This document shows, piece by piece, positions 1-64,000 of a stretch of 64,000 bases of DNA (position 1 is the first letter of the stretch; the number at the start of each line of letters is the position of its first letter). The position numbers were made by a program, and so were the translations under genes. Source of the DNA: Candidatus Omnitrophota bacterium (GTDB lineage Bacteria > Omnitrophota > Gorgyraeia > Gygaellales > Profunditerraquicolaceae); assembly GCA_043800555.1 (NCBI GenBank), contig JAZDMX010000007.1, forward strand, positions 26,683 to 90,682, written 5' to 3'. The notes beneath the pieces were generated by a model, which worked only from the letters and a program-made list of their open reading frames with translations, was not told the origin of the DNA and searched no databases.

Positions 1-360
1 CCCTTCGTGCGGCTTACCCTTAGTAACCCCCTCGATTATTCTCCGGGTAGATAATTCCAACTCTTTTTGCAGCAAATCCCTGACCAGGGCATCATATTCC
101 TGGCCTTTCTTGATAAGCTCAACCGGGCCATTTAGTTGATAACCCATTAAAGTATCATTATCCATAAAGGAAATAGAAATCCTGGGATTGACCGCGAGGT
201 TCCGGGATGTCCTGCCGACGCTATAATCCACCAAATAAACAAAATTGCTATCTACCTTAAGGACAAACTTCGGAGCGGCATTAGGCCTGCCCTCAAGGTC
301 GCAGGTGGCTACGCTGACAAATTCACGGTTTTTTAGAAGCTCGAAGGCTTTCTTGTTCAT
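1..360 (-). CDS. Pyridoxamine 5'-phosphate oxidase-like FMN-binding split-barrel family protein. ATG at 360; runs off the window at position 1, so C-terminally truncated.
   Basis: Own translation of the reverse strand: MNKKAFELLKNREFVSVATCDLEGRPNAAPKFVLKVDSNFVYLVDYSVGRTSRNLAVNPRISISFMDNDTLMGYQLNGPVELIKKGQEYDALVRDL... The pattern is typical of PNPOx-like/general stress protein 26 family members. Not in the ORF track because it is open at the window edge. Confidence 0.4.
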   Translation of the reverse strand, partial: MNKKAFELLKNREFVSVATCDLEGRPNAAPKFVLKVDSNFVYLVDYSVGRTSRNLAVNPRISISFMDNDTLMGYQLNGPVELIKKGQEYDALVRDLLQKELELSTRRIIEGVTKGKPHEG

Positions 361-363
361 AAT

Positions 364-660
364 TTAGGTCAGGCCGGGTAAATTCAGGCCGGATACGCTG
401 CGCATTTTCTCGGCAGCCAAGTCATGCGAACGCTTGATTGCCCTATTATATGCATCTTTGGCTGCTTTCTCAAGAACGGCCTTGTCCGTAACTTTTAAAT
501 CGGCCTGTATGCTTACCTCTTTGACTTCTTGAGCGCCATTCATGGTAATCTTAACCAAACCGCAGGAACTTAGAATATCAAAACTAGAGCCTTCCAACTG
601 CCGCTTGACATCCTGCATCTTTTTTTGCATATCCATTAATTGCTTCATTTTATCAAACAT
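364..660 (-). CDS. ybaB: Nucleoid-associated protein YbaB/EbfC
   Basis: 98 aa. MFDKMKQLMDMQKKMQ...GLVKITMNGAQEVKEVSIQADL...VLEKAAKDAYNRAIKRSHDL matches the conserved YbaB/EbfC core. Confidence 0.85.
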   Translation of the reverse strand: MFDKMKQLMDMQKKMQDVKRQLEGSSFDILSSCGLVKITMNGAQEVKEVSIQADLKVTDKAVLEKAAKDAYNRAIKRSHDLAAEKMRSVSGLNLPGLT

Positions 661-676
661 TTTTCTCTCCTCAAAA

Positions 677-1165
677 CTATTTTGCCGCCAATGCTTTTAC
701 CGCCTCCTTAGGGAAGCGATTTGCCGTAGAAACTATTTCCCCGGATTTATTTACCATAAAGTAAGTCGGCACGCCCATAATATCGTAAGCTTGAGCGACA
801 AAACCCTCTGTATCCAGAAGCACTTCCAGGCTAAGGTTACGGGCCTGAAGATAATTACCTACTTTATACTTGGGTTCCCCTGCGTTGATAGCCAAGACCT
901 CGATAGAATCTTTGGCTAACTCAACGTATTCCCGGTTCAGTAACCTTAGCTCTTCCCTGCAATACGGGCACCAAGTTGTCCAAAAAAACAAGATAACCGC
1001 CTTCTTATCCTTGTAATCGCTTAAAGAGACTGTCCTTCCATTTAGATCCTTCAACTGAAATCCCGGGGCTGCCTTAAGGCCGGCCGCATTATCCTGCGCG
1101 GCGTAAGAAACAAACCCGAAAGAAAGGAAAAATAAGAGCATGGATATCCTCAAACAATTTCTCAA
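677..1165 (-). CDS. TlpA/ResA-like periplasmic thiol:disulfide oxidoreductase (thioredoxin fold)
   Basis: N-terminal signal peptide MRNCLRISMLLFFLSFGFVSYA and a WCPYC active-site motif in FFWTTWCPYCREELRLL. Directly downstream of ccdA. Confidence 0.8.
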   Translation of the reverse strand: MRNCLRISMLLFFLSFGFVSYAAQDNAAGLKAAPGFQLKDLNGRTVSLSDYKDKKAVILFFWTTWCPYCREELRLLNREYVELAKDSIEVLAINAGEPKYKVGNYLQARNLSLEVLLDTEGFVAQAYDIMGVPTYFMVNKSGEIVSTANRFPKEAVKALAAK

Positions 1166-1831
1166 TTATAACCCCCTTGTCCCTTGATAAATCAAATACA
1201 ACCCTAAAGCCATGACTATAATAGAAGCGGCCCTCTTAAAATAAATCATCCATTTTCCTGATTTAGGCAGGCTGACCAATACGCCGCTGAATGTCCCAGC
1301 CAGAATCAAGATCAAACCCATGCCATAGGCAAAGGCCATAAGCAGGCTCATCCCGAAAAGAATATTTTTCCTGGTAGACACGTAAGCAAGAATCGTTCCC
1401 AAGGCCGGTGTCAGGCACGGAGAAGCGATTAATCCGGTAGACGCCCCTAATACAAAAGTTGAGAAATAGCCTTTCTTCCCGGTATCGGCTTTAGGGGCCT
1501 GCCAGGATAAATTGAATAAATCCAGGAGCATGCTTATCCCGAATAAAAGAACAACTGCGCCTACGGCTATCAGGGTTAATGGATTGGTGCTTATCGACCC
1601 GAAGATTTTACCGCTTAAGGAAGCAACCAAGCCTAATATAGAATAAGTAACGGCTAAGCCTGTAACAAATACCAGGCTTAAGAAAAAACCCTTTGCCTTG
1701 GAATTGCCGCTTTTAGAACTTATGTAGAAAACGGTGACCGGGATTAAAGGATAAACGCAAGGAGTGAAACTGACAAGCACTCCTCCTGTAAAAGCAAAAA
1801 TATAATCCAGCGGGCTACCGGATAGAGTCAT
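1166..1831 (-). CDS. ccdA: Cytochrome c-type biogenesis / thiol-disulfide transporter CcdA (DsbD beta-domain family)
   Basis: Polytopic membrane protein with the two conserved Cys in TM helices: SFTPCVYPLIPV and LIASPCLTPALG. Confidence 0.8.
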   Translation of the reverse strand: MTLSGSPLDYIFAFTGGVLVSFTPCVYPLIPVTVFYISSKSGNSKAKGFFLSLVFVTGLAVTYSILGLVASLSGKIFGSISTNPLTLIAVGAVVLLFGISMLLDLFNLSWQAPKADTGKKGYFSTFVLGASTGLIASPCLTPALGTILAYVSTRKNILFGMSLLMAFAYGMGLILILAGTFSGVLVSLPKSGKWMIYFKRAASIIVMALGLYLIYQGTRGL

Positions 1832-2126
1832 TTATCCAACTTAAATATGGCTTAAAACCGCTTACTATGGGCATGGCTATTATCTCCGGGACATCATAAC
1901 TATGGCTGGCCTTGACTAGCTTGGCGATCTTATTGAATTTTTCTTTTCTGGACTTTACGATAAGAAGCGTTTCTTCTACCTGATTAAGCTTGCCCTGCCA
2001 TAAAAAAAATGATTTTATGCCGCTGACGATATTAACGCAAGCTGCCAGTTTGTTCTTAATAAGCGATTTAGCGATTTTTTCCGCTTCTTTCCTCTCCTTG
2101 GCTGTAATCAGGATTATGATGTGCAT
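1815..2126 (-). CDS. cutA: Divalent-cation tolerance protein CutA
   Basis: 103 aa. ...EAEKIAKSLIKNKLAACVNIV...SFFLWQGKL...ETLLIVKS...YDVPEIIAMPI is the CutA1 signature. Confidence 0.8.
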   Translation of the reverse strand: MHIIILITAKERKEAEKIAKSLIKNKLAACVNIVSGIKSFFLWQGKLNQVEETLLIVKSRKEKFNKIAKLVKASHSYDVPEIIAMPIVSGFKPYLSWINDSIR

Positions 2127-2590
2127 TTTTTAACTAACTTTGCAAACCGGGAACCCATTCTCAAGCATTCCATACTTGAGCGCTCATCGGGGGAACCTAT
2201 CGCTACCGGGCCATAATGGTCTCCGGAGTAATCGCCTTGAATAATCATACCATGTATAAGCATGGCGTTCAAGATATCCAGGATCGCAGTTTCATTGCCT
2301 CCGGCAATATTGCGGCTGGAAGAAAATGCCGCGCCTATTTTTCCGTCAAGTTTACCGTGCAATTTAACCGAATCATCAAAGAGTTTCTTGATCTCAAAAG
2401 CCATGCTTCCGTAATAAGTAGGCGAACCGATAATCAGGCCGTCGTATTTCAATAGATCATCCACGGCTACCTCTTTGACATCTTTAACCGTTACCTCCAA
2501 CCCCTCGCTTTTTACGCCGTTAGCGATCAATTCCGCCATTTTCCTGGTATTTCCGCCCCGCGAATAGTAAACGATCAAAGTTTTCTGCAT
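2114..2590 (-). CDS. Flavodoxin family protein (FMN-binding, WrbA/flavodoxin-like)
   Basis: MQKTLIVYYSRGGNTRKMAELIA...DGLIIGSPTYYG is a flavodoxin phosphate-binding loop. The start is moved to the ATG at 2590 (MQKT); the ORF-track start at 2614 overlaps the upstream gene. Confidence 0.65.
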   Translation of the reverse strand: MQKTLIVYYSRGGNTRKMAELIANGVKSEGLEVTVKDVKEVAVDDLLKYDGLIIGSPTYYGSMAFEIKKLFDDSVKLHGKLDGKIGAAFSSSRNIAGGNETAILDILNAMLIHGMIIQGDYSGDHYGPVAIGSPDERSSMECLRMGSRFAKLVKKCTS

Positions 2591-2591
2591 A

Positions 2592-2840
2592 TCATTTGCC
2601 TCCCTCATCCTCAACCTTGACTGACCTTATCCTGCCGAATTGCGAACAAACATCAAAAACAATCGTCGGGTCTTCGGTATGTATATTTATCTTGAAGTTC
2701 TTGCCTTTTTGAGAAACATCCGCCATATCGACAACATCCAGTTTCTCTCCGAATTCAGCCAGAGCGGTTTTGAGCGCCTCCAAAGTAGTATTGTAAGTAT
2801 GTAAAATAAAATCTAATTTAAATTTTGGGGTGCGGATCAT
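2592..2840 (-). CDS. Small hypothetical protein (82 aa), possibly ACT/NIL-like fold
   Basis: Soluble, no Cys motif. Alternating hydrophobic pattern FKLDFILHTY...KINIHTEDPTIVFDV suggests a beta-alpha-beta-beta-alpha-beta fold. Not a recognisable family. Confidence 0.3.
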   Translation of the reverse strand: MIRTPKFKLDFILHTYNTTLEALKTALAEFGEKLDVVDMADVSQKGKNFKINIHTEDPTIVFDVCSQFGRIRSVKVEDEGGK

Positions 2841-3580
2841 TTTAACATAATCACCGAAAGCATTCTTCCGGATTTATTGCCTTCTTTACGGAAAGAAAAT
2901 AATTCCTCGTTAGAACAAAAGGTGCAGTAATCAGAATCAAATATATTCTCTTCTTTAACGCCTGAGTCAATCAATTGTTTTTTATTGGCTTTCGCTAAAT
3001 CAAAATACAAGCTGCCTGCCCTTTCAACCAACCCGGCGCTGAAATCGTTTACGAATTCAGGTGACACCTCATAGCAACAATCCTTTATGCGCGAGCCAAA
3101 CCCCACGGTCAATCGATTGGGATTAGCCTTAAATTTATCCAGCATTAATTCAACCGCGCAGGTAATGATATTAGCCCTGGTAGAGCGCCAGCCGGCATGC
3201 ACCAGGCCTATTGCCGGCCTTTGAGGCTCATACAGGAATATGGACAAGCAATCAGCCGTAAATATCGCCAACGGTAAATTCCTGACATCCGTAATAAAGC
3301 CGTCGGTGTCAGGAATTGATGTGTCATAATTTAAAGCGCCCCTGCCTTTATCAGCCTCATTTACATATTGAACGCGGCTACCGTGAACTTGCTTGGCGCA
3401 AACCAAATCCTTGTAATCTATGCCCAGAGAGCTTAAGAAACTTCTACGATTCTCCAGCGAACTACTGGTCTCCCCATAAGATAAGGACATATTTCCGCCG
3501 GCCCTGGCGCTAAAAGCGCTGGCCACGTTTTCTCCAACTGCGTCTTCCAGGGGATTATAACTTTTAAGTAACTTCAACAA
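2837..3580 (-). CDS. pgeF: Peptidoglycan editing factor PgeF / YfiH (DUF152, purine-nucleoside phosphorylase/laccase-domain family)
   Basis: Conserved HGSRV, FTADCLSIFL and LVHAGWRST motifs containing the Cys/His metal ligands. Confidence 0.8.
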   Translation of the reverse strand: MLKLLKSYNPLEDAVGENVASAFSARAGGNMSLSYGETSSSLENRRSFLSSLGIDYKDLVCAKQVHGSRVQYVNEADKGRGALNYDTSIPDTDGFITDVRNLPLAIFTADCLSIFLYEPQRPAIGLVHAGWRSTRANIITCAVELMLDKFKANPNRLTVGFGSRIKDCCYEVSPEFVNDFSAGLVERAGSLYFDLAKANKKQLIDSGVKEENIFDSDYCTFCSNEELFSFRKEGNKSGRMLSVIMLK

Positions 3581-3779
3581 GCTTATTCCTTGACTTATCG
3601 CCCTTAATGATCTTGATCTGGTATTTTTTTATTTTTAAATGCCCGGATAATAAATTAACCAGCTGCTCATTGGCCAAGCCGTCTTGCGCAGGCTTAGTCA
3701 GATACACCTTTAAGCCATTCGGCTCTTCTTTGACGGAATTCCGGCTTGCCTTAGGGACAACCTTAACGCTAAGAATCAT
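3564..3779 (-). CDS. yggU: YggU/DUF167 family protein
   Basis: 71 aa. ILSVKVVPKASRNSV...LKVYLTKPAQDGLANEQLVNLLS...IIKGDKSRNKLVEV is typical UPF0235. Confidence 0.7.
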   Translation of the reverse strand: MILSVKVVPKASRNSVKEEPNGLKVYLTKPAQDGLANEQLVNLLSGHLKIKKYQIKIIKGDKSRNKLVEVT

Positions 3780-4711
3780 TTTTTGGCTTCGATTTGCTTG
3801 GTATCCTGGATATTAATAAGCTTGTCGCTAAATTTATCCAGGCGCTTTTGCGAATCCGAATACTTGGTGTTGGCGTTACTTAAGTGGCTTCCGAGTATGT
3901 TGAATTCTTCCTTGAATTTTTCGATCTCGACTTCTAAGGCGCTTAAAGATTTTAATATTTTCTTGGCGTTCTCTTCAACCTTTAAGCCTTTTAATCCCAG
4001 GCAAATTACCTCCAGGTAGGCGTAAAACGTATTCGGAGAAACCGGGATAACTTTTTTGGATAGGCTATAAGAAAATATATCTTCTTTGATAATTACTTCA
4101 TAATAGACATTTTCCGCCGGAATATACATCAACGCGAAGTCGTAGGTATCCTCCTGCGGAAGGATATACTTGGAAGAGACCTCGTCAATCCTGTTCTTTA
4201 CGTCCTGAATGAATTTCTTGCGCAGGGTGTTCCTTAATTGCTCCTCCTGCGCCTCAAGCATCTTTTGGAAATTCTCCAAGCTAAACTTGGCATCCACCGA
4301 AACAATGCGTTCCCCAAGTTTAATTATGGCATCCACTGCCTCTCCGCTCTTAAAACGATACTGGGTCAAGTAGTGGTCTTTAGGTAAAACCTGAGATAAC
4401 AAATTCTCCAGTAACACTTCGCCTATTGCCCCGCGAAATTTTGGCGCGCGCAAAAGCTCTTGCAGGCTTGAAATGTCCTTACTGATATCAACAATCTGCT
4501 TATTGGTCTCCTCTAACCTGCCCAGCTGTTCCTTAACATTGCCAAAGACATTCGTGGTGTTCCCCAGGTTTAAGCCGATGATCTTGCCTGCTTCCTGAAG
4601 CGACTGGTTCATTTGATTGAGCCGCTCATTCACCTGCGAGAAAAGCTTAAAAACCAGCAGCGTAACAACCGCCAGTAAAACCAGAAACGACAATCCAATC
4701 ATCCAGATCAT
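3776..4711 (-). CDS. rmuC: DNA recombination protein RmuC
   Basis: N-terminal TM helix, coiled-coil region, then conserved RmuC core (GAIGEVLLENLL..., DFALMYIPAENVYYE). Confidence 0.8.
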   Translation of the reverse strand: MIWMIGLSFLVLLAVVTLLVFKLFSQVNERLNQMNQSLQEAGKIIGLNLGNTTNVFGNVKEQLGRLEETNKQIVDISKDISSLQELLRAPKFRGAIGEVLLENLLSQVLPKDHYLTQYRFKSGEAVDAIIKLGERIVSVDAKFSLENFQKMLEAQEEQLRNTLRKKFIQDVKNRIDEVSSKYILPQEDTYDFALMYIPAENVYYEVIIKEDIFSYSLSKKVIPVSPNTFYAYLEVICLGLKGLKVEENAKKILKSLSALEVEIEKFKEEFNILGSHLSNANTKYSDSQKRLDKFSDKLINIQDTKQIEAKK

Positions 4712-4741
4712 AAGGTTATTATACCACTCCTCGATATCTTC

Positions 4742-5461
4742 TTACAGCAAATAATCTGCCTTTATTCTCTTTAGGCTTCTAAAAATGTTTTTCTTTATGT
4801 CCGGGCAGGACTTTTTTAAATCCTGGATTATCTTGCCCATTTTTGTGCGGTTGGAAGTAACCGAATTTGGGCAAATGCAGGTGTCATGCGGAATGCCCTC
4901 TTCTTTGGCAAAGCGCTTGATCATATATTCTTCAACGTAGGCAAGCGGGCGGATCAAGGTGATTTTTCCTTTGAACAACGGCTGATTAGGGTTCATTGAC
5001 GATATCTCACCCTGGAAGAAGAGATTCAGCAAAGTCGTTTCAATTATATCATCCAGGTGATGGCCAAGCGCAACCTTAGTGCACTTAAGCCGGTTGGCTG
5101 CCTCAAAAAGGGCCTTTCTTCTGTTCCAGGAGCACCAAAAGCAACTTATATCTTTCTTCTTGGTTTTGCGCAAGGTATCGACTTTCTCAATATGATATTC
5201 AACGCCTTCCTTCTTAAAATATTTCTTAAGTTGGGCAGAGATGGACCTAGGATAGCCCTGGTCAATATGTATTGCCACTAAACTGTATTTTATGGGCACA
5301 AATTGCCTGCGGTCATTAAGTATCCTAAGCAACGTAAGGCTGTCCTTGCCTCCGGAGACAGCCACTGCAATCCTGTCCCCTCTAGAAAGCATATTATAAT
5401 CCATAATCGCCTTGCCTATGCGCTTGGAAATATAATACTCGACTCCCTGTAACACCGCCAT
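4742..5461 (-). CDS. ttcA: tRNA 2-thiocytidine(32) synthetase TtcA-like PP-loop ATPase
   Basis: PP-loop SGGKDS (VAVSGGKDSLTLL) plus Cys pairs CFWCSW and CICPN typical of the TtcA [Fe-S] family. Start set to the ATG at 5461 (MAVLQG...) preceded by GGGAG. The ORF-track start at 5506 is a TTG. Confidence 0.7.
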   Translation of the reverse strand: MAVLQGVEYYISKRIGKAIMDYNMLSRGDRIAVAVSGGKDSLTLLRILNDRRQFVPIKYSLVAIHIDQGYPRSISAQLKKYFKKEGVEYHIEKVDTLRKTKKKDISCFWCSWNRRKALFEAANRLKCTKVALGHHLDDIIETTLLNLFFQGEISSMNPNQPLFKGKITLIRPLAYVEEYMIKRFAKEEGIPHDTCICPNSVTSNRTKMGKIIQDLKKSCPDIKKNIFRSLKRIKADYLL

Positions 5462-5536
5462 AATCGATTCTCCCTGTTTCTCTGCCAAAGCGGAAACTGT
5501 TCCCAATCCAATCGGGGTGCTGGGTTCAAAATACCC

Positions 5537-5582
5537 TCATCAGCGGGCCCTGCCGCTTAAGCGGCAGGGCCCGCTGATGAGA
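5537..5582 (-). terminator. Rho-independent terminator candidate downstream of malQ: perfect 21-bp stem, 4-nt loop
   Basis: CTCATCAGCGGGCCCTGCCGC-TTAA-GCGGCAGGGCCCGCTGATGAG. On the minus strand it is followed by GGUAUUUUG. Confidence 0.55.
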
Positions 5583-5657
5583 GCCAGCCGCAGCGCATAA
5601 GGCCACAGAGATTGCTTAGGCCGCTATGCGCCTCGCAATGACCGCTATATTAAATTA

Positions 5658-7463
5658 TCAAACTCGTCCTGAATCAATTACCAACTTACGAATTTGTTTA
5701 GTGACTGGATGTTTATGTAAATCTTCCAGAGAAAGCGGGAGCTTGAGGGACCAATTGTGTCCGCTGATTGTGCCGGGAGTATTTATCCTGTATTGGTAGG
5801 CATCAGCCTGCCACAAATCATCCAGATATAAAAGATCAACCAGCGTATTGATGCAGAATAGGGAGTTCGCCGCCAGGTTAAATTTTAGTATGGCTTGAAA
5901 TATTTCCTTATCGCATCGCTCGCGCATCGGGCCTTTTAACTCAAGCTGTTTCCAAAGCTTTTCCTTCTCCCTATAAGTATTCACATATAAGCCTATCAGA
6001 ATTCCCAAACGCTCTCTAGGGACAGTCCCCTGCGGGGAGAGCCCCTTAATAAGTCTATCTACCGAATCAATGCCATCTTTCCAGCGCAATCTTCCGTGCT
6101 TAGAGCAAGCCGCGTCAAAAAGCTCAAGCTTCGCCCGCTCAAAATCAATTCCCGCTTCAGCGCATTTGCGCAAAAACAAACCCTCATCCACTGTGCCGGT
6201 TTCATTCTCCCACCATGCCGGCCAATTAGCCGTATCGTGGGTTGAGAGCATCGTAACCGCAAGCTGGCGGTAATCATCGGCTTTGAGAAAATCATGCGTT
6301 ATATCCCAATCCTTGGCCCAGCGCTGCACATCATTACCCAGAATATTCAACTGCCTCAATGTTTCGGGGCAAACTTTGGGGATCACCCCCAGGTCTTCAG
6401 CGCACAAGAACATCTTTGCGCTCTTAAGCATAACTTCCAGTATTTTCCTGCCGTGCTCGCCCCAGCCTGCTTCATTAGCCGGGTCAAAAGACCCGTTTAA
6501 CCCCTGGTTTTCCGGCGCATCATTATAAGGAATGCTCCAGATGCGGAACAACCCCACCACGTGGTCAACCCTCAAAATATCGTAGAAATTATCGGCGTAT
6601 TTCAATTTTTCTTGCAGGTATTTATAACCGTCATCGGCAATCCTCCCCCAATTATACGTAGGCATACCCCAGCGCTGGCCAGAAGCAGCATACATATCCG
6701 GAGGCGCTCCCGCGGCAAACTCAAGTTTAAAGAATTCCGGATGGGCCCAGACATCGCTGGAATCGCGGGAAACTAAAATCGGCAGGTCCCCGTTTATAGA
6801 AACCTTTTTTTCTTTAGCGTAACCCTTGACTGCTTTAAACTGCTCAAAGAGCTGCCACTGGGCCCATTCCTGAAACCTGATTTCCTGCGCCTTGGTTTTG
6901 CGGAAATCCTCTAAAGCGATCTTATCGCGATTCCTGGACTCAAGCGGCCAATCATACCAAGGGCTCTCTCGATATTCTAATTTAAGCGCCTTGAATAAAG
7001 CGTAATCCGGCAGCCAATACGCGTTATCTCTCCTGAAACTGACAAAACTTTCCGGGTCAGCTTCGGCGTCCAATAAAAAGATCTCCCGCAAGATACGTAA
7101 TTTTTCATTCTTAACGCTGTAATCGACATACTTCTTATCAACTTTCAGGCTTTTTCGCAAGGCTTCGATTTGTCTTTTGAGGGATTTGTCTTTGGGCAGG
7201 GCTAAATCAAGTAAAGATACATAAAGCGGTTCCAGCGCAAACGCGCTTAAGGCATCATACGGGCAAAATAAGCCGCCCATATCATTCATCGGTAAAAGCT
7301 GGAGTATCGAGTTACCGGTATCGCGGCACCAATCAATGACTAGTTTTAAATCCGCCAAATCACCTACGCCAAAACTTTTCTTTGAGTAAATCGAGAAGAC
7401 CGGAACGAGTACCCCTGCCCTTTTCCGGGAAAGGAAGGCCTGTGGCTGGTTTGCTTGCGGCAT
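5658..7463 (-). CDS. malQ: 4-alpha-glucanotransferase (amylomaltase, GH77)
   Basis: 601 aa. Conserved GH77 blocks (GVLVPVFS, DLPILVSRDSSDVW, RVDHVVGLFRIWSIP, GMPTYNW). Confidence 0.85.
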   Translation of the reverse strand: MPQANQPQAFLSRKRAGVLVPVFSIYSKKSFGVGDLADLKLVIDWCRDTGNSILQLLPMNDMGGLFCPYDALSAFALEPLYVSLLDLALPKDKSLKRQIEALRKSLKVDKKYVDYSVKNEKLRILREIFLLDAEADPESFVSFRRDNAYWLPDYALFKALKLEYRESPWYDWPLESRNRDKIALEDFRKTKAQEIRFQEWAQWQLFEQFKAVKGYAKEKKVSINGDLPILVSRDSSDVWAHPEFFKLEFAAGAPPDMYAASGQRWGMPTYNWGRIADDGYKYLQEKLKYADNFYDILRVDHVVGLFRIWSIPYNDAPENQGLNGSFDPANEAGWGEHGRKILEVMLKSAKMFLCAEDLGVIPKVCPETLRQLNILGNDVQRWAKDWDITHDFLKADDYRQLAVTMLSTHDTANWPAWWENETGTVDEGLFLRKCAEAGIDFERAKLELFDAACSKHGRLRWKDGIDSVDRLIKGLSPQGTVPRERLGILIGLYVNTYREKEKLWKQLELKGPMRERCDKEIFQAILKFNLAANSLFCINTLVDLLYLDDLWQADAYQYRINTPGTISGHNWSLKLPLSLEDLHKHPVTKQIRKLVIDSGRV

Positions 7464-7473
7464 ATTTAATTGA

Positions 7474-8280
7474 TTAAGGGAACAAAAGGCGCAATATTTT
7501 GTCTGACCAAAATATAGAAATCAGCGCTGCCAAAGATAAAAACGGGCCGTAAGGAATAGTGTGGTCTTTTTTGGTTATAAGCGTAATGATTCCGATCACC
7601 GCGCCAAAGAACGGAGCGATGAAAAAAGTAAGCAGCGCCCGCGGAACACCCAGGAAAGCGCCGATCATCGCCAGAAGCTTTACGTCCCCTCCCCCCATCG
7701 ATTCGGTTTCTCCGTTTATGGGAGGATTTTTGAGTAATTTAAAATAAACCAGGTCAAATAACCAACCGGTCAGATAAATCACCCCTCCTCCGGCTATAAT
7801 GCCGGCTAGCGAACTCAACATCGGCTTGAAGCTAAACGACAGAGGGTTCAAATCAAACCCTCTTATTGAATTTAAAATGAACCCGATAATAAGAGCGCCG
7901 ATAGAAACCTCATCCGGGATGATCCTATGTTTAAAGTCAACGAATGTGGCGATAATAAGCGCTGAAACAAGCACTAAATAAAAGAAGAAATTATAACTTA
8001 ATCCGTAGCGGATAAAGAAAGCTAAAAATAAGAGCGCGGTCAAAAGCTCCACAAGAGGATAACGCAGGGATATTTTTCCTTTGCAGAAACGGCACCTCCC
8101 CTTTAGAAGGATAAAGCTTATAAAAGGTATGTTGTCGTAACCGGGTATCCTTTTCTTGCAATGAGGGCAGTGCGAACGCGGCCAGACTACCGACTCGGAT
8201 TTAGGCATACGGTGGATACAGACATTCAAAAAACTTCCGATAACCGAACCAAAGACAAAAACTATCAAATTAGCGATCAT
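7474..8280 (-). CDS. pilD: Prepilin peptidase (type IV leader peptidase / N-methyltransferase, A24 family)
   Basis: N-terminal Zn-binding CPHC...CRFC tetracysteine motif plus polytopic membrane domain with GGGDVKLLA catalytic Asp region. Confidence 0.8.
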   Translation of the reverse strand: MIANLIVFVFGSVIGSFLNVCIHRMPKSESVVWPRSHCPHCKKRIPGYDNIPFISFILLKGRCRFCKGKISLRYPLVELLTALLFLAFFIRYGLSYNFFFYLVLVSALIIATFVDFKHRIIPDEVSIGALIIGFILNSIRGFDLNPLSFSFKPMLSSLAGIIAGGGVIYLTGWLFDLVYFKLLKNPPINGETESMGGGDVKLLAMIGAFLGVPRALLTFFIAPFFGAVIGIITLITKKDHTIPYGPFLSLAALISIFWSDKILRLLFP

Positions 8281-9122
8281 AGTTTTTTCACTCCTTTTTC
8301 CAAAGCCTTGCGCATAGCCTCAACCGGCGCTTTTCTAGGCGATATCCATAAATTAAGGGCTTCGGCCCCCTGGTAAAGAAGCATCCCTAACCCGTTTGAG
8401 TACGCAAGATTATTCTCTCTGGCTAATTTCAACAATTTTGTCTCTTTGGGGTTATAAATCAAATCGTAAACAAATAATCCGGGGTGTAACTGGGCCTGGT
8501 TTACTAAAAGCGGGTCTGTTTCTTTCATGCCCGCTGACGAGGCGTTGATCAAAATATCTTTTTCTTTCAATATCAATGAGTCTATATTCTGCGCCGCCAC
8601 AAACCGGGTATCCGGAAATATTTGGTTAAACCTCTCCATAAGGTTTAAAGAGCGGAATTTGTCTATATCATAGATCGCTACTTCCCGGGCCTTCTTTTTC
8701 CCAAGCGCAAAGCAAATTGCGCGGGCCGCCCCTCCTGCTCCGATAATAGCGGCTTTATCAGGGGAGATTTTAAGTTCCTTAAGATGCGCGATAAAACCGA
8801 GATAATCAGTATTAAACAACTTAAGCTTGCCGGTTTTATCTATCACGATTGTGTTGGCGGCAAATATATCTTTGGCTGCGTTGGATAAATAACCATCCGC
8901 TAAACGCAGGACATCCTGCTTATAAGGGATGGTTACATTCAAGCCGCAGATATTCTTTTTCTTGAGATTGTTTAAGAAAGGCTTAAGCTCTTTCTCTTTC
9001 AAAGGGAATAATTTATACTTGGCGTTTATTCTTAGGGCACAAAAGGCCGCGTTGTGCATTAACGGCGATAAGCTATGCTCGACAGGATTACCAATTAAAC
9101 CAAAAATACGGCCTTTAATCAT
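8277..9122 (-). CDS. aroE: Shikimate dehydrogenase
   Basis: FGLIGNPVEHSLSPLMHNAAF N-terminal substrate-binding signature; Rossmann GAGGAARA. Confidence 0.8.
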   Translation of the reverse strand: MIKGRIFGLIGNPVEHSLSPLMHNAAFCALRINAKYKLFPLKEKELKPFLNNLKKKNICGLNVTIPYKQDVLRLADGYLSNAAKDIFAANTIVIDKTGKLKLFNTDYLGFIAHLKELKISPDKAAIIGAGGAARAICFALGKKKAREVAIYDIDKFRSLNLMERFNQIFPDTRFVAAQNIDSLILKEKDILINASSAGMKETDPLLVNQAQLHPGLFVYDLIYNPKETKLLKLARENNLAYSNGLGMLLYQGAEALNLWISPRKAPVEAMRKALEKGVKKL

Positions 9123-10645
9123 TTGGCCTCTAATTTGTTAACGCTATCCAGATACGCCCGGATAGCAGCTTCGATAATATCAGTGCTTGAGCCGCGTCCG
9201 CTATAGATAGAGCTATTTATTTTTAGCTTAAGGCTCACCTGCCCCAAAGCGTCCTTACCGGAAGTAACTGCCTCAAGCCGGAAATCTTCCAGCTTTGCCC
9301 TGTACCCGGTAATTTTATCTATGGCCTTAAAACAGGCATCTACAGGGCCGTCTCCGGAGGAAACTCCGGATACAGCCTGCCTGCCGGCAGGCGGGTTTTC
9401 CGATTTTCTAATCAAAACTACCTTGGCTTCCGGTTTGATTTTTGTTCCGGAGGTAACCTCAAAACTATTCAGCTGCCAGAGCGGCTTAATCACGCTGATT
9501 TCATCTTCAACAATTGTCCTTAGGTCATCGTCATAGATATCTTTCTTTTTATCGGCGACTTCCTTGAAGCGGACAAAAGCCTTATTCAGTTGGACATCAT
9601 TCAGGCGAAACCCAAGCGCCTTGAGCCTATCGCCAAAGGCGTGCCGGCCAGAGTGTTTGCCGAGAATAAGCTGGCTAGAGGATATCCCCACATCTTTAGG
9701 GTCCATAATCTCATAGGTAGCCCTGTTCTTGAGGATCGCATCCTGATGAATTCCCGATTCATGGCTAAAGGCATTTCTTCCCACGATGGCCTTATTGGGC
9801 GGGACAACAAAATTCGTCAGGTTGCTCACCAGCCGCGAAGTGCGGAATATCTCCTTGGTGTTTATATCCATATAAAATTTCCCGAAGATATCCTTGCGCG
9901 TCTTAATCGCCATAACCACCTCTTCCAAAGAAGCATTCCCGGCGCGCTCGCCTATGCCGTTAATGGTGCAGTGGACTTGCCTGGCTCCCGCCAAGACCGC
10001 GGAAAGAGAATTAGCCGAAGCTAAACCCAGGTCATTATGGCAATGCGTGGCGATTATTGCCTTGTTAATATTGGGAACGTTATTTTTTATATCGGTAACT
10101 AGCGAAAATATTTCCTGGGGATAGCTATAACCTACAGTATCCGGAATATTAATGGTCTTTGCGCCTTCGTTAATTGCGGCTTCAATTACCTTAAAAAGAA
10201 AGCCCCTCTCTGAGCGCGTAGCATCTTCAGGGGAAAATTCAACATCATCGCAGAGGCGCCTCCCCAGTTTTACCGCGCCTTTAGCGATTTCCAGAATCTC
10301 ATCTTCGGCTTTTTTAAACTTGTATTGCAGATGGATCTTAGAAGTAGCCAAAAACAGATGGACCCGCGGCCTTTTCGCCGGTTTAAGGGCGCTGGCGGCA
10401 GATTCAATATCCGGCTTAAGGCAGCGGGCCAATCCGCAGATAACGCTTTTCTTGATGGCCTTAGAAATCTCGGCTACGGCCTTAAAATCACCGGGGGAAG
10501 CAATCGGAAAGCCGGCTTCGATTATATCCACGCCCAACCTCTCCAACTGAAAAGCAACTTCCAGTTTTTGCTGATGGGTTAAACTTGCTCCCGGCGCCTG
10601 CTCTCCGTCGCGCAATGTCGTATCGAATATTATTATTTTTTCCAT
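9119..10645 (-). CDS. leuA: 2-isopropylmalate synthase (or closely related citramalate synthase), long form with C-terminal regulatory domain
   Basis: [17 protein letters not shown] and HCHNDLGLA motifs. 508 aa with a LeuA-dimer-type C-terminal domain. Directly downstream of ilvC. Confidence 0.8.
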
Positions 10646-10756
10646 TTGCTTTTCCTTACATACTACCTCTAATGTTTCATCCCTGGCATTGATTTAGCCG
10701 TGCCTCTGGCGTTTACGGATAAATCACCCTGAGCTCTGCGAAGGGCATACCACTTA

Positions 10757-11749
10757 TTAATGTTTCATCCAGGGCATCATATCCCTCAACTCTTTGCCCA
10801 CCTTCTCAATTAAATGGTTATCTGCCTCGGAGAGCAACTTATTGAAATTCGGCCGGCCCATTTCATTTTCTTTGATCCATTCGCGGGCAAACTTTCCGGT
10901 CTTTATCTCTTTCAACATCTTTTTCATTTCTTTACGGGTTTTTTGCGTAATAATTCTCGGGCCGCGGCTTAGATCCCCGTAACAAGCGGTGTTGGAAACC
11001 CCCCTGCGCATTCCGGAAATACCCCGCTCCTGGATTAAATCGGTAATCAATTTTAACTCGTGCAAAACTTCGAAATAAGCGATCTCCGGCTGGTATCCTG
11101 CTTCGATCAGAGTGTCAAAACCTGCTTTGATTAACTCGCTCACCCCGCCGCAAAGCACTGCCTGCTCGCCGAATAGATCGGTCTCGGTCTCCTCATCAAA
11201 GGTTGTTTCGATTACTCCTGCGGTCGTAGCCTTAATTGCCTTGGCATAAGCTAACGCTAAAGCCTTGGCTTGGCCGGTTGCATCCTGATAAATAGCGATC
11301 AAAGAAGGCACGCCTTTACCCTCTTCATACATTTTCCTTACTAAAGCACCCGGCCCCTTAGGAGCGACCATAAATACATCCACGCTCTTCGGAGGCTTGA
11401 TTTGCTTAAAACGGATATTGAAACCGTGCGAGAAACATAACGCTTTGCCTTTTTTAAGGTTTGGCTTGATGGCCTCTTTGTAAACTTTGGCCTGCACATG
11501 GTCTTGAGTCAATATCTGGATAATATCGGCTGCCTTAGCCGCTTCGGCGGCTGAAACAGGAGTAAACCCATCAGCCTTAGCTTGCTCATAATTCGGGGTA
11601 CCGGGCATTTCGGAAACTACCACGTGCATCCCGGAATCCCTTAAACATAGCGACTGGCCGCGGCCCTGAATGCCATAACCGATAATCGCGATTGTTTTAT
11701 TCTTCAACAAATTCAAGTCCGCGTCTTTGTCATAATAAATCTTCGCCAT
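10757..11749 (-). CDS. ilvC: Ketol-acid reductoisomerase
   Basis: 330 aa. [21 protein letters not shown] Rossmann N-terminus and conserved C-terminal knotted domain. Confidence 0.9.
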
Positions 11750-11771
11750 TTTCTCCTCCGTTTAACTTAAC

Positions 11772-11826
11772 CCGTTCCATTCCCGCATTGGAATTGCAAG
11801 CAAATTCCAATGCGGGAATGGAATTT
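11772..11826. repeat. Palindromic intergenic repeat, copy A (CCCGCATTGGAA / TTCCAATGCGGG family)
   Basis: GTTCCATTCCCGCATTGGAATT-gcaagcaa-ATTCCAATGCGGGAATGGAA. A perfect inverted repeat between ilvN and ilvC. Confidence 0.8.
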
Positions 11827-11833
11827 TACGGTT

Positions 11834-12307
11834 TTAATTACTAATTGCCAATTTCCCGGTTCTAACCAATTCCTGAATCCCAAATTTGCTCAACTCATCC
11901 AGTAACGGCTTAATCTGCCCGCTATCCCCCACTGCCTCGATGATCGCGATATCAGCCTTATGCCGGACTATTTTACCGACATACTTCTTAAACACATTCT
12001 CCAACTTGCTCTTATTTTTAGCCGAATATCTTACTTTGGCCAAAACAAGTTCGCGGTCAACGTGCTCTTTCTTGGTAAAATCCGTAACGGTGATAACATC
12101 AATAAGTTTGTTCAGCTGCTTTTTTATCTGCTCTAAAATCTTAGCGTCTTTGGCCTCCACCACGATAGTCATATAGGATATAGCGGGGTCCAGAGTTTCA
12201 GAAACCGCTAACGAAGCAATGTTATAACCGCGGGCGCTGAATAATCCGGCAATACGCGCTAAAACTCCGAATTTGTTTTCGACTAAAACCGAGATTGTAT
12301 GCCTCAT
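11834..12307 (-). CDS. ilvN: Acetolactate synthase small (regulatory) subunit
   Basis: MRHTISVLVENKFGVLARIAGLFSARGYNI is the ACT-domain N-terminus typical of IlvN/IlvH. Confidence 0.85.
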   Translation of the reverse strand: MRHTISVLVENKFGVLARIAGLFSARGYNIASLAVSETLDPAISYMTIVVEAKDAKILEQIKKQLNKLIDVITVTDFTKKEHVDRELVLAKVRYSAKNKSKLENVFKKYVGKIVRHKADIAIIEAVGDSGQIKPLLDELSKFGIQELVRTGKLAISN

Positions 12308-12326
12308 CTTTTAGTTCTTAGCTAAA

Positions 12327-13991
12327 TTACGCCAATCCTCCGATAAACTGATTAATGGCCTGCCCTGCCGGAACCATAGGAAACACATTCTCTTCGGGCT
12401 CAACCCTAAAATCAATCATTACAGTATTATCCGCAGTAATTGCTTTCTCCAGCGCCGGGCGCACCTCTTCTTTTTTAGTTACCCGGATCCCAAGGCAACC
12501 GTAACTTTCAGCCAGCTTCACAAAATCCGGGCTGGTTATTCCTACCTGCGAATAACGCCTTTTGTAAAAAAGCTCCTGCCACTGCCGGACCATTCCCAAA
12601 TAGCCATTATTTAGAATCGCGATCTTCACGTTTATTTTATTGGCAACGCAAGTCGCAAGCTCCTGGATATTCATCTGGATTGAACCGTCTCCGGCGATAT
12701 CAAAAACTTCTTTCCCCGGGCAACCCACCTTTACCCCCATAGCCGCCGGCAACCCAAAACCCATTGTCCCTAATCCTCCCGAAGAAATAAATGTGCGGGG
12801 CTCGGTATATTTATACCACTGCGCTGCCCACATCTGGTTCTGCCCGACTTCAGTGGTTATAATCGCGCTGCCTTCGGTTATTTCATAAATCTGCTCAATT
12901 ATATACTGCGGCTTAAGCCCTCCGTCGTCTTTATATATTAGCGGGTGCTTCTTTTTCCAGCCTTCGACGGTTTTTAACCACTCTCCTGTATTCGGAGCCT
13001 TCTTGATTTCTTTCAGGAGTTCAATCAAAATATTCCGGGCATCCCCCACTATCGGAATATGCACGTTTACGTTCTTGCTGATAGAGGACGGGTCCACGTC
13101 GATATGGATAATCTTTGCGTAAGGGGCAAAGGCATCAAGCCGCCCCGTTACGCGGTCATCAAAACGGGCGCCCACCGCGATTATCAGGTCACTCTCCATA
13201 ATCGCATGGTTCGCATAAGCGGTCCCGTGCATGCCAAGCATACCCAATGATAACTCATGGGTAGCAGGAAAGGCGCCTATACCCATAAGGGTCCAGGTTA
13301 AAGGCGCATTGATTTTCTCCGCCAGTATCTTTAATTCCTTATGCGCCCCTGATGTAATTACGCCGCCGCCCGCATAGATTATCGGTTTTTTGGCAGAGGC
13401 GATAAGCTTAGCCGCTTTCTTGATCTGCCCGGGATGGCCAAAAAGCGTAGGGTTATAACTGCGTATCTCGGTATTTTCCGGCCAGATAAATACCGCATCC
13501 ATCATTTGGATATCCGAAGGAATATCTATCAACACAGGACCGGGCCTGCCGGTAGAAGCAATATAAAAAGCTTCCCGGATTATGCCCGCTAAATCCTTGA
13601 CATCCTTGACTAAATAATTATGTTTGGTTATCGGGCGGGTAATACCAGTGACATCGGCTTCCTGGAAGGCGTCGTTACCGATTAAAAAGCTCTTTACCTG
13701 GCCGGTAATCGCAACCATCGGGATAGAATCCATATAGGCATTAGCGATGCCGGTTACAAGATTTGTCGCTCCCGGGCCCGAAGTGGCTATGCACACCCCA
13801 ACTTTACCGGTTGAGCGGGAATAACCATCAGCGGCATGGGCCGCCCCCTGCTCATGCCGGGTAAGTATAAACCTGATATCCGAATCATAAAGGCTATCAA
13901 ATATAGGCAGGACCTGGCCGCCGGGATAGCCAAACATCACCTCTACGCCTTCGCGTTTCAACGACTCCAGTAATATTTGCGAACCTTTCAT
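12327..13991 (-). CDS. ilvB: Acetolactate synthase large subunit (ThDP-dependent)
   Basis: 554 aa. Conserved ThDP-binding GDG(S)x...NN motif (IAGDGSIQMNIQELAT...ILNNGYLGMVRQWQ). Confidence 0.9.
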   Translation of the reverse strand: MKGSQILLESLKREGVEVMFGYPGGQVLPIFDSLYDSDIRFILTRHEQGAAHAADGYSRSTGKVGVCIATSGPGATNLVTGIANAYMDSIPMVAITGQVKSFLIGNDAFQEADVTGITRPITKHNYLVKDVKDLAGIIREAFYIASTGRPGPVLIDIPSDIQMMDAVFIWPENTEIRSYNPTLFGHPGQIKKAAKLIASAKKPIIYAGGGVITSGAHKELKILAEKINAPLTWTLMGIGAFPATHELSLGMLGMHGTAYANHAIMESDLIIAVGARFDDRVTGRLDAFAPYAKIIHIDVDPSSISKNVNVHIPIVGDARNILIELLKEIKKAPNTGEWLKTVEGWKKKHPLIYKDDGGLKPQYIIEQIYEITEGSAIITTEVGQNQMWAAQWYKYTEPRTFISSGGLGTMGFGLPAAMGVKVGCPGKEVFDIAGDGSIQMNIQELATCVANKINVKIAILNNGYLGMVRQWQELFYKRRYSQVGITSPDFVKLAESYGCLGIRVTKKEEVRPALEKAITADNTVMIDFRVEPEENVFPMVPAGQAINQFIGGLA

Positions 13992-14071
13992 ATCTTTATC
14001 CCTTGGCCTCTTGGCTCAGAGTCCATAGATTATAGTCATCTTTTACTATGGACCATAAGCTAAACATTATA

Positions 14072-15724
14072 CTAAACCAATACGGCTCCCTTATCCGCCG
14101 AACTGACTGATCTTGCATACCTGGACAAATACCCTGTCTTGATCTTAGGCGCTACAGGTTTCCAATGCTTGAATCTTTTCTTAATCTCTTCCTCGCTTAA
14201 TTTCGCCTCTATCTTCCGGTTAACTATATCAATAACAATCGTATCCCCGTCTTTTAAGATCGCGATCGGCCCGCCACTGGAAGCCTCCGGAGAAATATGG
14301 CCGATACACGGGCCTTTTGTCCCGCCTGAAAAACGTCCGTCGGTAATTAAGGCCACTGAATCCGCCAGGCCTAAGCCTACGATCGCCGCGGTCGGAGCAA
14401 GCATCTCGCGCATTCCGGGCCCGCCTGCCGGGCCTTCATAACGAATAACAATGCAATCGCCTTTTTTAATCTCATTATTCATAATCGCCTGCATTGCTTC
14501 TTCTTCGCGGTTAAATACGCGGGCGCACCCGGTAAACTTCATCATTTTATCGCTTACGCCTGACTGCTTAACTACTGCGCCTTCCGGAGCGATGTTGCCA
14601 TATAGCACGGCAATCCCGCCTTGTTTATGGTAAGCTTTGTTTAAAGGGCGGATCACATCCTCATCGGATATTCTGGCTTTATCGGCAATCTCAAAAGTTT
14701 TCTCTCCGCTCACATTCAAGACATTATTCAGCTTGGATTTTAACCTCTTTAAAACCGCGGGAATCCCGCCGGCATATTCAAGGTCTTCCATAAAATGCGT
14801 TCCGGCCGGCTCTAAGCTTGTAATGTGCGCAGTAGTTTTGCCGATCTTGTCAAAAGTTTTCAAGTCCAAATCAATTCCTGCCTCATGGGCAATAGACATT
14901 AAATGCAAAACAGTATTACTGGACCCGCCCAAAGCCATATCCACCACAATCGCGTTCTCTAAAGATTTTTTGGTAATGATATCGCGGGGCTTGATATTTT
15001 CTCTCACTAATTCCACGATGCGCTCGCCGCTTGCCTGGGCAATCCTGCGTTTCTTGGCTGAAGCAGCCAGAGCAGTCCCGCAACCGGGAATAGACAACCC
15101 GATAGTCTCGGTAAGACAAGCCATTGTATTGGCCGTATATAAACCCTGGCAAGAGCCGGATCCGGGGCAAGCTTCCATCTCCAAACAAGATAATTCTTCC
15201 GGGGAGATATCGCCCTTCTTTGCCCGGGCCATCCCTTCATAAGTATCGTGCACAAAAGCCAGTTTTCGTTGATTGTAACGGCCTGATAGCATCGGCCCGG
15301 CAGTTACAATTATTGCCGGGATGTTCAACCGCGCCGCTCCCATAATCATACCGGGAGTGATCTTATCGCAATTAGTCAAACAAATGATCCCGTCTAACTG
15401 ATGGGCATTACACACTGTTTCAATTGTGTCGGCGACAATCTCCCGAAGCGCCAAAGGATAACACATCCCTAAATGGCCCATAGCAATGCCGTCGCAAATT
15501 CCCGGCACTCCGAATAAAAACGGCACACCCTGCCCGTAACAAATCCCGCGCTCGATAAAACGCTCCAAATCGCGCATGCCGATATGGCCGGGTATAAGGT
15601 CGGTAAAAGATGTGGCAACCCCTATAAACGGCCTGTCGAGATCTCTTTTGGACAGACCTGTCGCGTGCAAAAGCGCGCGGTGCGGAACTCTCTCCAACCC
15701 TTTCTTGATTTTATCGGAACGCAT
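14072..15724 (-). CDS. ilvD: Dihydroxy-acid dehydratase
   Basis: 550 aa. [Fe-S] ligand context CDKITPGM, and conserved ILVD/EDD blocks ([22 protein letters not shown]). Confidence 0.9.
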
Positions 15725-15770
15725 GGTTTTCTCCCTTCGGTCGAAAAAGCTGTTAGCTCATTGCTATTAG

Positions 15771-17096
15771 CTAGTCTGCTCCTTCTCCGTCATGAACAAT
15801 CTCTTTTGCGGCTTTACGCGGCCGGGAAATCACCCGTTTTAAGACCACAAATTTACCCGTCAATTCCCGGTTATTAACGGCATTTAGCTGTTTAAACAAA
15901 AAGTCGAATTTGTTTTCGATCTCGCCGGCAATCTTATCGCGGGTCTCTTGAGCTAAGCCCATAATTTCTTTCTTAAACTGCCCCAGGGCTTTCTTACGCG
16001 CCTTGTAGAAGAACTGCTCGTCAGTCTCCCCTTCTTTTCTTTCATTGGCGGCATTAACAACCAGCCAATCATACATCTTCTTCTTCAAGCCGGCGGGAAA
16101 GTTTACGCTATCCAGCAGCATATTCTGAAAACCCGTTGCTAAATGCACCTCCAAAGTGTCATTCTCGGGAAATTTGTGGAACATTTCTTGCGGCAAAGTA
16201 GAAGCGCCATGCTGGACTGCCCCTCCAAGCCCGAATTCTTGTTTAGCAATACCGGAAAGGCTCTTCAGGGTAGCAAAGTCCAACTTTACTTCCGCTATAG
16301 AACCATCCGCCTTTACTACACCGCCGTGAGAAGTGCCGGTCTGAATGGAAATTTTACTGATTCCGGATAGACCTTTACGTAATTTTTCGCGGTAACCTCC
16401 CATAAAAGCGCGTAAATCTTCAGGAGTGGAATTCTGATGGCCAACTTCGCCAATCTCTCCTCCTACTGAAACAGTCACTCCCTTAGGTTCTATCCTGCGG
16501 ATAAACTGCGTTAGTTTTGCGCAAACTTCATAATTAAATTTCTGCTGTTTTCTAATATCGGTTTTGGATAAATCCACCAGAGTCGATGAATCGATATCGA
16601 TATTATAAAAACCCGCGGCAATCGCGTCAGCAATCAAATCCTCTAGCCCCTGTAATTCCTTATCGGGGTTTTCCTGGAATTTCTTGGCATTAACCTGCAC
16701 GTGGTCTGCCTGAATAAATACCGGCCCCTTATGTCCTTCCTTAATCGCAGCGCCCAGGATAACGCTGACGTATTCAACGGGAGTTTGTGAGGTATAACCC
16801 ATCTCGGACTTAGCAATCTCGAAAATGAAAGCGCCGGAATTATTCTTTTTTGCCACCCTGAATATCGCCCGGGCCAAATCATAGGTTAAACTACGCAAAT
16901 TCATCGCCGGCACCGTAAAACCGCTGAATTCGCCCTTACCGGATGCCGTATAGAGATCGTGGATGCTCGCCGGATAGATGCCTGATTTATAAGCCATTGC
17001 CAGTATCTTCTTGGCTAATTCTTTTTTTGCGGCCGATTCATCCGTGATAACCAAATCCGTAACAATTTTGTCAATGCTTAAAGCTTTCCTTCCCAT
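15771..17096 (-). CDS. fba: Class II (metal-dependent) fructose-bisphosphate aldolase family protein, long form with C-terminal extension
   Basis: Aligns block-by-block with E. coli FbaA: GFTVPAMNLRS vs FALPAVNCVG; FIQADHV vs LHTDHC; VGGEIGEVG vs ELGCTGGEE; IQTGTSHGGV vs ASFGNVHGV; AVQHGASTL vs VFHGGSGS. Adjacent to pfkA. Confidence 0.7.
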   Translation of the reverse strand: MGRKALSIDKIVTDLVITDESAAKKELAKKILAMAYKSGIYPASIHDLYTASGKGEFSGFTVPAMNLRSLTYDLARAIFRVAKKNNSGAFIFEIAKSEMGYTSQTPVEYVSVILGAAIKEGHKGPVFIQADHVQVNAKKFQENPDKELQGLEDLIADAIAAGFYNIDIDSSTLVDLSKTDIRKQQKFNYEVCAKLTQFIRRIEPKGVTVSVGGEIGEVGHQNSTPEDLRAFMGGYREKLRKGLSGISKISIQTGTSHGGVVKADGSIAEVKLDFATLKSLSGIAKQEFGLGGAVQHGASTLPQEMFHKFPENDTLEVHLATGFQNMLLDSVNFPAGLKKKMYDWLVVNAANERKEGETDEQFFYKARKKALGQFKKEIMGLAQETRDKIAGEIENKFDFLFKQLNAVNNRELTGKFVVLKRVISRPRKAAKEIVHDGEGAD

Positions 17097-17112
17097 AGCA
17101 AATATTTCCTCC

Positions 17113-18075
17113 TTAACTTAGAATCTTAATTAATCCGTAAAAATTATCCACGCGCAATTCTTTTTTCTTGATTGCGGTAGCAAAATCAACGCTGCCAATT
17201 TTTCCGTTGATTAAACCGACGGCTTTATCTTTCTCGCCTTTTATAAGCAAATCCACCGCTACCTTTCCAAAATTCAAAGCCAGGTCCCTGGAAGTTGCCG
17301 TAGGCCGGCCCCCTCTTTGAATATGGCCAAGAGTAATCGCCCGGGTCTCAAGGCTAGTAAGTTCATTAATCTGCCTGGCGATATCTTCGGCGTGGCCTGC
17401 TCCTTCGGCTACTACAATAATCCAGCTTACCTTGCCGATCATATTGCCGTGGACAATATCATGGCAAGTCGCTTCTAAATCAAAAGGCTTCTCCGGGATA
17501 ATCACATCTTCGCATCCGCCGGCAAGGGCAACCGCCAAAGCGATAAATCCGCAATCACGACCCATGACTTCAACCACAAAAATCCGCTCCATGCTGGTCG
17601 CCGTATCGCGGATATTATCAATGGCGTTCAGCGCGGTGTTTATCGCCGTATCGGCGCCGATAGTATAATCTATCCCGTTTACATCGTTATCGATGGAGGC
17701 GGCAATTCCCAGGCAAGGAACATTATATTTATTCCCGAATTTATGCGCGGCGGCAAAACTGCCGTTGCCTCCAATAACCACCAACCCGTCTATGCCGTAT
17801 TTCTTTATTGTGTTAAAAGCGCGGTTTTGCCCCTCTTCGGTCTGGAATTCCAGGCAACGGGCGGTTTTTAAAATTGTCCCGCCCTGGCTAATTATCCCTG
17901 AAACAGAACGATGGTCCATTACTTTTAGCTCTTCGTTAATCAGGCCGAACCAGCCGCGAAATACTCCCATAACCTCCAATTTATTGGCTAACGCATACCG
18001 GATTACGCTGCGTATTGCCGGATTCATCCCCGGCGCGTCTCCGCCTGTAGTTAAAACCGCGATCCTCTTCATCAA
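17113..18075 (-). CDS. pfkA: 6-phosphofructokinase (PfkA family; Gly at the 104-equivalent suggests ATP-dependent)
   Basis: [30 protein letters not shown] and GHIQRGG motifs. Confidence 0.8.
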
Positions 18076-19328
18076 GTGCCCATCTCCCAGCTAGACAAAT
18101 ATTTCTTCTGCTCCAAAGTCAAGGTATCTATTTTTATCCCTAAAGATTTTAGTTTCAAGCCCGCGATATTCTTATCGATATCATCCGGGACCTTATAAAC
18201 TTGGTTCTTAAGCTTTCTGTAATTCTTCGACATATATTCGGCGGAAAACGCCTGATTGGCAAAAGACATATCCATAACGCTCGCCGGATGCCCTTCGGCT
18301 GCGGCTAAATTTATGAGCCTGCCCTCGCCTAACAAATAAACCTTGCGGCCGTCCCTTAAAATATACTCATCCACAAAATCACGTATTTGTTTTTTCCTTA
18401 TGCTGATTTTTTTCAAACCCGCGATATCCAATTCCACATTAAAGTGGCCGGAGTTACTCACTATGGCGCCATCTTTCATCACCTGAAAATGCTCTCTCCT
18501 TATGACGTTTATATCCCCGGTCACGGTGACAAAAACATCCCCGAGCTTGGCCGCTTCTCTAATCGGCATAACCTGAAATCCGTCCATGTTTGCTTCCAGC
18601 GCCCGCAAAGGATCGACTTCTACAACGATTACCTTAGCGCCCAAACCGTCAGCGCGCATAGCCGCTCCTTTCCCGCACCAGCCATAACCGCAGACCACAA
18701 AATTTGCTCCGGCCAACAATTTATTTGTCGCTCGGATTATTCCGTCTATCGTGGATTGGCCTGTCCCGTAACGGTTATCGAACAAATGTTTGGTCATCGC
18801 GTCATTAACCGCGATTATCGGATAGCGCAATTTTCCTTCTTCGGCAAGAGCCCTTAAACGTATAACGCCGGTGGTCGTCTCTTCGGTGCCTCCGATAATA
18901 TTCGAATGCGCAAGACTTTTCGCCTGATGAATAGTAGAAACCAAATCCGCGCCATCATCCATCGTTATGTCAGGCTTAGCCGCAAGGACCGATTTAATAT
19001 GGCTATAATAAGTCGGGGTATCCTCGCCTTTTATCGCGAAAACCGATACCTTTAAGTCCTTCACTAAAGAAGCGGCCACATCATCTTGCGTCGAGAGCGG
19101 ATTGGAAGCACAGACAAAAACTTCCGCTCCCCCGGCTTTTAAGACGCCGCACAAAACGCCTGTTTCGGTAGTTACGTGAAGGCAGGCGGCGACTTTTAAG
19201 CCTTTGAGAGGTTTTTCTTTTAAAAATCTTTGTTTGATTAAGCTGAGAACGGGCATATTATTAGACGCCCATTCAATCCTCAAAGACCCTTTCTTGGCCA
19301 AACCGGTATTTTTGACATCATATTTCAT
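18072..19328 (-). CDS. ahcY: Adenosylhomocysteinase
   Basis: 418 aa. NAD-binding [11 protein letters not shown] and conserved SAHH blocks (ETTTGV, HFxxEID-like). Confidence 0.9.
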
Positions 19329-19353
19329 GAAATCTCCTTTAAGAGTGTTTAAT

Positions 19354-20526
19354 TTATAATTTTGCCGCTTGCTTTTTCAGCACCGCTGCCTTATCCGTTG
19401 ATTCCCAGCTAAACTCGGGCTCTGTCCTGCCGAAGTGGCCATAACAGGCGGTCTTCCTATATATGGGGCGCAACAGGTCCAGGGACTTAATCATCCCTTG
19501 CGGAGTGAGCTCGAAATTATCACGAATTAATTTTATAAATTGGGCTTCACTGAGCTTTCCCGTGCCGGAAGTATCAACCATGATTGCCAAAGGATCGGCC
19601 TTGCCGATAACATAAGCAAGATGGATCAAGCATTTGTCAGCCAGCCCCGCGGCCACGATATTTTTGGCGATGTAACGGGCCATGTAAGCTGCGGAACGGT
19701 CAACCTTGGTCGGGTCTTTTCCCGAAAACGCCCCGCCGCCGGGAGCAGCTGCTCCGCCATAAGTATCCACGACAATCTTCCTTCCGGTCATACCGGTATC
19801 GGATTGAGGGCCTCCGATGACAAATTTTCCCGTTTCATTGATAAAATATTTTGTGTCCTTATCTATGTATTCTTTCAAAATCGGCTTGGCAATCACGTCA
19901 ATAAATTCCTGGCGGCTGGCCTTAGTAATCTTTTCTTTAGTGGAATCGAGGATCTCCTCGGTATGCTGGCATGCCAAAACAACCGAATCCACTCTCTTAG
20001 GCTTGCCATCGTGATACTCCACAGAAACCTGGGACTTGCAATCAGGCCCCAGGTATTTTAAAACCCCTTTTCTCCTGGTGTCTGCCATTTTCTTTACCAA
20101 CTTTTGAGAAAGCATTATCGGTAGAGGCATAAATTCTTCGGTCTCGCGGCAGGCAAAACCGACCATAAACCCCTGATCGCCTGCTCCGCCGGTATTTACC
20201 CCTTGGGCAATATCCGGAGACTGGCTATTAATCGTATTGATGATAGCGCAAGTATGATAATCAAACCCGTATTTAGGATGAGTATAACCTATCTCCTTAA
20301 TGATACTGCGGGCTAATCTTTGTATATCCACATAAGCGGTAGTAGTAATCTCTCCGCCTACAATCAAAAGGCCCATAGTTACAAAGGTTTCACAAGCTAC
20401 CCTTCCATAAGGGTCTTGCTTCAAAACTTCATCCAATACACCGTCGGATATTTGATCGCAAACCTTGTCCGGATGCCCTTCTCCTACCGACTCAGATGTA
20501 AAATAATGTTTACGGCCTACTGTCAT
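19354..20526 (-). CDS. metK: S-adenosylmethionine synthetase
   Basis: [21 protein letters not shown]-terminus; GAGDQG; [16 protein letters not shown]. Confidence 0.9.
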
Positions 20527-20664
20527 ATCTCCTCCTTAATTTACCCATTCTTGAGTTACAAATCAATCTCCCCCTAAAGGGCAAAAGATCGGTTCTTCCC
20601 TCTTACTGGGCTGCAAAGTAACCCCAAGCCTTGGCGATATCCTCCGGGCAAAGGGATAAATTTG

Positions 20665-21402
20665 CTATTGAACGAATTTATCTTTTGCTGCGGTTAAATA
20701 CTTAAAATCTCCGATGTCATACCAGGCCCCCGGAAAAACAAAACCGTAAGTATCAGCCCTGTCTTTGAGCCAACCTATGTAATTACCCGTAGCATCGGCA
20801 TTATCCCTAATTTTCATGTAATCCTTAATCAAGCCCAAACGCTCAGCTGGGATATAATATAAACACATTGCCACTAATCTGGACCGGGGGTGCCTGGGTT
20901 TTTCCTGAAAGCCAACAACCCTCCTGTTTTTATCCAGCTTAACCACGCCGTAACGTGAGGCTTCTTTCAACTCTCTCAATCTATAAACACCGATAGTAAC
21001 TGCCGGCTTATTCTTTCCGGCAAAACTTAAGAAATCTTTTAACTTTGCGTCAAACAGGTTATCGCCTCCAATAATCAAGATATCCTGGTTGATGCGCTTC
21101 TTGCTTATGGCAAAATTTACGTCCCCGATTGCCCCCAGCCTATCGCTGTTAGTCTTGGTAAGATCATCCAACAGCGTAAGTTCCTTATTCACCTTAACCG
21201 ACTTCTTCCACTGGCGGAACTTGGCGATAAACTTGCTATTGGTCACTACAATTATTTCCTCGACCTGCCTTATAGCCTCCAGCTTACTAACGATATAATC
21301 AAGGATCGGCTTATCTTTAACCTTAAGCAAGGGCTTAGGGTATGCTTTAGTTAAAGGGTACAGGCGCGTAGCGTATCCGGCAGCTAATATTATCGCTTTC
21401 AT
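20665..21402 (-). CDS. Sugar-1-phosphate nucleotidyltransferase family protein (NTP_transferase fold; specificity unknown)
   Basis: MKAIILAAGYATRLYPLTKAYPKPLL is the G-x-G-T-R nucleotide-binding N-terminus of RmlA/GalU/ManC-like enzymes. Confidence 0.65.
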   Translation of the reverse strand: MKAIILAAGYATRLYPLTKAYPKPLLKVKDKPILDYIVSKLEAIRQVEEIIVVTNSKFIAKFRQWKKSVKVNKELTLLDDLTKTNSDRLGAIGDVNFAISKKRINQDILIIGGDNLFDAKLKDFLSFAGKNKPAVTIGVYRLRELKEASRYGVVKLDKNRRVVGFQEKPRHPRSRLVAMCLYYIPAERLGLIKDYMKIRDNADATGNYIGWLKDRADTYGFVFPGAWYDIGDFKYLTAAKDKFVQ

Positions 21403-21456
21403 ATCTTGAACCGTTTTTCCCGGACATTGCTTAAGTTAAGGAGGTAAGCCCCGGGT

Positions 21457-23187
21457 TTATTTTAATATCTTCTTTAGCTTCGCCTGCGCAAATTCTTCAA
21501 CCTTGGCCCCAGTTGAAAAAGTTAAAGCCTCCGCAGCGATACTTTGCGCTTCTTTAAGGGAAACCGATCGAATCAAATATTTCAGCTCCGGTATTACCTG
21601 GGGAGGCATACTGAACTCATCCAGGCCTAATCCTAAAAGTATCAAAGCAAAGCTTGCTTCTCCGGCCATCTCTCCGCACATCCCGACATTAATATTGGCT
21701 TGGTGCGCGGAATCGATGATATTTTTGATCAGGCGTAAAACCGCCGGATGCGCAGGCTCATAAAGATAGGCCACCTTCTCATTGGTGCGGTCAACCGCCA
21801 AAGAATACTGGATCAAATCATTGCTTCCGATGCTAAAAAAATCCGCTTCTTTAGCCAGTATATCCGCGGTCATTGCGGCCGAGGGGACTTCAATCATCGC
21901 GCCAACCTGGATATCTTCATCAAAAGGCATACCTTTGGCCTTAAGCTCCTGCCTTGCCTCTTCAAGTATTTTGTTTGCCTGCCTTAACTCTTCGATACCG
22001 GAAATCATCGGATACATAAGTTTCAGGTTACCGTGTACCGAAGCCCTAAGGATCGCCCTTAATTGCATCCGGAATATATCCGGCCGGGCCAAACAAAACC
22101 GGATCGCCCTCCAACCCAAAAATGGATGCATTTCATGCGGAAGCTGGAATTGCGACAAAAACTTATCTCCGCCTAAATCAAGCGTGCGGATAATCACCGG
22201 ATAAGGATTCATTTCTTCAGCTACATACTTATAAGCCTGATAATGGTCTTCTTCCGTAGGCAAATCCTTCCTGTTCATATAAAAGAACTCCGTGCGGTAG
22301 AGGCCGATACCTTCGCCCCCGTGAAGTTTCACTGCCGGCACTTCTTCGGGAAATTCTATATTGGCATTTATTTCAATTTTATTGCCGTCAAGGGTAAGCG
22401 CCGGAAGATCCTTAGCCAAAAGAAACTTCTCGGCTACCCCCCTAAGTTTTACCTCCGCCGTACGATACGAATCAAGAGTTTCTTCATCGGGATTTATGAT
22501 GACGATGCCAAGAACCCCGTCTACTATCAGCGTATCCCCCTGATTAATTTTAAGGGTCGCATCCTCAACGCCGACTACTGCAGGTATCTCCAAAGATTTG
22601 GCCATAATCGCCGTATGCGAGGTCTTGCCTCCGATGTCGGTAACAAATCCGGCCACATTCTTTTTATGCATCGCCGCCGTATCCGACGGAGAGAGATCAT
22701 GCGCTACCACAACCACCCTGTCCTTGAGTTCTCCCAGGCCCCTGGCCTCTTTCCCCAAAAGATTACGCAATATCCTTTTGCCCACGTCATTTATGTCGGC
22801 GATACGCTCTTTAAGATACTCGTCTTCTATCTTGGCAAAAACAGAAATGTATTTCTTTAAAACCTCCTGGAATATAAAGGCGACATTAAGTTTGTCTTTC
22901 TTCAGCCGGGAGATTACTTCTTCGATAAGCATACGGTCTTCAAGGACAAGCAAATGAGCATCAAAAATCTGCGCCTCTTCCTGGCCCATATCCGCGCTTA
23001 TCCTCTTTTGCAGTTCAATAATCTCCCTGCGCGTACGGATTAAGGCTTCTTCGAAAAGCTGTATCTGGATTGGGATATCCGTATCAACGATAGATATTCT
23101 GGGGATAATAAACTCTTCCTTGCCTATCTTGTACGCCGTTCCGATGCTAATGCCGCCGGCAGCGGCTATGCCTTTAATCTGAATCAT
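21457..23187 (-). CDS. ptsI: Phosphoenolpyruvate-protein phosphotransferase (PTS Enzyme I)
   Basis: 576 aa. Phospho-His domain GGKTSHTAIMAKSLEIPAVVG and PEP-utilising C-terminal domain (GMCGEMAG...). Confidence 0.85.
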   Translation of the reverse strand: MIQIKGIAAAGGISIGTAYKIGKEEFIIPRISIVDTDIPIQIQLFEEALIRTRREIIELQKRISADMGQEEAQIFDAHLLVLEDRMLIEEVISRLKKDKLNVAFIFQEVLKKYISVFAKIEDEYLKERIADINDVGKRILRNLLGKEARGLGELKDRVVVVAHDLSPSDTAAMHKKNVAGFVTDIGGKTSHTAIMAKSLEIPAVVGVEDATLKINQGDTLIVDGVLGIVIINPDEETLDSYRTAEVKLRGVAEKFLLAKDLPALTLDGNKIEINANIEFPEEVPAVKLHGGEGIGLYRTEFFYMNRKDLPTEEDHYQAYKYVAEEMNPYPVIIRTLDLGGDKFLSQFQLPHEMHPFLGWRAIRFCLARPDIFRMQLRAILRASVHGNLKLMYPMISGIEELRQANKILEEARQELKAKGMPFDEDIQVGAMIEVPSAAMTADILAKEADFFSIGSNDLIQYSLAVDRTNEKVAYLYEPAHPAVLRLIKNIIDSAHQANINVGMCGEMAGEASFALILLGLGLDEFSMPPQVIPELKYLIRSVSLKEAQSIAAEALTFSTGAKVEEFAQAKLKKILK

Positions 23188-23453
23188 CGGTCATCCTCAT
23201 TAGTGATTACCTTCTCCAATTCTACCAAAGCCGCCTGCGCGTCTTCTCCCTCGGCTTCAATCATAATCACGCTATCTTTTTCCGCGCCTAACATAAGTAT
23301 CCCCATAATCGACTTGCCGTTAACTTCTTCGCTATCGTGTTTAACGGTTATGCGGGATTCAAATTTATTCGCTACCTGGACAAACAAAGCTGCCGGCCGC
23401 GCATGTAAGCCTGATTTATTCTTTACTATTAATTGTTTTCTAGCTAGCGCCAT
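23184..23453 (-). CDS. ptsH: Phosphocarrier protein HPr
   Basis: 89 aa. Active-site His in KNKSGLHARPAALFV and a regulatory Ser region (GKSIMGIL). Confidence 0.8.
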   Translation of the reverse strand: MALARKQLIVKNKSGLHARPAALFVQVANKFESRITVKHDSEEVNGKSIMGILMLGAEKDSVIMIEAEGEDAQAALVELEKVITNEDDR

Positions 23454-23472
23454 TTTAAATATGCGTGTATTT

Positions 23473-24714
23473 TTATATCTCTTCGATCAAACCCAAAACA
23501 ATCTTAGCCAGCTTCTCCGGATCATGCCTGATTACGCCTTCTTCGGTAATGCCAAATTCATCTTCGATGACCCGGTAACCCATCTCTTCGATTTTCTTCC
23601 TATCGTTAACCACCAGATACGAACCCTGCTGGGAATAACGCTTAAGCACGCTTTGCGGTATCTCTCCCGTATTTACAATACAATAATCGATGATGCGCGG
23701 GTGAGAATGCCCCACTAAAACTTTAATATGTTCGGAGGCCACAAAACCATCTGTCTCTCCCGGCTGGGTCATCGCATTACATACATAAACTTTAAGCGCC
23801 TGCGAAGAGCTGACAGCTTCCGTAATCTCCTGAATTAATAGATTAGGGATAATGCTTGTATATAACGAACCGGGGCCCAAAACAATCACCTGGGCTTCTT
23901 TTATCGCTTTAATCGCGTCAGGCGTAGCCAACGACTGCGCGGGATTTAGATAAACCTTATTTATCGAGCGATGGGTTTTGGGAATCTTGTTCTCGCCTAC
24001 CGTAGTTGTCCCGTCCTTATGCTCGGCTACTAAAACCACTTTGTTCAAAGTTGACGGAATAACCTGGCCCCTAAGGGCCAAAACCCTGCTTGTCTCTTTA
24101 ATAGCCTTCTCAAAGTCGCCGGTCAGCTGCGTCATGACCGTTATAAAAAGGTTCCCGAAGCTATGTCCCGATAACGCCGAATTCGTATCGAAACGGAACT
24201 GAAACAACTCCCGCATCAATGCCGGGGCATCGGCCAAAGCCACCAGGCAATTACGGATATCTCCCGGCGGAAGCATGCCGAATTCTTCCCTGATCCTGCC
24301 GCTGGAACCCCCATCATCGGCGACAGTAACTATTGCCGATAAATTAGTAGTAAATTGTTTTAAGCCGGTCAAAAGGACCGAAAGGCCTGTCCCTCCCCCG
24401 ATAACTACCACTTTAGGGCCGCGCGAAAGCTGCCTATTCTGATAAATTATGTCAAAAAGTTCGGCGCCCTTAGAAGAAGGCACAAACGCGGCTACAAAAG
24501 AACGCATTAAGCGTTTTATGCCAAGGATCAAGATTACAATCCCGGAAAATAAGATTATTGAATCCAGGACCTGTATGCCTAAAAACTCTTCGGCGCGCAG
24601 GTGGCTGGCGGCAAAGATTAAAAGCAAAACTCCAAAAACACTTAAAGCGATCCAACGCTTAAGCCCTATGCCGGGATAAAACCATTTGAGCATGCTATGA
24701 ATATTCTTAGTCAT
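23473..24714 (-). CDS. yvcK: Gluconeogenesis factor YvcK / CofD-like (UPF0052) with an unusual N-terminal two-TM membrane anchor
   Basis: Core VVVIGGGTGLSVLLTGLK...IVTVADDGGSSGRIREEFGMLPPGDIRNCLVALA is canonical YvcK. It is preceded by about 95 aa containing two hydrophobic helices (WIALSVFGVLLLIFAASHL; ILFSGIVILILGI). Confidence 0.75.
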   Translation of the reverse strand: MTKNIHSMLKWFYPGIGLKRWIALSVFGVLLLIFAASHLRAEEFLGIQVLDSIILFSGIVILILGIKRLMRSFVAAFVPSSKGAELFDIIYQNRQLSRGPKVVVIGGGTGLSVLLTGLKQFTTNLSAIVTVADDGGSSGRIREEFGMLPPGDIRNCLVALADAPALMRELFQFRFDTNSALSGHSFGNLFITVMTQLTGDFEKAIKETSRVLALRGQVIPSTLNKVVLVAEHKDGTTTVGENKIPKTHRSINKVYLNPAQSLATPDAIKAIKEAQVIVLGPGSLYTSIIPNLLIQEITEAVSSSQALKVYVCNAMTQPGETDGFVASEHIKVLVGHSHPRIIDYCIVNTGEIPQSVLKRYSQQGSYLVVNDRKKIEEMGYRVIEDEFGITEEGVIRHDPEKLAKIVLGLIEEI

Positions 24715-24835
24715 ATTTATGCTTCTTTTACGGCGGCAAAAGGCTTAATAAACCCCGTTAAATACCTGGCGTGTGAAAAGCCCAAGCCACAGGCAAAATC
24801 AACTTTAGCCGATATAGCCGTTATTTTGGCCCGGC

Positions 24836-25306
24836 CTAAATCTTTTTCTCGTCTTCCTGAGATATAATCTTAATAACAGCTTTATCGTCTTCGCAATTAC
24901 GCAAAGTATCGCGGAAGTATTTATCCTTAAGGAGCCGGGAGATGCGAGCCAAGGCTTTTAAGTGCGGTCCGGCAGAATCCTGAGGGGCAACCAAAAGAAA
25001 GAAAATATAAGCCAACTCGCCGTCCAAAGAATCGAAATCTACGCCTTTTTTGGAAAGGGCGAATGCCGCGACCAGATTCTCTACGCAATCAGACTTTGCG
25101 TGCGGGATAGCGATACCCTGGCCGATAGCGGTTGACCCCAGGGCTTCCCGGGCCATAAGCGATTCTATGAGCTTGGCGCGGCAGCGCTTTTCGATATCGC
25201 CGGAAGCGACAAGAACATCAACCAGCTCTTTAATGACGTCTTCTTTTTTAGTGGATTGTATGTCGGTGAGGATAGCTTTCTTAGATAAGAAATCCATAAC
25301 TTGCAT
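24836..25306 (-). CDS. ptsN: PTS EIIA type-2 domain protein (nitrogen-regulatory PtsN/EIIA-Ntr-like)
   Basis: 156 aa. Phospho-His in GQGIAIPHAKSD. Stand-alone IIA domain with no permease nearby. Confidence 0.7.
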   Translation of the reverse strand: MQVMDFLSKKAILTDIQSTKKEDVIKELVDVLVASGDIEKRCRAKLIESLMAREALGSTAIGQGIAIPHAKSDCVENLVAAFALSKKGVDFDSLDGELAYIFFLLVAPQDSAGPHLKALARISRLLKDKYFRDTLRNCEDDKAVIKIISQEDEKKI

Positions 25307-25344
25307 GATGATTCTCCTTTCGAATTATACATTATACCGAATAC

Positions 25345-25420
25345 TGGAGCGGGAGGCGGGATTCGAACCCGTGACATCAACCTTGGCAAGGTTGCGCTCT
25401 ACCAGCTGAGCTACTCCCGC
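25345..25420 (-). tRNA. tRNA-Gly (anticodon GCC), CCA encoded
   Basis: Reverse complement GCGGGAGTAGCTCAGCTGGTAGAGCGCAACCTTGCCAAGGTTGAGGTCACGGGTTCGAATCCCGCCTCCCGCTCCA. Anticodon loop TTGCCAA. Canonical D and T arms. Confidence 0.85.
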
Positions 25421-25532
25421 ATTTTTTAGAAGAACGTTTCTAGCTTGCCATTAACGGCCGAAGGATTTTTTACGTGGCGGGCGCAAAAGAATCTTCCCGT
25501 AAAAATGTTTTGTTTTTAGCCGCATTTCAAAA

Positions 25533-25613
25533 TGCGGACGGAGGGACTTGAACCCCCATGAGTTTCCCCACGAGGTCCTAAGCCTCGCGCGTCTGCCATT
25601 CCGCCACGTCCGC
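25533..25613 (-). tRNA. tRNA-Leu (anticodon TAG), no encoded CCA
   Basis: Reverse complement GCGGACGTGGCGGAATGGCAGACGCGCGAGGCTTAGGACCTCG...GGGGTTCAAGTCCCTCCGTCCGCA. Anticodon loop CTTAGGA. Long variable arm. Confidence 0.8.
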
Positions 25614-25704
25614 GTTCATCAAACTTATGCCTTAGGAGGCGGGATCCCGCCTCTATCTTATTTTCAACTGGCGGGCGGGAAAATGATCCCCAGGTAAAAC
25701 TAAA

Positions 25705-25777
25705 TGAGCCTCCCGAGACTCGAACTCGGCACACGCGGCTTAAAAAGCCGCTGCTCTACCGGATGAGCTAGAGGCCC
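25705..25777 (-). tRNA. tRNA-Lys (anticodon TTT), no encoded CCA
   Basis: Reverse complement GGGCCTCTAGCTCATCCGGTAGAGCAGCGGCTTTTTAAGCCGCGTGTGCCGAGTTCGAGTCTCGGGAGGCTCA. Anticodon loop TTTTTAA. Confidence 0.75.
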
Positions 25778-25801
25778 AAATTTACAATAAAGCTTAAAGC
25801 C

Positions 25802-26362
25802 CTAGAATCCTAGAACTTCTTTTTCCTTATTCTTTAACAGCTCTTCGATCTTACCGATGTATCTATCGACCAGCTTCTGTAATTCATCTATACTGCGGAA
25901 CTTATCATCTTCGGGGATTACCTTGTCTTTCTCCAACTTTTCGATATGCTCTTTGCCATCGCGCCTTATTGTCCTTAGGGACACCCTGCCGCCCTCCGCC
26001 ATTTTATGAATCTCCTTGGCCAATTCCTGGCGCCTTTCTTTGGATAACTGTGGAAAAGATAATCTTATCAATTTTCCATCGTTAGAAGGATTAACCCCTA
26101 AATTAGACTTTAATATCGTCTTTTCGATTTCAACGATAGCCGTAGTATCCCAAGGCTGAATTACCAGTAAATGCGCATCAGCTGCGGAAATAGAAGCCAA
26201 CTGCTTAAGTAAAGTAGGCGTGCCGTAATAATCAATATGCAGGCCTTCGACTAAAGCGGGGCTGGCCCTGCCGGTGCGAATTTCTAGAAATTCGCGGGTC
26301 ATCGATTCAAAAGCCTTCTTCATTTTTTCTTCAGTGCTATGCAAGATTTCTTTGGTAGTCAT
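25802..26362 (-). CDS. frr: Ribosome recycling factor
   Basis: MTTKEILHSTEEKMKKAFESMTREFLEIRTGRASPALVEGLHIDYYGTPTLLKQLASIS is canonical RRF. Start set to the MTTK ATG; the 12-aa ORF-track extension overlaps pyrH. Confidence 0.85.
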   Translation of the reverse strand: MTTKEILHSTEEKMKKAFESMTREFLEIRTGRASPALVEGLHIDYYGTPTLLKQLASISAADAHLLVIQPWDTTAIVEIEKTILKSNLGVNPSNDGKLIRLSFPQLSKERRQELAKEIHKMAEGGRVSLRTIRRDGKEHIEKLEKDKVIPEDDKFRSIDELQKLVDRYIGKIEELLKNKEKEVLGF

Positions 26363-26387
26363 GCTCCTCCCGCTTTTTATCCAAGGG

Positions 26388-27107
26388 TTACGACACAACC
26401 GTCCCTATCTTCTCCCCTAATACTACGCGTTTGATATTGCCTTTTGTCGCTAAACTAAAAACTACGATAGGAAGCTTATTGTCCATGCAAAGGCTAACCG
26501 CGGTAGCATCCATCACCTTTAGCCCTTTTTTAAGCACATCGATATATTTCAACTGCCTAAATTTCCTGGCGTTCTTGACTCTCAACGGATCTGCCGAATA
26601 AACTCCGTCTACCTGAGTGGCCTTAAGTATGGCATCGGCATTAACCTCCATTGCCCTGAGCGCGGCTGCCGTATCGGTTGTAAAATAAGGGTTGCCGGTC
26701 CCGGCTACAAATATAACCACTCTACCCTTCTCCAGGTGGCGTATGGCCCGCCTTCTGATATATGGCTCGGCAATCCGCTCCATGTCAATCGCAGTCATAA
26801 CCCTGGTTGGAACCCCCGCTTTTTCAAGGGAATCCTGCAAGGCCAAGCCGTTAATTACGGTGGCCAGCATTCCCATATAATCAGCGACTGACCTGTCCAT
26901 ATCCAAACCGCGCGAGCCCGTATTTTCCTGCCCGCGGAAGATATTCCCGGCGCCGAAAACCACTGCCACATCCACTTTCAAATCGCGGATTTCTTTTATT
27001 TGGCGGGAAACAGATATTAAGACCGCCTGGTCTATACCATGAGATTTTCTTCCCTGGAGAGCCTCGCCGCTTAACTTAAGGACTATTCTTTTATAGACTG
27101 GGACCAT
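26388..27107 (-). CDS. pyrH: UMP kinase
   Basis: [11 protein letters not shown]...[11 protein letters not shown]...[21 protein letters not shown] is the amino-acid-kinase fold typical of PyrH. Confidence 0.9.
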
Positions 27108-27645
27108 TGGTATTATTCGCCGACTTTAAAACGCGTAACCTGCGCACAACGACATTCTCGCCGATTTTTGCTACCAGGCTGCCTAAGTAATCTTTAACCG
27201 TAATAGAAGGGTCTTTAACAAAAGGCTGTTCCATTAGACAGTGATTTTTATAAAAATCTTCCTTGCTCTTTTCATGCTCAACGACCTCAACCGGTACATC
27301 TTCTTTCTTTATATACAAAGGGCTGGTAGCTGTTATATGCATGGCCAAGTCCTTGGTGAAACGCCCAAAATCTTCATTCTTGGCCACAAAATCCGATTCG
27401 CAATCAACCTCAAGCAACACGCCCACTTTATTGCCGTGATGCACATACGCCTCTATCCGGCCTTCCTTGGCCGCCCGGGACTGTTTCTTGGCAGCAATCT
27501 CCAAACCTTGTTTACGCAATAATTCTGCCGCCTTCTTGATATCTCCTTTTGCATCCTCAAGCGCCTTCTTGCAATGGGCCACGCTTGAAGAAGTAATTTC
27601 TCTTAGCTCCTTGATTGACTCTACCGATACGCTCATTTTGCTCAT
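27091..27645 (-). CDS. tsf: Translation elongation factor Ts (short form)
   Basis: [44 protein letters not shown] is the EF-Ts N-terminal UBA-like domain. 184 aa, in the pyrH-tsf-rpsB context. Confidence 0.8.
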
Positions 27646-28541
27646 ACCTTTCTCTTGATCTTTCCCCTCGCATCAATTACCGGCTTAACATGCCCTTTTT
27701 TCACGGATTTGGCCGCCTCGTCAACAGGCTCGGCTGTCTCCACAATCTCTTCGATTTCTTTAATCTTGATTTCTTCTTCCGGCAGCAATACAGCCTCTTG
27801 CGGCTTAGCTATATCCTCTTCTTTAATCTTTACGCCCTCTTGAGCCATATAAGAAAGGAACTTCTTCCTGCCTTCGATAATCGTATCCGTAATAATGTTA
27901 GCCACGACCTTAATAGATTTAGTCGCATCATCATTGCCGGGAATAGGATAATCGACTAAATCCGGGTTAGAATTAGTATCAATAAGGGCTATAACGGCTA
28001 TGCCGAGGCGCTTCGCCTCTTTTACCGCTGTGTCTTCTTTGCTGGTATCTACCACAAAGACGGCTTTAGGCATACGCTCCATTAGAACGATTCCGGAAAA
28101 ATTCTTATTCAGCTTTGCCAGCTCTTTTTCAAGCCCCGCAACTTCCTTTTTGGTAAACTTGGCAAATGTCCCGTCTTCACGCATCTTCTCTATCGCTTTC
28201 AGGCGGTTGATGCTCTTTTTAATGGTGGAAAAATTTGTTAAAAGCCCTCCCGGCCAACGGTCAGTCACGTAATACATGCCGGAGCGCTGCGCCTCCTGCA
28301 ACATAACCTCCTGCGCCTGCTTCTTAGTCCCCACAAAAAGCACGTATTCTCCCTTTGAGGTTATATCCAACAGGAAATCCCTGGCCTTGTTTATGCATTC
28401 TTCGGTTTTCTCAAGGTCGATAATATAAATACCGCTTCTTGAACCAAAGATAAACTTTTTCATTTTTGGGTTCCAGCGTTTAGTCTGGTGCCCGAAATGC
28501 ACCCCTGCTTCCAGTAACTGCTTGATTAAATCTGATGGCAC
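27642..28541 (-). CDS. rpsB: 30S ribosomal protein S2 with a Lys/Glu-rich C-terminal extension of about 50 aa
   Basis: LLEAGVHFGHQTKRWNPKMKKFIFGSRSGIYIIDLEKT is the canonical S2 N-terminus. C-terminal tail ...EEEIKIKEIEEIVETAEPVDEAAK.... Confidence 0.9.
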   Translation of the reverse strand: MPSDLIKQLLEAGVHFGHQTKRWNPKMKKFIFGSRSGIYIIDLEKTEECINKARDFLLDITSKGEYVLFVGTKKQAQEVMLQEAQRSGMYYVTDRWPGGLLTNFSTIKKSINRLKAIEKMREDGTFAKFTKKEVAGLEKELAKLNKNFSGIVLMERMPKAVFVVDTSKEDTAVKEAKRLGIAVIALIDTNSNPDLVDYPIPGNDDATKSIKVVANIITDTIIEGRKKFLSYMAQEGVKIKEEDIAKPQEAVLLPEEEIKIKEIEEIVETAEPVDEAAKSVKKGHVKPVIDARGKIKRKV

Positions 28542-28642
28542 GGTAACCTTCTCCTTTTTAGCTTGTTGATATGAACTGCTTCTTTTGGCTTAGCGGAAGC
28601 AGTAGAATTCTATTATTTTAACAAATTTACGCGAATTTGCAA

Positions 28643-30433
28643 CTATTTTCGCAATTCTTGCATCAAATAAAGCTTTTTATATAAACCATCCAGCTTTAAT
28701 AATTCTTCATGGGTCCCTGTTTCGGCAACCACTCCCTTATCCAAAACTACTATTTTATGGGCGTTTATTACGGTAGAAAGCCTGTGGGCAATCACAAAAA
28801 CCGTACGGCCCTGAATAAGCCGGTCCAAAGCATCCTGGACTATTTTTTCCGACTCCGAATCCAGCTGAGAGGTAGCTTCATCAAGAATTAGAATAGGCGG
28901 ATTTTTAAGCAAGGCTCGAGCAATGGCTATCCTCTGGCGCTCTCCTCCCGAAATACGCATTCCCCTATCGCCGATAACCGTTTCATAACCCAGAGGAAGA
29001 TGGCTGATAAAATCATGGGCATTTGCCTGCCGGGCCGCCTCTGTAATTTCCTCGTCGCTGGAGCAGGGCTTGCCGTAAGCGATATTGGCTTTAATTGTAT
29101 CATTAAAAAGTATGGTTTCCTGAGTAACGATTCCGACAAGCTTACGCAAAGACTTCAGGCTAACTTCTTTAATATCCACCCCATCAATGGCGATTTTCCC
29201 TTTTTTAGGGTCATAAAACCGCGGGATAAGGTCCAAAAGCGTGGTCTTCCCTGTGCCGCTGGGCCCGACAACAGCCAAAACCGAACCGTAGGGAACCTCC
29301 AGGTTTATGCCTTTTAGCACCTGATTATCCCCGTAATTAAACCATACGCCGTTAAAAATAACTTTGCTCTTAAAGCCGGCCAACTCCGGGGCCTGAGGCA
29401 ATTCAACTACGCTGGGCTCTGATTCCAATACTTCGTAAATCCGCTCGCTGGCTGCGGCAGCCTGTTCATTTAAAGAATGCACCTGGCTCAATTTCTTAAA
29501 CGGCCGGATAATCGATACAAGCGAACCAAGAAACAAACCTAAAACTCCAAAAGAGATTTTTCCGGCAATAACTTCCCTGCCTCCCAGAGAAAGTATGATT
29601 ACGGCGGCGATGCAACCTAAAATCTCGGTTGCCGGGCTTAAAATAAGCATCCTCTTAATCGATTTCATGCAAACACGGTAATAATCCTGGCTTACTTTGT
29701 TAAATTTATTTATCTCGTGCTCCTCCATATTAAAACCTTTAACTATGCGGGCGCCGATAATCGTTTCATAAAGTATGGAGTTAGTATCCGCCATTTTCTC
29801 CTGGGAGGCCTTGGATAATTTCCGGAGCTTTTTACCCACGACAGCGATCAAATAACCCAGGATTGCCAAAGGAGGCAGTATAAAGATGACAAATTTTGAA
29901 TAAATAAACATGGCAAAAGAGAAAAATATGATCGTAAGGGCGCTCTGATAAACCAGGTCAGTCGAACCGTAAGAAACAGCGTTCTCGACCAGCTTTACGT
30001 CATTAGTTATCCGCGAAATCATTTCTCCGCCGCGCTTATGGGTAAAATAATCCAGGGAGAGTGACTGAAATTTGGCGTAAAGCCTGGCTTTAATATCCCT
30101 GACAATGCGCTGTCCGACATCCGACATAATATAGCTTTGCCAGAAACCAAAAAACCCTTTAAGAATAAAAAGCAGCACAATCGCTACGGCCATATAGTTC
30201 AAAAGCGTTAACGGCGCCATAGCGTTTATACCAGCGACAAAATTAGCCAAGAACCCGGGTAATTTAACGGGCAGGATAATCTGTTTATTGGTAAGGACCT
30301 TATCCGCCAAAGGGACCATCATAGCCAGGGAAACCCCGTCAAATATAGCCGAAAAGATCATGCAAACCGAAGCTATCACAAACAGCCCGATATAAGGGCG
30401 GATAAATTTTAGTAACTTTAAATAATCTCGCAT
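28643..30433 (-). CDS. msbA: ABC transporter permease/ATPase fusion, MsbA-like lipid exporter
   Basis: Six-TM domain followed by Walker A GPSGTGKTT, ABC signature ISGGERQRIAIARAL and Walker B ILILDEAT. Start moved to the ATG at 30433 (MRDYLKLLKF...); the ORF-track 43-aa N-terminal extension is not supported. Confidence 0.75.
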   Translation of the reverse strand: MRDYLKLLKFIRPYIGLFVIASVCMIFSAIFDGVSLAMMVPLADKVLTNKQIILPVKLPGFLANFVAGINAMAPLTLLNYMAVAIVLLFILKGFFGFWQSYIMSDVGQRIVRDIKARLYAKFQSLSLDYFTHKRGGEMISRITNDVKLVENAVSYGSTDLVYQSALTIIFFSFAMFIYSKFVIFILPPLAILGYLIAVVGKKLRKLSKASQEKMADTNSILYETIIGARIVKGFNMEEHEINKFNKVSQDYYRVCMKSIKRMLILSPATEILGCIAAVIILSLGGREVIAGKISFGVLGLFLGSLVSIIRPFKKLSQVHSLNEQAAAASERIYEVLESEPSVVELPQAPELAGFKSKVIFNGVWFNYGDNQVLKGINLEVPYGSVLAVVGPSGTGKTTLLDLIPRFYDPKKGKIAIDGVDIKEVSLKSLRKLVGIVTQETILFNDTIKANIAYGKPCSSDEEITEAARQANAHDFISHLPLGYETVIGDRGMRISGGERQRIAIARALLKNPPILILDEATSQLDSESEKIVQDALDRLIQGRTVFVIAHRLSTVINAHKIVVLDKGVVAETGTHEELLKLDGLYKKLYLMQELRK

Positions 30434-30577
30434 GTTTTGGCTCCTGCCTGCTGAATTGCCCCAAGGCCTAAAAGGAAATGTATTGTAGCATATCTGGCGT
30501 ATTGTGACAACTTTTTTATTGCCCACCGGAGAAGATCCGGGCGTCTTGATAGCCCCTCCCAAAACAGAAGATTATAG

Positions 30578-30606
30578 TTGCATTGAAAGAATGGTTTTGC
30601 TATTAT
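30578..30606 (+). promoter_or_regulatory. Sigma70-like promoter candidate for the plus-strand Gfo/Idh/MocA–lpxB unit (TTGCAT-17 bp-TATTAT)
   Basis: TTGCAT at 30578-30583 and TATTAT at 30601-30606. The ATG at 30613 lies about 7 nt after the -10, implying a leaderless or very short-leader mRNA. Confidence 0.4.
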
Positions 30607-30612
30607 CCCCTT

Positions 30613-31539
30613 ATGGATAAATTAAGGGTAGCGGTGATTGGCGTAGGGCACTTAGGCAGTATTCATGCTAAAATATATCAAGAAATCCCCGATTGCTCGC
30701 TTGAGGCTATCTGCGATACGGATAAAGCGCGCTTAGAGGCCGTAGCCCAAAGCCTGAATGTGCCCGGATACCGGGATTACCGCGAGATTTTCGGTAAAGT
30801 TGACGCGGTAAGCATAGCCACTCCCACAAAACTGCACTACGCTGTCGCCAGCGACTGCCTGAAGCACAATCTGCATGCTTTGGTTGAAAAACCCTTTACT
30901 CCCAGCCTCCAAGAAGCTGACAGCCTTATCAATATAGCCAAAAACAATAATTTGATCCTGCAGGTAGGGCATATTGAACGCTTCAATTCCGCCTTTAGCG
31001 CTACCCGGAAAATCGTTAAGGACCCAAAATTTATAGAGTGCCACCGGCTCTCGCCTTTTCCAAACCGGTCGCTTGACGTAGGGGCTGTGCTGGATATTAT
31101 GATCCATGACATCGATATAATCCTGGGGCTGGTTTCTTCGCCTATCGAACACATTGAATCCGTAGGGATAAATGTACTTACCCCTTTCGAAGATATTGCT
31201 AATGCAAGGATTACCTTCGAAAACGGCTGCGTAGCCAATCTTACCGCCAGCCGCATTTCCGACGAGATAATGCGAAAAATCCGCATCTTTCAGGAAAACA
31301 CCTATATATCGCTGGACTACAAGAACGCTGAAGCCTGGGTATATCGAAAAGGCATCCTGAAGATTACGAAGGAAAGCCTGCCGATTGAAAAAGAGCAACC
31401 TCTGCAAAAAGAATTGCGGGCGTTTATCGGCTGCCTGATAAATAAAGAAGAACCTCTTGTATCGGGCGCTGTCGCCCGCCAAGCCTTAAAAGTGGCTTTA
31501 GAGATCCAACATCAGATATGGCACAAAAACAAATCCTGA
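30613..31539 (+). CDS. Gfo/Idh/MocA family NAD(P)-dependent oxidoreductase
   Basis: MDKLRVAVIGVGHLGSIHAKIY Rossmann N-terminus and conserved EKP motif (LVEKPFT). The ORF-track start at 30583 is TTG; the ATG at 30613 is preferred. Confidence 0.7.
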   Translation: MDKLRVAVIGVGHLGSIHAKIYQEIPDCSLEAICDTDKARLEAVAQSLNVPGYRDYREIFGKVDAVSIATPTKLHYAVASDCLKHNLHALVEKPFTPSLQEADSLINIAKNNNLILQVGHIERFNSAFSATRKIVKDPKFIECHRLSPFPNRSLDVGAVLDIMIHDIDIILGLVSSPIEHIESVGINVLTPFEDIANARITFENGCVANLTASRISDEIMRKIRIFQENTYISLDYKNAEAWVYRKGILKITKESLPIEKEQPLQKELRAFIGCLINKEEPLVSGAVARQALKVALEIQHQIWHKNKS

Positions 31540-32651
31540 TCATCTGCGGCGAACCGTCGGGCGAGCTCCACGCGGCCAACCTTGTCTCGGCGATAAAAGA
31601 AATCGACCCTAAAATCAGAGTTTTAGGCGTAGGTAGCGCGCTCCTTGCAAAAGCCGGAGCGGATATTATTTTCAACATAAAAGGCTTAAGCGTTATGGGG
31701 CTTTTTGATGTCATCAAGAAACTCCCTAGGTTCATCAGCTTAAAGAGAACAATTTTAGATAAACTTGCTTTGGAAAAATTCGACGCGGTCATCTTCGTGG
31801 ATTTTTCCGGATTTAACCTCAGACTTGCTAAAACAATCAATAACCGCATCCCCGCTATTTACTATGTCAGCCCGCAGGTTTGGGCATCCCGGCCGAAAAG
31901 AATCCAGATTTTAAAGAAATACACCCGCAAAATCATCGTCCTCTTTGAATTTGAGAAAGAATTTTATAAAAAATACGGGATGGATGTTGATTGCGTTGGG
32001 CATGCTTTATTGGATATCGTCAAACCGACTATAGAGAAAGACAAGCTGCTCCATAAACTAAATCTCTCCCAAGAAAAAAAAACAATAGCTCTTTTGCCGG
32101 GTTCGCGTAAACAAGAAATCAATAAAATCCTGCCGGTAATGCTTAAAACCGCTCAGCTCATGAATAAAGATAACGGCTTTCAATTTGTGATCGCTAAGGC
32201 TAGCTCGCTTGATTGGAAGTTTTACGATAAGATAGCCAGGAAATTCGAAGTTGAAGCCAAGTTTTTGGAAGGAAAAACTTACGATACCCTGAATATCGCT
32301 GATTTTGCTTTGGTCTGTTCAGGGACTGCGACACTGGAAACCGCGATAATGCAGAAACCTTTCTTTATAATTTATAAGATGAACCTCTTGAATTACCTGC
32401 TTTACCGTCCGCAGGTTAAAATTCCTTATATAGGAATAGTGAATATTGTGGCAGGCAAGAAAATAATCCCGGAATTTATCCAGTTTCAGACGAAACCTAA
32501 AAAAATAGCTGCCCTTGCGTTAGAACTTATCAATAATCGCGTTAAGCTTGAAAATATGAAAGCTGAACTTAGCGCGATCAAATCCTCTTTAGGCCCTCCC
32601 GGAGCCGCTCATCGCGCCGCCAAAATCATAATTGATTTCTTAAATATTTAG
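31518..32651 (+). CDS. lpxB: Lipid-A-disaccharide synthase
   Basis: ILIICGEPSGELHAANLVSAIKE...LGVGS N-terminal GT-B signature; 377 aa; overlaps the upstream gene by 22 nt. Confidence 0.85.
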   Translation: MAQKQILIICGEPSGELHAANLVSAIKEIDPKIRVLGVGSALLAKAGADIIFNIKGLSVMGLFDVIKKLPRFISLKRTILDKLALEKFDAVIFVDFSGFNLRLAKTINNRIPAIYYVSPQVWASRPKRIQILKKYTRKIIVLFEFEKEFYKKYGMDVDCVGHALLDIVKPTIEKDKLLHKLNLSQEKKTIALLPGSRKQEINKILPVMLKTAQLMNKDNGFQFVIAKASSLDWKFYDKIARKFEVEAKFLEGKTYDTLNIADFALVCSGTATLETAIMQKPFFIIYKMNLLNYLLYRPQVKIPYIGIVNIVAGKKIIPEFIQFQTKPKKIAALALELINNRVKLENMKAELSAIKSSLGPPGAAHRAAKIIIDFLNI

Positions 32652-32699
32652 GGACGGTTCTCAAGGTAAAGCAAAGCGCCCCCTGGCCCCCGGTTAATA

Positions 32700-33788
32700 T
32701 TAAAACGGCTCCGCCATTTTAATGCGTTCATCTATTGGCGGATGGTCAAAGAAGAAAAATTTGATTACCGGATGCGGGGACCTATCGGCAAGGTTCTGCT
32801 TGGCAAGTTTATCCATGGTAGAAATAAAGGCACTTTTTAATCCGGTAACCTCCAGCGCCAAAGAATCAGCGCTTCTCTCAAAACTCCTGCTGATAAATGC
32901 CTCAAGCGGCTGGGTAATCATTCCAAACAACATAAAATAAAGCAAAACAACCGGAAGCGCTGCCAGATCCCCCAACGAAGATAACCCGAATATATCCAGC
33001 ATACCGCTATTGGTCCGGAAAATAAGATAAAATACCGCCAGGGTCACCAAAGAATTAACCGCAATCAACTTTAAGAGGTGCTTTAGCTGGCAGTGCGCGA
33101 ATTCATGCGCCAAAATAACCTCAATTTCATCATAGCTATATTTATCTTTTAGGGTATCGGCCAGGATTATCCTGCGGGTGCTTCCGACTCCGACAAAAGC
33201 GGCATTTGCCTTTAAGGTCTTCTTGCTGAAATCAATCTCAAAACAATCCAAAACCTTGACTTTCATCTTATCGGCCAATTTCATGATCCGGCTGCGTAAA
33301 TTTTCGTCACCCAGTTTTTTATACTTAAAGAACATCGGGATTATAATGATAGGCATAAGCTTGGCCATAACAACGCTAAAGAAAATCCAAAAGATTGAAA
33401 CGGTTAGCCACCAGTTACCGGGGTTACGTTTCAGAATAAAATAAAAGGCCCCGACCAAGATCAGGCTGATAACATAAGAAATCGCGCCTGCCTTAAACTG
33501 GTCTTTAAGCCAATCCCTTAGCGTTTGCCTGCTTAAAGAAAACCTGTGTTCTAAAATATAAGACTGGGAGAAATTAAATGGAAGGTCCAAGCAATAATAG
33601 CCAAAATAAGCTATCAAGATATACAGAGGCAAGGCTAGGAAATTTGGCGCGTAAATACTTAAAACTGATGCCAAACCCCGGGATAATCCTGTCCTTAAGA
33701 ATAGAATGATAAGGATAAGGGTATAAATTATACCGGCTATATCCAAACCATACTTAATGTTGGAGTACTGCTTTGCCCTGTCAGACAT
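32700..33788 (-). CDS. M48 family zinc metallopeptidase (Ste24/HtpX-like), polytopic membrane protein
   Basis: HEFAH zinc motif (VILAHEFAHCQLKH) downstream of multiple TM helices, plus a third ligand region (E...SFERSADSLALEV). Confidence 0.75.
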   Translation of the reverse strand: MSDRAKQYSNIKYGLDIAGIIYTLILIILFLRTGLSRGLASVLSIYAPNFLALPLYILIAYFGYYCLDLPFNFSQSYILEHRFSLSRQTLRDWLKDQFKAGAISYVISLILVGAFYFILKRNPGNWWLTVSIFWIFFSVVMAKLMPIIIIPMFFKYKKLGDENLRSRIMKLADKMKVKVLDCFEIDFSKKTLKANAAFVGVGSTRRIILADTLKDKYSYDEIEVILAHEFAHCQLKHLLKLIAVNSLVTLAVFYLIFRTNSGMLDIFGLSSLGDLAALPVVLLYFMLFGMITQPLEAFISRSFERSADSLALEVTGLKSAFISTMDKLAKQNLADRSPHPVIKFFFFDHPPIDERIKMAEPF

Positions 33789-33800
33789 ATTGATAACCGT

Positions 33801-33822
33801 AATTCCAAACCCGCATTGGAAT
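33801..33822. repeat. Half-unit of the palindromic repeat family, copy B
   Basis: AATTCCAAACCCGCATTGGAAT is identical to the right arm of copies C/E/F. It lies between the M48 peptidase start and the L27-like gene end. Confidence 0.6.
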
Positions 33823-33829
33823 CAGGTTT

Positions 33830-34069
33830 CTATTTCTTTTCGGTAGGCTTGATATTGACAAAGGTGCGTACCTTGCCGTGGCTCGTCTTCTTTTTAGAAA
33901 AATAGACCTTCCCGGGGCATTGGGCAAATAACGTGCCCAAACCTTTTACGTTAACTCCGGCCTTGTAGGTATCTACCCCTCTAATCAGGATTTGCCCGGT
34001 CAAGACCTGCATGCCTTCGGAAACTTTATTCGCTTTGTCTTTCTTTGGGGTTGAAAATCCGCCTGTCAT
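33830..34069 (-). CDS. rpmA: Divergent ribosomal protein L27-like protein (stand-alone, not in an rplU-rpmA operon)
   Basis: Core aligns with L27: VLTGQILIRGVDTYKAGVNVKGLGTLFAQCPGKVYF vs E. coli [39 protein letters not shown]. The N-terminus lacks the canonical AHKKGGGSTRNGRDS. Confidence 0.55.
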   Translation of the reverse strand: MTGGFSTPKKDKANKVSEGMQVLTGQILIRGVDTYKAGVNVKGLGTLFAQCPGKVYFSKKKTSHGKVRTFVNIKPTEKK

Positions 34070-34197
34070 CGCATTCTCCTCCTTAATTTTCCCGCGCTAA
34101 TCTTCCTGAAAACCAATCCCGGCCGCCAAGCTATTCCGGGCCAGAAGCAAAAAATATGCGCACATTAATGATGAAAAGCCATATTACCACAAATTCC

Positions 34198-35592
34198 CTA
34201 CTCAAGCAACACTTCTTCGCCCTTAGACGGTATATAAGAATCCAGGCCATTTCGAGTAAGCGCCTCTTGCAGGGAAAGCATTTGATCCTCTTCGCCATGA
34301 ACTAAAAATATACGCTTTAAGGGGAGGCAGGCGGTTATGAACTTCATCAGCTCGTTTTTATCCGCGTGCCCGGACATAGCGTTAATGACTACGACTTCAG
34401 CGTTAAGTTCATATTCGATACCGAATATGCGCACGAATTTATCCATGCTTACGATCTTCCTGCCTAATGTATCGCGCGCCATATACCCAACCACAAGGAT
34501 CATGTTCCGGGAATCCTCTATATTATTCTGAAGATGGTGCAGGATCCTTCCGGATTCGCACATCCCGGAGCCGGCGATAATAATCATCGGCCGCTTATCC
34601 GCGTTAAGGGCTTTGGATTCTTTCTGCTCGCGGATAAACCTTAAATTCAGAAACGCAAAAGGGCTCTCCCCCCTGACTATTGCCTGGCGGTTCTCCTCAT
34701 CCATATAGTCGGGGTGTCTCTCGAAAACCTCGGTGATATCGGTAGCAAGCGGGCTATCCACATATATCGGGACATCAGGAATCAGCTTTTCTTTCAATAG
34801 GGCATTTAAATAATAAATCACTTCCTGGGTGCGCTCTAAAGTAAAAGAAGGAATAAGGACCTTGCCTCCCCGGCGCAGAGTCCGGGATATCGCTTCCCTA
34901 AGCCTTGACTGCGCTTCTTCTATCGGAGTATGCGTCCTTGCGCCATAGGTGCTTTCAATAATCAAATAATCAAGCCCCTTAGGAATAGCCGGATTATTCA
35001 ATAACGGCAAGTTTTCCCTCCCCAGGTCTACGGCATAGCCAAGGCGGACATTGCGGTTTTCATCCTTGATATCCAAGACAACCACGGCCGAACCCAATAT
35101 ATGCCCCGCGTCAATAAGCGTTGCGTAAACATTCTTGGCTATGCAGAACTTTTGATTATAAGAAATCGGCCTGAATATTTTAGTGGCGCGGGAAGCTTCC
35201 TTCTTGGTATAGAGAGGTTTTCTTTCGGGGAGCCCTATTCTTTTATTTATTTTATTAACGTATTTTACGTCTTCTTCCTGGATCTTCCCGGAATCGATAA
35301 GCATAAGCTCGCTCAAAGCCTTGGTGGCTGCGGTTGTATAGATCTTGCAGCGCAGCCCTTTCTTAATCAAGCTGGGGATACTTCCGCAGTGGTCGATATG
35401 CGCGTGCGATAAAACAAGCGCGTTGATCAAACGGGGATTAAAACTAAAGGTGGTATTTATTGCATAAGACTCGTCGCGCCGTCCCTGGAATAACCCGGCA
35501 TCAAGCAAGACTTCGGTTTTTCCGCATGAGACCAAATGGCTTGAGCCGGTAACAGTCTTAACCCCGCCCAAGAACCTTACTTTAACAGCCAT
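34198..35592 (-). CDS. Beta-CASP metallo-beta-lactamase-fold ribonuclease (RNase J/CPSF-like family)
   Basis: HxHxDH motif LSHAHIDHCGS and downstream beta-CASP motifs (D, H, H). 464 aa. Confidence 0.7.
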   Translation of the reverse strand: MAVKVRFLGGVKTVTGSSHLVSCGKTEVLLDAGLFQGRRDESYAINTTFSFNPRLINALVLSHAHIDHCGSIPSLIKKGLRCKIYTTAATKALSELMLIDSGKIQEEDVKYVNKINKRIGLPERKPLYTKKEASRATKIFRPISYNQKFCIAKNVYATLIDAGHILGSAVVVLDIKDENRNVRLGYAVDLGRENLPLLNNPAIPKGLDYLIIESTYGARTHTPIEEAQSRLREAISRTLRRGGKVLIPSFTLERTQEVIYYLNALLKEKLIPDVPIYVDSPLATDITEVFERHPDYMDEENRQAIVRGESPFAFLNLRFIREQKESKALNADKRPMIIIAGSGMCESGRILHHLQNNIEDSRNMILVVGYMARDTLGRKIVSMDKFVRIFGIEYELNAEVVVINAMSGHADKNELMKFITACLPLKRIFLVHGEEDQMLSLQEALTRNGLDSYIPSKGEEVLLE

Positions 35593-35610
35593 AGTGTTTT
35601 TTATCTAAAC

Positions 35611-37284
35611 TCATTTATCATAAGTGGAATAAAAATACGGGGTGTGGGCAAGAAATTCCGCGGCGCAGGTATCCACAAGCTTAAAGGTCGCTTTAATATC
35701 GAATGATTTACGTAAGCTTAAGACCTCTCCCTCTTTTTTATCCCAAAGCTTAGCCAATTGCCTGTCGCTAAAACCGAATTCCTTAAGCTCCAGCATCAGC
35801 TCCTTGGATATATTATCCTTATTCCTGATGGCCTTCTTCTCCAAATCAATAATCTCTTTAAGGTTATTCAAGAACCACCGGTCGATTTTTGTAAGCTCGA
35901 AAATCCTATCTATCCCCATTCCGCTTCGCAACGCATCGCCGATATAAAATATCCTTTCGGCTCCCGGGGACTTTAACTTTTGCTCGATATCCTTCCTGGC
36001 GCCTTTTGCGTTTTTATCCTCGAGCGACACAGCCCATTTATTATCAAATAAAATGCTCTCCAGGCCGTATTTTTTGATCTCCAGGGAACGCAATCCCTTT
36101 TGCAGCGCTTCTTTGAAAGTCCTGCCGATGGACATCGTTTCACCGACGGATTTCATGGAAACGGTTAAAACCGGATCAGCCGAAGGAAATTTCTCGAAAG
36201 TAAAACGCGGGACCTTAACTACGCAATAATCAATTGCCGGTTCAAAACAAGCGGGTGTTTCGCGGGTTATATCATTAGGTATCTCATCCAGCGTGTAACC
36301 AACGGCCAGCTTTGCGGCAATCTTAGCTATCGGGAAACCCGTTGCCTTGGAAGCAAGGGCAGAGCTCCGGGATACGCGCGGGTTCATTTCGATAATAACC
36401 ATGCGGCCGGTATCCGGATGGACGGCAAACTGTATATTCGAGCCTCCTGTCTCAACCCCAATCTCCCTGATGCAGGCAATTGCCGCATCGCGCATCTTCT
36501 GGTACTCTTTATCGGTAAGGGTTTGGACCGGGGCAACGGTAAGGCTATCTCCGGTATGCACCCCCATCGGGTCGAAATTCTCGATAGAACAGATAACCAC
36601 GCAATTGTCCTTTAAATCCCGCATAACCTCAAGTTCAAATTCTTTCCAGCCGCAGACCGACTCTTCGATCAAGATCTCGCTTATCATGCTGGACTCCAGC
36701 CCCGACTTGGCTAACCCCCTGAATTCTTCTTTGTTATAAGCTATGCTTCCGCCTGTGCCTCCTAAAGTAAAGCTCGGCCGGATAATTACCGGAAACCCAA
36801 TTGCTTTAGCGGCTTTAAAGGCTTCTTTGAGATTATAAGCTTTATTGCTGCGCGGTAAATCCAGGCCTATTTTCTTCATCGCTTCTTTAAATAACTGCCT
36901 ATCTTCTCCCTTCTTTATCGCTTTTATATTGGCCCCGATGGTTTCAACTTTATACTTATTTAATACCCCTCTTGCCGCCAAGGCCACAGTGACATTTAAG
37001 GCGGTTTGCCCCCCTAACGTAGGAAGAAGCGCATCCGGCCTCTCTTTGGCAATGATCCTTTCCAGGACTTCCGGGGTAATCGGCTCAATATAGGTAGCGA
37101 AAGCTACTTGCGGGTCAGTCATGATTGTGGCGGGATTAGAATTTACTAAAACAACCTTAAACCCCTCTTCCTTCAAGACCTTGCAAGCCTGGGTGCCGGA
37201 ATAATCAAACTCGCAAGCCTGCCCTATGACAATGGGGCCTGAGCCGATTATCAATATTTTCTTAATGTCTGTCCGCTTAGGCAT
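35611..37284 (-). CDS. carB: Carbamoyl-phosphate synthase large subunit, N-terminal half only (carboxyphosphate + oligomerisation domains); split carB
   Basis: N-terminus [26 protein letters not shown]... The protein ends ...[21 protein letters not shown], which matches E. coli CarB ...VDTCAAEF...YMYSTYEEECE at the boundary before the second synthetase repeat. Confidence 0.8.
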
Positions 37285-37359
37285 AATAGTTTAAATTCGA
37301 AGCAAGAAAACCGGCTTCCGAAACAAACCCGGATTTTATAATGTTCCGCGCCCAAAAAA

Positions 37360-38604
37360 CTATTTTTGTTTTGGACATCTGGATTTTGAACATTTGGGAA
37401 AACCTGCGCCTGCCTGCCGGTCAAGCCGGGATTGCGATAACCGGGTATCGGATTTAGGCTTCTTCATCATCTCAACAAAATCGTCAAACAAATACTCCGC
37501 GTCATGCGGCCCGGCGGAAGATTCCGGGTGGAACTGCACGGAAAAAACCGGAAGCTTTTTATGCCGCAGGCCTTCCGGAGTCAAATCATTTAAATTAATA
37601 TGAGTCAATTCGATATCTTTTTTATTCAAGGAATCCATGTCCACGCAAAAGCCGTGGTTTTGGACTGTAATAGACACTCTACCGGTTTTTAAATCCTTCA
37701 CCGGTTGATTGGCGCCATGGTGGCCGAATTTAAGCTTATAGGTCTTGCCGCCGAAAGCCTGCCCCAGTATTTGATGGCCTAAACAAATCCCGAATACCGG
37801 TAATTTAGCCAATAGCGCTTTTACGGTATTTACTATATACGGCAGGGCCGCGGGGTCCCCGGGGCCGTTGGAGATAAGGATACCGTCGGGCTTCATTTCC
37901 AGTATTTGGCTGGCTGTAGCCGTGCACGGCACAACAATTACTTCGCACTCGCGTTTAACTAATTCCCTCAAAATATTATACTTCACTCCGCAGTCAATTA
38001 CCGCTACTTTAAATTTACCCTTTAAGAAAATGGGGCCGGAATTATTTTTCCTGCGCATAGAAACGGGTGAAAATAATCCTGGCGCCGTTTTTCCTTTTTG
38101 GCCCCATTTATAAGCCTTGCTGCAAATTACTTCCTTAACCAAATCCCTGCCGGCTAAGCCGGGAGAACCGCGGGCTTTTCTGACCAAACTTCTTTCATCC
38201 GGATCAACCGTAGATAATACCGCCCTCATCGCTCCCTCTTGCCTTATATGCAAAGTCAAGCTGCGGGTATCTATGCCTTCAATGCCGACAACGTTATTTT
38301 CCTTTAAATACACCGCCAGCTCTTTTTGAGAACGCCAGTTACTGGTTATCCGGCTATACTCCTTGACTACGAATCCTTCGATAAACGGCTTAGAGGACTC
38401 GGCATCTGCGGAATTTACCCCATAATTGCCGATTAACGGATAGGTCATGGCTACAATCTGCCCCTTATAGGAAGGATCGGTAATAATTTCCTGGTAGCCG
38501 GACATACTGGTATTAAAAACCACCTCTCCGAATTTTTCGCCTTCGGCGCCAAAAGATCTCCCTCTAAATATTGTCCCGTCTTCTAAGGCTAGTATTGCGC
38601 TCAT
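37360..38604 (-). CDS. carA: Carbamoyl-phosphate synthase small (glutamine amidotransferase) subunit, with about 25-aa basic C-terminal tail
   Basis: ALEDGTIFRGRSFGAEGEKFGEVVFNTSMSGYQEIITDPSY N-terminus; GATase triad region (VFGICLGHQIL). Confidence 0.85.
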   Translation of the reverse strand: MSAILALEDGTIFRGRSFGAEGEKFGEVVFNTSMSGYQEIITDPSYKGQIVAMTYPLIGNYGVNSADAESSKPFIEGFVVKEYSRITSNWRSQKELAVYLKENNVVGIEGIDTRSLTLHIRQEGAMRAVLSTVDPDERSLVRKARGSPGLAGRDLVKEVICSKAYKWGQKGKTAPGLFSPVSMRRKNNSGPIFLKGKFKVAVIDCGVKYNILRELVKRECEVIVVPCTATASQILEMKPDGILISNGPGDPAALPYIVNTVKALLAKLPVFGICLGHQILGQAFGGKTYKLKFGHHGANQPVKDLKTGRVSITVQNHGFCVDMDSLNKKDIELTHINLNDLTPEGLRHKKLPVFSVQFHPESSAGPHDAEYLFDDFVEMMKKPKSDTRLSQSRLDRQAGAGFPKCSKSRCPKQK

Positions 38605-38655
38605 AATGTGGCTTAATATATAGGCACGGGCAAAGAAAGCCTAATTTATCTATTA

Positions 38656-40299
<1,644 letters not shown>

Positions 40300-40371
40300 C
40301 TAAAGATCCCCGTAAACCTCGGGCTCAAAACTTGCTGCCCGGCATTAAACCGGGATCTCCCTTAAGAAAAT

Positions 40372-40407
40372 GGCGTTTTAGGGCCGAGTCTCTGGCCTAA
40401 AAACGCC
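40372..40407 (-). terminator. Rho-independent terminator candidate downstream of the HD-GYP gene
   Basis: GGCGTTTTAGGGCC-gagtctct-GGCCTAAAAACGCC. On the minus strand it is followed by CAUUUUCUU. Confidence 0.5.
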
Positions 40408-40465
40408 CTTGTTAGTTTTAGTCCTTCCCTGAATTAGAAATATTATAACACAATAATATAATATG

Positions 40466-41806
40466 TCAAACTAAATGCAGGAATTCTTTGCCTTCCGACC
40501 AGGGGCTCAAATAACGCTCTATCTTGATATTGTCCATATTTTCATTTAAATCAATTATCTCTCCGTTATTTTGCGGGTGGATAATCTTTACCCTGGGAAG
40601 GAATATGTTAGTTTCATTCTCCTGCACGACCACTCCCACCCGCTTATCGTTTAAAAGGATAATTGAGCCTACCGGCCATACGCCGATAGCTTTAAAGAAA
40701 GCGCTCAATAAATCCGGATCAAAACTCGTTTTGCTGCCGCGCATCATAAGGCCATAGATCATATCCGGAGGATAATCTGTTTTGTAGCTCCTCCTTTGCG
40801 AAAGCGCGTCATAAACATCGCAGATAGAAACAATCGCTGAAACAATGTGCTGTTTCTTTTTAAAGACGCTCTTGGGATAACCGCTCAAATCATACTTTTG
40901 GTGGTGCTCAAAACTAACTACTACCGGCATAATCCCTATAGCCTCGGTATACTCCATAAGAAGCTTGGCGCCCAGGATAGTGTGGCTCTCCATCTGCTCG
41001 AATTCCTGCACGCTAAGTTGCCCGGGCTTACGGATGGTCTTGCGGGAAATATAGAGTTTCCCTATATCATGAAACAACGCGGATATGCCTATCTCCATAA
41101 TCACGTCTTTATTAAACCCTAACTTTGAAGAAAAATGCATGCTCAATATGGAAACATTCAACAAATGGATAAATGTCCCGGTGTCGTATCTTTTTAAAGT
41201 TGCCAGCTTAAATAACTGGCCATAATAAACGCCGAGGTTATTAACGATATTATTTATCGCAAGCCTCAGGCTCAATCCATCCACAGTTTCATTATTCATG
41301 ATCTTGGTCAACGCGGGAGAAATTTGATCAAGCGAAACCTGGTAATTATTTAATAAATCCGGGTGCTCTTTCTTTTTCCCTGCATCCTCTTGAGGGGAAC
41401 CCTTAACTTTACCCACGGATATATTCCTGACTCCCGATAGGGCCAAGGATTCCTGAGGATCGCCCTTTATCTCCTCTTTAGAAAGGGCCAAGAATTCAAT
41501 GAACTTATTCAGCTCTCCAAGCCCTAAACCGCGGCTAAAGGCGATCCTTTCTATACCCCTGCCCTTTAAATATACAACCATTTGATTAAGGAATTTACTT
41601 AGATCAAAAAAGATCTCTTTCTCAAAAGCCAATTCTTCTCCGATGATCCCGATAACCAATTCTGGCCTGTCGGCTAAAACATCCTGGAGGCTAAGATAAG
41701 CTTTTTCCGCCGATTTTAAGACAATCGGATGCGACGCTCCGTAAAGCTTAGCCATCTGAAGGCAAGTCAAGAAGTCTTTAAAACAATCCCCGATATTATC
41801 GTTCAT
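40466..41806 (-). CDS. HD-GYP domain protein (probable c-di-GMP phosphodiesterase) with N-terminal DUF3391-like domain
   Basis: HD-GYP signatures LFHDIGKLYIS ... FEHHQKYDLSGYPKS ... ICDVYDALSQRRSYK. The N-terminal about 110 aa is paralogous to the N-terminus of the upstream 637-aa protein. Confidence 0.75.
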   Translation of the reverse strand: MNDNIGDCFKDFLTCLQMAKLYGASHPIVLKSAEKAYLSLQDVLADRPELVIGIIGEELAFEKEIFFDLSKFLNQMVVYLKGRGIERIAFSRGLGLGELNKFIEFLALSKEEIKGDPQESLALSGVRNISVGKVKGSPQEDAGKKKEHPDLLNNYQVSLDQISPALTKIMNNETVDGLSLRLAINNIVNNLGVYYGQLFKLATLKRYDTGTFIHLLNVSILSMHFSSKLGFNKDVIMEIGISALFHDIGKLYISRKTIRKPGQLSVQEFEQMESHTILGAKLLMEYTEAIGIMPVVVSFEHHQKYDLSGYPKSVFKKKQHIVSAIVSICDVYDALSQRRSYKTDYPPDMIYGLMMRGSKTSFDPDLLSAFFKAIGVWPVGSIILLNDKRVGVVVQENETNIFLPRVKIIHPQNNGEIIDLNENMDNIKIERYLSPWSEGKEFLHLV

Positions 41807-43716
41807 TCCCAGGTCTCCAGCACCTTAAGCGCCTTACTCCTTAACTGCCTGTTCCAAAAAAACCTTCTCTTGCTCAAAATCGCCAAATAATCCCGGGCCT
41901 TTCTTGCGTTTAATTCTTCCACAACCAGGATATTTTCTAAAATCAACCGGTTCTTCAGTCCCCACGGGCTGGGAATGCCCAAAAGGATACCCGCTGCCCT
42001 TTGGAGAGCGGCTTCGTCTTTAAGTAAAACCGCCAACGCCTCTTTCTTTAAAATTGTGTTTTCCCCTTTAAGTATGGAAAACAGGAATTCCGAATCAAAA
42101 ATCTTGCTTGAACGCATCCCCCTTAGCACTTCAATCTTAATCAAGTCGTTGCCAAAAAAGAATATTTCTTTTAAAACCGCCGAAGAAACCCCTAAATCGA
42201 TACGGCTTACTATTCTTATGATCCGGCCTAAGAATTCAAAGTCGGAATATTTCTCCTTCAAACGCTCGTAGAATACGCCCATTTGCGAAGGAAAAAACTT
42301 CAAGAATAGCTTTACTCCGCATACGCTCGGGTTCTTTTCTTCAAATATCCTATCGAGGTAGGAAGCGGCCGGTTTGGAAATATTTTCTAAATTTTCGGCT
42401 AAATATTCCAATTCCCCGGATGGCTCTGCCTCCCAAATGCAATCCTCAACTAGCCGGGAAATATGCGCCCGGGCATTCTCCGCAAGGTCCCGGGGCATTC
42501 CCCACTTATATTGCTTCAAGGTAATTGATAAATCCTTCAAGAACCCGAAATCTTTCTCCTTAGCCAGATCATCCCATTCATTATCCAGCCTTTTTAGGAT
42601 AAGCGAGAGGTGTTCCGGGGTCTCCTCCTGCGATAATAAATCAAGGATAATCATGCGGTAATTGACGCGAAGCTGCCGGCGGTCAAAGAGAAAGCTTCCC
42701 GTTGGAGAAATGTCTCTGGTCAAGGCAATAAGGGCGCTACGGTAAGTATCCGGGATCATCCCCTCATCCGAGCCGGATAATAAATCCGTTATCCTTTTAA
42801 GCATCGCGGGGTTATTCTTTAATCCTGCTTTAGCCTCTGCGTTATTTGCCAACCCCGAGGCAATTCTCTCCGTATGAGCCTCACCGGCAAGCCGGGAAAA
42901 TAACCCAAGGTTCAAAATATTTAGCTTACCGCTTGCTAACTGGGAGGAAATGGCGTCGGAAAGGTCTTTATCGTCAAAATTCCTGAATATCTCTTGCAAT
43001 TTCCCGATGTTTTCGGCGTTAACCTGGGTAGCGGAATTGATTATTAATCCGGAGAGCTCCCGGGAACACTCGGAGAATTTACCTTTATCCCTGTTTTTTA
43101 AATGCCCGAGGAAAGCAGACATATTACCCCTTAACTTATCATCCTCGACAATATCTTTAACGCTAAGGTTATTGACCCCCTTTATGAAATTAACCGCAAA
43201 TTCGGTAATTTTCCGTTCATCCCGGCCTTCCATTGTATGCTGAAACATATACAGCCAGACATCCTTGACATCTTCTCCCTGCGAGCCTAATAATGCCGAA
43301 TAATCCAGGTCTTCAACAAAGATATGCTGGATTCTTTCTTTTCTCAATAATCCGCCTAGGCCTCCGGACCTTATTATTTCTTTAGGCTGTAAAGACAATA
43401 TGCTTAAGAAATCCGCCAGCTCTTCGGCGGTTAGGGCCGGCTTGAACTCTATGCTTTTAATCTTACGCTGGTGCAATGTGCGGGCCAACTCTAAAGAAAA
43501 GGCGACCTTTTCCACAACTTTCCCGTCTAGAAACAATGATTCAGAAGATACGCCTACTCTTACGGAATTTAAGAAGTTAAATACTTGGTCTATTTTATCT
43601 TTAAAGTCTTGGGCGGTTTTCAGGAAGAATGGGTGCTGGCGGGAATAGGCCAGGGAGTTATTGATGGCAGCGCGCAGACCGTTTAGGAATTCAATCAGGG
43701 CCTCTTCTTTGTTCAT
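41803..43716 (-). CDS. Large (637 aa) predominantly alpha-helical hypothetical protein sharing its N-terminal domain with the downstream HD-GYP protein
   Basis: Long uninterrupted ORF with a 4-nt ATGA overlap to the HD-GYP gene. N-terminus LIEFLNGLRAAINNSLAYSRQHPFFLKTAQDF...ELADFLSILSL parallels FKDFLTCLQMAKLYGASHPIVLKSAEKAY...ELNKFIEFLAL of the HD-GYP protein. Confidence 0.6.
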   Translation of the reverse strand: MNKEEALIEFLNGLRAAINNSLAYSRQHPFFLKTAQDFKDKIDQVFNFLNSVRVGVSSESLFLDGKVVEKVAFSLELARTLHQRKIKSIEFKPALTAEELADFLSILSLQPKEIIRSGGLGGLLRKERIQHIFVEDLDYSALLGSQGEDVKDVWLYMFQHTMEGRDERKITEFAVNFIKGVNNLSVKDIVEDDKLRGNMSAFLGHLKNRDKGKFSECSRELSGLIINSATQVNAENIGKLQEIFRNFDDKDLSDAISSQLASGKLNILNLGLFSRLAGEAHTERIASGLANNAEAKAGLKNNPAMLKRITDLLSGSDEGMIPDTYRSALIALTRDISPTGSFLFDRRQLRVNYRMIILDLLSQEETPEHLSLILKRLDNEWDDLAKEKDFGFLKDLSITLKQYKWGMPRDLAENARAHISRLVEDCIWEAEPSGELEYLAENLENISKPAASYLDRIFEEKNPSVCGVKLFLKFFPSQMGVFYERLKEKYSDFEFLGRIIRIVSRIDLGVSSAVLKEIFFFGNDLIKIEVLRGMRSSKIFDSEFLFSILKGENTILKKEALAVLLKDEAALQRAAGILLGIPSPWGLKNRLILENILVVEELNARKARDYLAILSKRRFFWNRQLRSKALKVLETWE

Positions 43717-43800
43717 CGAATTTTTATTTTACTCCTAAAACCGCAAAGTTCAACAAGAAAATCTCTAATCTCTAATGCGCTAGCAAGATAAGAAAGGAAG

Positions 43801-43857
43801 ATGGGGACGTTTCTACTTTTCCCGGCCTGGTTACCAGAAAAGTAGAAACGTCCCCAT
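43801..43857 (-). terminator. Strong hairpin (20-bp perfect stem, 17-nt loop) terminating the atp operon
   Basis: ATGGGGACGTTTCTACTTTT-cccggcctggttaccag-AAAAGTAGAAACGTCCCCAT. U-rich flank on the minus strand (CUUCCUUUCUU) and TTTAT on the plus strand. Confidence 0.6.
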
Positions 43858-43873
43858 TTTATACCACTCCTGT

Positions 43874-44124
43874 TTAGAACAAGAGCACGGTGGCCTTGTT
43901 CCTGACAACCTCAATAAAGCCTTTTCCGTTATTGTTGATTACCGTTTCTTTTCCCTGATTATCCCTGTAAGTTATCCTGCCGCAAGCTAAACTCGCGATT
44001 AAGGGGGCATGATCTGCTAAAACGCCTAAATATCCTAATGCCGCCGGGACCACCAAAGAGCAAACCTCGCCCGTAAATATCGTCTTTTCCGGCATCAATA
44101 TATCAAGCTCAAAGATTTTCTCCA

Positions 44125-44125
<1 letters not shown>
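43874..44125 (-). CDS. atpC: F1 ATP synthase epsilon subunit, truncated form (beta-sandwich only, 83 aa)
   Basis: ...TIFTGEVCSLVVPAALGYLGVLADHAPLIASL...GKGFIEV is the epsilon N-terminal domain. No C-terminal helical hairpin. Overlaps the atpD stop. Confidence 0.75.
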
Positions 44126-45540
<1,415 letters not shown>

Positions 45541-45572
45541 TTAACTTAAGGGTGGCGCCATGGCTATTCCAA

Positions 45573-46427
45573 TCACCCCTTTAAGGCTTCTGAAGAAGAA
45601 ATAATCTCCATTATCTCCTGCGTAATATTTGCCTGACGCACTTTGTTCCTTAATAAAATCAAGCCCTGCAATAAATCTTTGGCATTATCCGTTGCCGCCT
45701 TCATTGCTACTGTCCTGCTTGAATGCTCCACGGTAAAAGCTTCCAAAAGAATCATTTTCAATTTCATAAAAACGTATTCGGGGATTATTTCGTTTAATAT
45801 AGCCCCTTTCTCCGGCTCCAGGATATAACTGGTTTTAGCCTCAAAGGGGCAATCTATATTAAGGAACTTTTCCAATCTTTGCTCGTGTATCAAAGCCGTC
45901 TTGAAATGCGTATAGGCTATATGCACCTGGGAAACCCGTCCGGAAATAAAGATTGCTTTAAGGTTGTTTGATATTGCGCTGGAAACCTTCTCGGAATAAC
46001 GGCCGTTTAAGCCTACATAGGCATTCAACACATTAAAGTTATTCTTTTTAAAATAGTTGAACCCTTTTCTGCCCACGCAAACCAAATCCATCTTTTCTTT
46101 CCCCCGGGAATTACAGAAATTCTCAGCCGTGCGGATAATTTCGTTATTATACACGCCGCACAAACCGCTATCCGAAGTAATTATACAAAGGCATGTCCTA
46201 TCGGAATTACTTTTCGCTTCAAGAAACGGATGGGCTGACTGCGGCAGGTTTCCGATAAGGTGATTCATAATAGCTTCGAGGCCATTGACAAAAGGCCTTA
46301 TGGCAATCAGGGATTTCTCGGTCTTATTCAACTTTGCTACCGAGACCATTTCCATGGCAGCGGTAACCTTCTCGGTATTCTCGGTGCTACGGATCCTGTT
46401 TTTTATGGTTTTCAGGGACTGGATCAT
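45573..46427 (-). CDS. atpG: F1 ATP synthase gamma subunit
   Basis: [27 protein letters not shown]-terminus and conserved C-terminal helix ...[13 protein letters not shown]. Confidence 0.85.
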
Positions 46428-47953
46428 AACTTATTCTCTTTCTTAAATTCATCTCTGCAAGCTAAAATCAAAGCGTCCATTTTCTCCATAAGCGCCTCGC
46501 TAAGCTCTTTCCTGGATTCTATTTCGCTTAAGACTTCGGAATGCCTGCTGTCTATATACCCTAATAACTGCCCTTCGAATTTCTTTATTAATTTTACCGG
46601 AAGTTCATCCAGGAAACCGCGGGTGGCGCAATAAATGACCATTACTTGTTTTGATACCGGAAGCGGGTTATACTGGTCCTGTTTCAAGATCTCCACCACC
46701 CTTTCGCCCCGGACAAGCTGGGCTTGAGTTGACTTATCCAGCTCCGTTCCAAACTGGGTGAATGTCACCAACTCCCTATACTGCGCTAAATCCAGCCTAA
46801 GTTTTGCGGCAACCTGGCGCATTGCTTTAACTTGGGCCTTTCCTCCAACTCTTGAAACCGATAGCCCCACGTTGATGGCCGGACGGACTCCGGCGTAAAA
46901 AAGGTCATTCTCCAGGTAAATCTGCCCGTCGGTAATAGAGATGACGTTAGTGGGAATATAGCTGGTAATGTCTCCTGCCTGGGTTTCGATTATCGGAATT
47001 GCCGTAAGCGAACCTGCCCCCAGCTCATTATTCAATTTAGCGGCCCGCTCTAAAAGGCGGGAATGTAAATAAAACACATCTCCCGGATAAGCCTCTCTTC
47101 CCGGGGGCCTCCTTAAAAGCAAAGAAAGCTGCCGGTAAGCCTGGGCATGTTTTGTCAAATCATCATAAATAATTAAAACGTGTTTTCCGGAATATAGAAA
47201 CTCTTCGCCCATAGCGCACGCCGAATAAGGGGCCAAGTATTGCAAAGAGGCGCTGGCGCGGCTGGAAGCGCTCACAATAGTCGTATAAGCCATAGCGTCG
47301 TATTTCTTAAGCGTTTCGGAAATACTCACTATACTAGACATCTTCTGGCCTATGGCGACATAAATACAATATACGCCCTTGTTTTTTTGATTAATTATGG
47401 TATCGACAGTAATGGCGGTCTTGCCTGTCTGGCGGTCGGCGATGATTAATTCCCGCTGGCCGCGGCCGATAGGCGTAAGCGCATCAATCGCCTTTATGCC
47501 TGTCTCAAGAGATTCGGTTACGGGCTGGCGCTCTACTACGTTCGGGGCTTGGGATTCTATGGGGCGGAATTTAACCGCGTTAAGCGGCCCCTTGCCGTCA
47601 ATGGGCTTTCCCAAAGCGTTAACCACCCGGCCGACTAACTCCGGCCCAACCGGAACTTGCACGATTTTACCCGTCCTCTTTACAATATCGCCCTCCTTGA
47701 TATCTTTGTCCGGGTTATCCGTGCCAAAAATTACAACACCCACGCTTTCCTCTTCAAGATTCAAAACCATGCCCATAACGCTTCCGGAGAATTGAACCAG
47801 TTCCCCAACCATTACATCATCCAAGCCATGGATACGGGCAATAGTGTCTCCGACCTGGATAACTGTTCCGATAGATTCCGAACGTATCCTCGATTTGTAT
47901 CGTTCCAGTTCATGGCGGATAACTGAACTTATTTCTTCCGGTTTTAGCGTCAT
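46424..47953 (-). CDS. atpA: F1 ATP synthase alpha subunit
   Basis: Walker A ADRQTGKT; 509 aa. Confidence 0.95.
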
Positions 47954-47954
47954 A

Positions 47955-48497
47955 TTAAACCCTCACGGTCAAAAGCTTTTCCCTGAGATCACTTAATCCC
48001 CGAGCCACTGTCCCGTCAATTATGGTATTGCCGATAATAACCTGCACGCCCCCGAGCATGCTGCCGTCCAAATCTATATAGAACCTAAAACTCCGGTTAA
48101 ACTTCTTTTCCAGTCTTTCTTTTATCTCTTTCACCAAGTCCAAATCCAGCGGGAAACTTGTCCTGAGGATAGCTTCGGTCTCTCCCAGGTGCGCATACGC
48201 CACTCTTACGTAATCGGCGATATCGTGTAGCTTGTCAATGCGGTTCTTCTGAATGAGAAGTTTTAGAAACTGGCGGAATTCCGGAGAATAATCCTGCCCT
48301 AAAACTTTATCAATGAAATCAACCTTCTCGTTTTCCGAAAGCTCAAAGCTCCCCAAGAGCTGTTTAAATTCCGGATTAGCCTGCATAAGTAGCTTCAAGG
48401 TCTTAAATTCCTCCGCCGCCCTTTCAAGGCCGATCGTCTCTTTAGCAAAATCCATAAACGCCTCGGAGTATCTTTTTACTACGATTATTTCTCTCAT
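47955..48497 (-). CDS. atpH: F1 ATP synthase delta (OSCP) subunit
   Basis: 180 aa, helical N-terminal domain, in the atpF-atpH-atpA position. Confidence 0.75.
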
Positions 48498-48508
48498 TTT
48501 GCTTAAAA

Positions 48509-49003
48509 CTAAAGCTTATCTACCTCATCCAGAAAATCTCGCACCAGTTTCCTGTCCCCTGTTTCGGTAAGCTTCTCCTTTATTATGTTTTCGGAGGCCT
48601 TAATGGTCAAATCAACAATCTCATTCCTAAGCTCATCCTTGGCCCGGGTTAACTCGTATTTAATATTTTCTTTAGCGCTATCGATGATCTCCTGGGCTTG
48701 TATATGGGCGTCTTTACGAGCATCCTCTAAGATTACTCTTGACTCATTAACGGCATCGTGGATTTTGCGTTTGGCGACCTGTTCAATAGAAACAAGCTTG
48801 GCGTCATAATCCAGCCGGATCCTATCGATGTCATCCCGGGCTTCTTCTATTTTCTTGAATTCAGAGGCAATCCTTTCTTTGCGCTGATCCAGGAAACCAA
48901 GCACCTTCTTCCAGGCAAAGGCCCTAAGCAAGGCCAACAGGATCAAAAACCCTATTATCTGGGCGACAATTTCATTAGTGCTTAAAAGCTTGAGCAATTC
49001 CAT
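48509..49003 (-). CDS. atpF: Fo ATP synthase b subunit
   Basis: Single N-terminal TM helix (IIGFLILLALL) then a long charged coiled coil. Start moved to the ATG at 49003 (MELLKLL..., preceded by GGGGGGT). The ORF-track N-terminal 18 aa are translated from repeat copy C. Confidence 0.75.
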   Translation of the reverse strand: MELLKLLSTNEIVAQIIGFLILLALLRAFAWKKVLGFLDQRKERIASEFKKIEEARDDIDRIRLDYDAKLVSIEQVAKRKIHDAVNESRVILEDARKDAHIQAQEIIDSAKENIKYELTRAKDELRNEIVDLTIKASENIIKEKLTETGDRKLVRDFLDEVDKL

Positions 49004-49015
49004 CTTACCCCCCAG

Positions 49016-49071
49016 ATTCCAATGCGGGTTTGGAACAAGCAATAAAACCAGTTCCAAACCCGCATTGGAAT
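49016..49071. repeat. Palindromic intergenic repeat, copy C
   Basis: ATTCCAATGCGGGTTTGGAAC-aagcaataaaacca-GTTCCAAACCCGCATTGGAAT, between atpE and atpF. Confidence 0.8.
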
Positions 49072-49088
49072 TGGTTAAGACTCACAAA

Positions 49089-49319
49089 TTATAATTTTCC
49101 TGCTAACACAAACGCAAAAACCAGCGCGTAAATAGTCAAGGCCTCAATAAAAGCGCAACCGGTTGCCATGTTAATCAATATCTTAGTTGCCGCTTCCGGT
49201 TGCCTTCCAGTTGCTTCCATAGCCGAAGCAACTGCTTTGCCTAAGCCTAATCCTGAGCCAAACGCGGCCAAACCTAAACCTAAAGGCAATGCTAAAGCTA
49301 ATGCTACCTTATAATCCAT
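49089..49319 (-). CDS. atpE: Fo ATP synthase c subunit
   Basis: 76 aa, two TM helices, GxGxGxG loop motif (LGLGLAAFGSGLGLGKA) and conserved carboxylate helix (CAFIEALTIYALVFAF). Confidence 0.85.
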   Translation of the reverse strand: MDYKVALALALPLGLGLAAFGSGLGLGKAVASAMEATGRQPEAATKILINMATGCAFIEALTIYALVFAFVLAGKL

Positions 49320-49447
49320 TTTTTCCTCCTCAATTTTCCTGTAGTTTTCCCAAAAGATTAACCCCGGGCGCCCGATCTCCCCTGTCAGGCCCGATGAATA
49401 CTTTTCATTACCTTATCCCAAAAACTGGCCCCGAGGCCCCAGCTAAT

Positions 49448-50233
49448 TTAATGCCGGATAAGGGATTTCTCTTCTTTATCTTCGCCTTCGTGAGTTAAAA
49501 CGAGGGCAAAATATATGGTTGTTAAAAGGCTAAAAACTACTGCCTGGATTACTCCGGCTAATATCGCTAATAAAGCGCTAAACACTAATAACGGCACGCC
49601 TGCCAAGCCAAATCCGGCCAAGACGGATAAAAGCATATCGTCGCCCCAGATATTGCTGCGCAAACGTAAAGACAGGCTTATGGGCCTGACTAATTCCGAA
49701 ACAATGTGCAAAAAGAACATCATAGCCGGGACAAAAACCGAAAAAGCCAATATCCCCCGGGGCCTGCCCATCATATGGTCCAGGTAACCTAAAAACCCAA
49801 GTTCCTTAAAAGCGGTGTATTGCACGTAAATAAAAACGCAAATGGCCAAGGCCAAAGTAGTCGACCAGCTGGCGGTAGGAGACTTCATGAAAGGAATTAT
49901 TCCGAAAAGATTCATAAATATTATGTATATAAAAAGCGTGCCGATAAAAGGGGTATACCTTCTTGCCTTTGGCCCCAGTATCCCGCAAACAAAATCATCC
50001 AGGCCTCCGACAACTACCTCTACTGCGCTCTGAAGCCTTCCCGGAACCATTTTCTGTTTTCGCGATGCCAGGTATACGATCAAAGTAATAATAAAAACGG
50101 CAATAAGAGAGAATAAAACATTCTCCCAGAGATAAATTTGCTCCCCTAAATGGGTTTTTTTGCCGATTAATCCGGCTAATAATGAAACTAGATTCGGCAG
50201 TTCATGTTGGGCTTGTGCTGCTTCGACGGCCAT
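49448..50233 (-). CDS. atpB: Fo ATP synthase a subunit
   Basis: Polytopic; conserved Arg-containing helix LSLSLRLRSNIWGDDML. Position between atpI and atpE. Confidence 0.8.
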   Translation of the reverse strand: MAVEAAQAQHELPNLVSLLAGLIGKKTHLGEQIYLWENVLFSLIAVFIITLIVYLASRKQKMVPGRLQSAVEVVVGGLDDFVCGILGPKARRYTPFIGTLFIYIIFMNLFGIIPFMKSPTASWSTTLALAICVFIYVQYTAFKELGFLGYLDHMMGRPRGILAFSVFVPAMMFFLHIVSELVRPISLSLRLRSNIWGDDMLLSVLAGFGLAGVPLLVFSALLAILAGVIQAVVFSLLTTIYFALVLTHEGEDKEEKSLIRH

Positions 50234-50568
50234 ATTCCGGATACCCCCAAGACCAATATCACCAGAGACATTCCTGTTAATAAGCTCGCAACAGGAAGAA
50301 TATTCCAGGTGATGACCAAAAAACCCAATAAATATAATACCGGGAATTTGATCAAAAGCAATAATAAAAGCTTGTTCTTCGCCCGTTTGAGCACGGCTAT
50401 TTCCAATAAATTTATAGTGAGCAGGAAATTTGCCATTAACCAGCTGGCCCCAACGAGAATCCCGGCGCTAAAGGCAAAATTATGCCTAACCCCGAAAATT
50501 AAAGCAAGGCTAAATACCGCGATAACGCTTATATTTATAGGCCTATCCAGCCTCTGGCGCATCAGCAT
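50188..50568 (-). CDS. atpI: ATP synthase protein I (AtpI)-like small membrane protein
   Basis: 126 aa, four predicted TM helices, immediately upstream of and overlapping atpB. Confidence 0.5.
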   Translation of the reverse strand: MLMRQRLDRPINISVIAVFSLALIFGVRHNFAFSAGILVGASWLMANFLLTINLLEIAVLKRAKNKLLLLLLIKFPVLYLLGFLVITWNILPVASLLTGMSLVILVLGVSGIWPSKQHKPNMNCRI

Positions 50569-50804
50569 TCTTTTTTATCTATCCGGCTAACCAGCCTGAT
50601 TATCCTTATCGACTCCCTTATTCCTACCACGATGCCTATTGCGATACAGATAACGAGAGCATAAAAAGGCAGGTTGAATTTCTTTTGCAGATAATCGCCT
50701 AAGAAAAAACCGGACAAAGGAGAAACTGCCAGTATTATGGGAATGTACGAAATCATCCCCGCGATCTTAATCCTTTTATATAGATCCTGCCGGCTAGTTG
50801 CCAT
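50562..50804 (-). CDS. atpZ: AtpZ-like small membrane protein (putative Fo-associated subunit)
   Basis: 80 aa, two TM helices, first gene of the atp operon. Confidence 0.45.
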   Translation of the reverse strand: MATSRQDLYKRIKIAGMISYIPIILAVSPLSGFFLGDYLQKKFNLPFYALVICIAIGIVVGIRESIRIIRLVSRIDKKEC

Positions 50805-50871
50805 AAACTTAAAAATGGCGCCTGCACCCTTTTAAAAAGAGCCGAGGACGCCACTGTCCGATACTGGTAAT

Positions 50872-50899
50872 ATTCTATCTCCTATTTACCGCTTGTCAA
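50872..50899 (-). promoter_or_regulatory. Sigma70-like promoter candidate for the atp operon (TTGACA-16 bp-TAGAAT on the minus strand)
   Basis: Minus-strand reading CTTGACAAGCGGTAAATAGGAGATAGAATATT lies about 70 nt upstream of the atpZ ATG. Confidence 0.35.
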
Positions 50900-50901
50900 G
50901 G

Positions 50902-52881
50902 CTAAACTCTTATCGGCAATACGACAAAAGGTATTCCCTCCCTGTATAATTTTTTCTGCATGGCAAAAACCGTATAATTATGCAGGAACCGGATAGCAAA
51001 CGAATCCTGGGGGAAAATAAGCTGGCCGCCGAAAAATACCGAGTTTGGAAAACGCTCCAGGATTCGGGGCGCGATATTGCCTACCTCCTCTACCACGTCC
51101 GTCCCTACCTCAAATACTCCTTCGGCGTAAAATCCCTGCTTATTCATGAACTTGACGTAACGGATAATATCCGATTTGGCTTCTGTCTTCAACCTGCCGA
51201 CTTCGCTTGTGCCTTTAAAGTTCCCGGCATCAACTATACCTATCTGGACAAAAACAAAGTTTTTGAAGACGCCTCCGAATAATCTTATGATGCCAAACAA
51301 GGTATGCAAGCCTATGCCGTTAAAACCGCTTACCAGTAATACCGCGGTCTTGGACTTAGGATCAGGCTTTATCTCTTTGGCTAAATTAACAGCAGGATTC
51401 AATAGGGCCTCTTCGGCTGATTCTGCCACGGTAACCAGATTATTCAATCTATGCAGGAGCTTTGCGGTTTGATAATAATGCCGCTTTACAAGAATCGCCA
51501 CCACAATCAATGACCCGGTAAAAAACAGAGTGATCCACCCTCCTTCGCCAAACTTAACTATTATCATGGACACAAGTATAAAAGCGCACAAGATAAAGCC
51601 GGTGCCGTTAATAAAAAACTTTTTTATCCAGCCTTTAACCTGGGAACGCACCTGCCACCAATGCCGCACCATACCTGCTTGAGAAAAACAAAAAGTAATA
51701 AATACATTAATGCTATATAAAACTACCAAAAGCTTTACTGAACCGCCGGTTACAACCATAATCAGTAAAGCTAAACCGCCCATAATTAATATGCCATTCT
51801 GGGTTACTAATCTATCGCTTAAAGCTGAAAACCGGTTAGGAAACCAACGGTCGTTAGCCATGTTTGCCAGGACTGCGGGACCCCCAAGGAACCCTGTCTG
51901 GGCGGCTACAAAAAGCAGGGTAGCTTCTGAGAATAAAGCGACTAAGACAAATACGTAGCCCGATTTTCCCCATCCTGCGGTAACCTGTTCAAAAAGAGTG
52001 GCGTTCAATGTCTTACCAGGTTCCAGGGTGACCTGATAAAGTAAATAAGCGATCATCAAACCCAACACTACAAAAGACAGCGATATAGCCATATAACGCA
52101 TGGTTTTTTTGGCGGTTTTTACTTTTGGTTCCCGCAAAACGCTTGTACTGTTGCTAACCGCTTCAATACCGGTAAATGTTCCCGCGCCCATACTGTATGC
52201 CTTAAGAATCAGGAAAATAGTGCCCCACAAGCCTAAACTTGAAACGGTATTATGCACTTCGCCTGCCGTAGAAGCTATCAACGCGCTTGAACCCGATGAG
52301 TGCTTAAACAAACTATAAAAAATAATAAAAACGTGGGTAACTATAAAGGTAAGGAAAATCGGGGTTAATACCAATACTGATTCTTTTATCCCGCGCATAT
52401 TCAAGACCATAAGCGCAAAGACTGCTATAACCGCGAAAAACAGCCTATACGCGTGTAGGCCCATAGGCATAAGGCTAAACAACGCGTCCGCTCCGCTGGC
52501 AACAGAAATAGCGATAGTCAAGACATAATCGATAAGCAAGGCGCATCCGGAAACCATCCCCAGCGTAGGCGATAACAGTTTACTCCCCACTAAATATCCG
52601 CCTCCGCCTCCGGGAAATAACTCAATTATCTGCGAATAACTGGTGCTAATGACAAAAATAGTGAGCACTGTGCCTAAGGCGACAAAAATGCTTAAGTAGG
52701 TATGCGTTCCTAAAGCAAGAAAGGCTTCCTGAGGCCCGTAGCAAGATGAGGATAAGCCATCCGCGCCTAAACCTATCCAGGCAAAGAAAGCTATCAGCGA
52801 TATTTTATGAAAAATCGTGGAATCCTGAGGATCCCGCGACTTTCCTATTACCAGATTCTTTATCCGTTGAATCAGAGACAT
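50902..52881 (-). CDS. APC-superfamily transporter with C-terminal cytoplasmic domain, KimA-like (putative K+/H+ symporter)
   Basis: N-terminus IQRIKNLVIGKSRDP...ISLIAFFAWIGLGADGLSSSCYGPQEAF resembles the KimA/YdaO family signature LLIGKPLK...LAMLSSDALSSVAYGTEQ. Twelve TM helices plus an about 200-aa soluble tail. Confidence 0.55.
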   Translation of the reverse strand: MSLIQRIKNLVIGKSRDPQDSTIFHKISLIAFFAWIGLGADGLSSSCYGPQEAFLALGTHTYLSIFVALGTVLTIFVISTSYSQIIELFPGGGGGYLVGSKLLSPTLGMVSGCALLIDYVLTIAISVASGADALFSLMPMGLHAYRLFFAVIAVFALMVLNMRGIKESVLVLTPIFLTFIVTHVFIIFYSLFKHSSGSSALIASTAGEVHNTVSSLGLWGTIFLILKAYSMGAGTFTGIEAVSNSTSVLREPKVKTAKKTMRYMAISLSFVVLGLMIAYLLYQVTLEPGKTLNATLFEQVTAGWGKSGYVFVLVALFSEATLLFVAAQTGFLGGPAVLANMANDRWFPNRFSALSDRLVTQNGILIMGGLALLIMVVTGGSVKLLVVLYSINVFITFCFSQAGMVRHWWQVRSQVKGWIKKFFINGTGFILCAFILVSMIIVKFGEGGWITLFFTGSLIVVAILVKRHYYQTAKLLHRLNNLVTVAESAEEALLNPAVNLAKEIKPDPKSKTAVLLVSGFNGIGLHTLFGIIRLFGGVFKNFVFVQIGIVDAGNFKGTSEVGRLKTEAKSDIIRYVKFMNKQGFYAEGVFEVGTDVVEEVGNIAPRILERFPNSVFFGGQLIFPQDSFAIRFLHNYTVFAMQKKLYREGIPFVVLPIRV

Positions 52882-52897
52882 TTGCCAAAAACCCAGC

Positions 52898-52955
52898 TAA
52901 TTCCAATGCGGGTATGGAACCGGTTTAACCGGTTCCATACCCGCATTGGAATTAG
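52898..52955. repeat. Palindromic intergenic repeat, copy D (perfect 27-bp arms)
   Basis: CTAATTCCAATGCGGGTATGGAACCGG-TTTAA-CCGGTTCCATACCCGCATTGGAATTAG. Abuts the hppA stop codon; lies upstream of the KimA-like start. Confidence 0.85.
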
Positions 52956-55238
52956 CTAGAAACCAGTTTCTCCTCTTTTCTTAAAACTCAAGGCGCCATG
53001 CTTTGAATACAGTATGGCCCCGAATATCAAGACAACGCAAAGCACGATACTAATTATAACACCCGAGTTAGTTATGCGGTAATGAATAATTATGGGGGCG
53101 GCTAAAAGCGAAACCATATTGATTACCTTAATCATCGGGTTTAGCGCCGGGCCGGCAGTATCCTTTAAGGGATCTCCGACAGTGTCTCCGACAACAGAGG
53201 CCTTATGGCTCTCAGAGCCTTTTCCTCCGTATAAACCGTCTTCAATGGTCTTCTTGGCATTATCCCAGGCGCCGCCAGCGGTGGACATAAAAACCGCCAG
53301 GAGTTGGCCGGAAACAATTACGCCTGCGAGGAACCCGCCTAAAGCCTCAACCCTTAAAACCATCCCGATTAAAAGCGGGCTTAACACTGCGATTAAAGCC
53401 AACCCAATAAGTTCTTTTTGCGCGGATATCGTACAGATATCCACCGCCTTCTTGTAATCCGGCTTAACCTTACCTTCCATTAACCCCGGAGTATGGAACT
53501 GCTTACGCACTTCTTCAACAATCAAAGCCGCTGCTCGGGCAACGGAATTAATCATCAGGCTGGAGAATAAACAGGGGATCGCAGCGCCTATCAAAACGCC
53601 GACAAAGACAATCGGCTCAGATACCCTGATACCGGTTGTTAAGAGCCGCAAAGAATCAACTATTCCCATCTGCGCCTGGACCTTGGTAACATCGGTCAGA
53701 AAGGCGCCGAACAAAGAAACCGCGGCAATTACTGCCGAGCCTATGGCCACACCCTTAGTGATCGCCTTAGTAGTATTTCCTACGGCATCAAGGTCCGCCA
53801 TAATCTGGCGCGCCTGTGGCTCTAAATGCGCCATTTCACCAATGCCGTTAGCGTTATCCGCAATAGGCCCGAATGAATCCATAGCCACGTTATTGCCGGT
53901 TAAAGTAAGCATGCCGATACCGGTCATAGCTACCCCGTAAAGGATAAACACAACGGGTTGGCCCCAATAAATCAGGACGGCAGCCATAATGGTAAGGGCG
54001 ATAACTATAAACTGCCAGGCGCTGGATTCAAGGCCGATTGATATGCCGCGTAAAATCAGGGTGGCCGAACCTGTCCTGCTGGAAGAAGCGATTTCTTTTA
54101 CCGGCGCATGATGCGTATGGGTAAAATACTTGGTTACTTCGTCGATAACAATGGCCAAAACAATACCTATGGCCACAGAAAAGAAGGCCCTCCATTCATG
54201 CATATAATAGTGGGCTAAAATCAAGAACGCAGCTATTGAAATCGCGGCAGACGAATAAAACCCGCGATTAATGCTCTTAAACGCATCCTCTCCTTTACCC
54301 GCCTTTTTGCTCCCTTTAACCAGGTACGTCCCGATAATCGAAGAAAGGACTCCGATACCACGCACTAAAAGCGGAAAAACTATCCACTTCAATTCCCCGG
54401 TAATCGAAACTAACGCCAAGCCTAAGATTAATCCGGACACAATCGTTACTTCATATGACTCGAATATATCCGCGGCCATTCCCGCGCAATCGCCGACATT
54501 ATCCCCTACCAGGTCAGCGATAACCGCGGCATTCCTGGGATCGTCTTCAGGGATATTCTTTTCGACTTTCCCTACAAGATCGGCCCCTACATCGGCGGCC
54601 TTAGTATAAATACCTCCGCCGACGCGCATAAAGAGCGCAAGGAGCGTGCCGCCAAAACCAAAACCCAACAAAACATCGGGAGAAGCAATCCCGAAAATAA
54701 TGAATATGGCCGTGCCGCCTAAAAGGCCAAGGCCATCGGTAAGCATGCCGGTAATGGTCCCTGTGCGGTAAGCAATCTTTAGCGCCTCGGCAAAACTCCG
54801 GCGTGAAGCAGAAGCTACCCGGACATTGCCTTCAACTGCCATACGCATCCCGAATTGGCCTACGGTAAGTGAAAAAAATGCGCCCATAACGAATGCCACA
54901 GCCCTGCCAAAACCAACTATAAGTCGCACCAAGTCCGGAGTAAAATTACTAAAACGCTTTAATGCCTCTTCGCTCGGCGGAATGACATATACCGAAAAAA
55001 ACAAAACAGCGGTGAGGGCTAAAATTAAAGGAAGTATGCTTTTTAACTGGCGGCTTAGATAGGCGTCGGCGCCTGTGCGTATCGCATTCCAGACATCCTG
55101 CATGCCTTGAGTCCCCTTATCCTGGCTTAAAACCTGTTTGCGCAAGAAAAGCGCATAACCTAATCCCAAAAAAGCAATTAAAAGCACGCCCCAAATCGCA
55201 ACCATTTCAAAAGCACTCGCATTCATCAAACCTAGCAT
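52956..55238 (-). CDS. hppA: Membrane-bound proton-translocating pyrophosphatase, K+-independent type
   Basis: 760 aa. GGGIYTKAADVGADLVGKVE and DNVGDCAG motifs. GNTTKA (Lys instead of Ala) marks the K+-insensitive H+-PPase clade. Confidence 0.9.
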   Translation of the reverse strand: MLGLMNASAFEMVAIWGVLLIAFLGLGYALFLRKQVLSQDKGTQGMQDVWNAIRTGADAYLSRQLKSILPLILALTAVLFFSVYVIPPSEEALKRFSNFTPDLVRLIVGFGRAVAFVMGAFFSLTVGQFGMRMAVEGNVRVASASRRSFAEALKIAYRTGTITGMLTDGLGLLGGTAIFIIFGIASPDVLLGFGFGGTLLALFMRVGGGIYTKAADVGADLVGKVEKNIPEDDPRNAAVIADLVGDNVGDCAGMAADIFESYEVTIVSGLILGLALVSITGELKWIVFPLLVRGIGVLSSIIGTYLVKGSKKAGKGEDAFKSINRGFYSSAAISIAAFLILAHYYMHEWRAFFSVAIGIVLAIVIDEVTKYFTHTHHAPVKEIASSSRTGSATLILRGISIGLESSAWQFIVIALTIMAAVLIYWGQPVVFILYGVAMTGIGMLTLTGNNVAMDSFGPIADNANGIGEMAHLEPQARQIMADLDAVGNTTKAITKGVAIGSAVIAAVSLFGAFLTDVTKVQAQMGIVDSLRLLTTGIRVSEPIVFVGVLIGAAIPCLFSSLMINSVARAAALIVEEVRKQFHTPGLMEGKVKPDYKKAVDICTISAQKELIGLALIAVLSPLLIGMVLRVEALGGFLAGVIVSGQLLAVFMSTAGGAWDNAKKTIEDGLYGGKGSESHKASVVGDTVGDPLKDTAGPALNPMIKVINMVSLLAAPIIIHYRITNSGVIISIVLCVVLIFGAILYSKHGALSFKKRGETGF

Positions 55239-55297
55239 TTTGCTACTTCTCCTTTCCCGTTTCTATACCTACGCTCCTAGCCTTACTTTCTATAGAT

Positions 55298-55705
55298 TTA
55301 TTGAGCCGTCGTTGCCGCAATATTCAAATTCCTGACGCCCGCTGCATTTAAAATATCCAACACGCCTACTATGTCTTTAAAACGCACAAGCCTATCCGAA
55401 CTTACGATTACCCCGAGAGAAGGATTATTCTTGCGCCTTAAACCAATCTTTTCCTTTAACTCCTTGCGAGTCACCACAGTTGCGTCCAGATATACCACGC
55501 CTTCATCAGTTATGGCTATATTAACCGGGCTCATATCATTTACCGGGGCCGCGCTGGAAGCCTGCGGTAAGTTTACTTTAAGGCTCGATTGAAGTATTAA
55601 CGGCGTTGTTATCATGAATATTATCAAAAGAACTAAAATAACGTCGGTAAAAGGAGTTATGTTTATCTCGGCGATTAATCTTTGTTTGGGCTTGCGTAAG
55701 TTCAT
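55298..55705 (-). CDS. exbD: ExbD/TolR family biopolymer transport protein
   Basis: INITPFTDVILVLLIIFMITTP is the signature N-terminal TM helix. 135 aa. Confidence 0.8.
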   Translation of the reverse strand: MNLRKPKQRLIAEINITPFTDVILVLLIIFMITTPLILQSSLKVNLPQASSAAPVNDMSPVNIAITDEGVVYLDATVVTRKELKEKIGLRRKNNPSLGVIVSSDRLVRFKDIVGVLDILNAAGVRNLNIAATTAQ

Positions 55706-56367
55706 TTCCGCTTAATGGCCGGGCCTTCGGCCCCGCCAGATGTTGATGGCGAGCGTAACCGGACCATCAATAAATCCATTGTTTCAGAAGCGCACAATTC
55801 CATATCGGTAATAAAATTATCTATCGACTTACTGAAATAATTATACGCGATAACCGCGGGTACCGCAACACAAAGGCCCATAGCCGTGCAAGCCAAAGAT
55901 TCGGATATACCGCTGATAACTACGCTTATACCTCCGGAGCCAGCCATCGATATATCGTGAAAAGCCCGGATAATTCCCAGAACCGTGCCAAAAAGACCGA
56001 TATAAACAGCCGTGCTTCCGATTGTCCCTACTACGCTTGTATATCTCTCAAGTTTAACCGTTTCAATCGCTATCTCTCTTTCCATGGTGTTGGATATGAG
56101 CATTTCGCTATGGCCGGCTAAATTCAGCCCCGCATACACGACGCTTGAAAAAGGGGTGTCCGTATTCTTGCAGGTATCCAGGGCCCTGGTTGTATTCCCT
56201 TTTTCCAGTTCTCCCGATACCTCCGACATAAAATCCGTTCTTTTTATCCTGGATCTCTTACGGTAATAAAAATACCTCTCCATGATAATAGCTAACGATA
56301 AAATCGAGCAAGCTAAAAGTATATATATCGTTAAACCGCCGCTTCGAAGCATCTGCCATATGGTCAT
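55702..56367 (-). CDS. exbB: MotA/TolQ/ExbB proton-channel family protein
   Basis: Three TM helices with conserved ...GLFGTVLGIIRAF... region; translationally coupled to exbD. Confidence 0.8.
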   Translation of the reverse strand: MTIWQMLRSGGLTIYILLACSILSLAIIMERYFYYRKRSRIKRTDFMSEVSGELEKGNTTRALDTCKNTDTPFSSVVYAGLNLAGHSEMLISNTMEREIAIETVKLERYTSVVGTIGSTAVYIGLFGTVLGIIRAFHDISMAGSGGISVVISGISESLACTAMGLCVAVPAVIAYNYFSKSIDNFITDMELCASETMDLLMVRLRSPSTSGGAEGPAIKRK

Positions 56368-56428
56368 TTATTGCCTCCCTATCAAAATAAAATAGCGCAT
56401 TATAGATCGCGGGCAAATCCGCCATCCC

Positions 56429-57031
56429 TTATCTACCATGCATCACTCTCTTTCTCTTCTTGGCGTAAACTAAATTCAGTATCTTGTATGCCAAAAATAT
56501 CAATATTGCAAAAATAACGAGAATTAAAACCACCTTTGTATATTTCACGATTGCCGCCCCGAAAAGGGCCAAAAGCAATATCCTGGGAATTACTCCGATT
56601 AATGTGCAAAATACGAATGGCACAAACGGTATGCAGGTAATGCCCGCGGCAATTGAAAAAACCTTAAACGGGACTATCGGAATCACCCTGCCGATAAGAA
56701 CGCTCATTACTCCGTATTTTTTGGCAAACTCCTCTGCCTTATAAATATGCTGGGGCTTAATAAGTATGAACCTGCCAAACTTCAATAATACCGGCATAGC
56801 AGCATACCTGCCGAGGCAATACCCTACCATGGCCCCCAAGGTCGAACCTAGCGAACCGAAGATAAGGACTGAGCCTAAAGGGATTCCGATTGCGCCGGCG
56901 CTCACGATGATCACTTCAGACGGTATCGGCACTATGCATGATTCAAAGAACATGGCCAGAAAAACGCCTAAATCCCCGAATTTAGGGATTAGGCCGGTTA
57001 AATCATGCTGCAGCAAACTGGATAAATGCAC
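56429..57031 (-). CDS. DedA/TVP38 family membrane protein
   Basis: FLAMFFESCIVPIPSEVIIVSAGA matches the DedA re-entrant motif region. 200 aa. Confidence 0.75.
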   Translation of the reverse strand: MHLSSLLQHDLTGLIPKFGDLGVFLAMFFESCIVPIPSEVIIVSAGAIGIPLGSVLIFGSLGSTLGAMVGYCLGRYAAMPVLLKFGRFILIKPQHIYKAEEFAKKYGVMSVLIGRVIPIVPFKVFSIAAGITCIPFVPFVFCTLIGVIPRILLLALFGAAIVKYTKVVLILVIFAILIFLAYKILNLVYAKKRKRVMHGR

Positions 57032-57040
57032 AATCCCCTT

Positions 57041-57397
57041 CTATTGCTTATAATGAAAAACTACTCTCAGTTTATTTTTATCCAATTGCGCCAACTCTAC
57101 CTCTTTAGTCGCCTCCAGCGCCTTTTTCGGGCAGGAATCTACGCACTGCGCGCAATAAATGCAACGGCTCAGATCAAACACAGCTTCAAATTTATTCTCG
57201 CCGGTTTTATTAATGGTAATGGCATTGGTCGGGCAATCCCGCATGCACATTTTGCAGCCAATGCATTTTTCGGGATCAAATTTAATTTTCCCCCGGAACC
57301 TATCCGGCATCTCCAACTTTTGCGCCGGATATAAATTCGTAGCCGGTTTCTTAAAGATAGAACCCAAGACCTCCCTCAACATCTTTGCCGGTCTCAT
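57041..57397 (-). CDS. 2x[4Fe-4S] ferredoxin-like subunit (NuoI/MbhN-like) of the membrane-bound hydrogenase
   Basis: Two CxxCxxCxxxCP motifs: CIGCKMCMRDCP and CIYCAQCVDSCP. Confidence 0.75.
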   Translation of the reverse strand: MRPAKMLREVLGSIFKKPATNLYPAQKLEMPDRFRGKIKFDPEKCIGCKMCMRDCPTNAITINKTGENKFEAVFDLSRCIYCAQCVDSCPKKALEATKEVELAQLDKNKLRVVFHYKQ

Positions 57398-58335
57398 TTT
57401 AAAAAGGCTCCTTTCAAGATAAGGTTAAGCAAAAGTTGCAATAGCGCTAAGGGAACCAGGAATTTCCAACAAAAACTAATCATCTGGTCTATGCGCAGGC
57501 GCGCCACAACTGTGCGTAATAACGCGATCAAACTTACGATACATAAGACCTTGATAACAAAAATCATAAACCCTAACACGGGATTTACGTTTAAGCCAAA
57601 AGGAAAAAATACCAACGCCAACAAAGCGCTTCCGGCAATCATTTCTACGTCCAGGGTCATTCTTAAAAAAGCAAGCATCCTCCCGCTATATTCGGTAAAA
57701 CCTCCGGCGACTACTTCTGTTTCGGCTTCCGGGATATCAAAAGGCACCTTTTCAAGCTTGCCCAGCAAACTAACTAAAGATACGCCAAAACCTAACAAGT
57801 TAAACGCCCAAAACCACGGATGCGCCATATAAAAATCCGCTAATTTCTTTAACGACCAGGTATCTGCCAGGAGCGCCGAAGAAAGAATGCCCATAAACAG
57901 CGGGACCTCATAGGCAAATAACTGGGTAAGCGAGCGCACTGAACCGATCCTGGAATATAACGAAGTTGAATACCAGCCGCCGATAAAAAATGCCAAAGTT
58001 GGCAGCGTCAACAAATAAAGCACAACTATGATATCGCCGTTAAAAGAAAAAAGCGCGCCTGTTTTCCAAAGAGGAATGTAGAGAAACGCGGTTACTGCCG
58101 AAGCCAAAGCAAATATCGGGGCAATTTTAAACATCTTAGGGTTGGACTCAGCCGGGATAATATCTTCTTTAGCCAAAAGCTTGATAAAATCCGCGAAAGG
58201 CTGAAACCACGGCGGCCCGACCCTGTTTTGCAACCGGGCATAAATCTTCCGATCGATGAATTCCGCGATTAAGGCGAAAATGACCAAGAAAATCAACCCC
58301 GGGAACACAATGATATAAAATAATGATCCTGCCAT
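57394..58335 (-). CDS. NuoH/MbhM-like integral membrane subunit of the membrane-bound hydrogenase
   Basis: MAGSLFYIIVFPGLIFLVIFALIAEFIDRKIYARLQNRVGPPWFQPFADFIKLL aligns with the NuoH N-terminus. Start set to the ATG at 58335 (GAGG SD). The ORF-track GTG at 58362 runs toward repeat E. Confidence 0.8.
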   Translation of the reverse strand: MAGSLFYIIVFPGLIFLVIFALIAEFIDRKIYARLQNRVGPPWFQPFADFIKLLAKEDIIPAESNPKMFKIAPIFALASAVTAFLYIPLWKTGALFSFNGDIIVVLYLLTLPTLAFFIGGWYSTSLYSRIGSVRSLTQLFAYEVPLFMGILSSALLADTWSLKKLADFYMAHPWFWAFNLLGFGVSLVSLLGKLEKVPFDIPEAETEVVAGGFTEYSGRMLAFLRMTLDVEMIAGSALLALVFFPFGLNVNPVLGFMIFVIKVLCIVSLIALLRTVVARLRIDQMISFCWKFLVPLALLQLLLNLILKGAFLK

Positions 58336-58364
58336 AATTGCCTCAACACCCTCTCTAACCACAA

Positions 58365-58420
58365 AATTCCAATGCGGGTTTGGAACGTGCTTAAAACCTA
58401 TTCCAAACCCGCATTGGAAT
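58365..58420. repeat. Palindromic repeat, copy E, located inside the hydrogenase operon (between large subunit and NuoH-like genes)
   Basis: AATTCCAATGCGGGTTTGGAAC-gtgcttaaaaccta-TTCCAAACCCGCATTGGAAT. The loop is the reverse complement of the loop of copy F. Confidence 0.85.
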
Positions 58421-58428
58421 AGGTTTAA

Positions 58429-59664
58429 TTACTTCGATAACCTATCCTGAAGCTTTTTATTAAGCGGGGTAAAATCTATTCCCCGTTCCCTATGCCATTG
58501 TACGCTGTAAGCATGCAAAGCGGACCAGTTAACTACTTTGTCCCCGGCGCAATCCTGCTCCCTCAAACGGACCATCCGGTCAGTGCAGGAAAAACACGGG
58601 TCAATTGCCGCAATCACTATCGGCATGTCTGCCAAGAATCTATCGCGAAGCATATGCTTTACCGCCTGGACATTGGCTAAAGTAGGAGCCCTGATTTTCA
58701 CCCTATCCGGTTTTTCAGTGCCGTTAGATTTAACATAATGCACATCTTCTCCACGCGGAGCCTCATAACGGCTGATTGCCTCTCCGGCAGGGATCTTACG
58801 CGGCGCCCTTACTGCTACCGGGCCATCGGGCAAATTCTTAAGCGCCTGGCGGATAATTTTATAACTCTCCAAGAGTTCTTTCACCCGCACCACCGTCCTG
58901 CCGTAAACATCGCAATGATCATCGGTAACCACATTAAAAGAAAGCTCCCCGTAAGCGGCATAAGGATCATCGGCCCGGACATCCCGCTTAACTCCGCTTG
59001 CCCGGGCAGTCGGCCCTACTGCGTCAAGCCGCAAAACATCTTCACGCAAAAGTATTCCTACCCCGGATAATCTTTTAATTATAGTAGTTTCTTCGGTAGC
59101 AACCTCAATATAATATTTGGTCCTTTCTTCGAGAGTTTCCAGCCCTTTAAGTATCTCCTGCGCCTGTTGGGGGCTTATGTCGCGCCGGACTCCGCCAATA
59201 GTATTCATCCCGTAATTAACCCTATTGCCGCTAATAGAAGCGAGTATATCCATTACCACTTCCCTGTCCCTCCATGAATACATAAGCAAGGTATCGAAAC
59301 CGATTTCATGTCCGGCGACACCCAACCATAAAAGATGGCTATGGATTCTTTCTAATTCAGCAATGATGGTGCGGATATACAAGGCCCGAGGCGGGACAGC
59401 TAATCCGGCAATCTCTTCAACCGCTTGGATAAAACACGTAGAATGAGAATGCGAACAGATACCGCAGACGCGTTCGATAAGGTAGATATCCTGTATATAA
59501 GTCCTCTCTTCGGCTGCCTTTTCTATGCCGCGATGATTATAGCCCAAGCGGATATCCACGCCAAGGATCTTCTCGCCTTTAAGCGCGACGCTAAAACCTT
59601 CCGGTTCTTTTAAGGCCGGGTGCTGAGGGCCAATTGGAATCTTAAAATCTGGTGAATTACGCAT
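58429..59664 (-). CDS. Group 4 [NiFe]-hydrogenase large subunit (NuoD/MbhL/EchE-like) retaining both Ni-Fe ligand motifs
   Basis: L1 motif RVCGICSHSH (C-G-I-C-S-x-x-H) near the N-terminus and L2 motif DPCFSCTDR near the C-terminus. Confidence 0.8.
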   Translation of the reverse strand: MRNSPDFKIPIGPQHPALKEPEGFSVALKGEKILGVDIRLGYNHRGIEKAAEERTYIQDIYLIERVCGICSHSHSTCFIQAVEEIAGLAVPPRALYIRTIIAELERIHSHLLWLGVAGHEIGFDTLLMYSWRDREVVMDILASISGNRVNYGMNTIGGVRRDISPQQAQEILKGLETLEERTKYYIEVATEETTIIKRLSGVGILLREDVLRLDAVGPTARASGVKRDVRADDPYAAYGELSFNVVTDDHCDVYGRTVVRVKELLESYKIIRQALKNLPDGPVAVRAPRKIPAGEAISRYEAPRGEDVHYVKSNGTEKPDRVKIRAPTLANVQAVKHMLRDRFLADMPIVIAAIDPCFSCTDRMVRLREQDCAGDKVVNWSALHAYSVQWHRERGIDFTPLNKKLQDRLSK

Positions 59665-60136
59665 TTTTGCCTACCTCGCCTTCTTTAGCCGGCTTGGCTT
59701 TCCAGTCTTTCCTCAAAGGATACTCGCCGGCTGGCCAGTCATCGGTCAAGGGATACCGATTACCAGAGCCTAAACCATCAACCTCGGCTCCGAACAAATC
59801 CACTAACTCCCTCTCGTAAATCTCCGCACCGGGAAAATAAGGAATAACCGTCTTGATTACTGGAGCGTTTTTTGGGGCAGCCGTCTTTAGATTAACCAAA
59901 ATCCCTGAATCAGCTGCCAAATGGTATATAAATCCCAATGTTTCCTGCTCATCCAAGCCGGTTATCGTGCATAAATGCGAAAATCGCAGGTCCTTGGCTA
60001 AATACGCAAAAACCGGCATAAAATTATCCAAACCGACTTCAACGGATATGCGCCGGGGCCGGATTATCCTGACGGAATCGCTAAGATAATTAAACTTGTT
60101 AACTAGGCTCTCTTTAATTTCTTCTTCCTGGGACAT
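59657..60136 (-). CDS. NuoC/MbhK-like 30-kDa subunit of the hydrogenase
   Basis: 159 aa. ...LCTITGLDEQE...ERELVDLFG is the NuoC-family core (ERE-x2-D-x-FG). Confidence 0.75.
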   Translation of the reverse strand: MSQEEEIKESLVNKFNYLSDSVRIIRPRRISVEVGLDNFMPVFAYLAKDLRFSHLCTITGLDEQETLGFIYHLAADSGILVNLKTAAPKNAPVIKTVIPYFPGAEIYERELVDLFGAEVDGLGSGNRYPLTDDWPAGEYPLRKDWKAKPAKEGEVGKNA

Positions 60137-60138
60137 AA

Positions 60139-60597
60139 TTACCTCCCGCTCTTCTTAATTTCTTCTTTTTCTTCAAGGCTAGTCAAAAGTTTGACCACGC
60201 CATCAATAATTGCCTTGGGGCTGGCCGGGCAACCCGGGATATATGCTGAGACAGGAATAACTTTATCTATACCCGAAGCTACGTTATAACATTTATCAAA
60301 CACGCCGCCGGAACAAGCGCAGGTACCAACCGCCACCACGAATTTCGGCTCAGGCATCTGTTCATAAATGCGGCGCAGCCTGTCTTCTATCTGTTTGGTT
60401 ACCGGGCCTGAACAAACCAAAACATCCGCATGGCGAGGCGTTCCTTTCAAGACCACCCCAAAACGCTCCAAATCATACCTTGGGGTTAAGGCAGCAATGA
60501 TTTCAATATCGCAAGCATTGCAGGCTCCGGTATTGAAATGCAAAATCCACGGTGATTTTATCCTTGCCCAAGTAACTATTTTCTTGACTAAACCCAT
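60139..60597 (-). CDS. Hydrogenase small subunit (NuoB/MbhJ-like, proximal [4Fe-4S] cluster)
   Basis: GACNACDIE (CxxC, hydrogenase-type rather than NuoB CC) ... GTCACSGG ... IPGCPASP. Start set to the ATG at 60597 (MGLVKK...); the ORF-track 20-aa extension is a translation of repeat copy F. Confidence 0.8.
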   Translation of the reverse strand: MGLVKKIVTWARIKSPWILHFNTGACNACDIEIIAALTPRYDLERFGVVLKGTPRHADVLVCSGPVTKQIEDRLRRIYEQMPEPKFVVAVGTCACSGGVFDKCYNVASGIDKVIPVSAYIPGCPASPKAIIDGVVKLLTSLEEKEEIKKSGR

Positions 60598-60607
60598 AAT
60601 CTTAACC

Positions 60608-60664
60608 AGTTCCAATGCGGGTTTGGAATAGGTTTTGAGCACGTTCCAAACCCGCATTGGAACT
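60608..60664. repeat. Palindromic repeat, copy F, inside the hydrogenase operon (between NuoA-like and small-subunit genes)
   Basis: AGTTCCAATGCGGGTTTGGAAT-aggttttgagcac-GTTCCAAACCCGCATTGGAACT. Same unit as copy E in opposite orientation. Confidence 0.85.
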
Positions 60665-60667
60665 TAC

Positions 60668-61000
60668 CTATTTCCTTAATAATACATATAAACCAATGAT
60701 ACCGCCGATAATATAAAAAATAGCCATAATCAAAGCGCCAATATTAACAAAATGCATAGTAGCAATCATCAAAGTAGAGACATGCGCTAAAGTAAAGAAA
60801 AAAGCAAAAGGAAAAAACTGGCTGTAATCAGGCTGCGCGGAATTATCAAAATTACTCTCTCCGCAGGCATAAGATTCATAGGAGTCTGCCTTGGGTTTAT
60901 TCGAGCGATATGCCAGCCTAGAAAATAAACGGTTAAGCAGGAATAATAAAACCAGCACTATTACAAAAGCTACTGCCGGATTAGCAAGCCAGTTACCCAT
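60668..61000 (-). CDS. NuoA/ND3-like small membrane subunit (MbhI-position)
   Basis: 110 aa, three TM helices, YESYACGE loop resembling the NuoA YECG motif. Confidence 0.5.
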   Translation of the reverse strand: MGNWLANPAVAFVIVLVLLFLLNRLFSRLAYRSNKPKADSYESYACGESNFDNSAQPDYSQFFPFAFFFTLAHVSTLMIATMHFVNIGALIMAIFYIIGGIIGLYVLLRK

Positions 61001-61006
61001 TAAAAA

Positions 61007-61300
61007 TTATCCTTTCAGCTTCCTGATGTTCCTTGCGTCCAATGAATTGGTGTGGCGATGGATCCCTAAAACAACGCCAACCGCTACAGTCATGATTACG
61101 ACTTCTATTACAATAATAGTAATTACCAGCGCCTGGGCCAAAGCCAGGTTACCGCTTTTTAAGCCAGCAGATATAACTAAAAGCGTAACCGCTTTAATCA
61201 GGATTTCGATTCCGATTAAAACCCGGATTAAATTATGGGTCGCCAGGATGCAGTAAATTCCGATAACAAAAAGTAAAACTACAAAAATTCCGCTAACCAC
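61007..61300 (-). CDS. NuoK/MrpC-like small membrane subunit
   Basis: Three TM helices (FVVLLFVIGIYCILA...). Start moved to the GTG at 61300, immediately preceded by AAGGAAG and 4 nt after the upstream stop. The ORF-track start at 61378 would overlap the upstream gene by 86 nt. Confidence 0.55.
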   Translation of the reverse strand: MVSGIFVVLLFVIGIYCILATHNLIRVLIGIEILIKAVTLLVISAGLKSGNLALAQALVITIIVIEVVIMTVAVGVVLGIHRHTNSLDARNIRKLKG

Positions 61301-61784
61301 CCTTCTTCCTTTCCTTAAATAATACCACGACTCCGAAAACTCCGGTAAAGAGTATGATAATCTGCCCCAGTAAATCAAGCTGCCTTAAATGCCATAAAAC
61401 CAGGCGCGGGTCAGGCTCAACTTCGGGTAAAGGTAATTTCGCCTTAAAGCTCATGCTCGCTAAGCCAAGCGCTATCCCCAGAATTATTATTATCAAAGGC
61501 AGCCCCCGGAAACGCTCAAGCCTTGACTTCATATGCTCGATAACCTCTTTATGAGTCATAGCCTGAGTCAGGCTGATTACGCTGATAAACAAAACCGGGA
61601 TTAACCCTGCGCAAACAGACAATTCAAAGACTGCCGCCAAGGAAGCGTTCATCCTGAAAATTATCAAAGTCAAAACCGCGCTCATTAAGGCTAGGCCGAT
61701 AGCCGAACGTAAAAGGCTCCTGGTCATTACTGTCCAGAGCGCCGCGATAACCAATAACACTAAAATCAACACATCCAGGAACAA
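61293..61784 (-). CDS. MrpB/MnhB-like membrane subunit (MbhD/E-like)
   Basis: 163 aa, four TM helices, in the Mrp-module position upstream of NuoK-like. Confidence 0.5.
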   Translation of the reverse strand: MFLDVLILVLLVIAALWTVMTRSLLRSAIGLALMSAVLTLIIFRMNASLAAVFELSVCAGLIPVLFISVISLTQAMTHKEVIEHMKSRLERFRGLPLIIIILGIALGLASMSFKAKLPLPEVEPDPRLVLWHLRQLDLLGQIIILFTGVFGVVVLFKERKKGG

Positions 61785-61785
61785 A

Positions 61786-63216
61786 CTAACCTCCTACTAT
61801 GGGAAGAAACCCCAAGATAAATCCCTTAAGCAGCCAGGGTGACAACACCCCAACCGCTACAATTAAGGATGCCAGGAATATCGCCGGAAACATCAAGCTG
61901 AAACCGGCTTCTCGAACATCCTTAAATTCATCGCGAGGCTTACCAAAGAATACTTTTCTTTGCAGGGCCAGAAAATAAGCCAGGGTCAAAAGGCTTCCTA
62001 ATACGGCAATAACCGCGTAAGTCTTGCAACCAGCCAACCACAAAGCAATGATTATAACCAATTTGCTCCAGAACCCGGCTAAAGGAGGAATTCCTGCGCA
62101 GGATAAACTTCCTATTACCGAAGTTAAGCTGGTTAAAGGCATCTGCTTGGCTAAGCCACCCATCTTCTCTATATCCCTTGAGCCCAGCCTATCTTCTACT
62201 GCAGCGGAATTAATGAAAAGAAGCGATTTAAAAGCAGCGTGATTAAAAATATGCAGGGCTGCTCCGGCAACCCCTAAAACTGTCCCGCTTCCGACTCCTA
62301 AGATAATATAACCGACCTGGCTAATACTCGAATAGCTAAGCATCCTTTTAAAATCGCTCTGGGTAAGAGCAGCCAGGGCCCCAAGGACAATCGAGAAGGC
62401 CCCGATAAATAGAAGAATAGGCTGTATTGAAACGCTAAACCCGAGCATCGATACGATGATCCTGATCAAAGAATAAACTCCGGCAACTTTAGTAATTATC
62501 CCCGCCAATAATATCGAGGCCGGGGCCGGGGCCGAAGTATAAACATCCGGCAACCAGCCATGAAAAGGCATCAGCCCGGATTTAATAAACAGGGCCACGA
62601 TAAATAACCCTATAGCTAAGCTGGCTATGAGGCTTTTACCCTGGTCGATAAGCATATAATGGACCAGCGAAAAATTTGTGCTTCCGGCAATAAGGATTAA
62701 CAAGGCTATGCCCGCAATCATCAAAACAGTGGCCACTCCGGATAGAACAATGTATTTGAACGCGCCTTCTAAGCCGGGCATATCCCGGTTAAACGCTATC
62801 AATATAAATGAAGAAACCGCTGTAACCTCTAAGAATACATAGAGTGAAAACACGTCTTTAGCCATAGTCACGGCATTCATTCCGGCGACAGCAATTAAAA
62901 GTATATTTATGAAATTGAACTTCTCGGCGTTATTCTTTATAAACGTAAGGGCGCTGAATAAAGTTACGAAAGAAACCATGGCAATGCAAAACAAAGCCAC
63001 TTTGCTTAAAATATCTACCCCGAGTTCAAAATTAAAAATGCTGGCGCAAAACGCATGATTCGCCTTCCAGAAAACAGGATCCGGAAGCAAAACCACCGCC
63101 ATCTGGAGCAAGGATAAAATGGCGGCCAGGCCAAAAGCCATTCTCCTAATCCCTTTAAGCGGAAGATTCAGGATTAATACGCTAAGAAATGGAATTAATA
63201 TTAATGCCGCGCACAC
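61786..63216 (-). CDS. MrpD/NuoN/NuoM-like antiporter-type membrane subunit
   Basis: 476 aa, about 14 TM helices. Conserved antiporter-module motifs (...WLPDVYTSAPAPASILLAGI..., ...GIPPLAGFWSK...). Confidence 0.75.
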   Translation of the reverse strand: MCAALILIPFLSVLILNLPLKGIRRMAFGLAAILSLLQMAVVLLPDPVFWKANHAFCASIFNFELGVDILSKVALFCIAMVSFVTLFSALTFIKNNAEKFNFINILLIAVAGMNAVTMAKDVFSLYVFLEVTAVSSFILIAFNRDMPGLEGAFKYIVLSGVATVLMIAGIALLILIAGSTNFSLVHYMLIDQGKSLIASLAIGLFIVALFIKSGLMPFHGWLPDVYTSAPAPASILLAGIITKVAGVYSLIRIIVSMLGFSVSIQPILLFIGAFSIVLGALAALTQSDFKRMLSYSSISQVGYIILGVGSGTVLGVAGAALHIFNHAAFKSLLFINSAAVEDRLGSRDIEKMGGLAKQMPLTSLTSVIGSLSCAGIPPLAGFWSKLVIIIALWLAGCKTYAVIAVLGSLLTLAYFLALQRKVFFGKPRDEFKDVREAGFSLMFPAIFLASLIVAVGVLSPWLLKGFILGFLPIVGG

Positions 63217-63282
63217 TTGAATACTCTCTTTTCTGTTAGGGCCAGCCCTACTCTTACAGCATCCGGCATAGAGCCTCTATTG

Positions 63283-64000
63283 CTACCGAAGAATAAGTAA
63301 CCCAAAAATAATGAGCATACCCGAAATTGCCCATGCCAGATAAACCGCATAATTACCCGTATGCAGTTTTCTTATGCCGGAGGAAAAACCATAAGCCAAC
63401 CGCACGCTTAAACTATCATAAACCCAGTTTATCCCCCTGTCCAAACCTAAGCTAATTTTAGAAATAATATTTATTAAACCCATGCCCCAATTATACGGGT
63501 CAAAAAACCTTTTTTCGGCCAAATCATAAATATTGGAGATAACAGGGAAATAGCGGATATGGTCCAAAGCGTGTAAGCCGCTTCCCCCCTTTTTTAAACC
63601 GAATAAATGATTAACTACGGCTAAAATTAACACTACAAAAGTAATTGCCACAAGCGCAGGATTCGCCGGAAAACCGCTAAAATGATGCCCCCCTAACCTT
63701 TCAGCCCCTAAGATGGGCTCAATGAGGTAATTTAAAGGCAACCAATTGAATAAACCGAAAATTGTGCAGATAAGGGCAATAACAACCATGGGTATAAGCA
63801 TGGCAAAATGCGCTTCTTTTACCTTTTCATTTCCCGGGTTGGCTTTACCCATAAAAGCAGAATGCCCGAGCTTTAAAAAAGAGGCGGCAGTAAGGAAAGA
63901 ACCTGCTACTGCCATAAAATAAAATATCCAACCTCGTTCCAGGGCTCCGTCATACACAAGCTCCTTGGAGAAAAATCCGTTAAAAGGCCAAACGCCTGAG
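63283..64000 (-). CDS. Second antiporter-like (NuoL/MrpA-type) membrane subunit, 5'-truncated by the window edge
   Basis: The frame is open from 64000 with no stop (…SGVWPFNGFFSKELVYDGALERGW…). The ORF-track M at 63957 is a GTG. Contains the …FLKLGHSAFMG… C-terminal antiporter motif. Confidence 0.5.
   Translation of the reverse strand, partial: SGVWPFNGFFSKELVYDGALERGWIFYFMAVAGSFLTAASFLKLGHSAFMGKANPGNEKVKEAHFAMLIPMVVIALICTIFGLFNWLPLNYLIEPILGAERLGGHHFSGFPANPALVAITFVVLILAVVNHLFGLKKGGSGLHALDHIRYFPVISNIYDLAEKRFFDPYNWGMGLINIISKISLGLDRGINWVYDSLSVRLAYGFSSGIRKLHTGNYAVYLAWAISGMLIIFGLLILR

Follow-up and report, generated by a model that had tools for sequence, protein, structure and literature searches.

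The stretch of Omnitrophota DNA analysed here (64 kb, hereafter the window) is about 95% coding, with a non-coding share of ~4.6% under a generous ORF call. Six of its intergenic gaps hold strongly palindromic sequences, some of them inside the atp and nuo operons, which the earlier note had described as a lineage-specific repeat family with REP/BIME- or MITE-like behaviour. What these palindromes are, how they came to occupy such sites and which enzyme may have moved them are the questions addressed below.

A 19-nt unit recurs in the window, mostly as inverted doublets

The palindromes are built from a 19-nt unit, TTCCAATGCGGG(TT/TA/AA)TGGAA, which occurs 11 times in the window against 0.6 occurrences expected by chance. 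A search with the 12-mer TTCCAATGCGGG, allowing at most one mismatch, likewise gave 11 matches (0.61 expected; a maximum of 3 in 100 shuffles), so that the family is real. The unit is a hairpin with a TTCCAA/TTGGAA stem and a TGCGGGT loop (ACCCGCA when read from the opposite strand). In many cases an AACC...GGTT foot lies outside the stem, and the hairpin spans ~19-35 nt overall. The flank that recurs in 126 aligned instances is AACC-n2-4 ... n2-5-GGTT, and in none of them does GT[AG]G or CGTC adjoin the unit. The 11 units form five inverted doublets and one singlet at the following six sites (U, unit; U', inverted unit).

Copy A, 11769-11833: tail-to-tail doublet, U' 11775-11793 (TTCCATTCCCGCATTGGAA), 11-nt spacer, U 11805-11823 (TTCCAATGCGGGAATGGAA); outer foot AACC 11769-11772 and GGTT 11830-11833; palindrome 11775-11795 / 11803-11823, 21-nt arms, 100% complementary, 7 nt between; RNA fold −38 kcal/mol, z −7.1; past the stop of the acetolactate synthase small-subunit gene (11834-12307, − strand) and ahead of the start of the ketol-acid reductoisomerase gene (10757-11749, − strand).
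Copy B, 33795-33828: single unit 33803-33821, TTCCAAACCCGCATTGGAA on the + strand; feet AACC 33795-33798 and GGTT 33825-33828; between the stop of a small ORF (33830-34069, − strand; tentatively L27-like from reading its translation) and the start of an M48 peptidase gene (32700-33788, − strand).
Copy C, 49016-49076: doublet, U 49017-49035, 16-nt spacer CAAGCAATAAAACCAG, U' 49052-49070; foot GGTT 49073-49076; palindrome 49016-49036 / 49051-49071, 21-nt arms, 14 nt between; RNA fold −44.3 kcal/mol, z −8.9; past the stop of atpE (c subunit, 49089-49319, − strand) and ahead of the start of atpF (b subunit, about 49003, − strand).
Copy D, 52895-52957: 63-nt perfect palindrome, arms 52895-52925 / 52927-52957, 31 nt each, 1 nt between; units 52901-52919 and 52933-52951, both of the TA variant; overlaps by 2 nt the stop codon of an H+-pyrophosphatase gene (52956-55238, − strand) and lies upstream of an amino-acid permease gene (50902-52881, − strand).
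Copy E, 58366-58426: doublet, U 58367-58385, spacer CGTGCTTAAAACCTA, U' 58401-58419; foot GGTT 58423-58426; palindrome 58366-58385 / 58401-58420, 20-nt arms, 15 nt between; RNA fold −36.8 kcal/mol, z −7.8; past the stop of a nuoD-like gene (58429-59664, − strand) and ahead of the start of a nuoH-like gene (about 58346, − strand).
Copy F, 60604-60664: doublet in the orientation opposite to E, units 60610-60628 and 60644-60662; foot AACC 60604-60607; palindrome 60608-60628 / 60644-60664, 21-nt arms, 15 nt between; RNA fold −37.5 kcal/mol, z −7.9; past the stop of a nuoA-like gene (60668-61000, − strand) and ahead of the start of a nuoB-like gene (about 60597, − strand).

These positions agree to within a few bases with the six coordinates given earlier, and all six sites are, as had been claimed, intergenic and close to a stop codon, lying 0-17 nt past that of a − strand gene. 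An inverted-repeat scan of the window returned five perfect palindromes with arms of 20-31 nt and spacers of 1-15 nt, the doublet arms being 100% complementary over their entire length; the copies are thus self-complementary hairpins as described, but the arms of 20-27 bp and loops of 5-14 nt ascribed to them fall short of the measured ranges. The variant bases of copies A and D are mirrored in both arms, the AA/TT variant of copy A being identical in the two. Folded as RNA, the copies range from −13.9 kcal/mol (z −3.1) for the singlet hairpin of copy B to −61.6 kcal/mol (z −13.7) for copy D.

Copies C, E and F have a common spacer, which is inverted in F. The E spacer read on the + strand (CGTGCTTAAAACCTA) and the F spacer read on the − strand (CGTGCTCAAAACCTA) are identical at 14 of 15 positions, and copies E and F represent the same doublet inserted both ways round, as the earlier note had deduced from their reverse-complementary loops. 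Its observation that the arms of copy A are permuted also holds, the units standing tail to tail; its reading of this copy as the junction of two units does not: the order U' then U is that of the REP pair flanking transposase genes in related genomes (see below), and not a junction of two doublets.

Two other identities were rejected. A CRISPR array does not fit units that are inverted pairs scattered irregularly, 2-22 kb apart, and an intrinsic terminator does not fit copies that lie inside operons, none of which was called terminator-like in 48000-61500.

The unit brackets a RAYT-like transposase gene in related genomes

A search for a cognate REP-associated tyrosine transposase (RAYT), the enzyme that the earlier note had suggested, found no such gene in the 64-kb window (tblastn; the best E-value, 0.018, is noise) and located it in related Omnitrophota genomes with the exact unit on both sides. 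At six loci, a HUH/Tyr ORF of ~220 amino acids lies between identical units, and six metagenome loci have the same layout, for a total of at least 12 genomes or contigs. The flanking hairpins are usually inverted, with U' upstream and U downstream.

The ~220-residue protein scores 34-40 bits against the Pfam Y1_Tnp model, above the gathering threshold (cut-off 23). Its top NCBIfam model is REP_Tyr_transpos (55-63 bits, short of the equivalog cut-off of 80 bits), and the IS200 model of the same collection gives only 16 bits. Its best sequence match in the PDB is 4ER8, the E. coli REP transposase TnpA-REP, which is also the top structural match (E 7.9e-7) of the predicted structure (pLDDT 90.8), ahead of IS200/IS605 transposases at ranks 2-5. 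The HUH histidines H89 and H91, together with Y149 and N153, are invariant across 36 sequences. The protein is a RAYT-like Y1 (HUH/Tyr) transposase, whose Omnitrophota clade is divergent and has an extra C-terminal region of ~50 amino acids. Clusters of the gene at 90% identity are mostly found on 1-3 contigs, and no sampled assembly has two copies, in a sample that contains no complete genome.

Hairpin stems vary with the transposase and the loop is retained

As the RAYT diverges, the flanking hairpins change with it: five variant stems were found (TCCCAA/TTGGGA, TTGCAA/TTGCAA, TAACAA/TTGTTA, GCCCAA/TTGGGC and TTGCAT/ATGCAA), all of which retain the ACCCGCA loop. More distant RAYTs are flanked by unrelated hairpins, some of which (at three loci) are GTAG-tagged. 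An alignment of hairpin variants displays compensatory changes at 8 of 10 stem pairs, of which only the outer pairs constitute an unbiased test of covariation because the alignment was hand-picked from hairpins pre-selected for at least five paired bases beside the loop. Conservation is highest in the asymmetric 7-nt centre of the unit and the symmetric arms covary, which fits a hairpin loop and not an operator.

Copies are missing from orthologous sites and the unit is widespread

Two relatives for which DNA was available (L119 and L120; NuoD 87-89% identical, same gene order) contain neither a unit nor a RAYT in the syntenic 21 kb, and a third (NuoD 91%), represented by its gene table only, has equally short gaps. 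Where the window carries copies C, D, E and F, the gaps of the three relatives measure 2-27 nt; in the two represented by DNA they come to 2-23 nt at three of these sites and, for one of the two, to 14 nt at the fourth. The copy C site is a gap of 14 nt in L119 and of 27 nt in the P0123 contig, the copy D site one of 5-6 nt in the same two, and the copy F site one of 4-23 nt in the relatives, all without a unit; the nuoD-nuoH gap at the copy E site is 2 nt in all three. Conversely, L093 carries a doublet at a site without one in the window. When filled and empty sites were compared, no consistent direct target-site duplication emerged, and no longer shared element surrounds the copies in the window, so that they do not derive from a single larger transposon, a possibility the earlier note had raised along with CRISPR repeats.

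The exact unit is present in at least 25 Omnitrophota-labelled assemblies of different species, in variant forms in at least three more and, among the matches listed, in several otherwise-labelled MAGs. In Omnitrophota-type loci, 92 of 101 units (~91%) fall outside crudely called genes. Singlets predominate in the other Omnitrophota loci (59 versus 12 doublets) and show no bias by strand relative to the upstream gene (17 versus 11). The term lineage-specific is therefore apt for the insertion sites and for the arrangement as doublets spaced 13-16 nt apart, and not for the 19-nt unit itself, which is common to many Omnitrophota genomes.

Origin of the repeats

Considering (i) the repeat itself, (ii) the covariation of its hairpin, (iii) its linkage to a RAYT in relatives, (iv) its absence at orthologous sites, and (v) its insertion in both orientations, all directly observed, we interpret the repeats as a REP/REPIN family served by a RAYT, with a probability of about 85%. 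The REP/BIME- or MITE-like behaviour that had been proposed for them is borne out by points (iii) to (v). The family, previously undescribed, has no canonical GT[AG]G foot; elements of its kind are already known.

According to this interpretation, the units would be REP elements from a family distributed across Omnitrophota genomes, most of them here standing in inverted pairs that form hairpins (REPINs). Being non-autonomous, they would most likely be recognised as single-stranded DNA hairpins, cut and rejoined by the RAYT, a predicted HUH/Tyr Y1 enzyme of ~220 amino acids whose own gene is bracketed by units in related genomes and presumably resides elsewhere in this one. One asymmetric doublet (unit, 13-16 nt spacer, footed inverted unit) would have been copied whole, in one orientation or the other, into short gaps directly after stop codons, including sites within the atp and nuo operons. 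Transcripts of such doublets would fold into very stable hairpins that have no U tract, and might incidentally affect mRNA stability or processing.

The alternative that survives best assumes the same origin, with the cognate RAYT since lost from this genome and the copies immobile and merely tolerated. As no RAYT was found in the window, the element may indeed be a relic in this genome, and the lack of both units and RAYT in the syntenic 21 kb of L119 and L120 points to a patchy system. However, RAYT genes are typically single-copy (PMC5581495), for which reason one would rarely be expected inside a given 64-kb piece, and the 100% complementary arms of 20-31 nt and the single difference among the 15 spacer positions of copies E and F argue for recent copying. 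We therefore regard a fossil family as rather unlikely.

A more far-reaching form of the preferred REPIN-RAYT reading, which we consider unlikely, would see in the TGCGGGT-loop hairpin and the 220-residue RAYT clade a distinct and ancient REPIN-RAYT lineage of Omnitrophota and of candidate phyla close to it. Recognition would then depend on the loop and not on a GT[AG]G foot, the exact 19-mer would have stayed constant as the transposase diverged to 53% identity, and the atp and nuo doublets would have been recruited as RNA hairpins between cistrons, adjusting subunit stoichiometry.

It is very unlikely that the copies are instead immobile, host-encoded regulatory RNA hairpins maintained by selection where they stand, whether as mRNA stabilisers between cistrons, as processing sites or as attenuators. 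The same operons in three relatives lack them at the same sites, one doublet is present in both orientations relative to transcription, singles have no strand bias, the identical sequence brackets a transposase gene, and the copies have no U tract and match no Rfam family, giving only sub-threshold matches to miRNA hairpins. These observations outweigh the features that would suit a regulatory role, namely very stable folds, the position of all copies as intergenic transcribed-strand hairpins directly after stop codons, and host operons that encode complexes with unequal subunit numbers (the atpE/atpF and nuoA/nuoB junctions).

If the palindrome formed the terminal inverted repeats of a MITE, one originating from a conventional DDE insertion sequence, the element would also be short, palindromic, intergenic and multicopy, but such a MITE is a highly improbable source of units that are 19-35 nt hairpins also found singly, that show no direct target-site duplication in the filled and empty site comparison, and whose only repeatedly adjacent transposase is a HUH/Y1 enzyme. 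Although the TTCCAA-N7-TTGGAA symmetry resembles a dimeric operator, and the uptake sequences of Neisseria and Haemophilus often form inverted pairs after genes, sites for a DNA-binding protein or a DNA-uptake signal are scarcely credible for units with a conserved asymmetric centre and covarying arms that are absent at orthologous positions, do not lie upstream of a functionally coherent gene set and are tied to a RAYT.

Comparison with known REP systems

Viewed as a REP/REPIN family, the Omnitrophota repeats resemble the E. coli REP/BIME elements and their transposase TnpA-REP (a RAYT, YafM; 4ER8; PMC3479197) in being short extragenic hairpins, single or in inverted pairs between co-directional genes, and in having a HUH/Tyr Y1 transposase gene, apparently single in the Omnitrophota, that is bracketed by units (a REPtron; PMC3479197). 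TnpA-REP binds, cleaves and rejoins single-stranded REP (PMC3479197, PMC6006769). In the canonical REP superfamily the hairpin foot bears a 5' GT[AG]G tetranucleotide (PMC6006769, PMC3733652), which the Omnitrophota unit lacks, its conserved parts being the 7-nt loop and the AACC/GGTT foot. The protein differs as well, with ~220 amino acids instead of 165 and 16% identity over the structural alignment with 4ER8.

The REPINs of Pseudomonas fluorescens SBW25 are likewise inverted REP doublets that fold into a single long hairpin, with correlated changes in the arms and with the doublet, not the singlet, as the unit apparently copied (PMC3116915); the spacers in the window measure 1-16 nt, whereas the inter-REP spacings of SBW25 are 71 and 110 bp (PMC3116915). 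RAYT-like genes bracketed by hairpins without GT[AG]G or CGTC tags, with hairpin copies dispersed in the genome, are known from TnpA-Y1 subclass 2.6 (mostly Bacteroidetes; PMC6006769) and from 'untagged' REP-like families (PMC3733652), a likeness drawn from their descriptions and not an assignment to a published subclass; Omnitrophica are not mentioned in PMC6006769. With IS200/IS605 and their palindrome-associated derivatives, the Omnitrophota system would share the HUH/Y1 fold and the recognition of single-strand hairpins, both predicted here, but its flanking hairpins are usually inverted and far outnumber the gene, of which no sampled genome has two copies.

Since this kind of element is well known, the result adds a family and leaves the overall picture unchanged. 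REPIN-RAYT work has been done mostly in Proteobacteria and less in Cyanobacteria; the present family belongs to Omnitrophota, an uncultured phylum with compact genomes, and is of a non-canonical REP type in which GT[AG]G is missing, the loop is conserved and the stems covary. Its natural series of stem variants, each with its own transposase, could help to establish how RAYTs read hairpins. For annotation, perfect palindromes of 50-63 nt explain odd intergenic gaps within core operons. Short-read assemblies will probably break at them, and annotators could take them for regulatory RNAs.

Anatomy of the repeat and its copies

The repeat unit (U) is 19 nt long (TTCCAATGCGGGTTTGGAA) and forms a small hairpin of its own, with the stem TTCCAA/TTGGAA and the 7-nt loop TGCGGGT, which reads ACCCGCA on the strand of the reverse complement (U′). 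The unit is strongly over-represented: counting both strands, the window contains 11 instances of the 12-mer TTCCAATGCGGG, against 0.61 expected and a maximum of 3 in 100 shuffles. An inverted-repeat scan of the window returned five perfect palindromes, which together with a lone unit make up the six repeat sites.

Repeat sites of the window and the genes on either side
Copy A, 11775-11823: palindrome, 21-nt arms, 7 nt between; acetolactate synthase small subunit / ketol-acid reductoisomerase
Copy B, 33803-33821: lone unit (footed singlet); L27-like small ORF / M48 peptidase
Copy C, 49016-49071: palindrome, 21-nt arms, 14 nt between; atpE / atpF
Copy D, 52895-52957: palindrome, 31-nt arms, 1 nt between; H+-pyrophosphatase / permease
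Copy E, 58366-58420: palindrome, 20-nt arms, 15 nt between; nuoD-like / nuoH-like
Copy F, 60608-60664: palindrome, 21-nt arms, 15 nt between; nuoA-like / nuoB-like

The earlier note had placed and described these repeats correctly, apart from slight differences in arm and loop length, and the window holds no additional unit at up to 3 mismatches. Four of the sites are doublets, that is, two units in inverted orientation, arranged as U-spacer-U′ with 13-16 nt between the units, while copy A is arranged as U′-11 nt-U. Among 126 instances from the window and other genomes, the unit very frequently stands on a foot composed of AACC and 2-4 variable bases on one side and 2-5 variable bases and GGTT on the other, and the variable bases between foot and unit are mostly complementary. 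Copies A and D deviate from the consensus (GGGAATGG and GGGTATGG), but each change is mirrored in both arms and the long hairpins therefore remain perfect. RNA folds of the doublets on the transcribed (−) strand have energies of −37 to −62 kcal/mol (z −7 to −13.7).

The spacers of copies C, E and F can be aligned. For 14 of its 15 positions, that of E on the + strand (CGTGCTTAAAACCTA) agrees with the − strand spacer of F (CGTGCTCAAAACCTA); the + strand spacer of F, by contrast, does not match that of E. Thus one asymmetric doublet has been copied as a unit and placed in both orientations, the latter as the earlier note had proposed.

Genomic context of the copies

Almost all genes of the window lie on the − strand, and each of the six copies is located between two co-directional genes, 0-17 nt past the upstream stop codon. 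As a generous ORF call leaves just ~4.6% of the window non-coding, six intergenic placements out of six are far from random. Single units show no strand bias relative to transcription (17 vs 11), and convergent gaps hold 7 of 54 units compared to 23 of 344 in the background, a mild excess at most. Upstream of copy B, a small ORF (33830-34069) resembles a divergent ribosomal protein L27, judged by eye on its translation alone.

No T run accompanies any copy and a terminator scan (48000-61500) called none of them terminator-like, so a reading as intrinsic terminators was rejected. Such very stable hairpins without a U tract could plausibly have a putative effect on the polycistronic atp and nuo transcripts. 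At gathering thresholds, Rfam models matched three tRNAs in the window and nothing at the repeats; relaxing the limit to E 1 added no more than sub-threshold matches to eukaryotic miRNA-hairpin models, of the generic kind that long hairpins give. Phage records searched with the doublet gave no match.

Filled and empty sites

Three relatives with NuoD 87-91% identical to that of the window share its gene order from nuo as far as the H+-pyrophosphatase gene, and two of them up to atpA. The closest (P0123, NuoD 91%) was compared by gene table and the other two (loci L119 and L120) by DNA. At the orthologous sites, the gaps of these relatives are far shorter than those of the window.

Intergenic gaps in the relatives and in the window
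nuoD/nuoH: relatives 2 nt, window 82 nt
nuoA/nuoB: relatives 4-23 nt, window ~70 nt
PPase/permease: relatives 5-6 nt, window 74 nt
atpE/atpF: relatives 14-27 nt, window ~85 nt

Across 21 kb each, L119 and L120 lack the unit even at 4 mismatches. The reverse situation is found at locus L093, which is syntenic with the window at 36.4-38.6 kb (~68% nucleotide identity): one of its gaps carries a U′-U doublet, and the equivalent gap of the window consists of 75 unrelated bases. The copies are therefore insertions gained independently in different lineages. No convincing target-site duplication or shared target sequence could be read from the four filled/empty pairs; what may be an AATT repeat at the nuoD/nuoH site does not recur at the other pairs.

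Distribution of the unit

A scan of one genome per species with the pattern TTCCAATGCGGGNNTGGAA (17 fixed bases and NN) returned at least 111 matching stretches. At least 28 of the matched assemblies are labelled Omnitrophota or Omnitrophica, at least 25 of them with the exact TT form. Among the matches listed, several Omnitrophota assemblies were hit at 4-7 separate loci, and a handful of otherwise-labelled MAGs carry the unit in a similar AT-rich intergenic setting. By our own arithmetic, 17 fixed bases in 596 Gb and two strands should yield ~70 matches by chance. Matches in unrelated phyla have an NN other than TT and, among those listed, 26 of 28 fall inside long ORFs; their numbers fit this expectation, and they were rejected as chance.

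The unit is thus not private to one lineage, as the term lineage-specific in the earlier note implied, but the term may hold for the doublet: other Omnitrophota loci contain 59 singlets, 10 U′-U doublets (0-19 nt spacers) and a single U-U′, so the U-(13-16 nt)-U′ form of the window looks like a local expansion. In another Omnitrophota contig (L061, JAGLUN010000051, 278-7642), five single units within 8 kb share longer common flanks (...ttaccgTTCCAAACCCGCATTGGAAcaatggtt...); there, the unit may belong to a longer repeated element.

A transposase gene bracketed by the units

The fetched loci were searched by tblastn with an E. coli YafM sequence. The matches are ORFs between two units (TTCCAAACCCGCATTGGAA) in L084, L040, L072, L097, L017 and L008, with partial matches in L009 and L074. 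These ORFs encode a conserved protein of ~220 amino acids (MPYRK...YCLMPTHIHLVL...LTRYIHLNP...) that resembles REP-associated tyrosine transposases (RAYTs). Each ORF starts and stops no more than a few dozen bases from a unit, in most cases with U′ upstream and U downstream in inverted orientation. The cognate RAYT for which the earlier note had suggested a search is hence found between units in related Omnitrophota genomes and not in the 64-kb window, where E. coli YafM and Salmonella IS200 queries and 54 Omnitrophota RAYTs gave no match.

The protein scores 34-40 bits against Pfam Y1_Tnp (gathering score 23). Among NCBIfam models it fits REP_Tyr_transpos best, with 55-63 bits where the equivalog cut-off is 80 bits, and the IS200 model gives 16 bits. 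In the PDB, the closest sequence is that of 4ER8, TnpA-REP (E 6e-4), an entry described as 'REP associated tyrosine transposase bound to a REP hairpin'. The AlphaFold model (pLDDT 90.8) has the same entry as its top Foldseek match (E 7.9e-7, TM 0.67 on target), followed by the IS608 and ISDra2 transposases. Both HUH histidines, the catalytic-type tyrosine and the next asparagine are invariant in 36 homologues. The family has ~2,000 detectable members, each typically on one contig, and named sources are nearly always Omnitrophota.

A few loci depart from the usual arrangement. The RAYT ORF of L072 (1133-1825) runs past the usual ...HLILE end into the downstream unit, which adds PEPNSNAGLE, and in L153 (3001-3905; also L155) a full RAYT gene is followed after ~130 nt by a partial second copy comprising the C-terminal 45 residues.

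Covariation of hairpin and enzyme

In 80 further RAYT loci from metagenomes and four look-ups of named homologues, matching hairpins bracket nearly every RAYT gene on both sides, yet the hairpin sequence varies. Even RAYTs flanked by the exact U are only 53-71% identical to each other. Several loci retain the ACCCGCA loop on a compensated stem.

Compensated stems with the ACCCGCA loop
TCCCAA/TTGGGA: L116, L117
TTGCAA/TTGCAA: L144
TAACAA/TTGTTA: L124
GCCCAA/TTGGGC: L137
TTGCAT/ATGCAA: L200

In an alignment of 11 hairpins, 92.7% of cells are paired compared to 68.6% in shuffles, two-sided changes are present at 8 of 10 stem pairs, and sliding the partner by one column lowers pairing to <50%; as these hairpins were pre-selected for 5 or more paired bases beside the loop, only the outer pairs constitute an unbiased covariation test. 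A conserved loop on covarying stems is the pattern that recognition of a folded single strand would predict. This mode of recognition is known for TnpA-REP and IS200/IS605 enzymes (PMC3479197, PMC6006769).

The hairpins beside other RAYTs are unrelated in sequence; some of them bear a canonical GTAG (L118, L125, L128), and many retain the (A)ACC...GGT(T) foot. More distant family members with other hairpin classes were seen in L118 (9880-10745), L125, L128, L132, L145 and L149; one GTAG-tagged example reads GTAGCCACTCC-cgg-GGAGTGGCTAC, and others are long palindromes with a GTAC centre and GCGGG/CCCGC within. The CCCGC motif recurs across classes.

Origin of the repeats and relation to known systems

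The resemblance to REP/BIME elements suggested in the earlier note is borne out by the RAYT gene bracketed by REPs (a REPtron) in relatives, the empty orthologous sites and the doublet in both orientations. We put the probability that the repeats are a REP/REPIN family mobilised in trans by a RAYT at about 85%. By analogy with TnpA-REP and REPIN systems (PMC3116915, PMC3479197, PMC5581495), the enzyme would cut and join REP single strands, and its gene would presumably reside elsewhere in the window's own genome.

That the copies are instead fossils left after loss of the RAYT is unlikely, given that their perfect arms and near-identical spacers speak for recent copying. There is very little room for a regulatory RNA that arose in place, an idea at odds with the empty sites, with a doublet placed in both orientations and with the linkage to a transposase. 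A DDE-type MITE, which should leave target duplications of a kind not convincingly seen at the four filled/empty pairs, is more improbable still, and an operator or uptake signal is the least credible reading of all, as the asymmetric centre is conserved and the arms covary.

The Omnitrophota repeats work like E. coli REP/BIME elements with TnpA-REP and like Pseudomonas REPINs, and belong to the broad class of RAYT-associated REPs. Lacking the tetranucleotide foot, they fall outside the GTAG- and CGTC-tagged superfamilies as defined previously (PMC6006769, PMC3733652). Precedents exist both for RAYT-like genes between atypical hairpins and for untagged REP-like repeats (PMC6006769, PMC3733652). 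A full-text literature search for Omnitrophota and RAYT returned nothing relevant, and PMC6006769 makes no mention of Omnitrophica, yet atypical RAYT-hairpin types are known; the repeats are therefore a new family in a known category. Although no new category, this family is real, well defined and useful for annotation and for the study of RAYT specificity.

Other features of the window

A second type of perfect palindrome, 46 nt long and without a spacer, lies at 5536-5581 (CTCATCAGCGGGCCCTGCCGCTT / AAGCGGCAGGGCCCGCTGATGAG) in the 151 nt that separate two − strand genes; it bears no relation to the REP unit and is absent from all 200 fetched loci. An inverted repeat at 43798-43860 (24-nt arms, 96% complementary, 15 nt between), located in the gap that follows the last ORFs of the atp operon and likewise not a REP, has TTTT after one arm and is possibly the atp operon terminator.

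Every 4-kb bin has a negative GC skew (−0.08 to −0.17), which, with nearly all genes on the − strand, is consistent with a single replication arm along which genes and replication run in the same direction. The complex-I-like operon at 55298-63957 has the order (antiporter-like L/M/N)-J-K-A-B-C-D-H-I, as in the three relatives, whose syntenic gene tables list no NuoE/F/G genes. Its D subunit bears the NCBI name 'nickel-dependent hydrogenase large subunit'.

Follow-up and report, generated by a model that had tools for sequence, protein, structure and literature searches.

A conserved, overlapping gene pair in Omnitrophota encodes a predicted HD-GYP phosphodiesterase and a non-catalytic solenoid protein with homologous N-terminal modules

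Two overlapping genes in a 64,000-nt window of a Candidatus Omnitrophota genome encode proteins that share a homologous N-terminal module; in the product of gene A the module is followed by a predicted alpha-solenoid, and in the product of gene B it is followed by an HD-GYP phosphodiesterase domain (Table 1). The best reading of the pair is a heteromeric or scaffolded HD-GYP phosphodiesterase with a non-catalytic partner, to which we assign a probability of about 0.5. The conserved sequence features suggest that A and B form a translationally coupled, self-contained bicistronic operon.

Table 1. Coordinates of the A-B gene pair, its protein regions and nearby signals in the 64,000-nt window
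Feature	Position	Strand	Basis
Gene A, non-catalytic, 637 aa; conserved unannotated ~640-aa family	41803..43716	-	ORF
Shared alpha/beta module, A copy (A residues 1-146)	43279..43716	-	hhalign vs B module; AF2
Irregular alpha-solenoid, ARM/HEAT-like, ~490 aa (A residues 148-637)	41806..43275	-	AF2; Foldseek
Gene B, predicted HD-GYP phosphodiesterase, 446 aa	40466..41806	-	ORF; Pfam HD 2e-11, HD_5 5e-11
Shared alpha/beta module, B copy (B residues 1-143)	41378..41806	-	hhalign; AF2
Linker, disordered stretch then two long helices, S-helix-like position (B residues 144-205)	41192..41377	-	AF2
HD-GYP catalytic domain (B residues 206-385)	40652..41191	-	Pfam; motif conservation
C-terminal extension past HD-GYP core, GVWPxGS... 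(B residues 386-446)	40469..40651	-	Conserved alignment columns
ATGA stop/start overlap of A and B, 4 nt	41803..41806	-	Sequence
GGAG, Shine-Dalgarno-like, for B, inside 3' end of A	41815..41818	-	Sequence
Terminator-like hairpin past atpC, ~22-bp stem then U-rich tract	43801..43857	-	Sequence; RNA fold
Candidate sigma-70-like promoter TTGAAC-16-TAAAAT, just upstream of A start codon	43726..43753	-	Consensus scan 9/12
Perfect sigma-70 consensus TTGACA-16-TG-TATAAT, over B stop codon	40442..40469	-	Consensus scan 12/12

Both open reading frames were confirmed on the minus strand, as was the ATGA overlap described in an earlier sequence-only reading of this DNA; the junction reads tgg gaA TGA / ATG aac. 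The GGAG lies 9-12 nt upstream of the B start codon, and a similar GGAG precedes the B ATG in most orthologous junctions. The hairpin that follows atpC folds at -42.6 kcal/mol (z=-7.2), a value equalled by none of 200 shuffled sequences, and it is the upstream boundary of the A-B unit. The consensus promoter over the B stop codon is the downstream boundary and probably serves pyrG. Near the start of A, sigma-70-like sites are no more numerous than in shuffled sequences, which makes the promoter candidate there weak evidence.

In each of the 83 related loci with DNA past the end of A, the next gene downstream is B, and an A-like gene was found upstream of B in three of three converse look-ups. 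Of the 83 orthologous junctions, 81 have an overlap of 1-17 nt (exactly 4 nt in five of them), and the two exceptions have gaps of +10 and +48 nt; a B start that overlaps or abuts the A stop is thus itself conserved in orthologues. The synteny and overlap that the sequence-only reading proposed to check are therefore borne out in related genomes. The operon pair was found in Omnitrophota and in bacteria labelled Aminicenantes, both open reading frames are conserved at full length in more than 80 species, and relatives of A are encoded in at least 102 species-representative genomes. Each locus contains exactly two module-bearing open reading frames, and no others occur in ~1 Mb of flanking DNA from these loci; other HD-GYP genes in the same loci do not carry the module.

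BLASTP between the two window proteins produced a 92-aa alignment at 26% identity, interrupted by a single gap (E=2e-4), and single-sequence phmmer searches between the families gave cross-hits down to E=1e-9. Using hhalign with family profiles, we aligned A residues 5-146 to B residues 3-143 (Prob 97.4, E=1.6e-11); restricting the comparison to the modules gave Prob 98.85 and E=4e-17 over 132 columns. By these profile comparisons the two N-termini are homologous, with a similarity beyond chance, and the A module is an ancient paralogue of the B module. The sequence-only reading had described a shared domain of about 110 aa aligning residue for residue; the homology is real and well above significance and the alignment nearly ungapped, but the module is ~135-145 aa long and only 21-26% identical between A and B.

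AlphaFold2 predicted the same topology in two independent models, with two long helices first and then a beta-meander and alpha/beta units. The elements are H3-23, H29-46, E52-56, E61-63, H74-83, E86-91, H97-107, H111-126 and E132-136 in A (pLDDT ~85-93) and H2-22, H27-44, E49-55, E58-61, E64-66, H71-82, E87-91, H96-107, H117-123 and E129-132 in B. Although the modules are only ~21% identical, several polar residues are invariant in both paralogues (Y22/Y24, H26-P27/H28-P29, E98/E99). This common set (Y, H-P, E-L) includes polar side chains, which point to a ligand site or other functional site common to both modules no less than to an interface. Charges at one pair of positions are swapped between the modules (E86/K133 in B vs K87/E136 in A); the two residues could compensate each other within one molecule, or the swap could even make homodimers more favourable than heterodimers.

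The B module had no match in Pfam or among PDB sequences and no significant PDB fold match. The earlier proposal of a DUF3391-type sensor domain was right about position, as the module sits where DUF3391 does, but not about identity. PF11871 (DUF3391) did not match B at E≤1, nor did a set of 26 diverse B N-termini yield a single match at E≤10, and the order of elements is reversed: DUF3391 consists of four strands followed by two long helices according to an HD-GYP census, whereas the module begins with its helices. Neither result supports DUF3391. The searches indicate that the module is a previously undescribed domain of ~140 aa, and its profile matches 5903 representative clusters.

The identification of B as an HD-GYP protein was upheld by Pfam HD and HD_5 matches to residues 211-366, which include HDIGK and HHQKYDLSGYP, and by conservation of the metal ligands and GYP; B has homologues in 1119 clusters at E≤1e-60. 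The closest solved structures, for the catalytic part only, are PmGH (4mcw, 6e-20), V-cGAP3 (5z7c) and PA4781 (4r8z). We mapped the ligands by an ungapped alignment of 171 residues to 4mcw, in which the core metal ligands are H189, H221, D222, H250, H276, H277 and D305 (10.1101/2021.11.05.467447). The seven corresponding residues of B (H214, H246-D247, H275, H301-H302, D330) are each at least 95% conserved among 76 orthologues, and the GYP motif is nearly invariant (G309 75/76, Y310 76/76, P311 76/76). Also at least 95% conserved in this set are K260 of K260-P-G and R339, Y341 and K342 of R339-S-Y-K342; KPG and RxY[K/R] bind c-di-GMP and set specificity, whereas RxxQ/N shifts it to cGAMP (10.1101/2021.11.05.467447). 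Because B keeps KPG and RxYK and not the RxxQ/N variants, the cGAMP-type substrate offered as an alternative in the sequence-only reading is disfavoured. An acidic third-metal residue (E185 in PmGH) defines the trinuclear subclass (10.1101/2021.11.05.467447); the equivalent position 210 is Gly in the window protein, and the 76 orthologues divide into 21 with G, 21 with E and a remainder with other residues. Lacking this Glu, the window protein is predicted to belong to the binuclear class.

B departs from the full HHExh(D/N)GxGYP signature: the window protein reads HHQKYDLSGYP against a family consensus of HHLKYDLSGYP, so that L (67/76) or Q stands in for E, and L, S or M for the G that precedes xGYP, while HH, D and GYP are kept. 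Taken by itself, this variant signature would count against the heteromeric-phosphodiesterase reading. From its motifs as a whole, we predict that B is an intact, catalytically competent, soluble class-II HD-GYP of c-di-GMP type and of the binuclear kind. As the earlier reading had noted, there is no GGDEF, EAL or PilZ gene nearby (none among the 50 main open reading frames scanned across the window), so with no diguanylate cyclase or c-di-GMP receptor in the window, c-di-GMP as substrate is inferred from the motifs. Outside the catalytic domain, the linker is the least conserved part of B (36%), with residues 136-156 modelled at pLDDT <50 and helices 149-171 and 177-204 at ~50-55. Residues 376-446 have a mean identity of 49%; the C-terminal extension has no Pfam match and looks beta-rich from its sequence. 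In PADLOC, B showed only generic HD similarity to the HD domains of Cas10 (E 5e-4) and Cas3 (5e-3).

Protein A matched nothing in Pfam, NCBIfam, PADLOC (that is, no defence-system protein) or PDB sequences, and none of the 68 full-length homologue clusters of its family carries a Pfam domain. Profile searches found no catalytic or other known domain, in agreement with the earlier observation that A lacks a catalytic motif. The helix-rich stretch of about 500 aa described there is likewise borne out: in the AlphaFold2 model (overall pLDDT 86; residues 450-637 at 90-95) A is all-helical past residue 148, with 31 helices between 148 and 636. Foldseek matched this region to importin-alpha, SF3B1, PP2A-A and AP-1/2 (E 1e-4 to 5e-3, TM 0.1-0.25, prob up to 1.0), and model and matches together identify a solenoid of stacked helical hairpins. 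ARM/HEAT repeats were not detected in the sequence, as no Pfam repeat family matched at E≤1 and self-hhalign found no internal repeat. Identity within the family is 45% in the N-terminal, 30% in the middle and 41% in the C-terminal region of A, which makes the C-terminal third the best-conserved part of the solenoid.

A working model can be drawn from these features. In B, the module stands where other HD-GYPs have REC, GAF or DUF3391, and long helices lead from it to the catalytic domain; in A, its paralogue is fused to a ~490-aa solenoid that lacks an enzymatic domain. The two proteins would be made together in near-equal amounts and then associate, most simply by module-module pairing into a pseudo-homodimer. 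As a regulatory or scaffolding subunit, A may position or gate the enzyme, with localised or conditional degradation of c-di-GMP as the outcome. We infer the physical interaction, c-di-GMP as the in vivo substrate and the direction of regulation. A heteromeric complex through the shared domain, as the sequence-only reading suggested, fits the conserved overlap, the strict co-occurrence and the mirror-tree signal. In the mirror-tree analysis, the A module and B module were the best-correlated pair of segments (r=0.77, partial 0.39), and the partial correlation of 0.35 between the A C-terminus and the B module suggests that the conserved end of the solenoid may also touch that module; both partials exceed most within-protein partials, with the qualification that these correlations are confounded by shared phylogeny and carry no significance test. 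The 75 A/B sequence pairs do not suffice for co-evolution analysis at residue level.

Some of the same evidence can be read in favour of two parallel sensors. The module would then be a ligand-binding domain, and A and B would act separately, probably as homodimers, in response to the same small molecule, either a metabolite or c-di-GMP; B would be an 'eraser', A a solenoid-type effector or adaptor, and co-transcription a matter of co-regulation only. The invariant polar residues and the location of the module, where HD-GYP sensor domains normally sit, agree with this, as would the swapped charges, which disfavour heterodimers if positions 86 and 133 meet across a symmetric interface. About 20 of the top 50 Foldseek matches of the module are GAF-like small-molecule-binding folds; however, none is significant (E≥0.27, TM ~0.15), and no ligand can be named. 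The near-universal stop/start overlap and strict 1:1 co-occurrence also exceed what co-regulation needs, and no two segments correlate more closely in distance than the two modules; we consider separate action unlikely. A related and more doubtful proposal is that the module is simply a GAF domain, or another known small-molecule binder, that has diverged greatly, which would make B an ordinary GAF-HD-GYP of PmGH type and leave only its partner unusual. GAF-HD-GYP is a known and common architecture, PmGH is the closest solved catalytic domain, and the non-significant Foldseek matches show an excess of PelD, phytochrome, PDE2/6, NifA GAF and IclR/LuxR ligand-binding domains; sequence comparison detects no relationship between the module and the GAF-type domain of PmGH itself, and the two are related by fold only faintly, if at all.

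It is improbable, in our judgement, that B is instead a housekeeping hydrolase of linear dinucleotides or phosphodiester products (pGpG, nanoRNA-like), as are pGpG-specific HD-GYPs, with A as an assembly, stability or targeting factor and a functional link to nucleotide and nitrogen genes. The setting is suggestive: in the window the pair lies in core housekeeping DNA (atp operon, pyrG, carAB, a beta-CASP RNase), it recurs beside GDH or glutamate synthase and pyrG/carAB in related loci, and it occurs once per locus examined as a conserved orthologue and not as a lineage-specific paralogue expansion. The missing third-metal Glu and the window's lack of GGDEF, EAL and PilZ genes point the same way. 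However, KPG and RxYK, which bind the two guanines of c-di-GMP, are conserved, and binuclear HD-GYPs generally stop at pGpG and do not consume it. A and B (median identity 34% and 51%) also diverge much faster than the housekeeping genes beside them (66-90%), so that the common surroundings may reflect a gene order that related genomes have inherited, and the Aminicenantes-labelled loci and locus L087 keep the pair where all neighbours differ. Finally, the idea that the N-terminal likeness is chance or compositional, or that the open reading frames are not real genes, is already refuted: the pairwise identity and E value in the window are modest, but the profile-profile match, reciprocal cross-family matches in many genomes, the common topology of the two models and the full-length conservation of both frames leave it practically no room.

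Compared with known systems, B resembles the Bd1817/PA4108 family (DUF3391-HD-GYP, COG2206) in being a single-polypeptide soluble HD-GYP with an N-terminal alpha/beta domain of ~120-140 aa and long helices leading to a C-terminal catalytic domain. DUF3391 likewise occurs almost only with HD-GYP; the two differ in the PF11871 match and element order given above, and the census describes no dedicated partner gene with a paralogous DUF3391. PmGH (Persephonella marina, 4MCW, GAF-HD-GYP) has the seven metal ligands, KPG, GYP and RxYK in common with B; however, it is trinuclear, with Glu185 where the window protein has Gly, and it has no partner like A. As in B, the acidic residue is missing from PA4781 (P. 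aeruginosa, 4R8Z) and other binuclear HD-GYPs, but PA4781 is REC-regulated according to the census architecture lists and has no paralogous-domain partner. Degenerate GGDEF/EAL/HD-GYP receptors (LapD, PelD, BcsE) and RpfG-GGDEF interactions follow the same general logic, in which a c-di-GMP enzyme operates alongside a relative that is not an enzyme, and regulatory protein-protein interactions are known for HD-GYP proteins. In those cases it is the catalytic domain that was duplicated and degenerated, whereas in A-B the N-terminal module was duplicated and an unrelated solenoid replaces the catalytic domain. Residues 148-637 of A belong to the fold class of importin-alpha, the PP2A A subunit and the AP large subunits, and PP2A-A is a well-known solenoid that scaffolds a metallo-phosphoesterase. 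Given the low TM scores, the missing Pfam HEAT/ARM match and the lack of internal repeats, the modelled likeness of A to these scaffolds is one of fold class and not evidence of homology.

HD-GYP proteins are the least understood c-di-GMP enzymes, and according to the census most have undefined N-terminal regions that respond to signals not yet known. One such region is now delimited as a distinct conserved domain family matched by thousands of representative clusters, and its ancient paralogue sits on a dedicated, co-translated, non-enzymatic solenoid protein that has no database annotation. More speculatively, and with rather long odds, the module may be a new family for nucleotide or second-messenger binding or for obligate heterodimerisation, and the pair a hitherto unrecognised two-component c-di-GMP unit, 'eraser plus solenoid effector', that belongs to the core of Omnitrophota and also occurs in Aminicenantes. 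If so, A would belong to a new class of adaptors in the c-di-GMP pathway, recruiting the phosphodiesterase to targets or itself serving as a receptor, and the module-matching clusters could hide further output domains, which would make the module a new general signalling input domain. The results give a testable role to the ~640-aa 'hypothetical proteins' encoded in at least 102 species-level genomes. If A and B form a complex, the pair would clearly exemplify an HD-GYP phosphodiesterase that has a scaffolding or regulatory subunit as its obligate partner, and it would offer a first functional entry point to second-messenger signalling in Omnitrophota, a phylum that is still largely uncultured.

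The upstream gene (A) and the downstream gene (B, encoding an HD-GYP phosphodiesterase) are two minus-strand ORFs that overlap by ATGA, as the sequence-only reading had described. The A stop codon and the B start codon share four bases, such that the junction reads ...tgg gaA TGA / ATG aac..., and a GGAG motif lies 9-12 nt upstream of the B start codon.

Features of the A-B locus and of neighbouring regions (window coordinates)
Feature	Position	Strand	Description
A	41803..43716	-	ORF, 637 aa
B	40466..41806	-	ORF, 446 aa
Hairpin and U-rich tract after atpC	43801-43857	-	~22 bp, -42.6 kcal/mol, z=-7.2
Sigma-70 consensus promoter	over B stop codon	-	TTGACA-16-TG-TATAAT, 12/12 matches
Charge-swap residue A 87	~43456-43458
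Charge-swap residue A 136	~43309-43311
Charge-swap residue B 86	~41549-41551
Charge-swap residue B 133	~41408-41410
C-terminal extension of B	40469-40651	-	residues 386-446
Sigma-70 promoter with pyrG leader	40291-40469	-	hairpin and U-tract at ~40408-40365
ATP synthase epsilon	43874-44125	-	83 aa
carB	35611-37284	-	~555 aa
PTS cluster	21457-25306	-	three genes
tRNA genes	25348-25777		three genes

The N-termini of A and B are homologous and reflect an ancient duplication of one module, an alpha/beta domain of ~140 aa (residues 1-146 in A and 1-143 in B). BLASTP aligned A 24-114 to B 22-113 with 26% identity, one gap and E=2e-4, and it found no A-B similarity outside this segment. Single-sequence searches matched the N-terminus of the other family in many genomes (E down to 1e-9). 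When the profiles of 79 A and 76 B sequences were compared, A 5-146 aligned to B 3-143 (Prob 97.4, E=1.6e-11), with nothing beyond the module aligning at full length, and a module-only comparison with 26 sequences each gave Prob 98.85 and E=4e-17 over 132 columns; the N-terminal similarity noticed from the sequence is thus real. AlphaFold2 models of A (pLDDT 86) and of B residues 1-205 (pLDDT ~85 over the module), built from separate alignments, agree in the order of their elements, with two long helices leading into a meander of two or three strands and then helix-strand-helix-helix-strand. Both paralogues conserve seven positions (B/A: Y22/Y24, H26-P27/H28-P29, L59/L61, E98-L99/E99-L100 and I129/I132). 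At two further homologous positions the charges are opposite, each conserved within its own family (B E86 vs A K87, and B K133 vs A E136); based on the alignments, this swap could be an intramolecular compensatory salt bridge or a feature of interface specificity.

The sequence-only reading had placed the N-terminal domain of B where a DUF3391-type sensor domain normally sits; identity with DUF3391 was ruled out by Pfam scans and predicted topology. Neither PF11871 nor any consistent Pfam family matched 26 diverse B N-termini at E≤10. In DUF3391, four strands precede the two long helices (10.1101/2021.11.05.467447); the element order predicted for the module is the reverse. Sequence searches with A and with each module profile identified no relative with a solved structure, and Foldseek returned no significant match to the module fold in the PDB. 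Using B residues 1-205 as a query against a word-indexed database, we recovered nothing but truncated fragments, none of them with a new architecture. An exhaustive hmmsearch with a profile combining the A and B modules, run against 1.84 billion representatives, identified 5903 proteins at E≤1e-3, of which 2029 reached E≤1e-10 and 191 reached E≤1e-30. The best 150 of the 5903 matches included 143 newly listed proteins, of which 130 were A-type, 4 were B-type and 9 were too short to classify; among these 143, the module was always at the extreme N-terminus, and no other architecture carried it. The window and ~1 Mb of related loci contain exactly two module-bearing ORFs per locus, and other HD-GYP genes within those related loci lack the module. 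Two genomes have such further HD-GYP-type genes near A-B (locus L058, 1219-3354; locus L071, 9768-10994), indicating that several HD-GYP proteins exist in these organisms and that the module belongs specifically to A-B.

The A sequence matches a hypothetical protein from a Candidatus Omnitrophota MAG with 100% identity. Its homologues form 68 clusters, nearly all full-length (~640 aa) and none (0/68) with a Pfam domain; B homologues form 1119 clusters at E≤1e-60, the best 120 of which are at least 52% identical. A pattern scan with one genome per species found an A relative encoded in 102 genomes, and 80 loci were kept. Most of these genomes are labelled Omnitrophota and about ten Aminicenantes or Acidobacteriota, including a 4.28-Mb chromosome, with implausible labels on a few binned MAGs. 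CP070807.1 and OY970261.1 are examples of complete genomes with the pair. In each of the 83 loci with DNA downstream of A, the very next gene, on the A strand, is a B orthologue (phmmer E from 1e-20 to 1e-249, with copies clipped by a contig end accounting for the weakest values); B is missing in two loci, both of which end at a contig edge after A. The two genes overlap by 1-17 nt in 81 of the 83 junctions, the exceptions being gaps of 10 and 48 nt. Overlaps of 11 nt (n=37) and 17 nt (n=17) predominate, followed by 8 nt (n=9), 10 nt (n=6) and 4 nt (n=5). Based on these counts, the pair and its close coupling are conserved in related genomes, as the sequence-only reading would lead one to expect, but the exact ATGA is confined to near relatives of the window. 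In a converse look-up from three B-family proteins on long contigs, an overlapping ~640-aa gene with no Pfam domain lay immediately upstream in all three cases, one of them among entirely unrelated neighbours.

B belongs to the HD-GYP superfamily and carries a variant of its signature. Pfam HD and HD_5 cover residues 211-366, and both HDIGK and HHQKYDLSGYP are present. In an ungapped alignment to the Persephonella marina GAF-HD-GYP enzyme (PmGH, PDB 4mcw), H214, H246-D247, H275, H301-H302 and D330 of B correspond to the seven core metal ligands, K260-P-G to the KPG motif and R339-S-Y-K342 to the RxY[K/R] motif. The metal ligands, KPG, RxY[K/R] and GYP are each at least 95% conserved across 76 orthologues, in keeping with the initial assignment to HD-GYP; relative to the canonical HHExh(D/N)GxGYP, the family has L or Q in place of E, and L, S or M in place of the G before xGYP. 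The active site is intact and of the c-di-GMP type. KPG and RxYK, the motifs that bind the two guanines, confer specificity for c-di-GMP, and RxxQ/N shifts it to cGAMP (10.1101/2021.11.05.467447). Because KPG and RxYK are kept, B is predicted to be c-di-GMP-specific; of the two substrates originally proposed, c-di-GMP is therefore favoured and cGAMP, which the RxxQ/N variant would mark, is not. The position of the third-metal ligand (PmGH E185) is Gly in the window B and G or E across the family, which predicts a binuclear window enzyme; members of this class mostly go no further than pGpG (10.1101/2021.11.05.467447). Past the HD-GYP core, B has a conserved C-terminal extension of ~60 aa (GVWPxGSxxxLxDxRxxVV...), which looks beta-rich from its sequence and matches no Pfam family.

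A has no Pfam or NCBIfam match at E≤1 and none in PADLOC, and a role of the pair as a defence system was rejected on the PADLOC result. Against PDB sequences A gave a single chance-level match (E=0.35). In the AlphaFold2 model, residues 148-636 are all helix, with pLDDT 90-95 over the last 190 residues, which agrees with the earlier description of a helix-rich protein lacking a catalytic motif. Foldseek matched generic ARM/HEAT solenoids (importin-alpha, SF3B1, PP2A-A, and AP-1/AP-2 large subunits), with E between 1e-4 and 5e-3 and TM values of 0.1-0.25, which are low. Based on this model, A is a solenoid with no enzymatic domain. No internal repeats were detectable by sequence, and no segment of A or B is hydrophobic enough to form a transmembrane helix. 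Mean identity among A sequences is 45% in the N-terminal module, 41% in the C-terminal third and 30% in the middle. We rejected the possibility that A is a degenerate HD-GYP protein, as full-length profiles match the module only and the fold matches solenoids rather than HD domains.

The A-B pair looks like an autonomous bicistron because a hairpin lies upstream, a weak promoter-like site just before A and a consensus promoter at the end of B. The hairpin after atpC is probably the atp operon terminator, and the sigma-70 consensus presumably serves pyrG. The pyrG leader of ~150 nt after that promoter contains a hairpin with a U-tract and then a second long hairpin, which could form a transcription attenuator for pyrG; the leader has no Rfam match and a fold z-score of only -2.4. 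No riboswitch or other known RNA was found near the pair. As noted from the sequence, no GGDEF, EAL or PilZ gene is nearby (0 of 50 ORFs scanned in the 64-kb window).

Core metabolism makes up the window throughout (atp operon, pyrG, carAB, ilv/leu, glycolysis, SAM cycle, rpsB-tsf-pyrH-frr and nuo). In Omnitrophota loci, GDH or a glutamate-synthase cluster usually lies just upstream of the pair, and pyrG/carAB or DUF1846 lies downstream. Among the related loci (L001-L088), glutamate-forming neighbours are GDH (29 loci) and a cluster made up of gltD, a DHODB-type Fe-S subunit and a small Glu_synthase (15-38 loci); pyrG, carA and carB, which use glutamine, occur in 28-33. Through these neighbours A-B could be linked to nitrogen status. 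We downgraded a functional link to the glutamate/glutamine and pyrimidine genes: neighbouring genes are 66-90% identical to the window copies (B, 51%; A, 34%), and this neighbourhood is absent from Aminicenantes-labelled loci and from locus L087, where the pair persists. Inherited gene order suffices as an explanation.

Three other features of the window were observed. ATP synthase epsilon comprises the beta-sandwich domain alone (PF02823, residues 5-81), without the helical (inhibitory) domain usually present at the C-terminus; L086 and L088 have orthologues of 86 aa. The carB beside carA is half the usual ~1070 aa, with preATP-grasp, ATP-grasp and oligomerisation domains, and half-length copies also occur in L001 (10583-12244), L004 (11130-12794) and L086 (6613-8274), pointing to a carbamoyl-phosphate synthase large subunit that is split or half-size in these lineages. 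A PTS enzyme I homologue (576 aa), a CofD/YvcK-family protein (413 aa) and an EIIA-2 (PtsN-like) protein (156 aa) are clustered next to three tRNA genes; this cluster may be regulatory, of the nitrogen type, and not for sugar transport.

In the heteromer model, to which we assign a probability of about 0.5, A and B would be made stoichiometrically and would then associate, most simply by module-module pairing, with A scaffolding or gating the B phosphodiesterase. Mirror-tree analysis, which has shared phylogeny as a confounder and no test of significance, ranked the A module and the B module as the best-correlated segment pair (r=0.77, partial 0.39); under the same limits, the A C-terminus and the B module came next among inter-protein pairs (partial 0.35). 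Both partials exceed most within-protein partials, and the analysis lends weak support to A-B association. The main rival, which we consider rather unlikely, treats the module as a sensor for a ligand, with A and B as separate proteins each using it in parallel; the polar residues conserved in both paralogues favour such a sensor.

Among the papers that could be searched, none describes the A-B pair or the A family. B resembles DUF3391-, GAF- and REC-linked HD-GYP families in layout only, and many HD-GYP proteins carry N-terminal domains that are undefined and await delineation (10.1101/2021.11.05.467447). The enzyme class is the known part, and the accessory domain family and the dedicated partner protein with a paralogous domain are the new parts. 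Regulatory subunits for c-di-GMP enzymes are not in themselves a surprising concept; the finding is solid and conserved, and it offers a way into a protein family that lacks annotation.

Follow-up and report, generated by a model that had tools for sequence, protein, structure and literature searches.

A probable energy-converting, Hfo-like (group 4g) [NiFe]-hydrogenase with a complex-I-type membrane arm encoded in a Candidatus Omnitrophota genome

The window (the whole 64-kb stretch of DNA that was analysed) belongs to a Candidatus Omnitrophota metagenome-assembled genome and carries, between positions 57041 and 64000, ten closely packed hydrogenase genes, the first of which is partial (Table 1). 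In transcription order these are ant2 (3' part), ant3, J, K, A, B, C, D (the large subunit), H, and I; they are contiguous, with intergenic gaps of at most 93 bp. All ten had been listed in a first-pass annotation and were recovered at the same positions, including the nuoA-B-C-D-H-I order of complex I without NuoEFG. Starts of the NuoH-, NuoB-, and NuoK-like genes were set by exact matches to NCBI records (58335, 60597, and 61300, respectively), so that these genes are shorter than the longest open reading frames; for ant3, the start codon in the NCBI record differs. Neighbouring genes encode an F-type ATP synthase, a pyrophosphatase, and transporters, with the ATP synthase and other gradient-dependent proteins directly downstream.

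Table 1. Hydrogenase genes of the window in transcription order
Gene	Product	Size	Coordinates	Strand	Domain match	Exact NCBI match
ant2	NuoL-like, 3' part (gene cut by window end)	last about 238 codons	63283..64000	-		
ant3	MbhH/MrpD/NuoM-N type	476 aa	61786..63216	-	PF00361 (E 4e-69)	
J	NuoJ equivalent	163 aa	61293..61784	-	PF00499 (E 2.5e-7), PF13244 (E 1e-3)	MFH0855423.1
K	NuoK/MrpC/MbhG-like	97 aa	61007..61300	-	PF00420 (E 1e-16)	MFH0855422.1
A	NuoA/ND3-like, three TM helices	110 aa	60668..61000	-	PF00507 (E 1e-4)	MFH0855421.1
B	Small subunit, NuoB-like	152 aa	60139..60597	-	PF01058 (E 2e-32)	MFH0855420.1
C	NuoC/MbhK-like	159 aa	59657..60136	-	PF00329 (E 1e-21)	MFH0855419.1
D	[NiFe] large catalytic subunit	411 aa	58429..59664	-	PF00346 (8e-72), PF00374 (1e-12)	MFH0855418.1
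H	NuoH/MbhM-like membrane anchor	313 aa	57394..58335	-	PF00146 (E 3e-77)	MFH0855417.1
I	NuoI/MbhN-like, 2x[4Fe-4S] ferredoxin-type (last hydrogenase gene)	118 aa	57041..57397	-	Fer4 families	MFH0855416.1

The large subunit is 100% identical to a Candidatus Omnitrophota protein named "nickel-dependent hydrogenase large subunit", and both NiFe ligand motifs are intact, as first annotated: RVCGICSHSH (L1; Cys67, Cys70) and DPCFSCTDR (L2; Cys357, Cys360). A 48-residue C-terminal extension follows an Arg, the predicted cut site of a HycI-type protease. Among PDB chains, MbhL of P. furiosus was the best solved match (9e-99), ahead of HycE (5e-83, with an alignment that reaches into the C-terminal extension), Nqo4 (2e-66), and MbsL (1.5e-53). 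The NuoB-like subunit has four cluster cysteines, including a C-N-A-C (the CxxC of the earlier description), which make up a single [4Fe-4S] site (pattern CxxC...C...CP); the tandem Cys-Cys found at cluster N2 in complex I is absent. The NuoI-like subunit contains two CxxCxxCxxxCP motifs (NF006221, E 3e-31; TIGR01971 NuoI, E 1e-25), and the NuoH-like anchor matched MbhM (147 bits), Nqo8 (133 bits), MbsM (84 bits), and HycD (83 bits); both earlier calls were borne out. Scores of the catalytic subunits against Hyc/Hyf exceed those against Nuo (large subunit, 283 vs 164 bits; small subunit, HycG 123 and HyfI 121 vs NuoB 111 bits; NuoI-like subunit, HycF 70 vs NuoI 57 bits).

Hydrogenase identity is supported at the sequence level by the intact NiFe ligands, by MbhL rather than Nqo4/NuoD as the best solved relative, and by HycI or hyp genes linked to the operon in relatives: a HycI-type protease homologue lies 3' of nuoI in most related loci, and about a dozen of the loci have hypA-F next to the operon. 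Within the 64-kb window itself no Hyp or HycI genes were found, many homologues are named "NADH-quinone oxidoreductase subunit D" by JGI, the NCBIfam NuoD models score high (yet under their cut-offs), and the NiFe cysteines are lost in a few relatives near the clade (P0143, P0180, P0187), all of which would suit an oxidoreductase with quinone or another acceptor, either Ehr-type or akin to 11-subunit complex I/Fpo, or a decaying, inactive remnant. Such a non-hydrogenase is nevertheless highly improbable, as the four NiFe cysteines of L1 and L2 and the C-terminal cleavage tail occur here and in 82 of the 85 related loci, the tandem cysteines of complex I are missing from the small subunit, and maturation genes are operon-linked in relatives. 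Decay is unlikely because identities of 51–89% and an unchanged gene order are maintained across phyla.

Among the small membrane subunits, equivalence to NuoA and NuoJ was derived from family profiles. The 163-aa protein had been labelled MrpB-like; its family profile matched MbsD (5e-13), MbhD (2e-12), and E. coli NuoJ (3e-6) in the PDB, with the MrpA C-terminus at 0.05. Its N-terminal half resembles MbhD/MbsD (DUF4040) and its C-terminal half, weakly, MrpB/MbhE; an invariant Glu54 aligns with the Glu in the NuoJ ALEI motif. The former label was replaced by that of a NuoJ equivalent, in which an MbhD is fused to an MbhE/MrpB-like part. The NuoK-like subunit matched E. coli NuoK with 33 bits vs 6 bits for HyfE, and both membrane glutamates are readable in its sequence (LIGIEIL, VIEVVIM). 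The NuoA-like call was weak from the single sequence (slightly under the Pfam cut-off); with a profile of 68 orthologues, about 23 ND3/NuoA/NdhC chains were matched from end to end (best E 3e-5), whereas MbhI was matched at E 0.24 over 43 residues only, and the identity is solid only with this profile. A YACGE loop motif is conserved, as is His73 at the position of E. coli NuoA Asp79. The NuoA- and NuoJ-like subunits, which NCBI labels hypothetical proteins, are an under-noticed trait.

The truncated NuoL/MrpA-like gene, ant2, was also found as annotated: the frame 63283–63999 is stop-free to the window edge and matches positions 386–610 of the 615 of NF005141 (NuoL, E 2e-16), i.e., the last 225 residues of NuoL. 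The fragment is 72% identical to residues 375–606 of the 611-aa protein of a close relative (locus L001), about 611 aa being the length in relatives generally. According to its hydropathy profile, it spans TM12–TM15, followed by about 80 residues of amphipathic lateral helix and by the last TM helix; a single-sequence AF2 model places a 45-residue helix ahead of the last TM at low confidence (pLDDT 52). In relatives, the region upstream of the window edge holds the remainder of this NuoL-like gene and one further gene, ant1, an MrpA/NuoL-type core closest to HyfD (193 bits). The bacterial family arm consists of a 480-aa NuoL-type core without extension, a 611-aa lateral-helix subunit, and one M/N-type subunit. 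The last of these, ant3, matched MbhH (4e-64), MrpD (9e-54), and MbsH (7e-52) and has all five of TM5 Glu, TM7 Lys, TM8 Lys, TM11 His, and TM12 Lys, of which the channel residues in TM5, TM7, and TM12 are invariant or nearly so across all three antiporter-like families. The division of the NuoL signature between two subunits, ant1 and ant2, is a further under-noticed trait.

Judged from close relatives, the complete operon would be one of eleven genes, and such an operon, with unrelated genes on both sides, was found in L001, L002, and L004 (large-subunit identity 78–89%). The expected continuation past position 64000 was correct in itself, but in relatives it comprises only the missing part of the NuoL-like gene and the one antiporter-like gene; MrpE/F/G-like genes were found in no relative examined. 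The upstream part, previously taken for an Mrp-antiporter module, is instead occupied by equivalents of NuoL (two), NuoM/N, NuoJ, and NuoK, so that the subunit set is exactly that of the 11 types of minimal complex I. There is no counterpart of the NuoEFG/FpoF input module in the operon.

Of the 80 loci that matched best in a scan of GTDB species genomes, about 50 keep the order ant1-ant2-ant3-J-K-A-B-C-D-H-I, and these same-order loci span Omnitrophota, Planctomycetota, Elusimicrobiota, Spirochaetota, Margulisiibacteriota, Bacillota, Myxococcota, Acidobacteriota, Bacteroidota, and Actinomycetota. Subgroup placement was based on a simple neighbour-joining tree with bootstrap and few labelled references, in which the family together with relatives from Chloroflexota, Bathyarchaeia, and Asgard archaea excluded MbhL, HycE, HyfG, and NuoCD in 83% of replicates. 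The large subunit appears to group with archaeal Hfo in the HydDB 4g lineage rather than with Mbh of Pyrococcus, HycE of E. coli, or NuoD. Omnitrophota membrane hydrogenases have been classed as HydDB 4g (PMC8542988), as has the 11-subunit Hfo of archaea (PMC7886697), and the enzyme belongs to this widespread, already catalogued "Hfo-like" family, of which no member is biochemically characterised according to PMC5037454 and PMC7886697. The Hfo of Bathyarchaeia (4g-6; Loh, Herve and Brune 2021, PMC7886697) has the same A, B, C, D, H, I, J, and K subunits, three antiporter-like subunits, and intact L1/L2, and likewise lacks the NuoEFG/FpoF module and the Mbh sodium module. In the Hfo-type Bathyarchaeia loci L073–L075, the large subunit is 58–59% identical and falls in the same bootstrap-supported clade, with HycI or hyp genes nearby. 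Hfo differs in its archaeal rather than bacterial host, in gene order (arm genes after the catalytic genes in nuo/fpo-like fashion, e.g., B-C-D-H-I-J-K-ant-ant-ant in L073, vs arm genes first here), and in an arm of one 680-aa NuoL-type subunit (229–289 bits to E. coli NuoL) and two M/N-type subunits.

The first-pass annotation had assigned an Mbh/Ech-type energy-converting hydrogenase; the hydrogenase part is supported, and the affiliation shifts from strict Mbh/Ech to Hfo (4g). A strictly Mbh-like mode of action, in which a redox-driven proton pump and Na+/H+ exchange in an upstream "Mrp module" yield a net sodium gradient, would agree with the "Mrp-linked" label given to Omnitrophota 4g enzymes (PMC8542988) and with P. 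furiosus Mbh (HydDB 4d; PDB 6CFW) being the solved complex that gives the best matches to the large subunit, ant3, the anchor, and the NuoJ-like N-terminal half. The B-C-D-H-I block (MbhJ-K-L-M-N) and presumably also the ferredoxin donor are common to both. This mode is quite unlikely, however, as the Mbh sodium module (MbhA, MbhB, MbhC, and MbhF, which correspond to MrpE/F/G) has no counterpart in a run of eleven contiguous genes bounded by unrelated ones in relatives, the subunit upstream of NuoB matches NuoA/ND3 instead of MbhI, and MbhL lies outside the clade. Mbh further differs in having one antiporter-like subunit instead of three and separate MbhD and MbhE instead of the fused NuoJ-like protein. 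The ATP synthase c subunit (49089–49319) lacks the Gln and Ser/Thr of the Na+-binding signature, which was also counted against Mbh-like action.

With 11-subunit complex I and Fpo-like complexes (NUO11), the enzyme shares one-to-one subunits, the nuoA-B-C-D-H-I order, a NuoL-type lateral helix and TM16, and the conserved NuoJ/NuoK glutamates and antiporter channel residues. Unlike complex I, it has four NiFe cysteines, a predicted protease-cleaved tail, CxxC instead of the N2 tandem Cys, replacements of NuoA Asp79 and Glu81, upstream arm genes, and catalytic subunits closer in score to Hyc/Hyf. This pairing of eleven hydrogenase subunits with the core eleven of complex I is evolutionarily instructive. 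E. coli Hyf and Hyc (HydDB 4a) are also group 4 enzymes with a HycI-type protease and a large-subunit C-terminal extension, and Hyf likewise has three antiporter-like subunits; in contrast to them, the Omnitrophota operon contains no formate dehydrogenase partner and no HycB/HyfA, encodes NuoC and NuoD separately, and includes NuoA- and NuoJ-like subunits and a NuoK-like subunit matching NuoK, not HyfE.

We assign a probability of about 0.7 to the reading that these genes make up most of an eleven-gene operon, that the encoded enzyme is an energy-converting [NiFe]-hydrogenase of group 4 within the Hfo-like lineage (complex-I-type, HydDB 4g), and that it acts as outlined below, most likely as a ferredoxin-linked, ion-translocating enzyme with a complex-I-type membrane arm; statements on electron donor, direction, and coupling ion are based on homology. 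Electrons from reduced ferredoxin would enter the pair of [4Fe-4S] clusters in the NuoI-like subunit, as suggested by homology and by the operon having no other electron-input gene. From there, electrons would pass via the single NuoB-like cluster to the NiFe site, whose ligands are seen in the large subunit, and protons would be reduced to H2. Ion translocation would be coupled through the NuoH-like anchor and the conserved NuoA-like loop to an arm putatively composed of the three antiporter-like subunits, which retain the canonical Glu/Lys/His channel residues, and of the NuoJ- and NuoK-like subunits, which carry the membrane glutamates; the NuoL-type lateral helix would brace the arm, and the subunits may be arranged as in complex I or, inverted, as in Mbh. 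The ion gradient would power the downstream F-type ATP synthase and other gradient-dependent proteins, and large-subunit maturation would have to use Hyp proteins and a HycI-type protease.

Much less energy is set free when electrons pass from ferredoxin to protons than when they pass from NADH to quinone, and in the H2-evolving direction the pumping of one ion per H2 by each of four complex-I-like paths is not possible. By our own energetic reasoning, up to four conserved ion paths and a high ion-per-electron ratio are better suited to uptake, in which H2 would be oxidised and multi-ion influx would drive uphill ferredoxin reduction for CO2 fixation or other low-potential reactions. The identical proposal has been made for Hfo by Loh et al. 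(PMC7886697), and some Omnitrophota with a 4g enzyme possess a Wood-Ljungdahl pathway (Ca. Gorgyraea; PMC8542988). This reverse operation is a serious, if less probable, alternative to H2 evolution: the window holds no pointer to autotrophy, the ATP synthase, pyrophosphatase, and transporter neighbours are compatible with both directions, and most descriptions of Omnitrophota with a 4g enzyme are of organisms that ferment sugars and have to dispose of reductant (PMC8542988).

Ten minus-strand genes extend from 57041 to the end of the window with gaps of at most 93 bp and several overlaps (table), and gene starts were fixed by exact matches to the NCBI proteins MFH0855415-MFH0855423; in the NCBI record, both the NuoA-like and the NuoJ-like protein bear the label "hypothetical protein". 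The ten-gene cluster proposed by the first-pass annotation was borne out, all genes being found on the minus strand with Pfam or NCBIfam matches, and is real, far beyond chance. The start of the operon was read from three related loci with 10-kb flanks, i.e., L001, L004, and L002, whose large subunits are 89%, 80%, and 78% identical to that of the window, respectively. In these, the first gene encodes a 480-aa protein with Proton_antipo_N and Proton_antipo_M domains (ant1), the second a 611-aa antiporter-like protein (ant2), and then the same nine genes as in the window follow; the truncated window frame is 72% identical to residues 375-606 of the 611-aa protein. Directly upstream of ant1, unrelated genes were found (carB in L001, a flavodoxin-like gene in L002, nucleotidyltransferase/NTP_transf_5 genes in L004). 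Hence, the operon comprises eleven genes, nine and a half of which are seen in the window and one and a half deduced from the relatives (78-89% identity). The continuation expected past 64000 thus consists of the rest of ant2 plus ant1, as seen in the relatives. The MrpE/F/G-like subunits that had also been expected were found in none of the relatives examined, and the MrpE/F/G Pfam families were absent from the operon and from 10 kb around it in L001, L002, and L004. An Mrp module or Mrp Na+/H+ antiporter (seven subunits, MrpA-G, and no redox module) was rejected for this reason, the MrpA-, B-, C-, and D-like parts being the only ones present and fused into the hydrogenase operon. Strict membership in Mbh (group 4d) was rejected as well, as its sodium module (MbhA/B/C/F, MrpE/F/G-like) is missing and the window cluster leaves no space for additional genes.

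Features of the hydrogenase operon and its surroundings in the window, in transcription order
Feature	Position	Strand	Length	Family match or remark
ant2, antiporter-like	63283 to beyond 64000	minus		cut by window edge; open as far as base 63999, no stop codon
ant3, antiporter-like		minus	476 aa	PF00361, E 4e-69
NuoJ-like		minus	163 aa	weak NuoJ (PF00499) and MbhD (PF13244) matches
NuoK-like		minus		PF00420, E 1e-16
NuoA-like	60668-61000	minus	110 aa	PF00507, E 1e-4 (borderline)
NuoB-like small subunit		minus		PF01058, E 2e-32
NuoC-like		minus		PF00329, E 1e-21
[NiFe] large subunit		minus	411 aa	PF00346, E 8e-72; PF00374, E 1e-12
NuoH-like anchor		minus		PF00146, E 3e-77
NuoI-like		minus		last gene of the set; two [4Fe-4S] motifs
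DedA	56429-57031	minus
ExbB	55702-56367	minus
ExbD	55298-55705	minus
Membrane pyrophosphatase	52956-55238	minus
APC-type permease	50902-52881	minus
F-type ATP synthase operon	atpI-like 50562-50804 to beta 44125-45525	minus
ATP synthase c subunit	49089-49319	minus	76 aa
carB (carbamoyl-phosphate synthase large subunit)	35611-37284	minus	557 aa

The predicted catalytic module is that of a hydrogenase, not of complex I. The large subunit carries all four NiFe cysteines in its two motifs (L1, RVCGICSHSH; L2, DPCFSCTDR), and in the alignment with E. coli HycE, the 48 residues that follow the second motif's Arg correspond to the C-terminal peptide removed from HycE by cleavage. Among solved structures, the best match was P. 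furiosus MbhL (E 9e-99, 334 bits), followed by E. coli HycE (283 bits), Thermus Nqo4 (228 bits), and the sulfur reductase MbsL (186 bits). When compared to E. coli proteins, the large, small, and NuoI-like subunits of the window scored higher with Hyc/Hyf than with Nuo (for the large subunit, 283 and 258 bits vs. 164 bits). The cysteines of the small subunit follow the pattern CxxC...C...CP of hydrogenase proximal clusters (C-N-A-C in the sequence), without the tandem pair of the N2 cluster in complex I. Membership in respiratory complex I or Fpo (NUO11), whose NuoD has a quinone or phenazine site and no NiFe ligands, was rejected based on the four NiFe cysteines and the C-N-A-C of the small subunit. 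Ehr, and any other class of large-subunit homologues devoid of NiFe cysteines, was rejected based on the same cysteines and on the scores of 186 bits for MbsL vs. 334 bits for MbhL. For Ech (4e) and Coo (4c), six subunits with one antiporter-like protein stand against eleven genes with three antiporter-like proteins here, and FHL/Hyf (4a) was rejected as the NuoC- and NuoD-like parts are separate genes and neither HycB/HyfA nor Fdh is encoded in the operon. By Pfam, NCBIfam, and PDB matches, the subunit types typical of group 4 are present, i.e., single-cluster small subunit, 2x[4Fe-4S] NuoI-like subunit, NuoH-like anchor, and antiporter-like subunits.

A search for close homologues of the large subunit returned 120 sequences, all with at least 76% identity, and the named ones were almost all from Omnitrophota; at the 50%-cluster level, the nearest other clusters came from Methanoregula, Anaerolineales, Bathyarchaeota, and Promethearchaeota/Hodarchaeota. 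Scanning of GTDB species genomes yielded at least 80 loci (51-79% identity), which were annotated by phmmer with the eleven L001 proteins as queries. The order ant1-ant2-ant3-J-K-A-B-C-D-H-I (letters denoting the Nuo-like subunits) was identical in about 50 of these. According to the record titles, the hosts are Omnitrophota, Phycisphaerae/Sedimentisphaerales, Elusimicrobiota, Spirochaetota, Margulisiibacteriota, Bacillota, Polyangiaceae, Bacteroidales, Coriobacteriia, Aminicenantes, Holophaga, and other Acidobacteriota. The eleven-subunit complex-I-equivalent form thus extends beyond a few archaea and keeps a fixed order across about ten bacterial phyla. Variant orders were found in Anaerolineae (J-K-ant(582)-ant(503)-A-B-C-D-H-I), in a Caldisericota MAG (J-K, three antiporter-like genes, then A-I), and in Bathyarchaeia (locus L073, with the nuo/fpo-like order B-C-D-H-I-J-K-ant-ant-ant). 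The cultured Anaerolineae strain Longilinea arvoryzae KOME-1 (L082, NZ_DF967972.1, 3618242-3639393) has a ten-gene two-antiporter variant plus HycI, the maturation protease type that cleaves the C-terminal tail of large subunits; its large subunit is 54% identical and its second antiporter-like subunit has about 503-507 aa.

Both NiFe motifs were kept in 82 of 85 loci, the exceptions being two genes cut at contig ends and one L1 variant. A HycI homologue lies directly after nuoI in most loci, and hypA-F maturation genes flank the operon in about twelve (L020, L028, L029, L031, L035, L038, L055, L060, L066, L071, L074, L075). These sequences provide evidence that the eleven-gene family probably represents a working hydrogenase. 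No HycI follows nuoI in the window or in L001 and L002, and nothing credible was detected for HypA-F, HycI, or HycH within the 64-kb window (tblastn with HycI of about 55 relatives; phmmer with E. coli HypA-F, HycI, and HycH); the window large subunit keeps its cleavable tail despite the lack of HycI in these 64 kb. The assignment to the membrane-bound [NiFe]-hydrogenases of group 4 by the first-pass annotation was upheld by the two NiFe motifs, the subunit matches, and the HycI/hyp linkage in relatives.

In the membrane arm, ant1 (480 aa) is of the MrpA/NuoL type, with PDB matches to MrpA (1.5e-59) and to NdhF and NuoL (about 1e-54 to 1e-58), and scores of 193 bits with E. coli HyfD and 187 bits with NuoL. 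It has a Val at the TM8 position, as in E. coli NuoL, and no C-terminal extension. Best scores of ant2 (611 aa) were obtained with MbhH, Nqo12, and MrpA, and its last 225 residues align to positions 386-610 of the 615-position NuoL model NF005141 (E 2e-16), i.e., to the NuoL end. By hydropathy, the ant2 C-terminus consists of TM13, TM14, TM15, about 80 non-membrane residues, and a final TM helix. Its AF2 model (single sequence) shows a 45-residue helix there, but at a low confidence (pLDDT 52) that does not suffice for a fold search, and was taken as weak support for a long helix only. The third subunit, ant3, is MbhH/MrpD-like (4e-64 and 9e-54, respectively). Across about 50 orthologous sets, all three subunits have a TM5 Glu, a TM7 Lys, and a TM12 Lys with little or no variation, and the TM8 Lys is retained in ant2 and ant3. 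Within the bacterial eleven-gene family, ant1 and ant2 share the NuoL signature between them (187 bits for ant1 and 132 bits for ant2 with E. coli NuoL): ant1 provides the core without extension and ant2 the lateral helix and last TM (L001 3244-6518 and equivalents). The archaeal Hfo-like, Chloroflexota, and Caldisericota variants have a single NuoL-type subunit of 580-690 aa, scoring 229-300 bits with E. coli NuoL. In locus L021 (Margulisiibacteriota), a 1010-aa ORF upstream of ant3 contains ant1 and ant2 in one frame; it is either a natural fusion, in which case the two subunits would be neighbours in the membrane, or an assembly/frameshift artefact.

The small membrane subunits were identified mainly via family profiles. 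A profile of 62 NuoJ-like sequences matched MbsD (5e-13) and MbhD (2e-12) in its N-terminal half, residues 6-113 of E. coli NuoJ (E 3e-6), and, over the whole length, the MrpA C-terminal domain (E 0.05); the invariant Glu54 aligns to the Glu of the NuoJ ALEI motif. For the NuoA-like subunit, a single-sequence PDB search gave nothing significant (ND3, E 0.16), and the identity was taken from the profile of 68 sequences, which matched about 23 ND3/NuoA/NdhC chains over their full length (best 3e-5). An MbhI-like identity was rejected, with E 0.24 over the N-terminal 43 residues only. In the NuoA-like family, Tyr44 and Gly47 of a conserved YACGE motif in the TM1-TM2 loop are invariant, Asp79 of E. 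coli NuoA is replaced by a His73 that hardly varies, and the two acidic residues of FDVE, the TM2 motif of NuoA, are missing. The NuoH-like subunit is about equally near to MbhM (147 bits) and Nqo8 (133 bits), and the NuoK-like subunit, which has both membrane glutamates, scored 33 bits with NuoK vs. 6 bits with HyfE. Based on these identities, each of the eleven proteins has its own counterpart in complex I: eight pair with NuoA, B, C, D, H, I, J, and K, and three are of the L/M/N type.

The position of the large subunit was estimated in a crude neighbour-joining (NJ) tree of the loci, 150 cluster representatives, E. coli HycE, HyfG, and NuoCD, and MbhL (its sequence taken from the PDB alignment). 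The eleven-gene loci fell together, adjoined by Chloroflexota, Bathyarchaeia, Methanoregula, and Asgard sequences; MbhL was placed outside of this group and its relatives, and HycE (FHL, 4a) and HyfG further off. In 100 bootstrap replicates (69 taxa, four references), the eleven-gene set excluded the four references in 94%, and the eleven-gene set plus variants in 83%, whereas the eleven-gene set and the variants were not cleanly separated from each other (6%). Three of the cluster representatives, with large subunits of about 41-46% identity (P0143, P0180, P0187), have lost the NiFe cysteines and stand beside or within the eleven-gene clade; an origin from this hydrogenase lineage, as Ehr-like derivatives, is possible.

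Published HydDB calls point to group 4g, i.e., "Group 4g, Mrp-linked" for Omnitrophota (Ca. Saelkia, Ca. Gorgyraea; PMC8542988) and 4g for Endomicrobium (PMC11257099), both of which may not concern the same proteins, and 4g for Bathyarchaeota (PMC5037454). Group 4g itself is loosely clustered, polyphyletic, and uncharacterised (PMC5037454; PMC13582414). The closest precedent is Hfo of Bathyarchaeia, described by Loh, Herve and Brune (2021) as having eleven subunits, the Fpo/Nuo gene architecture, and a 4g large subunit, and proposed to reduce ferredoxin with H2 at the cost of membrane potential (PMC7886697). Hfo has the same eleven subunit types as Fpo/Nuo, and so does the window family, without a NuoEFG/FpoF input or sodium module. 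The gene organisation of Hfo is A-B-C-D-H-I-J-K-L-M-N, as in fpo/nuo, whereas the window family shares the A-B-C-D-H-I block only and has the antiporter-like, J, and K genes upstream of the catalytic genes. Moparthi and Hagerhall (2011) had postulated an eleven-subunit NiFe-bearing ancestor and stated that NuoA and NuoJ are absent from every hydrogenase (PMC3144371). Further related enzymes are the complex-I-like hydrogenase groups 4j-4q with shortened arms of Asgard archaea (2024 preprint, 10.1101/2024.07.04.601786) and Mbh-like enzymes with antiporter-like subunits and no oxidoreductase module in candidate-phyla metagenomes (PMC6349859). In view of the recognised Hfo/4g precedents, the Omnitrophota operon belongs, as a bacterial member, to a kind that was recognised before; the first-pass interpretation was essentially right, and a more fitting description of the enzyme would be a bacterial eleven-subunit group 4g hydrogenase that is Hfo-like and equivalent to complex I. 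Within an incomplete coverage of the literature, no published description was found of the bacterial eleven-gene order with upstream membrane-arm genes, of the split NuoL signature, or of the breadth of the family across bacterial phyla, nor any follow-up on Hfo after the original paper, although such accounts may exist.

Ligands for the NiFe site and three Fe-S clusters, conserved channel residues, and the NuoL-type C-terminus were read from the sequence, and no other electron-input module is encoded in the operon. The electron partner would be ferredoxin, and the coupling ion presumably H+ instead of Na+. When ferredoxin is oxidised with protons, the energy released is only a fraction of that of the NADH-to-quinone reaction; four ion paths cannot all pump in the H2-evolving direction, and Hyf presents the same puzzle. 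This energy limit leaves room for a reverse mode or an internal ion exchange. The enzyme would work in the direction of H2 evolution, because Omnitrophota with 4g enzymes were described as fermenters (PMC8542988). Regarding the presumed arrangement of the subunits, an antiporter subunit adjoins the anchor in the Mbh and MBS structures, the place being taken by NuoA/J/K in complex I, and the connecting loop and helix of Mbh are supplied by MbhI (PMC8165549); the NuoA-like connecting subunit present here hints at the complex I arrangement. It is tentatively proposed, at a probability of about three in ten, that the eleven-gene family is a hydrogenase with the membrane arm of complex I, comprising, in the complex I order, NuoH, A/J/K, and three antiporter-like proteins, with a NuoL-type lateral helix as a brace. 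If so, four potential ion paths would be attached to an enzyme with a fraction of the redox span of complex I, and the eleven-subunit NiFe-bearing ancestor of Moparthi and Hagerhall (2011) would have a present-day bacterial representative in this family. A geared-down ion-per-electron ratio would then be required, conceivable routes being partial Na+/H+ exchange, slipping, and an enzyme obliged to run in reverse as a gradient-driven ferredoxin reductase, and the NuoL signature split over two subunits would be a new way to build the arm. Interest in the family would be higher if a complex-I-type arm geometry together with an unusual ion stoichiometry were demonstrated.

Group 4g is the one large energy-converting hydrogenase class without a characterised member, and its complex-I-like enzymes are the nearest living relatives of the step from a proton-reducing enzyme to a quinone-reducing proton pump. 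The window operon itself is ordinary, i.e., a further family member in a fermentative-looking Omnitrophota genome. The hosts of the eleven-gene form include abundant uncultured Omnitrophota, Aminicenantes, Elusimicrobiota, and Phycisphaerae, and L. arvoryzae KOME-1 could be an experimental entry to the family. The wide bacterial spread and the cultured variant thereby offer accessible targets to experimentalists, e.g., for the questions of how many ions are moved per H2 and whether the membrane-arm geometry of complex I preceded the loss of the NiFe site. In annotation, the NuoA- and NuoJ-like subunits are at present called hypothetical.

The hydrogenase genes are immediately followed, on the same strand, by a series of genes for membrane energetics (44125-57031); the remaining window genes are housekeeping genes. 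The gap between nuoI and dedA is 9 bp and contains no terminator-like site, and a promoter/terminator scan was uninformative, with counts at or near the shuffle expectation. DedA-ExbB-ExbD also follow the hydrogenase in L001, L004, and the related locus L010, and not in other phyla. They were rejected as extra subunits, since they were seen only after operons of Omnitrophota-level relatives, and the linkage was treated as lineage-level synteny. The carboxylate of the ATP synthase c subunit lies in ...FIEALTIYAL.... Helix 1 Gln and Ser/Thr next to the Glu, presumably the Na+-binding signature, are absent from this c subunit, which suggests proton coupling. The carB of the window encodes 557 aa; in L001, a carB of 1071 aa lies directly upstream of the hydrogenase operon. 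The window gene is either split/half-size or reflects a local difference in gene order between close relatives.
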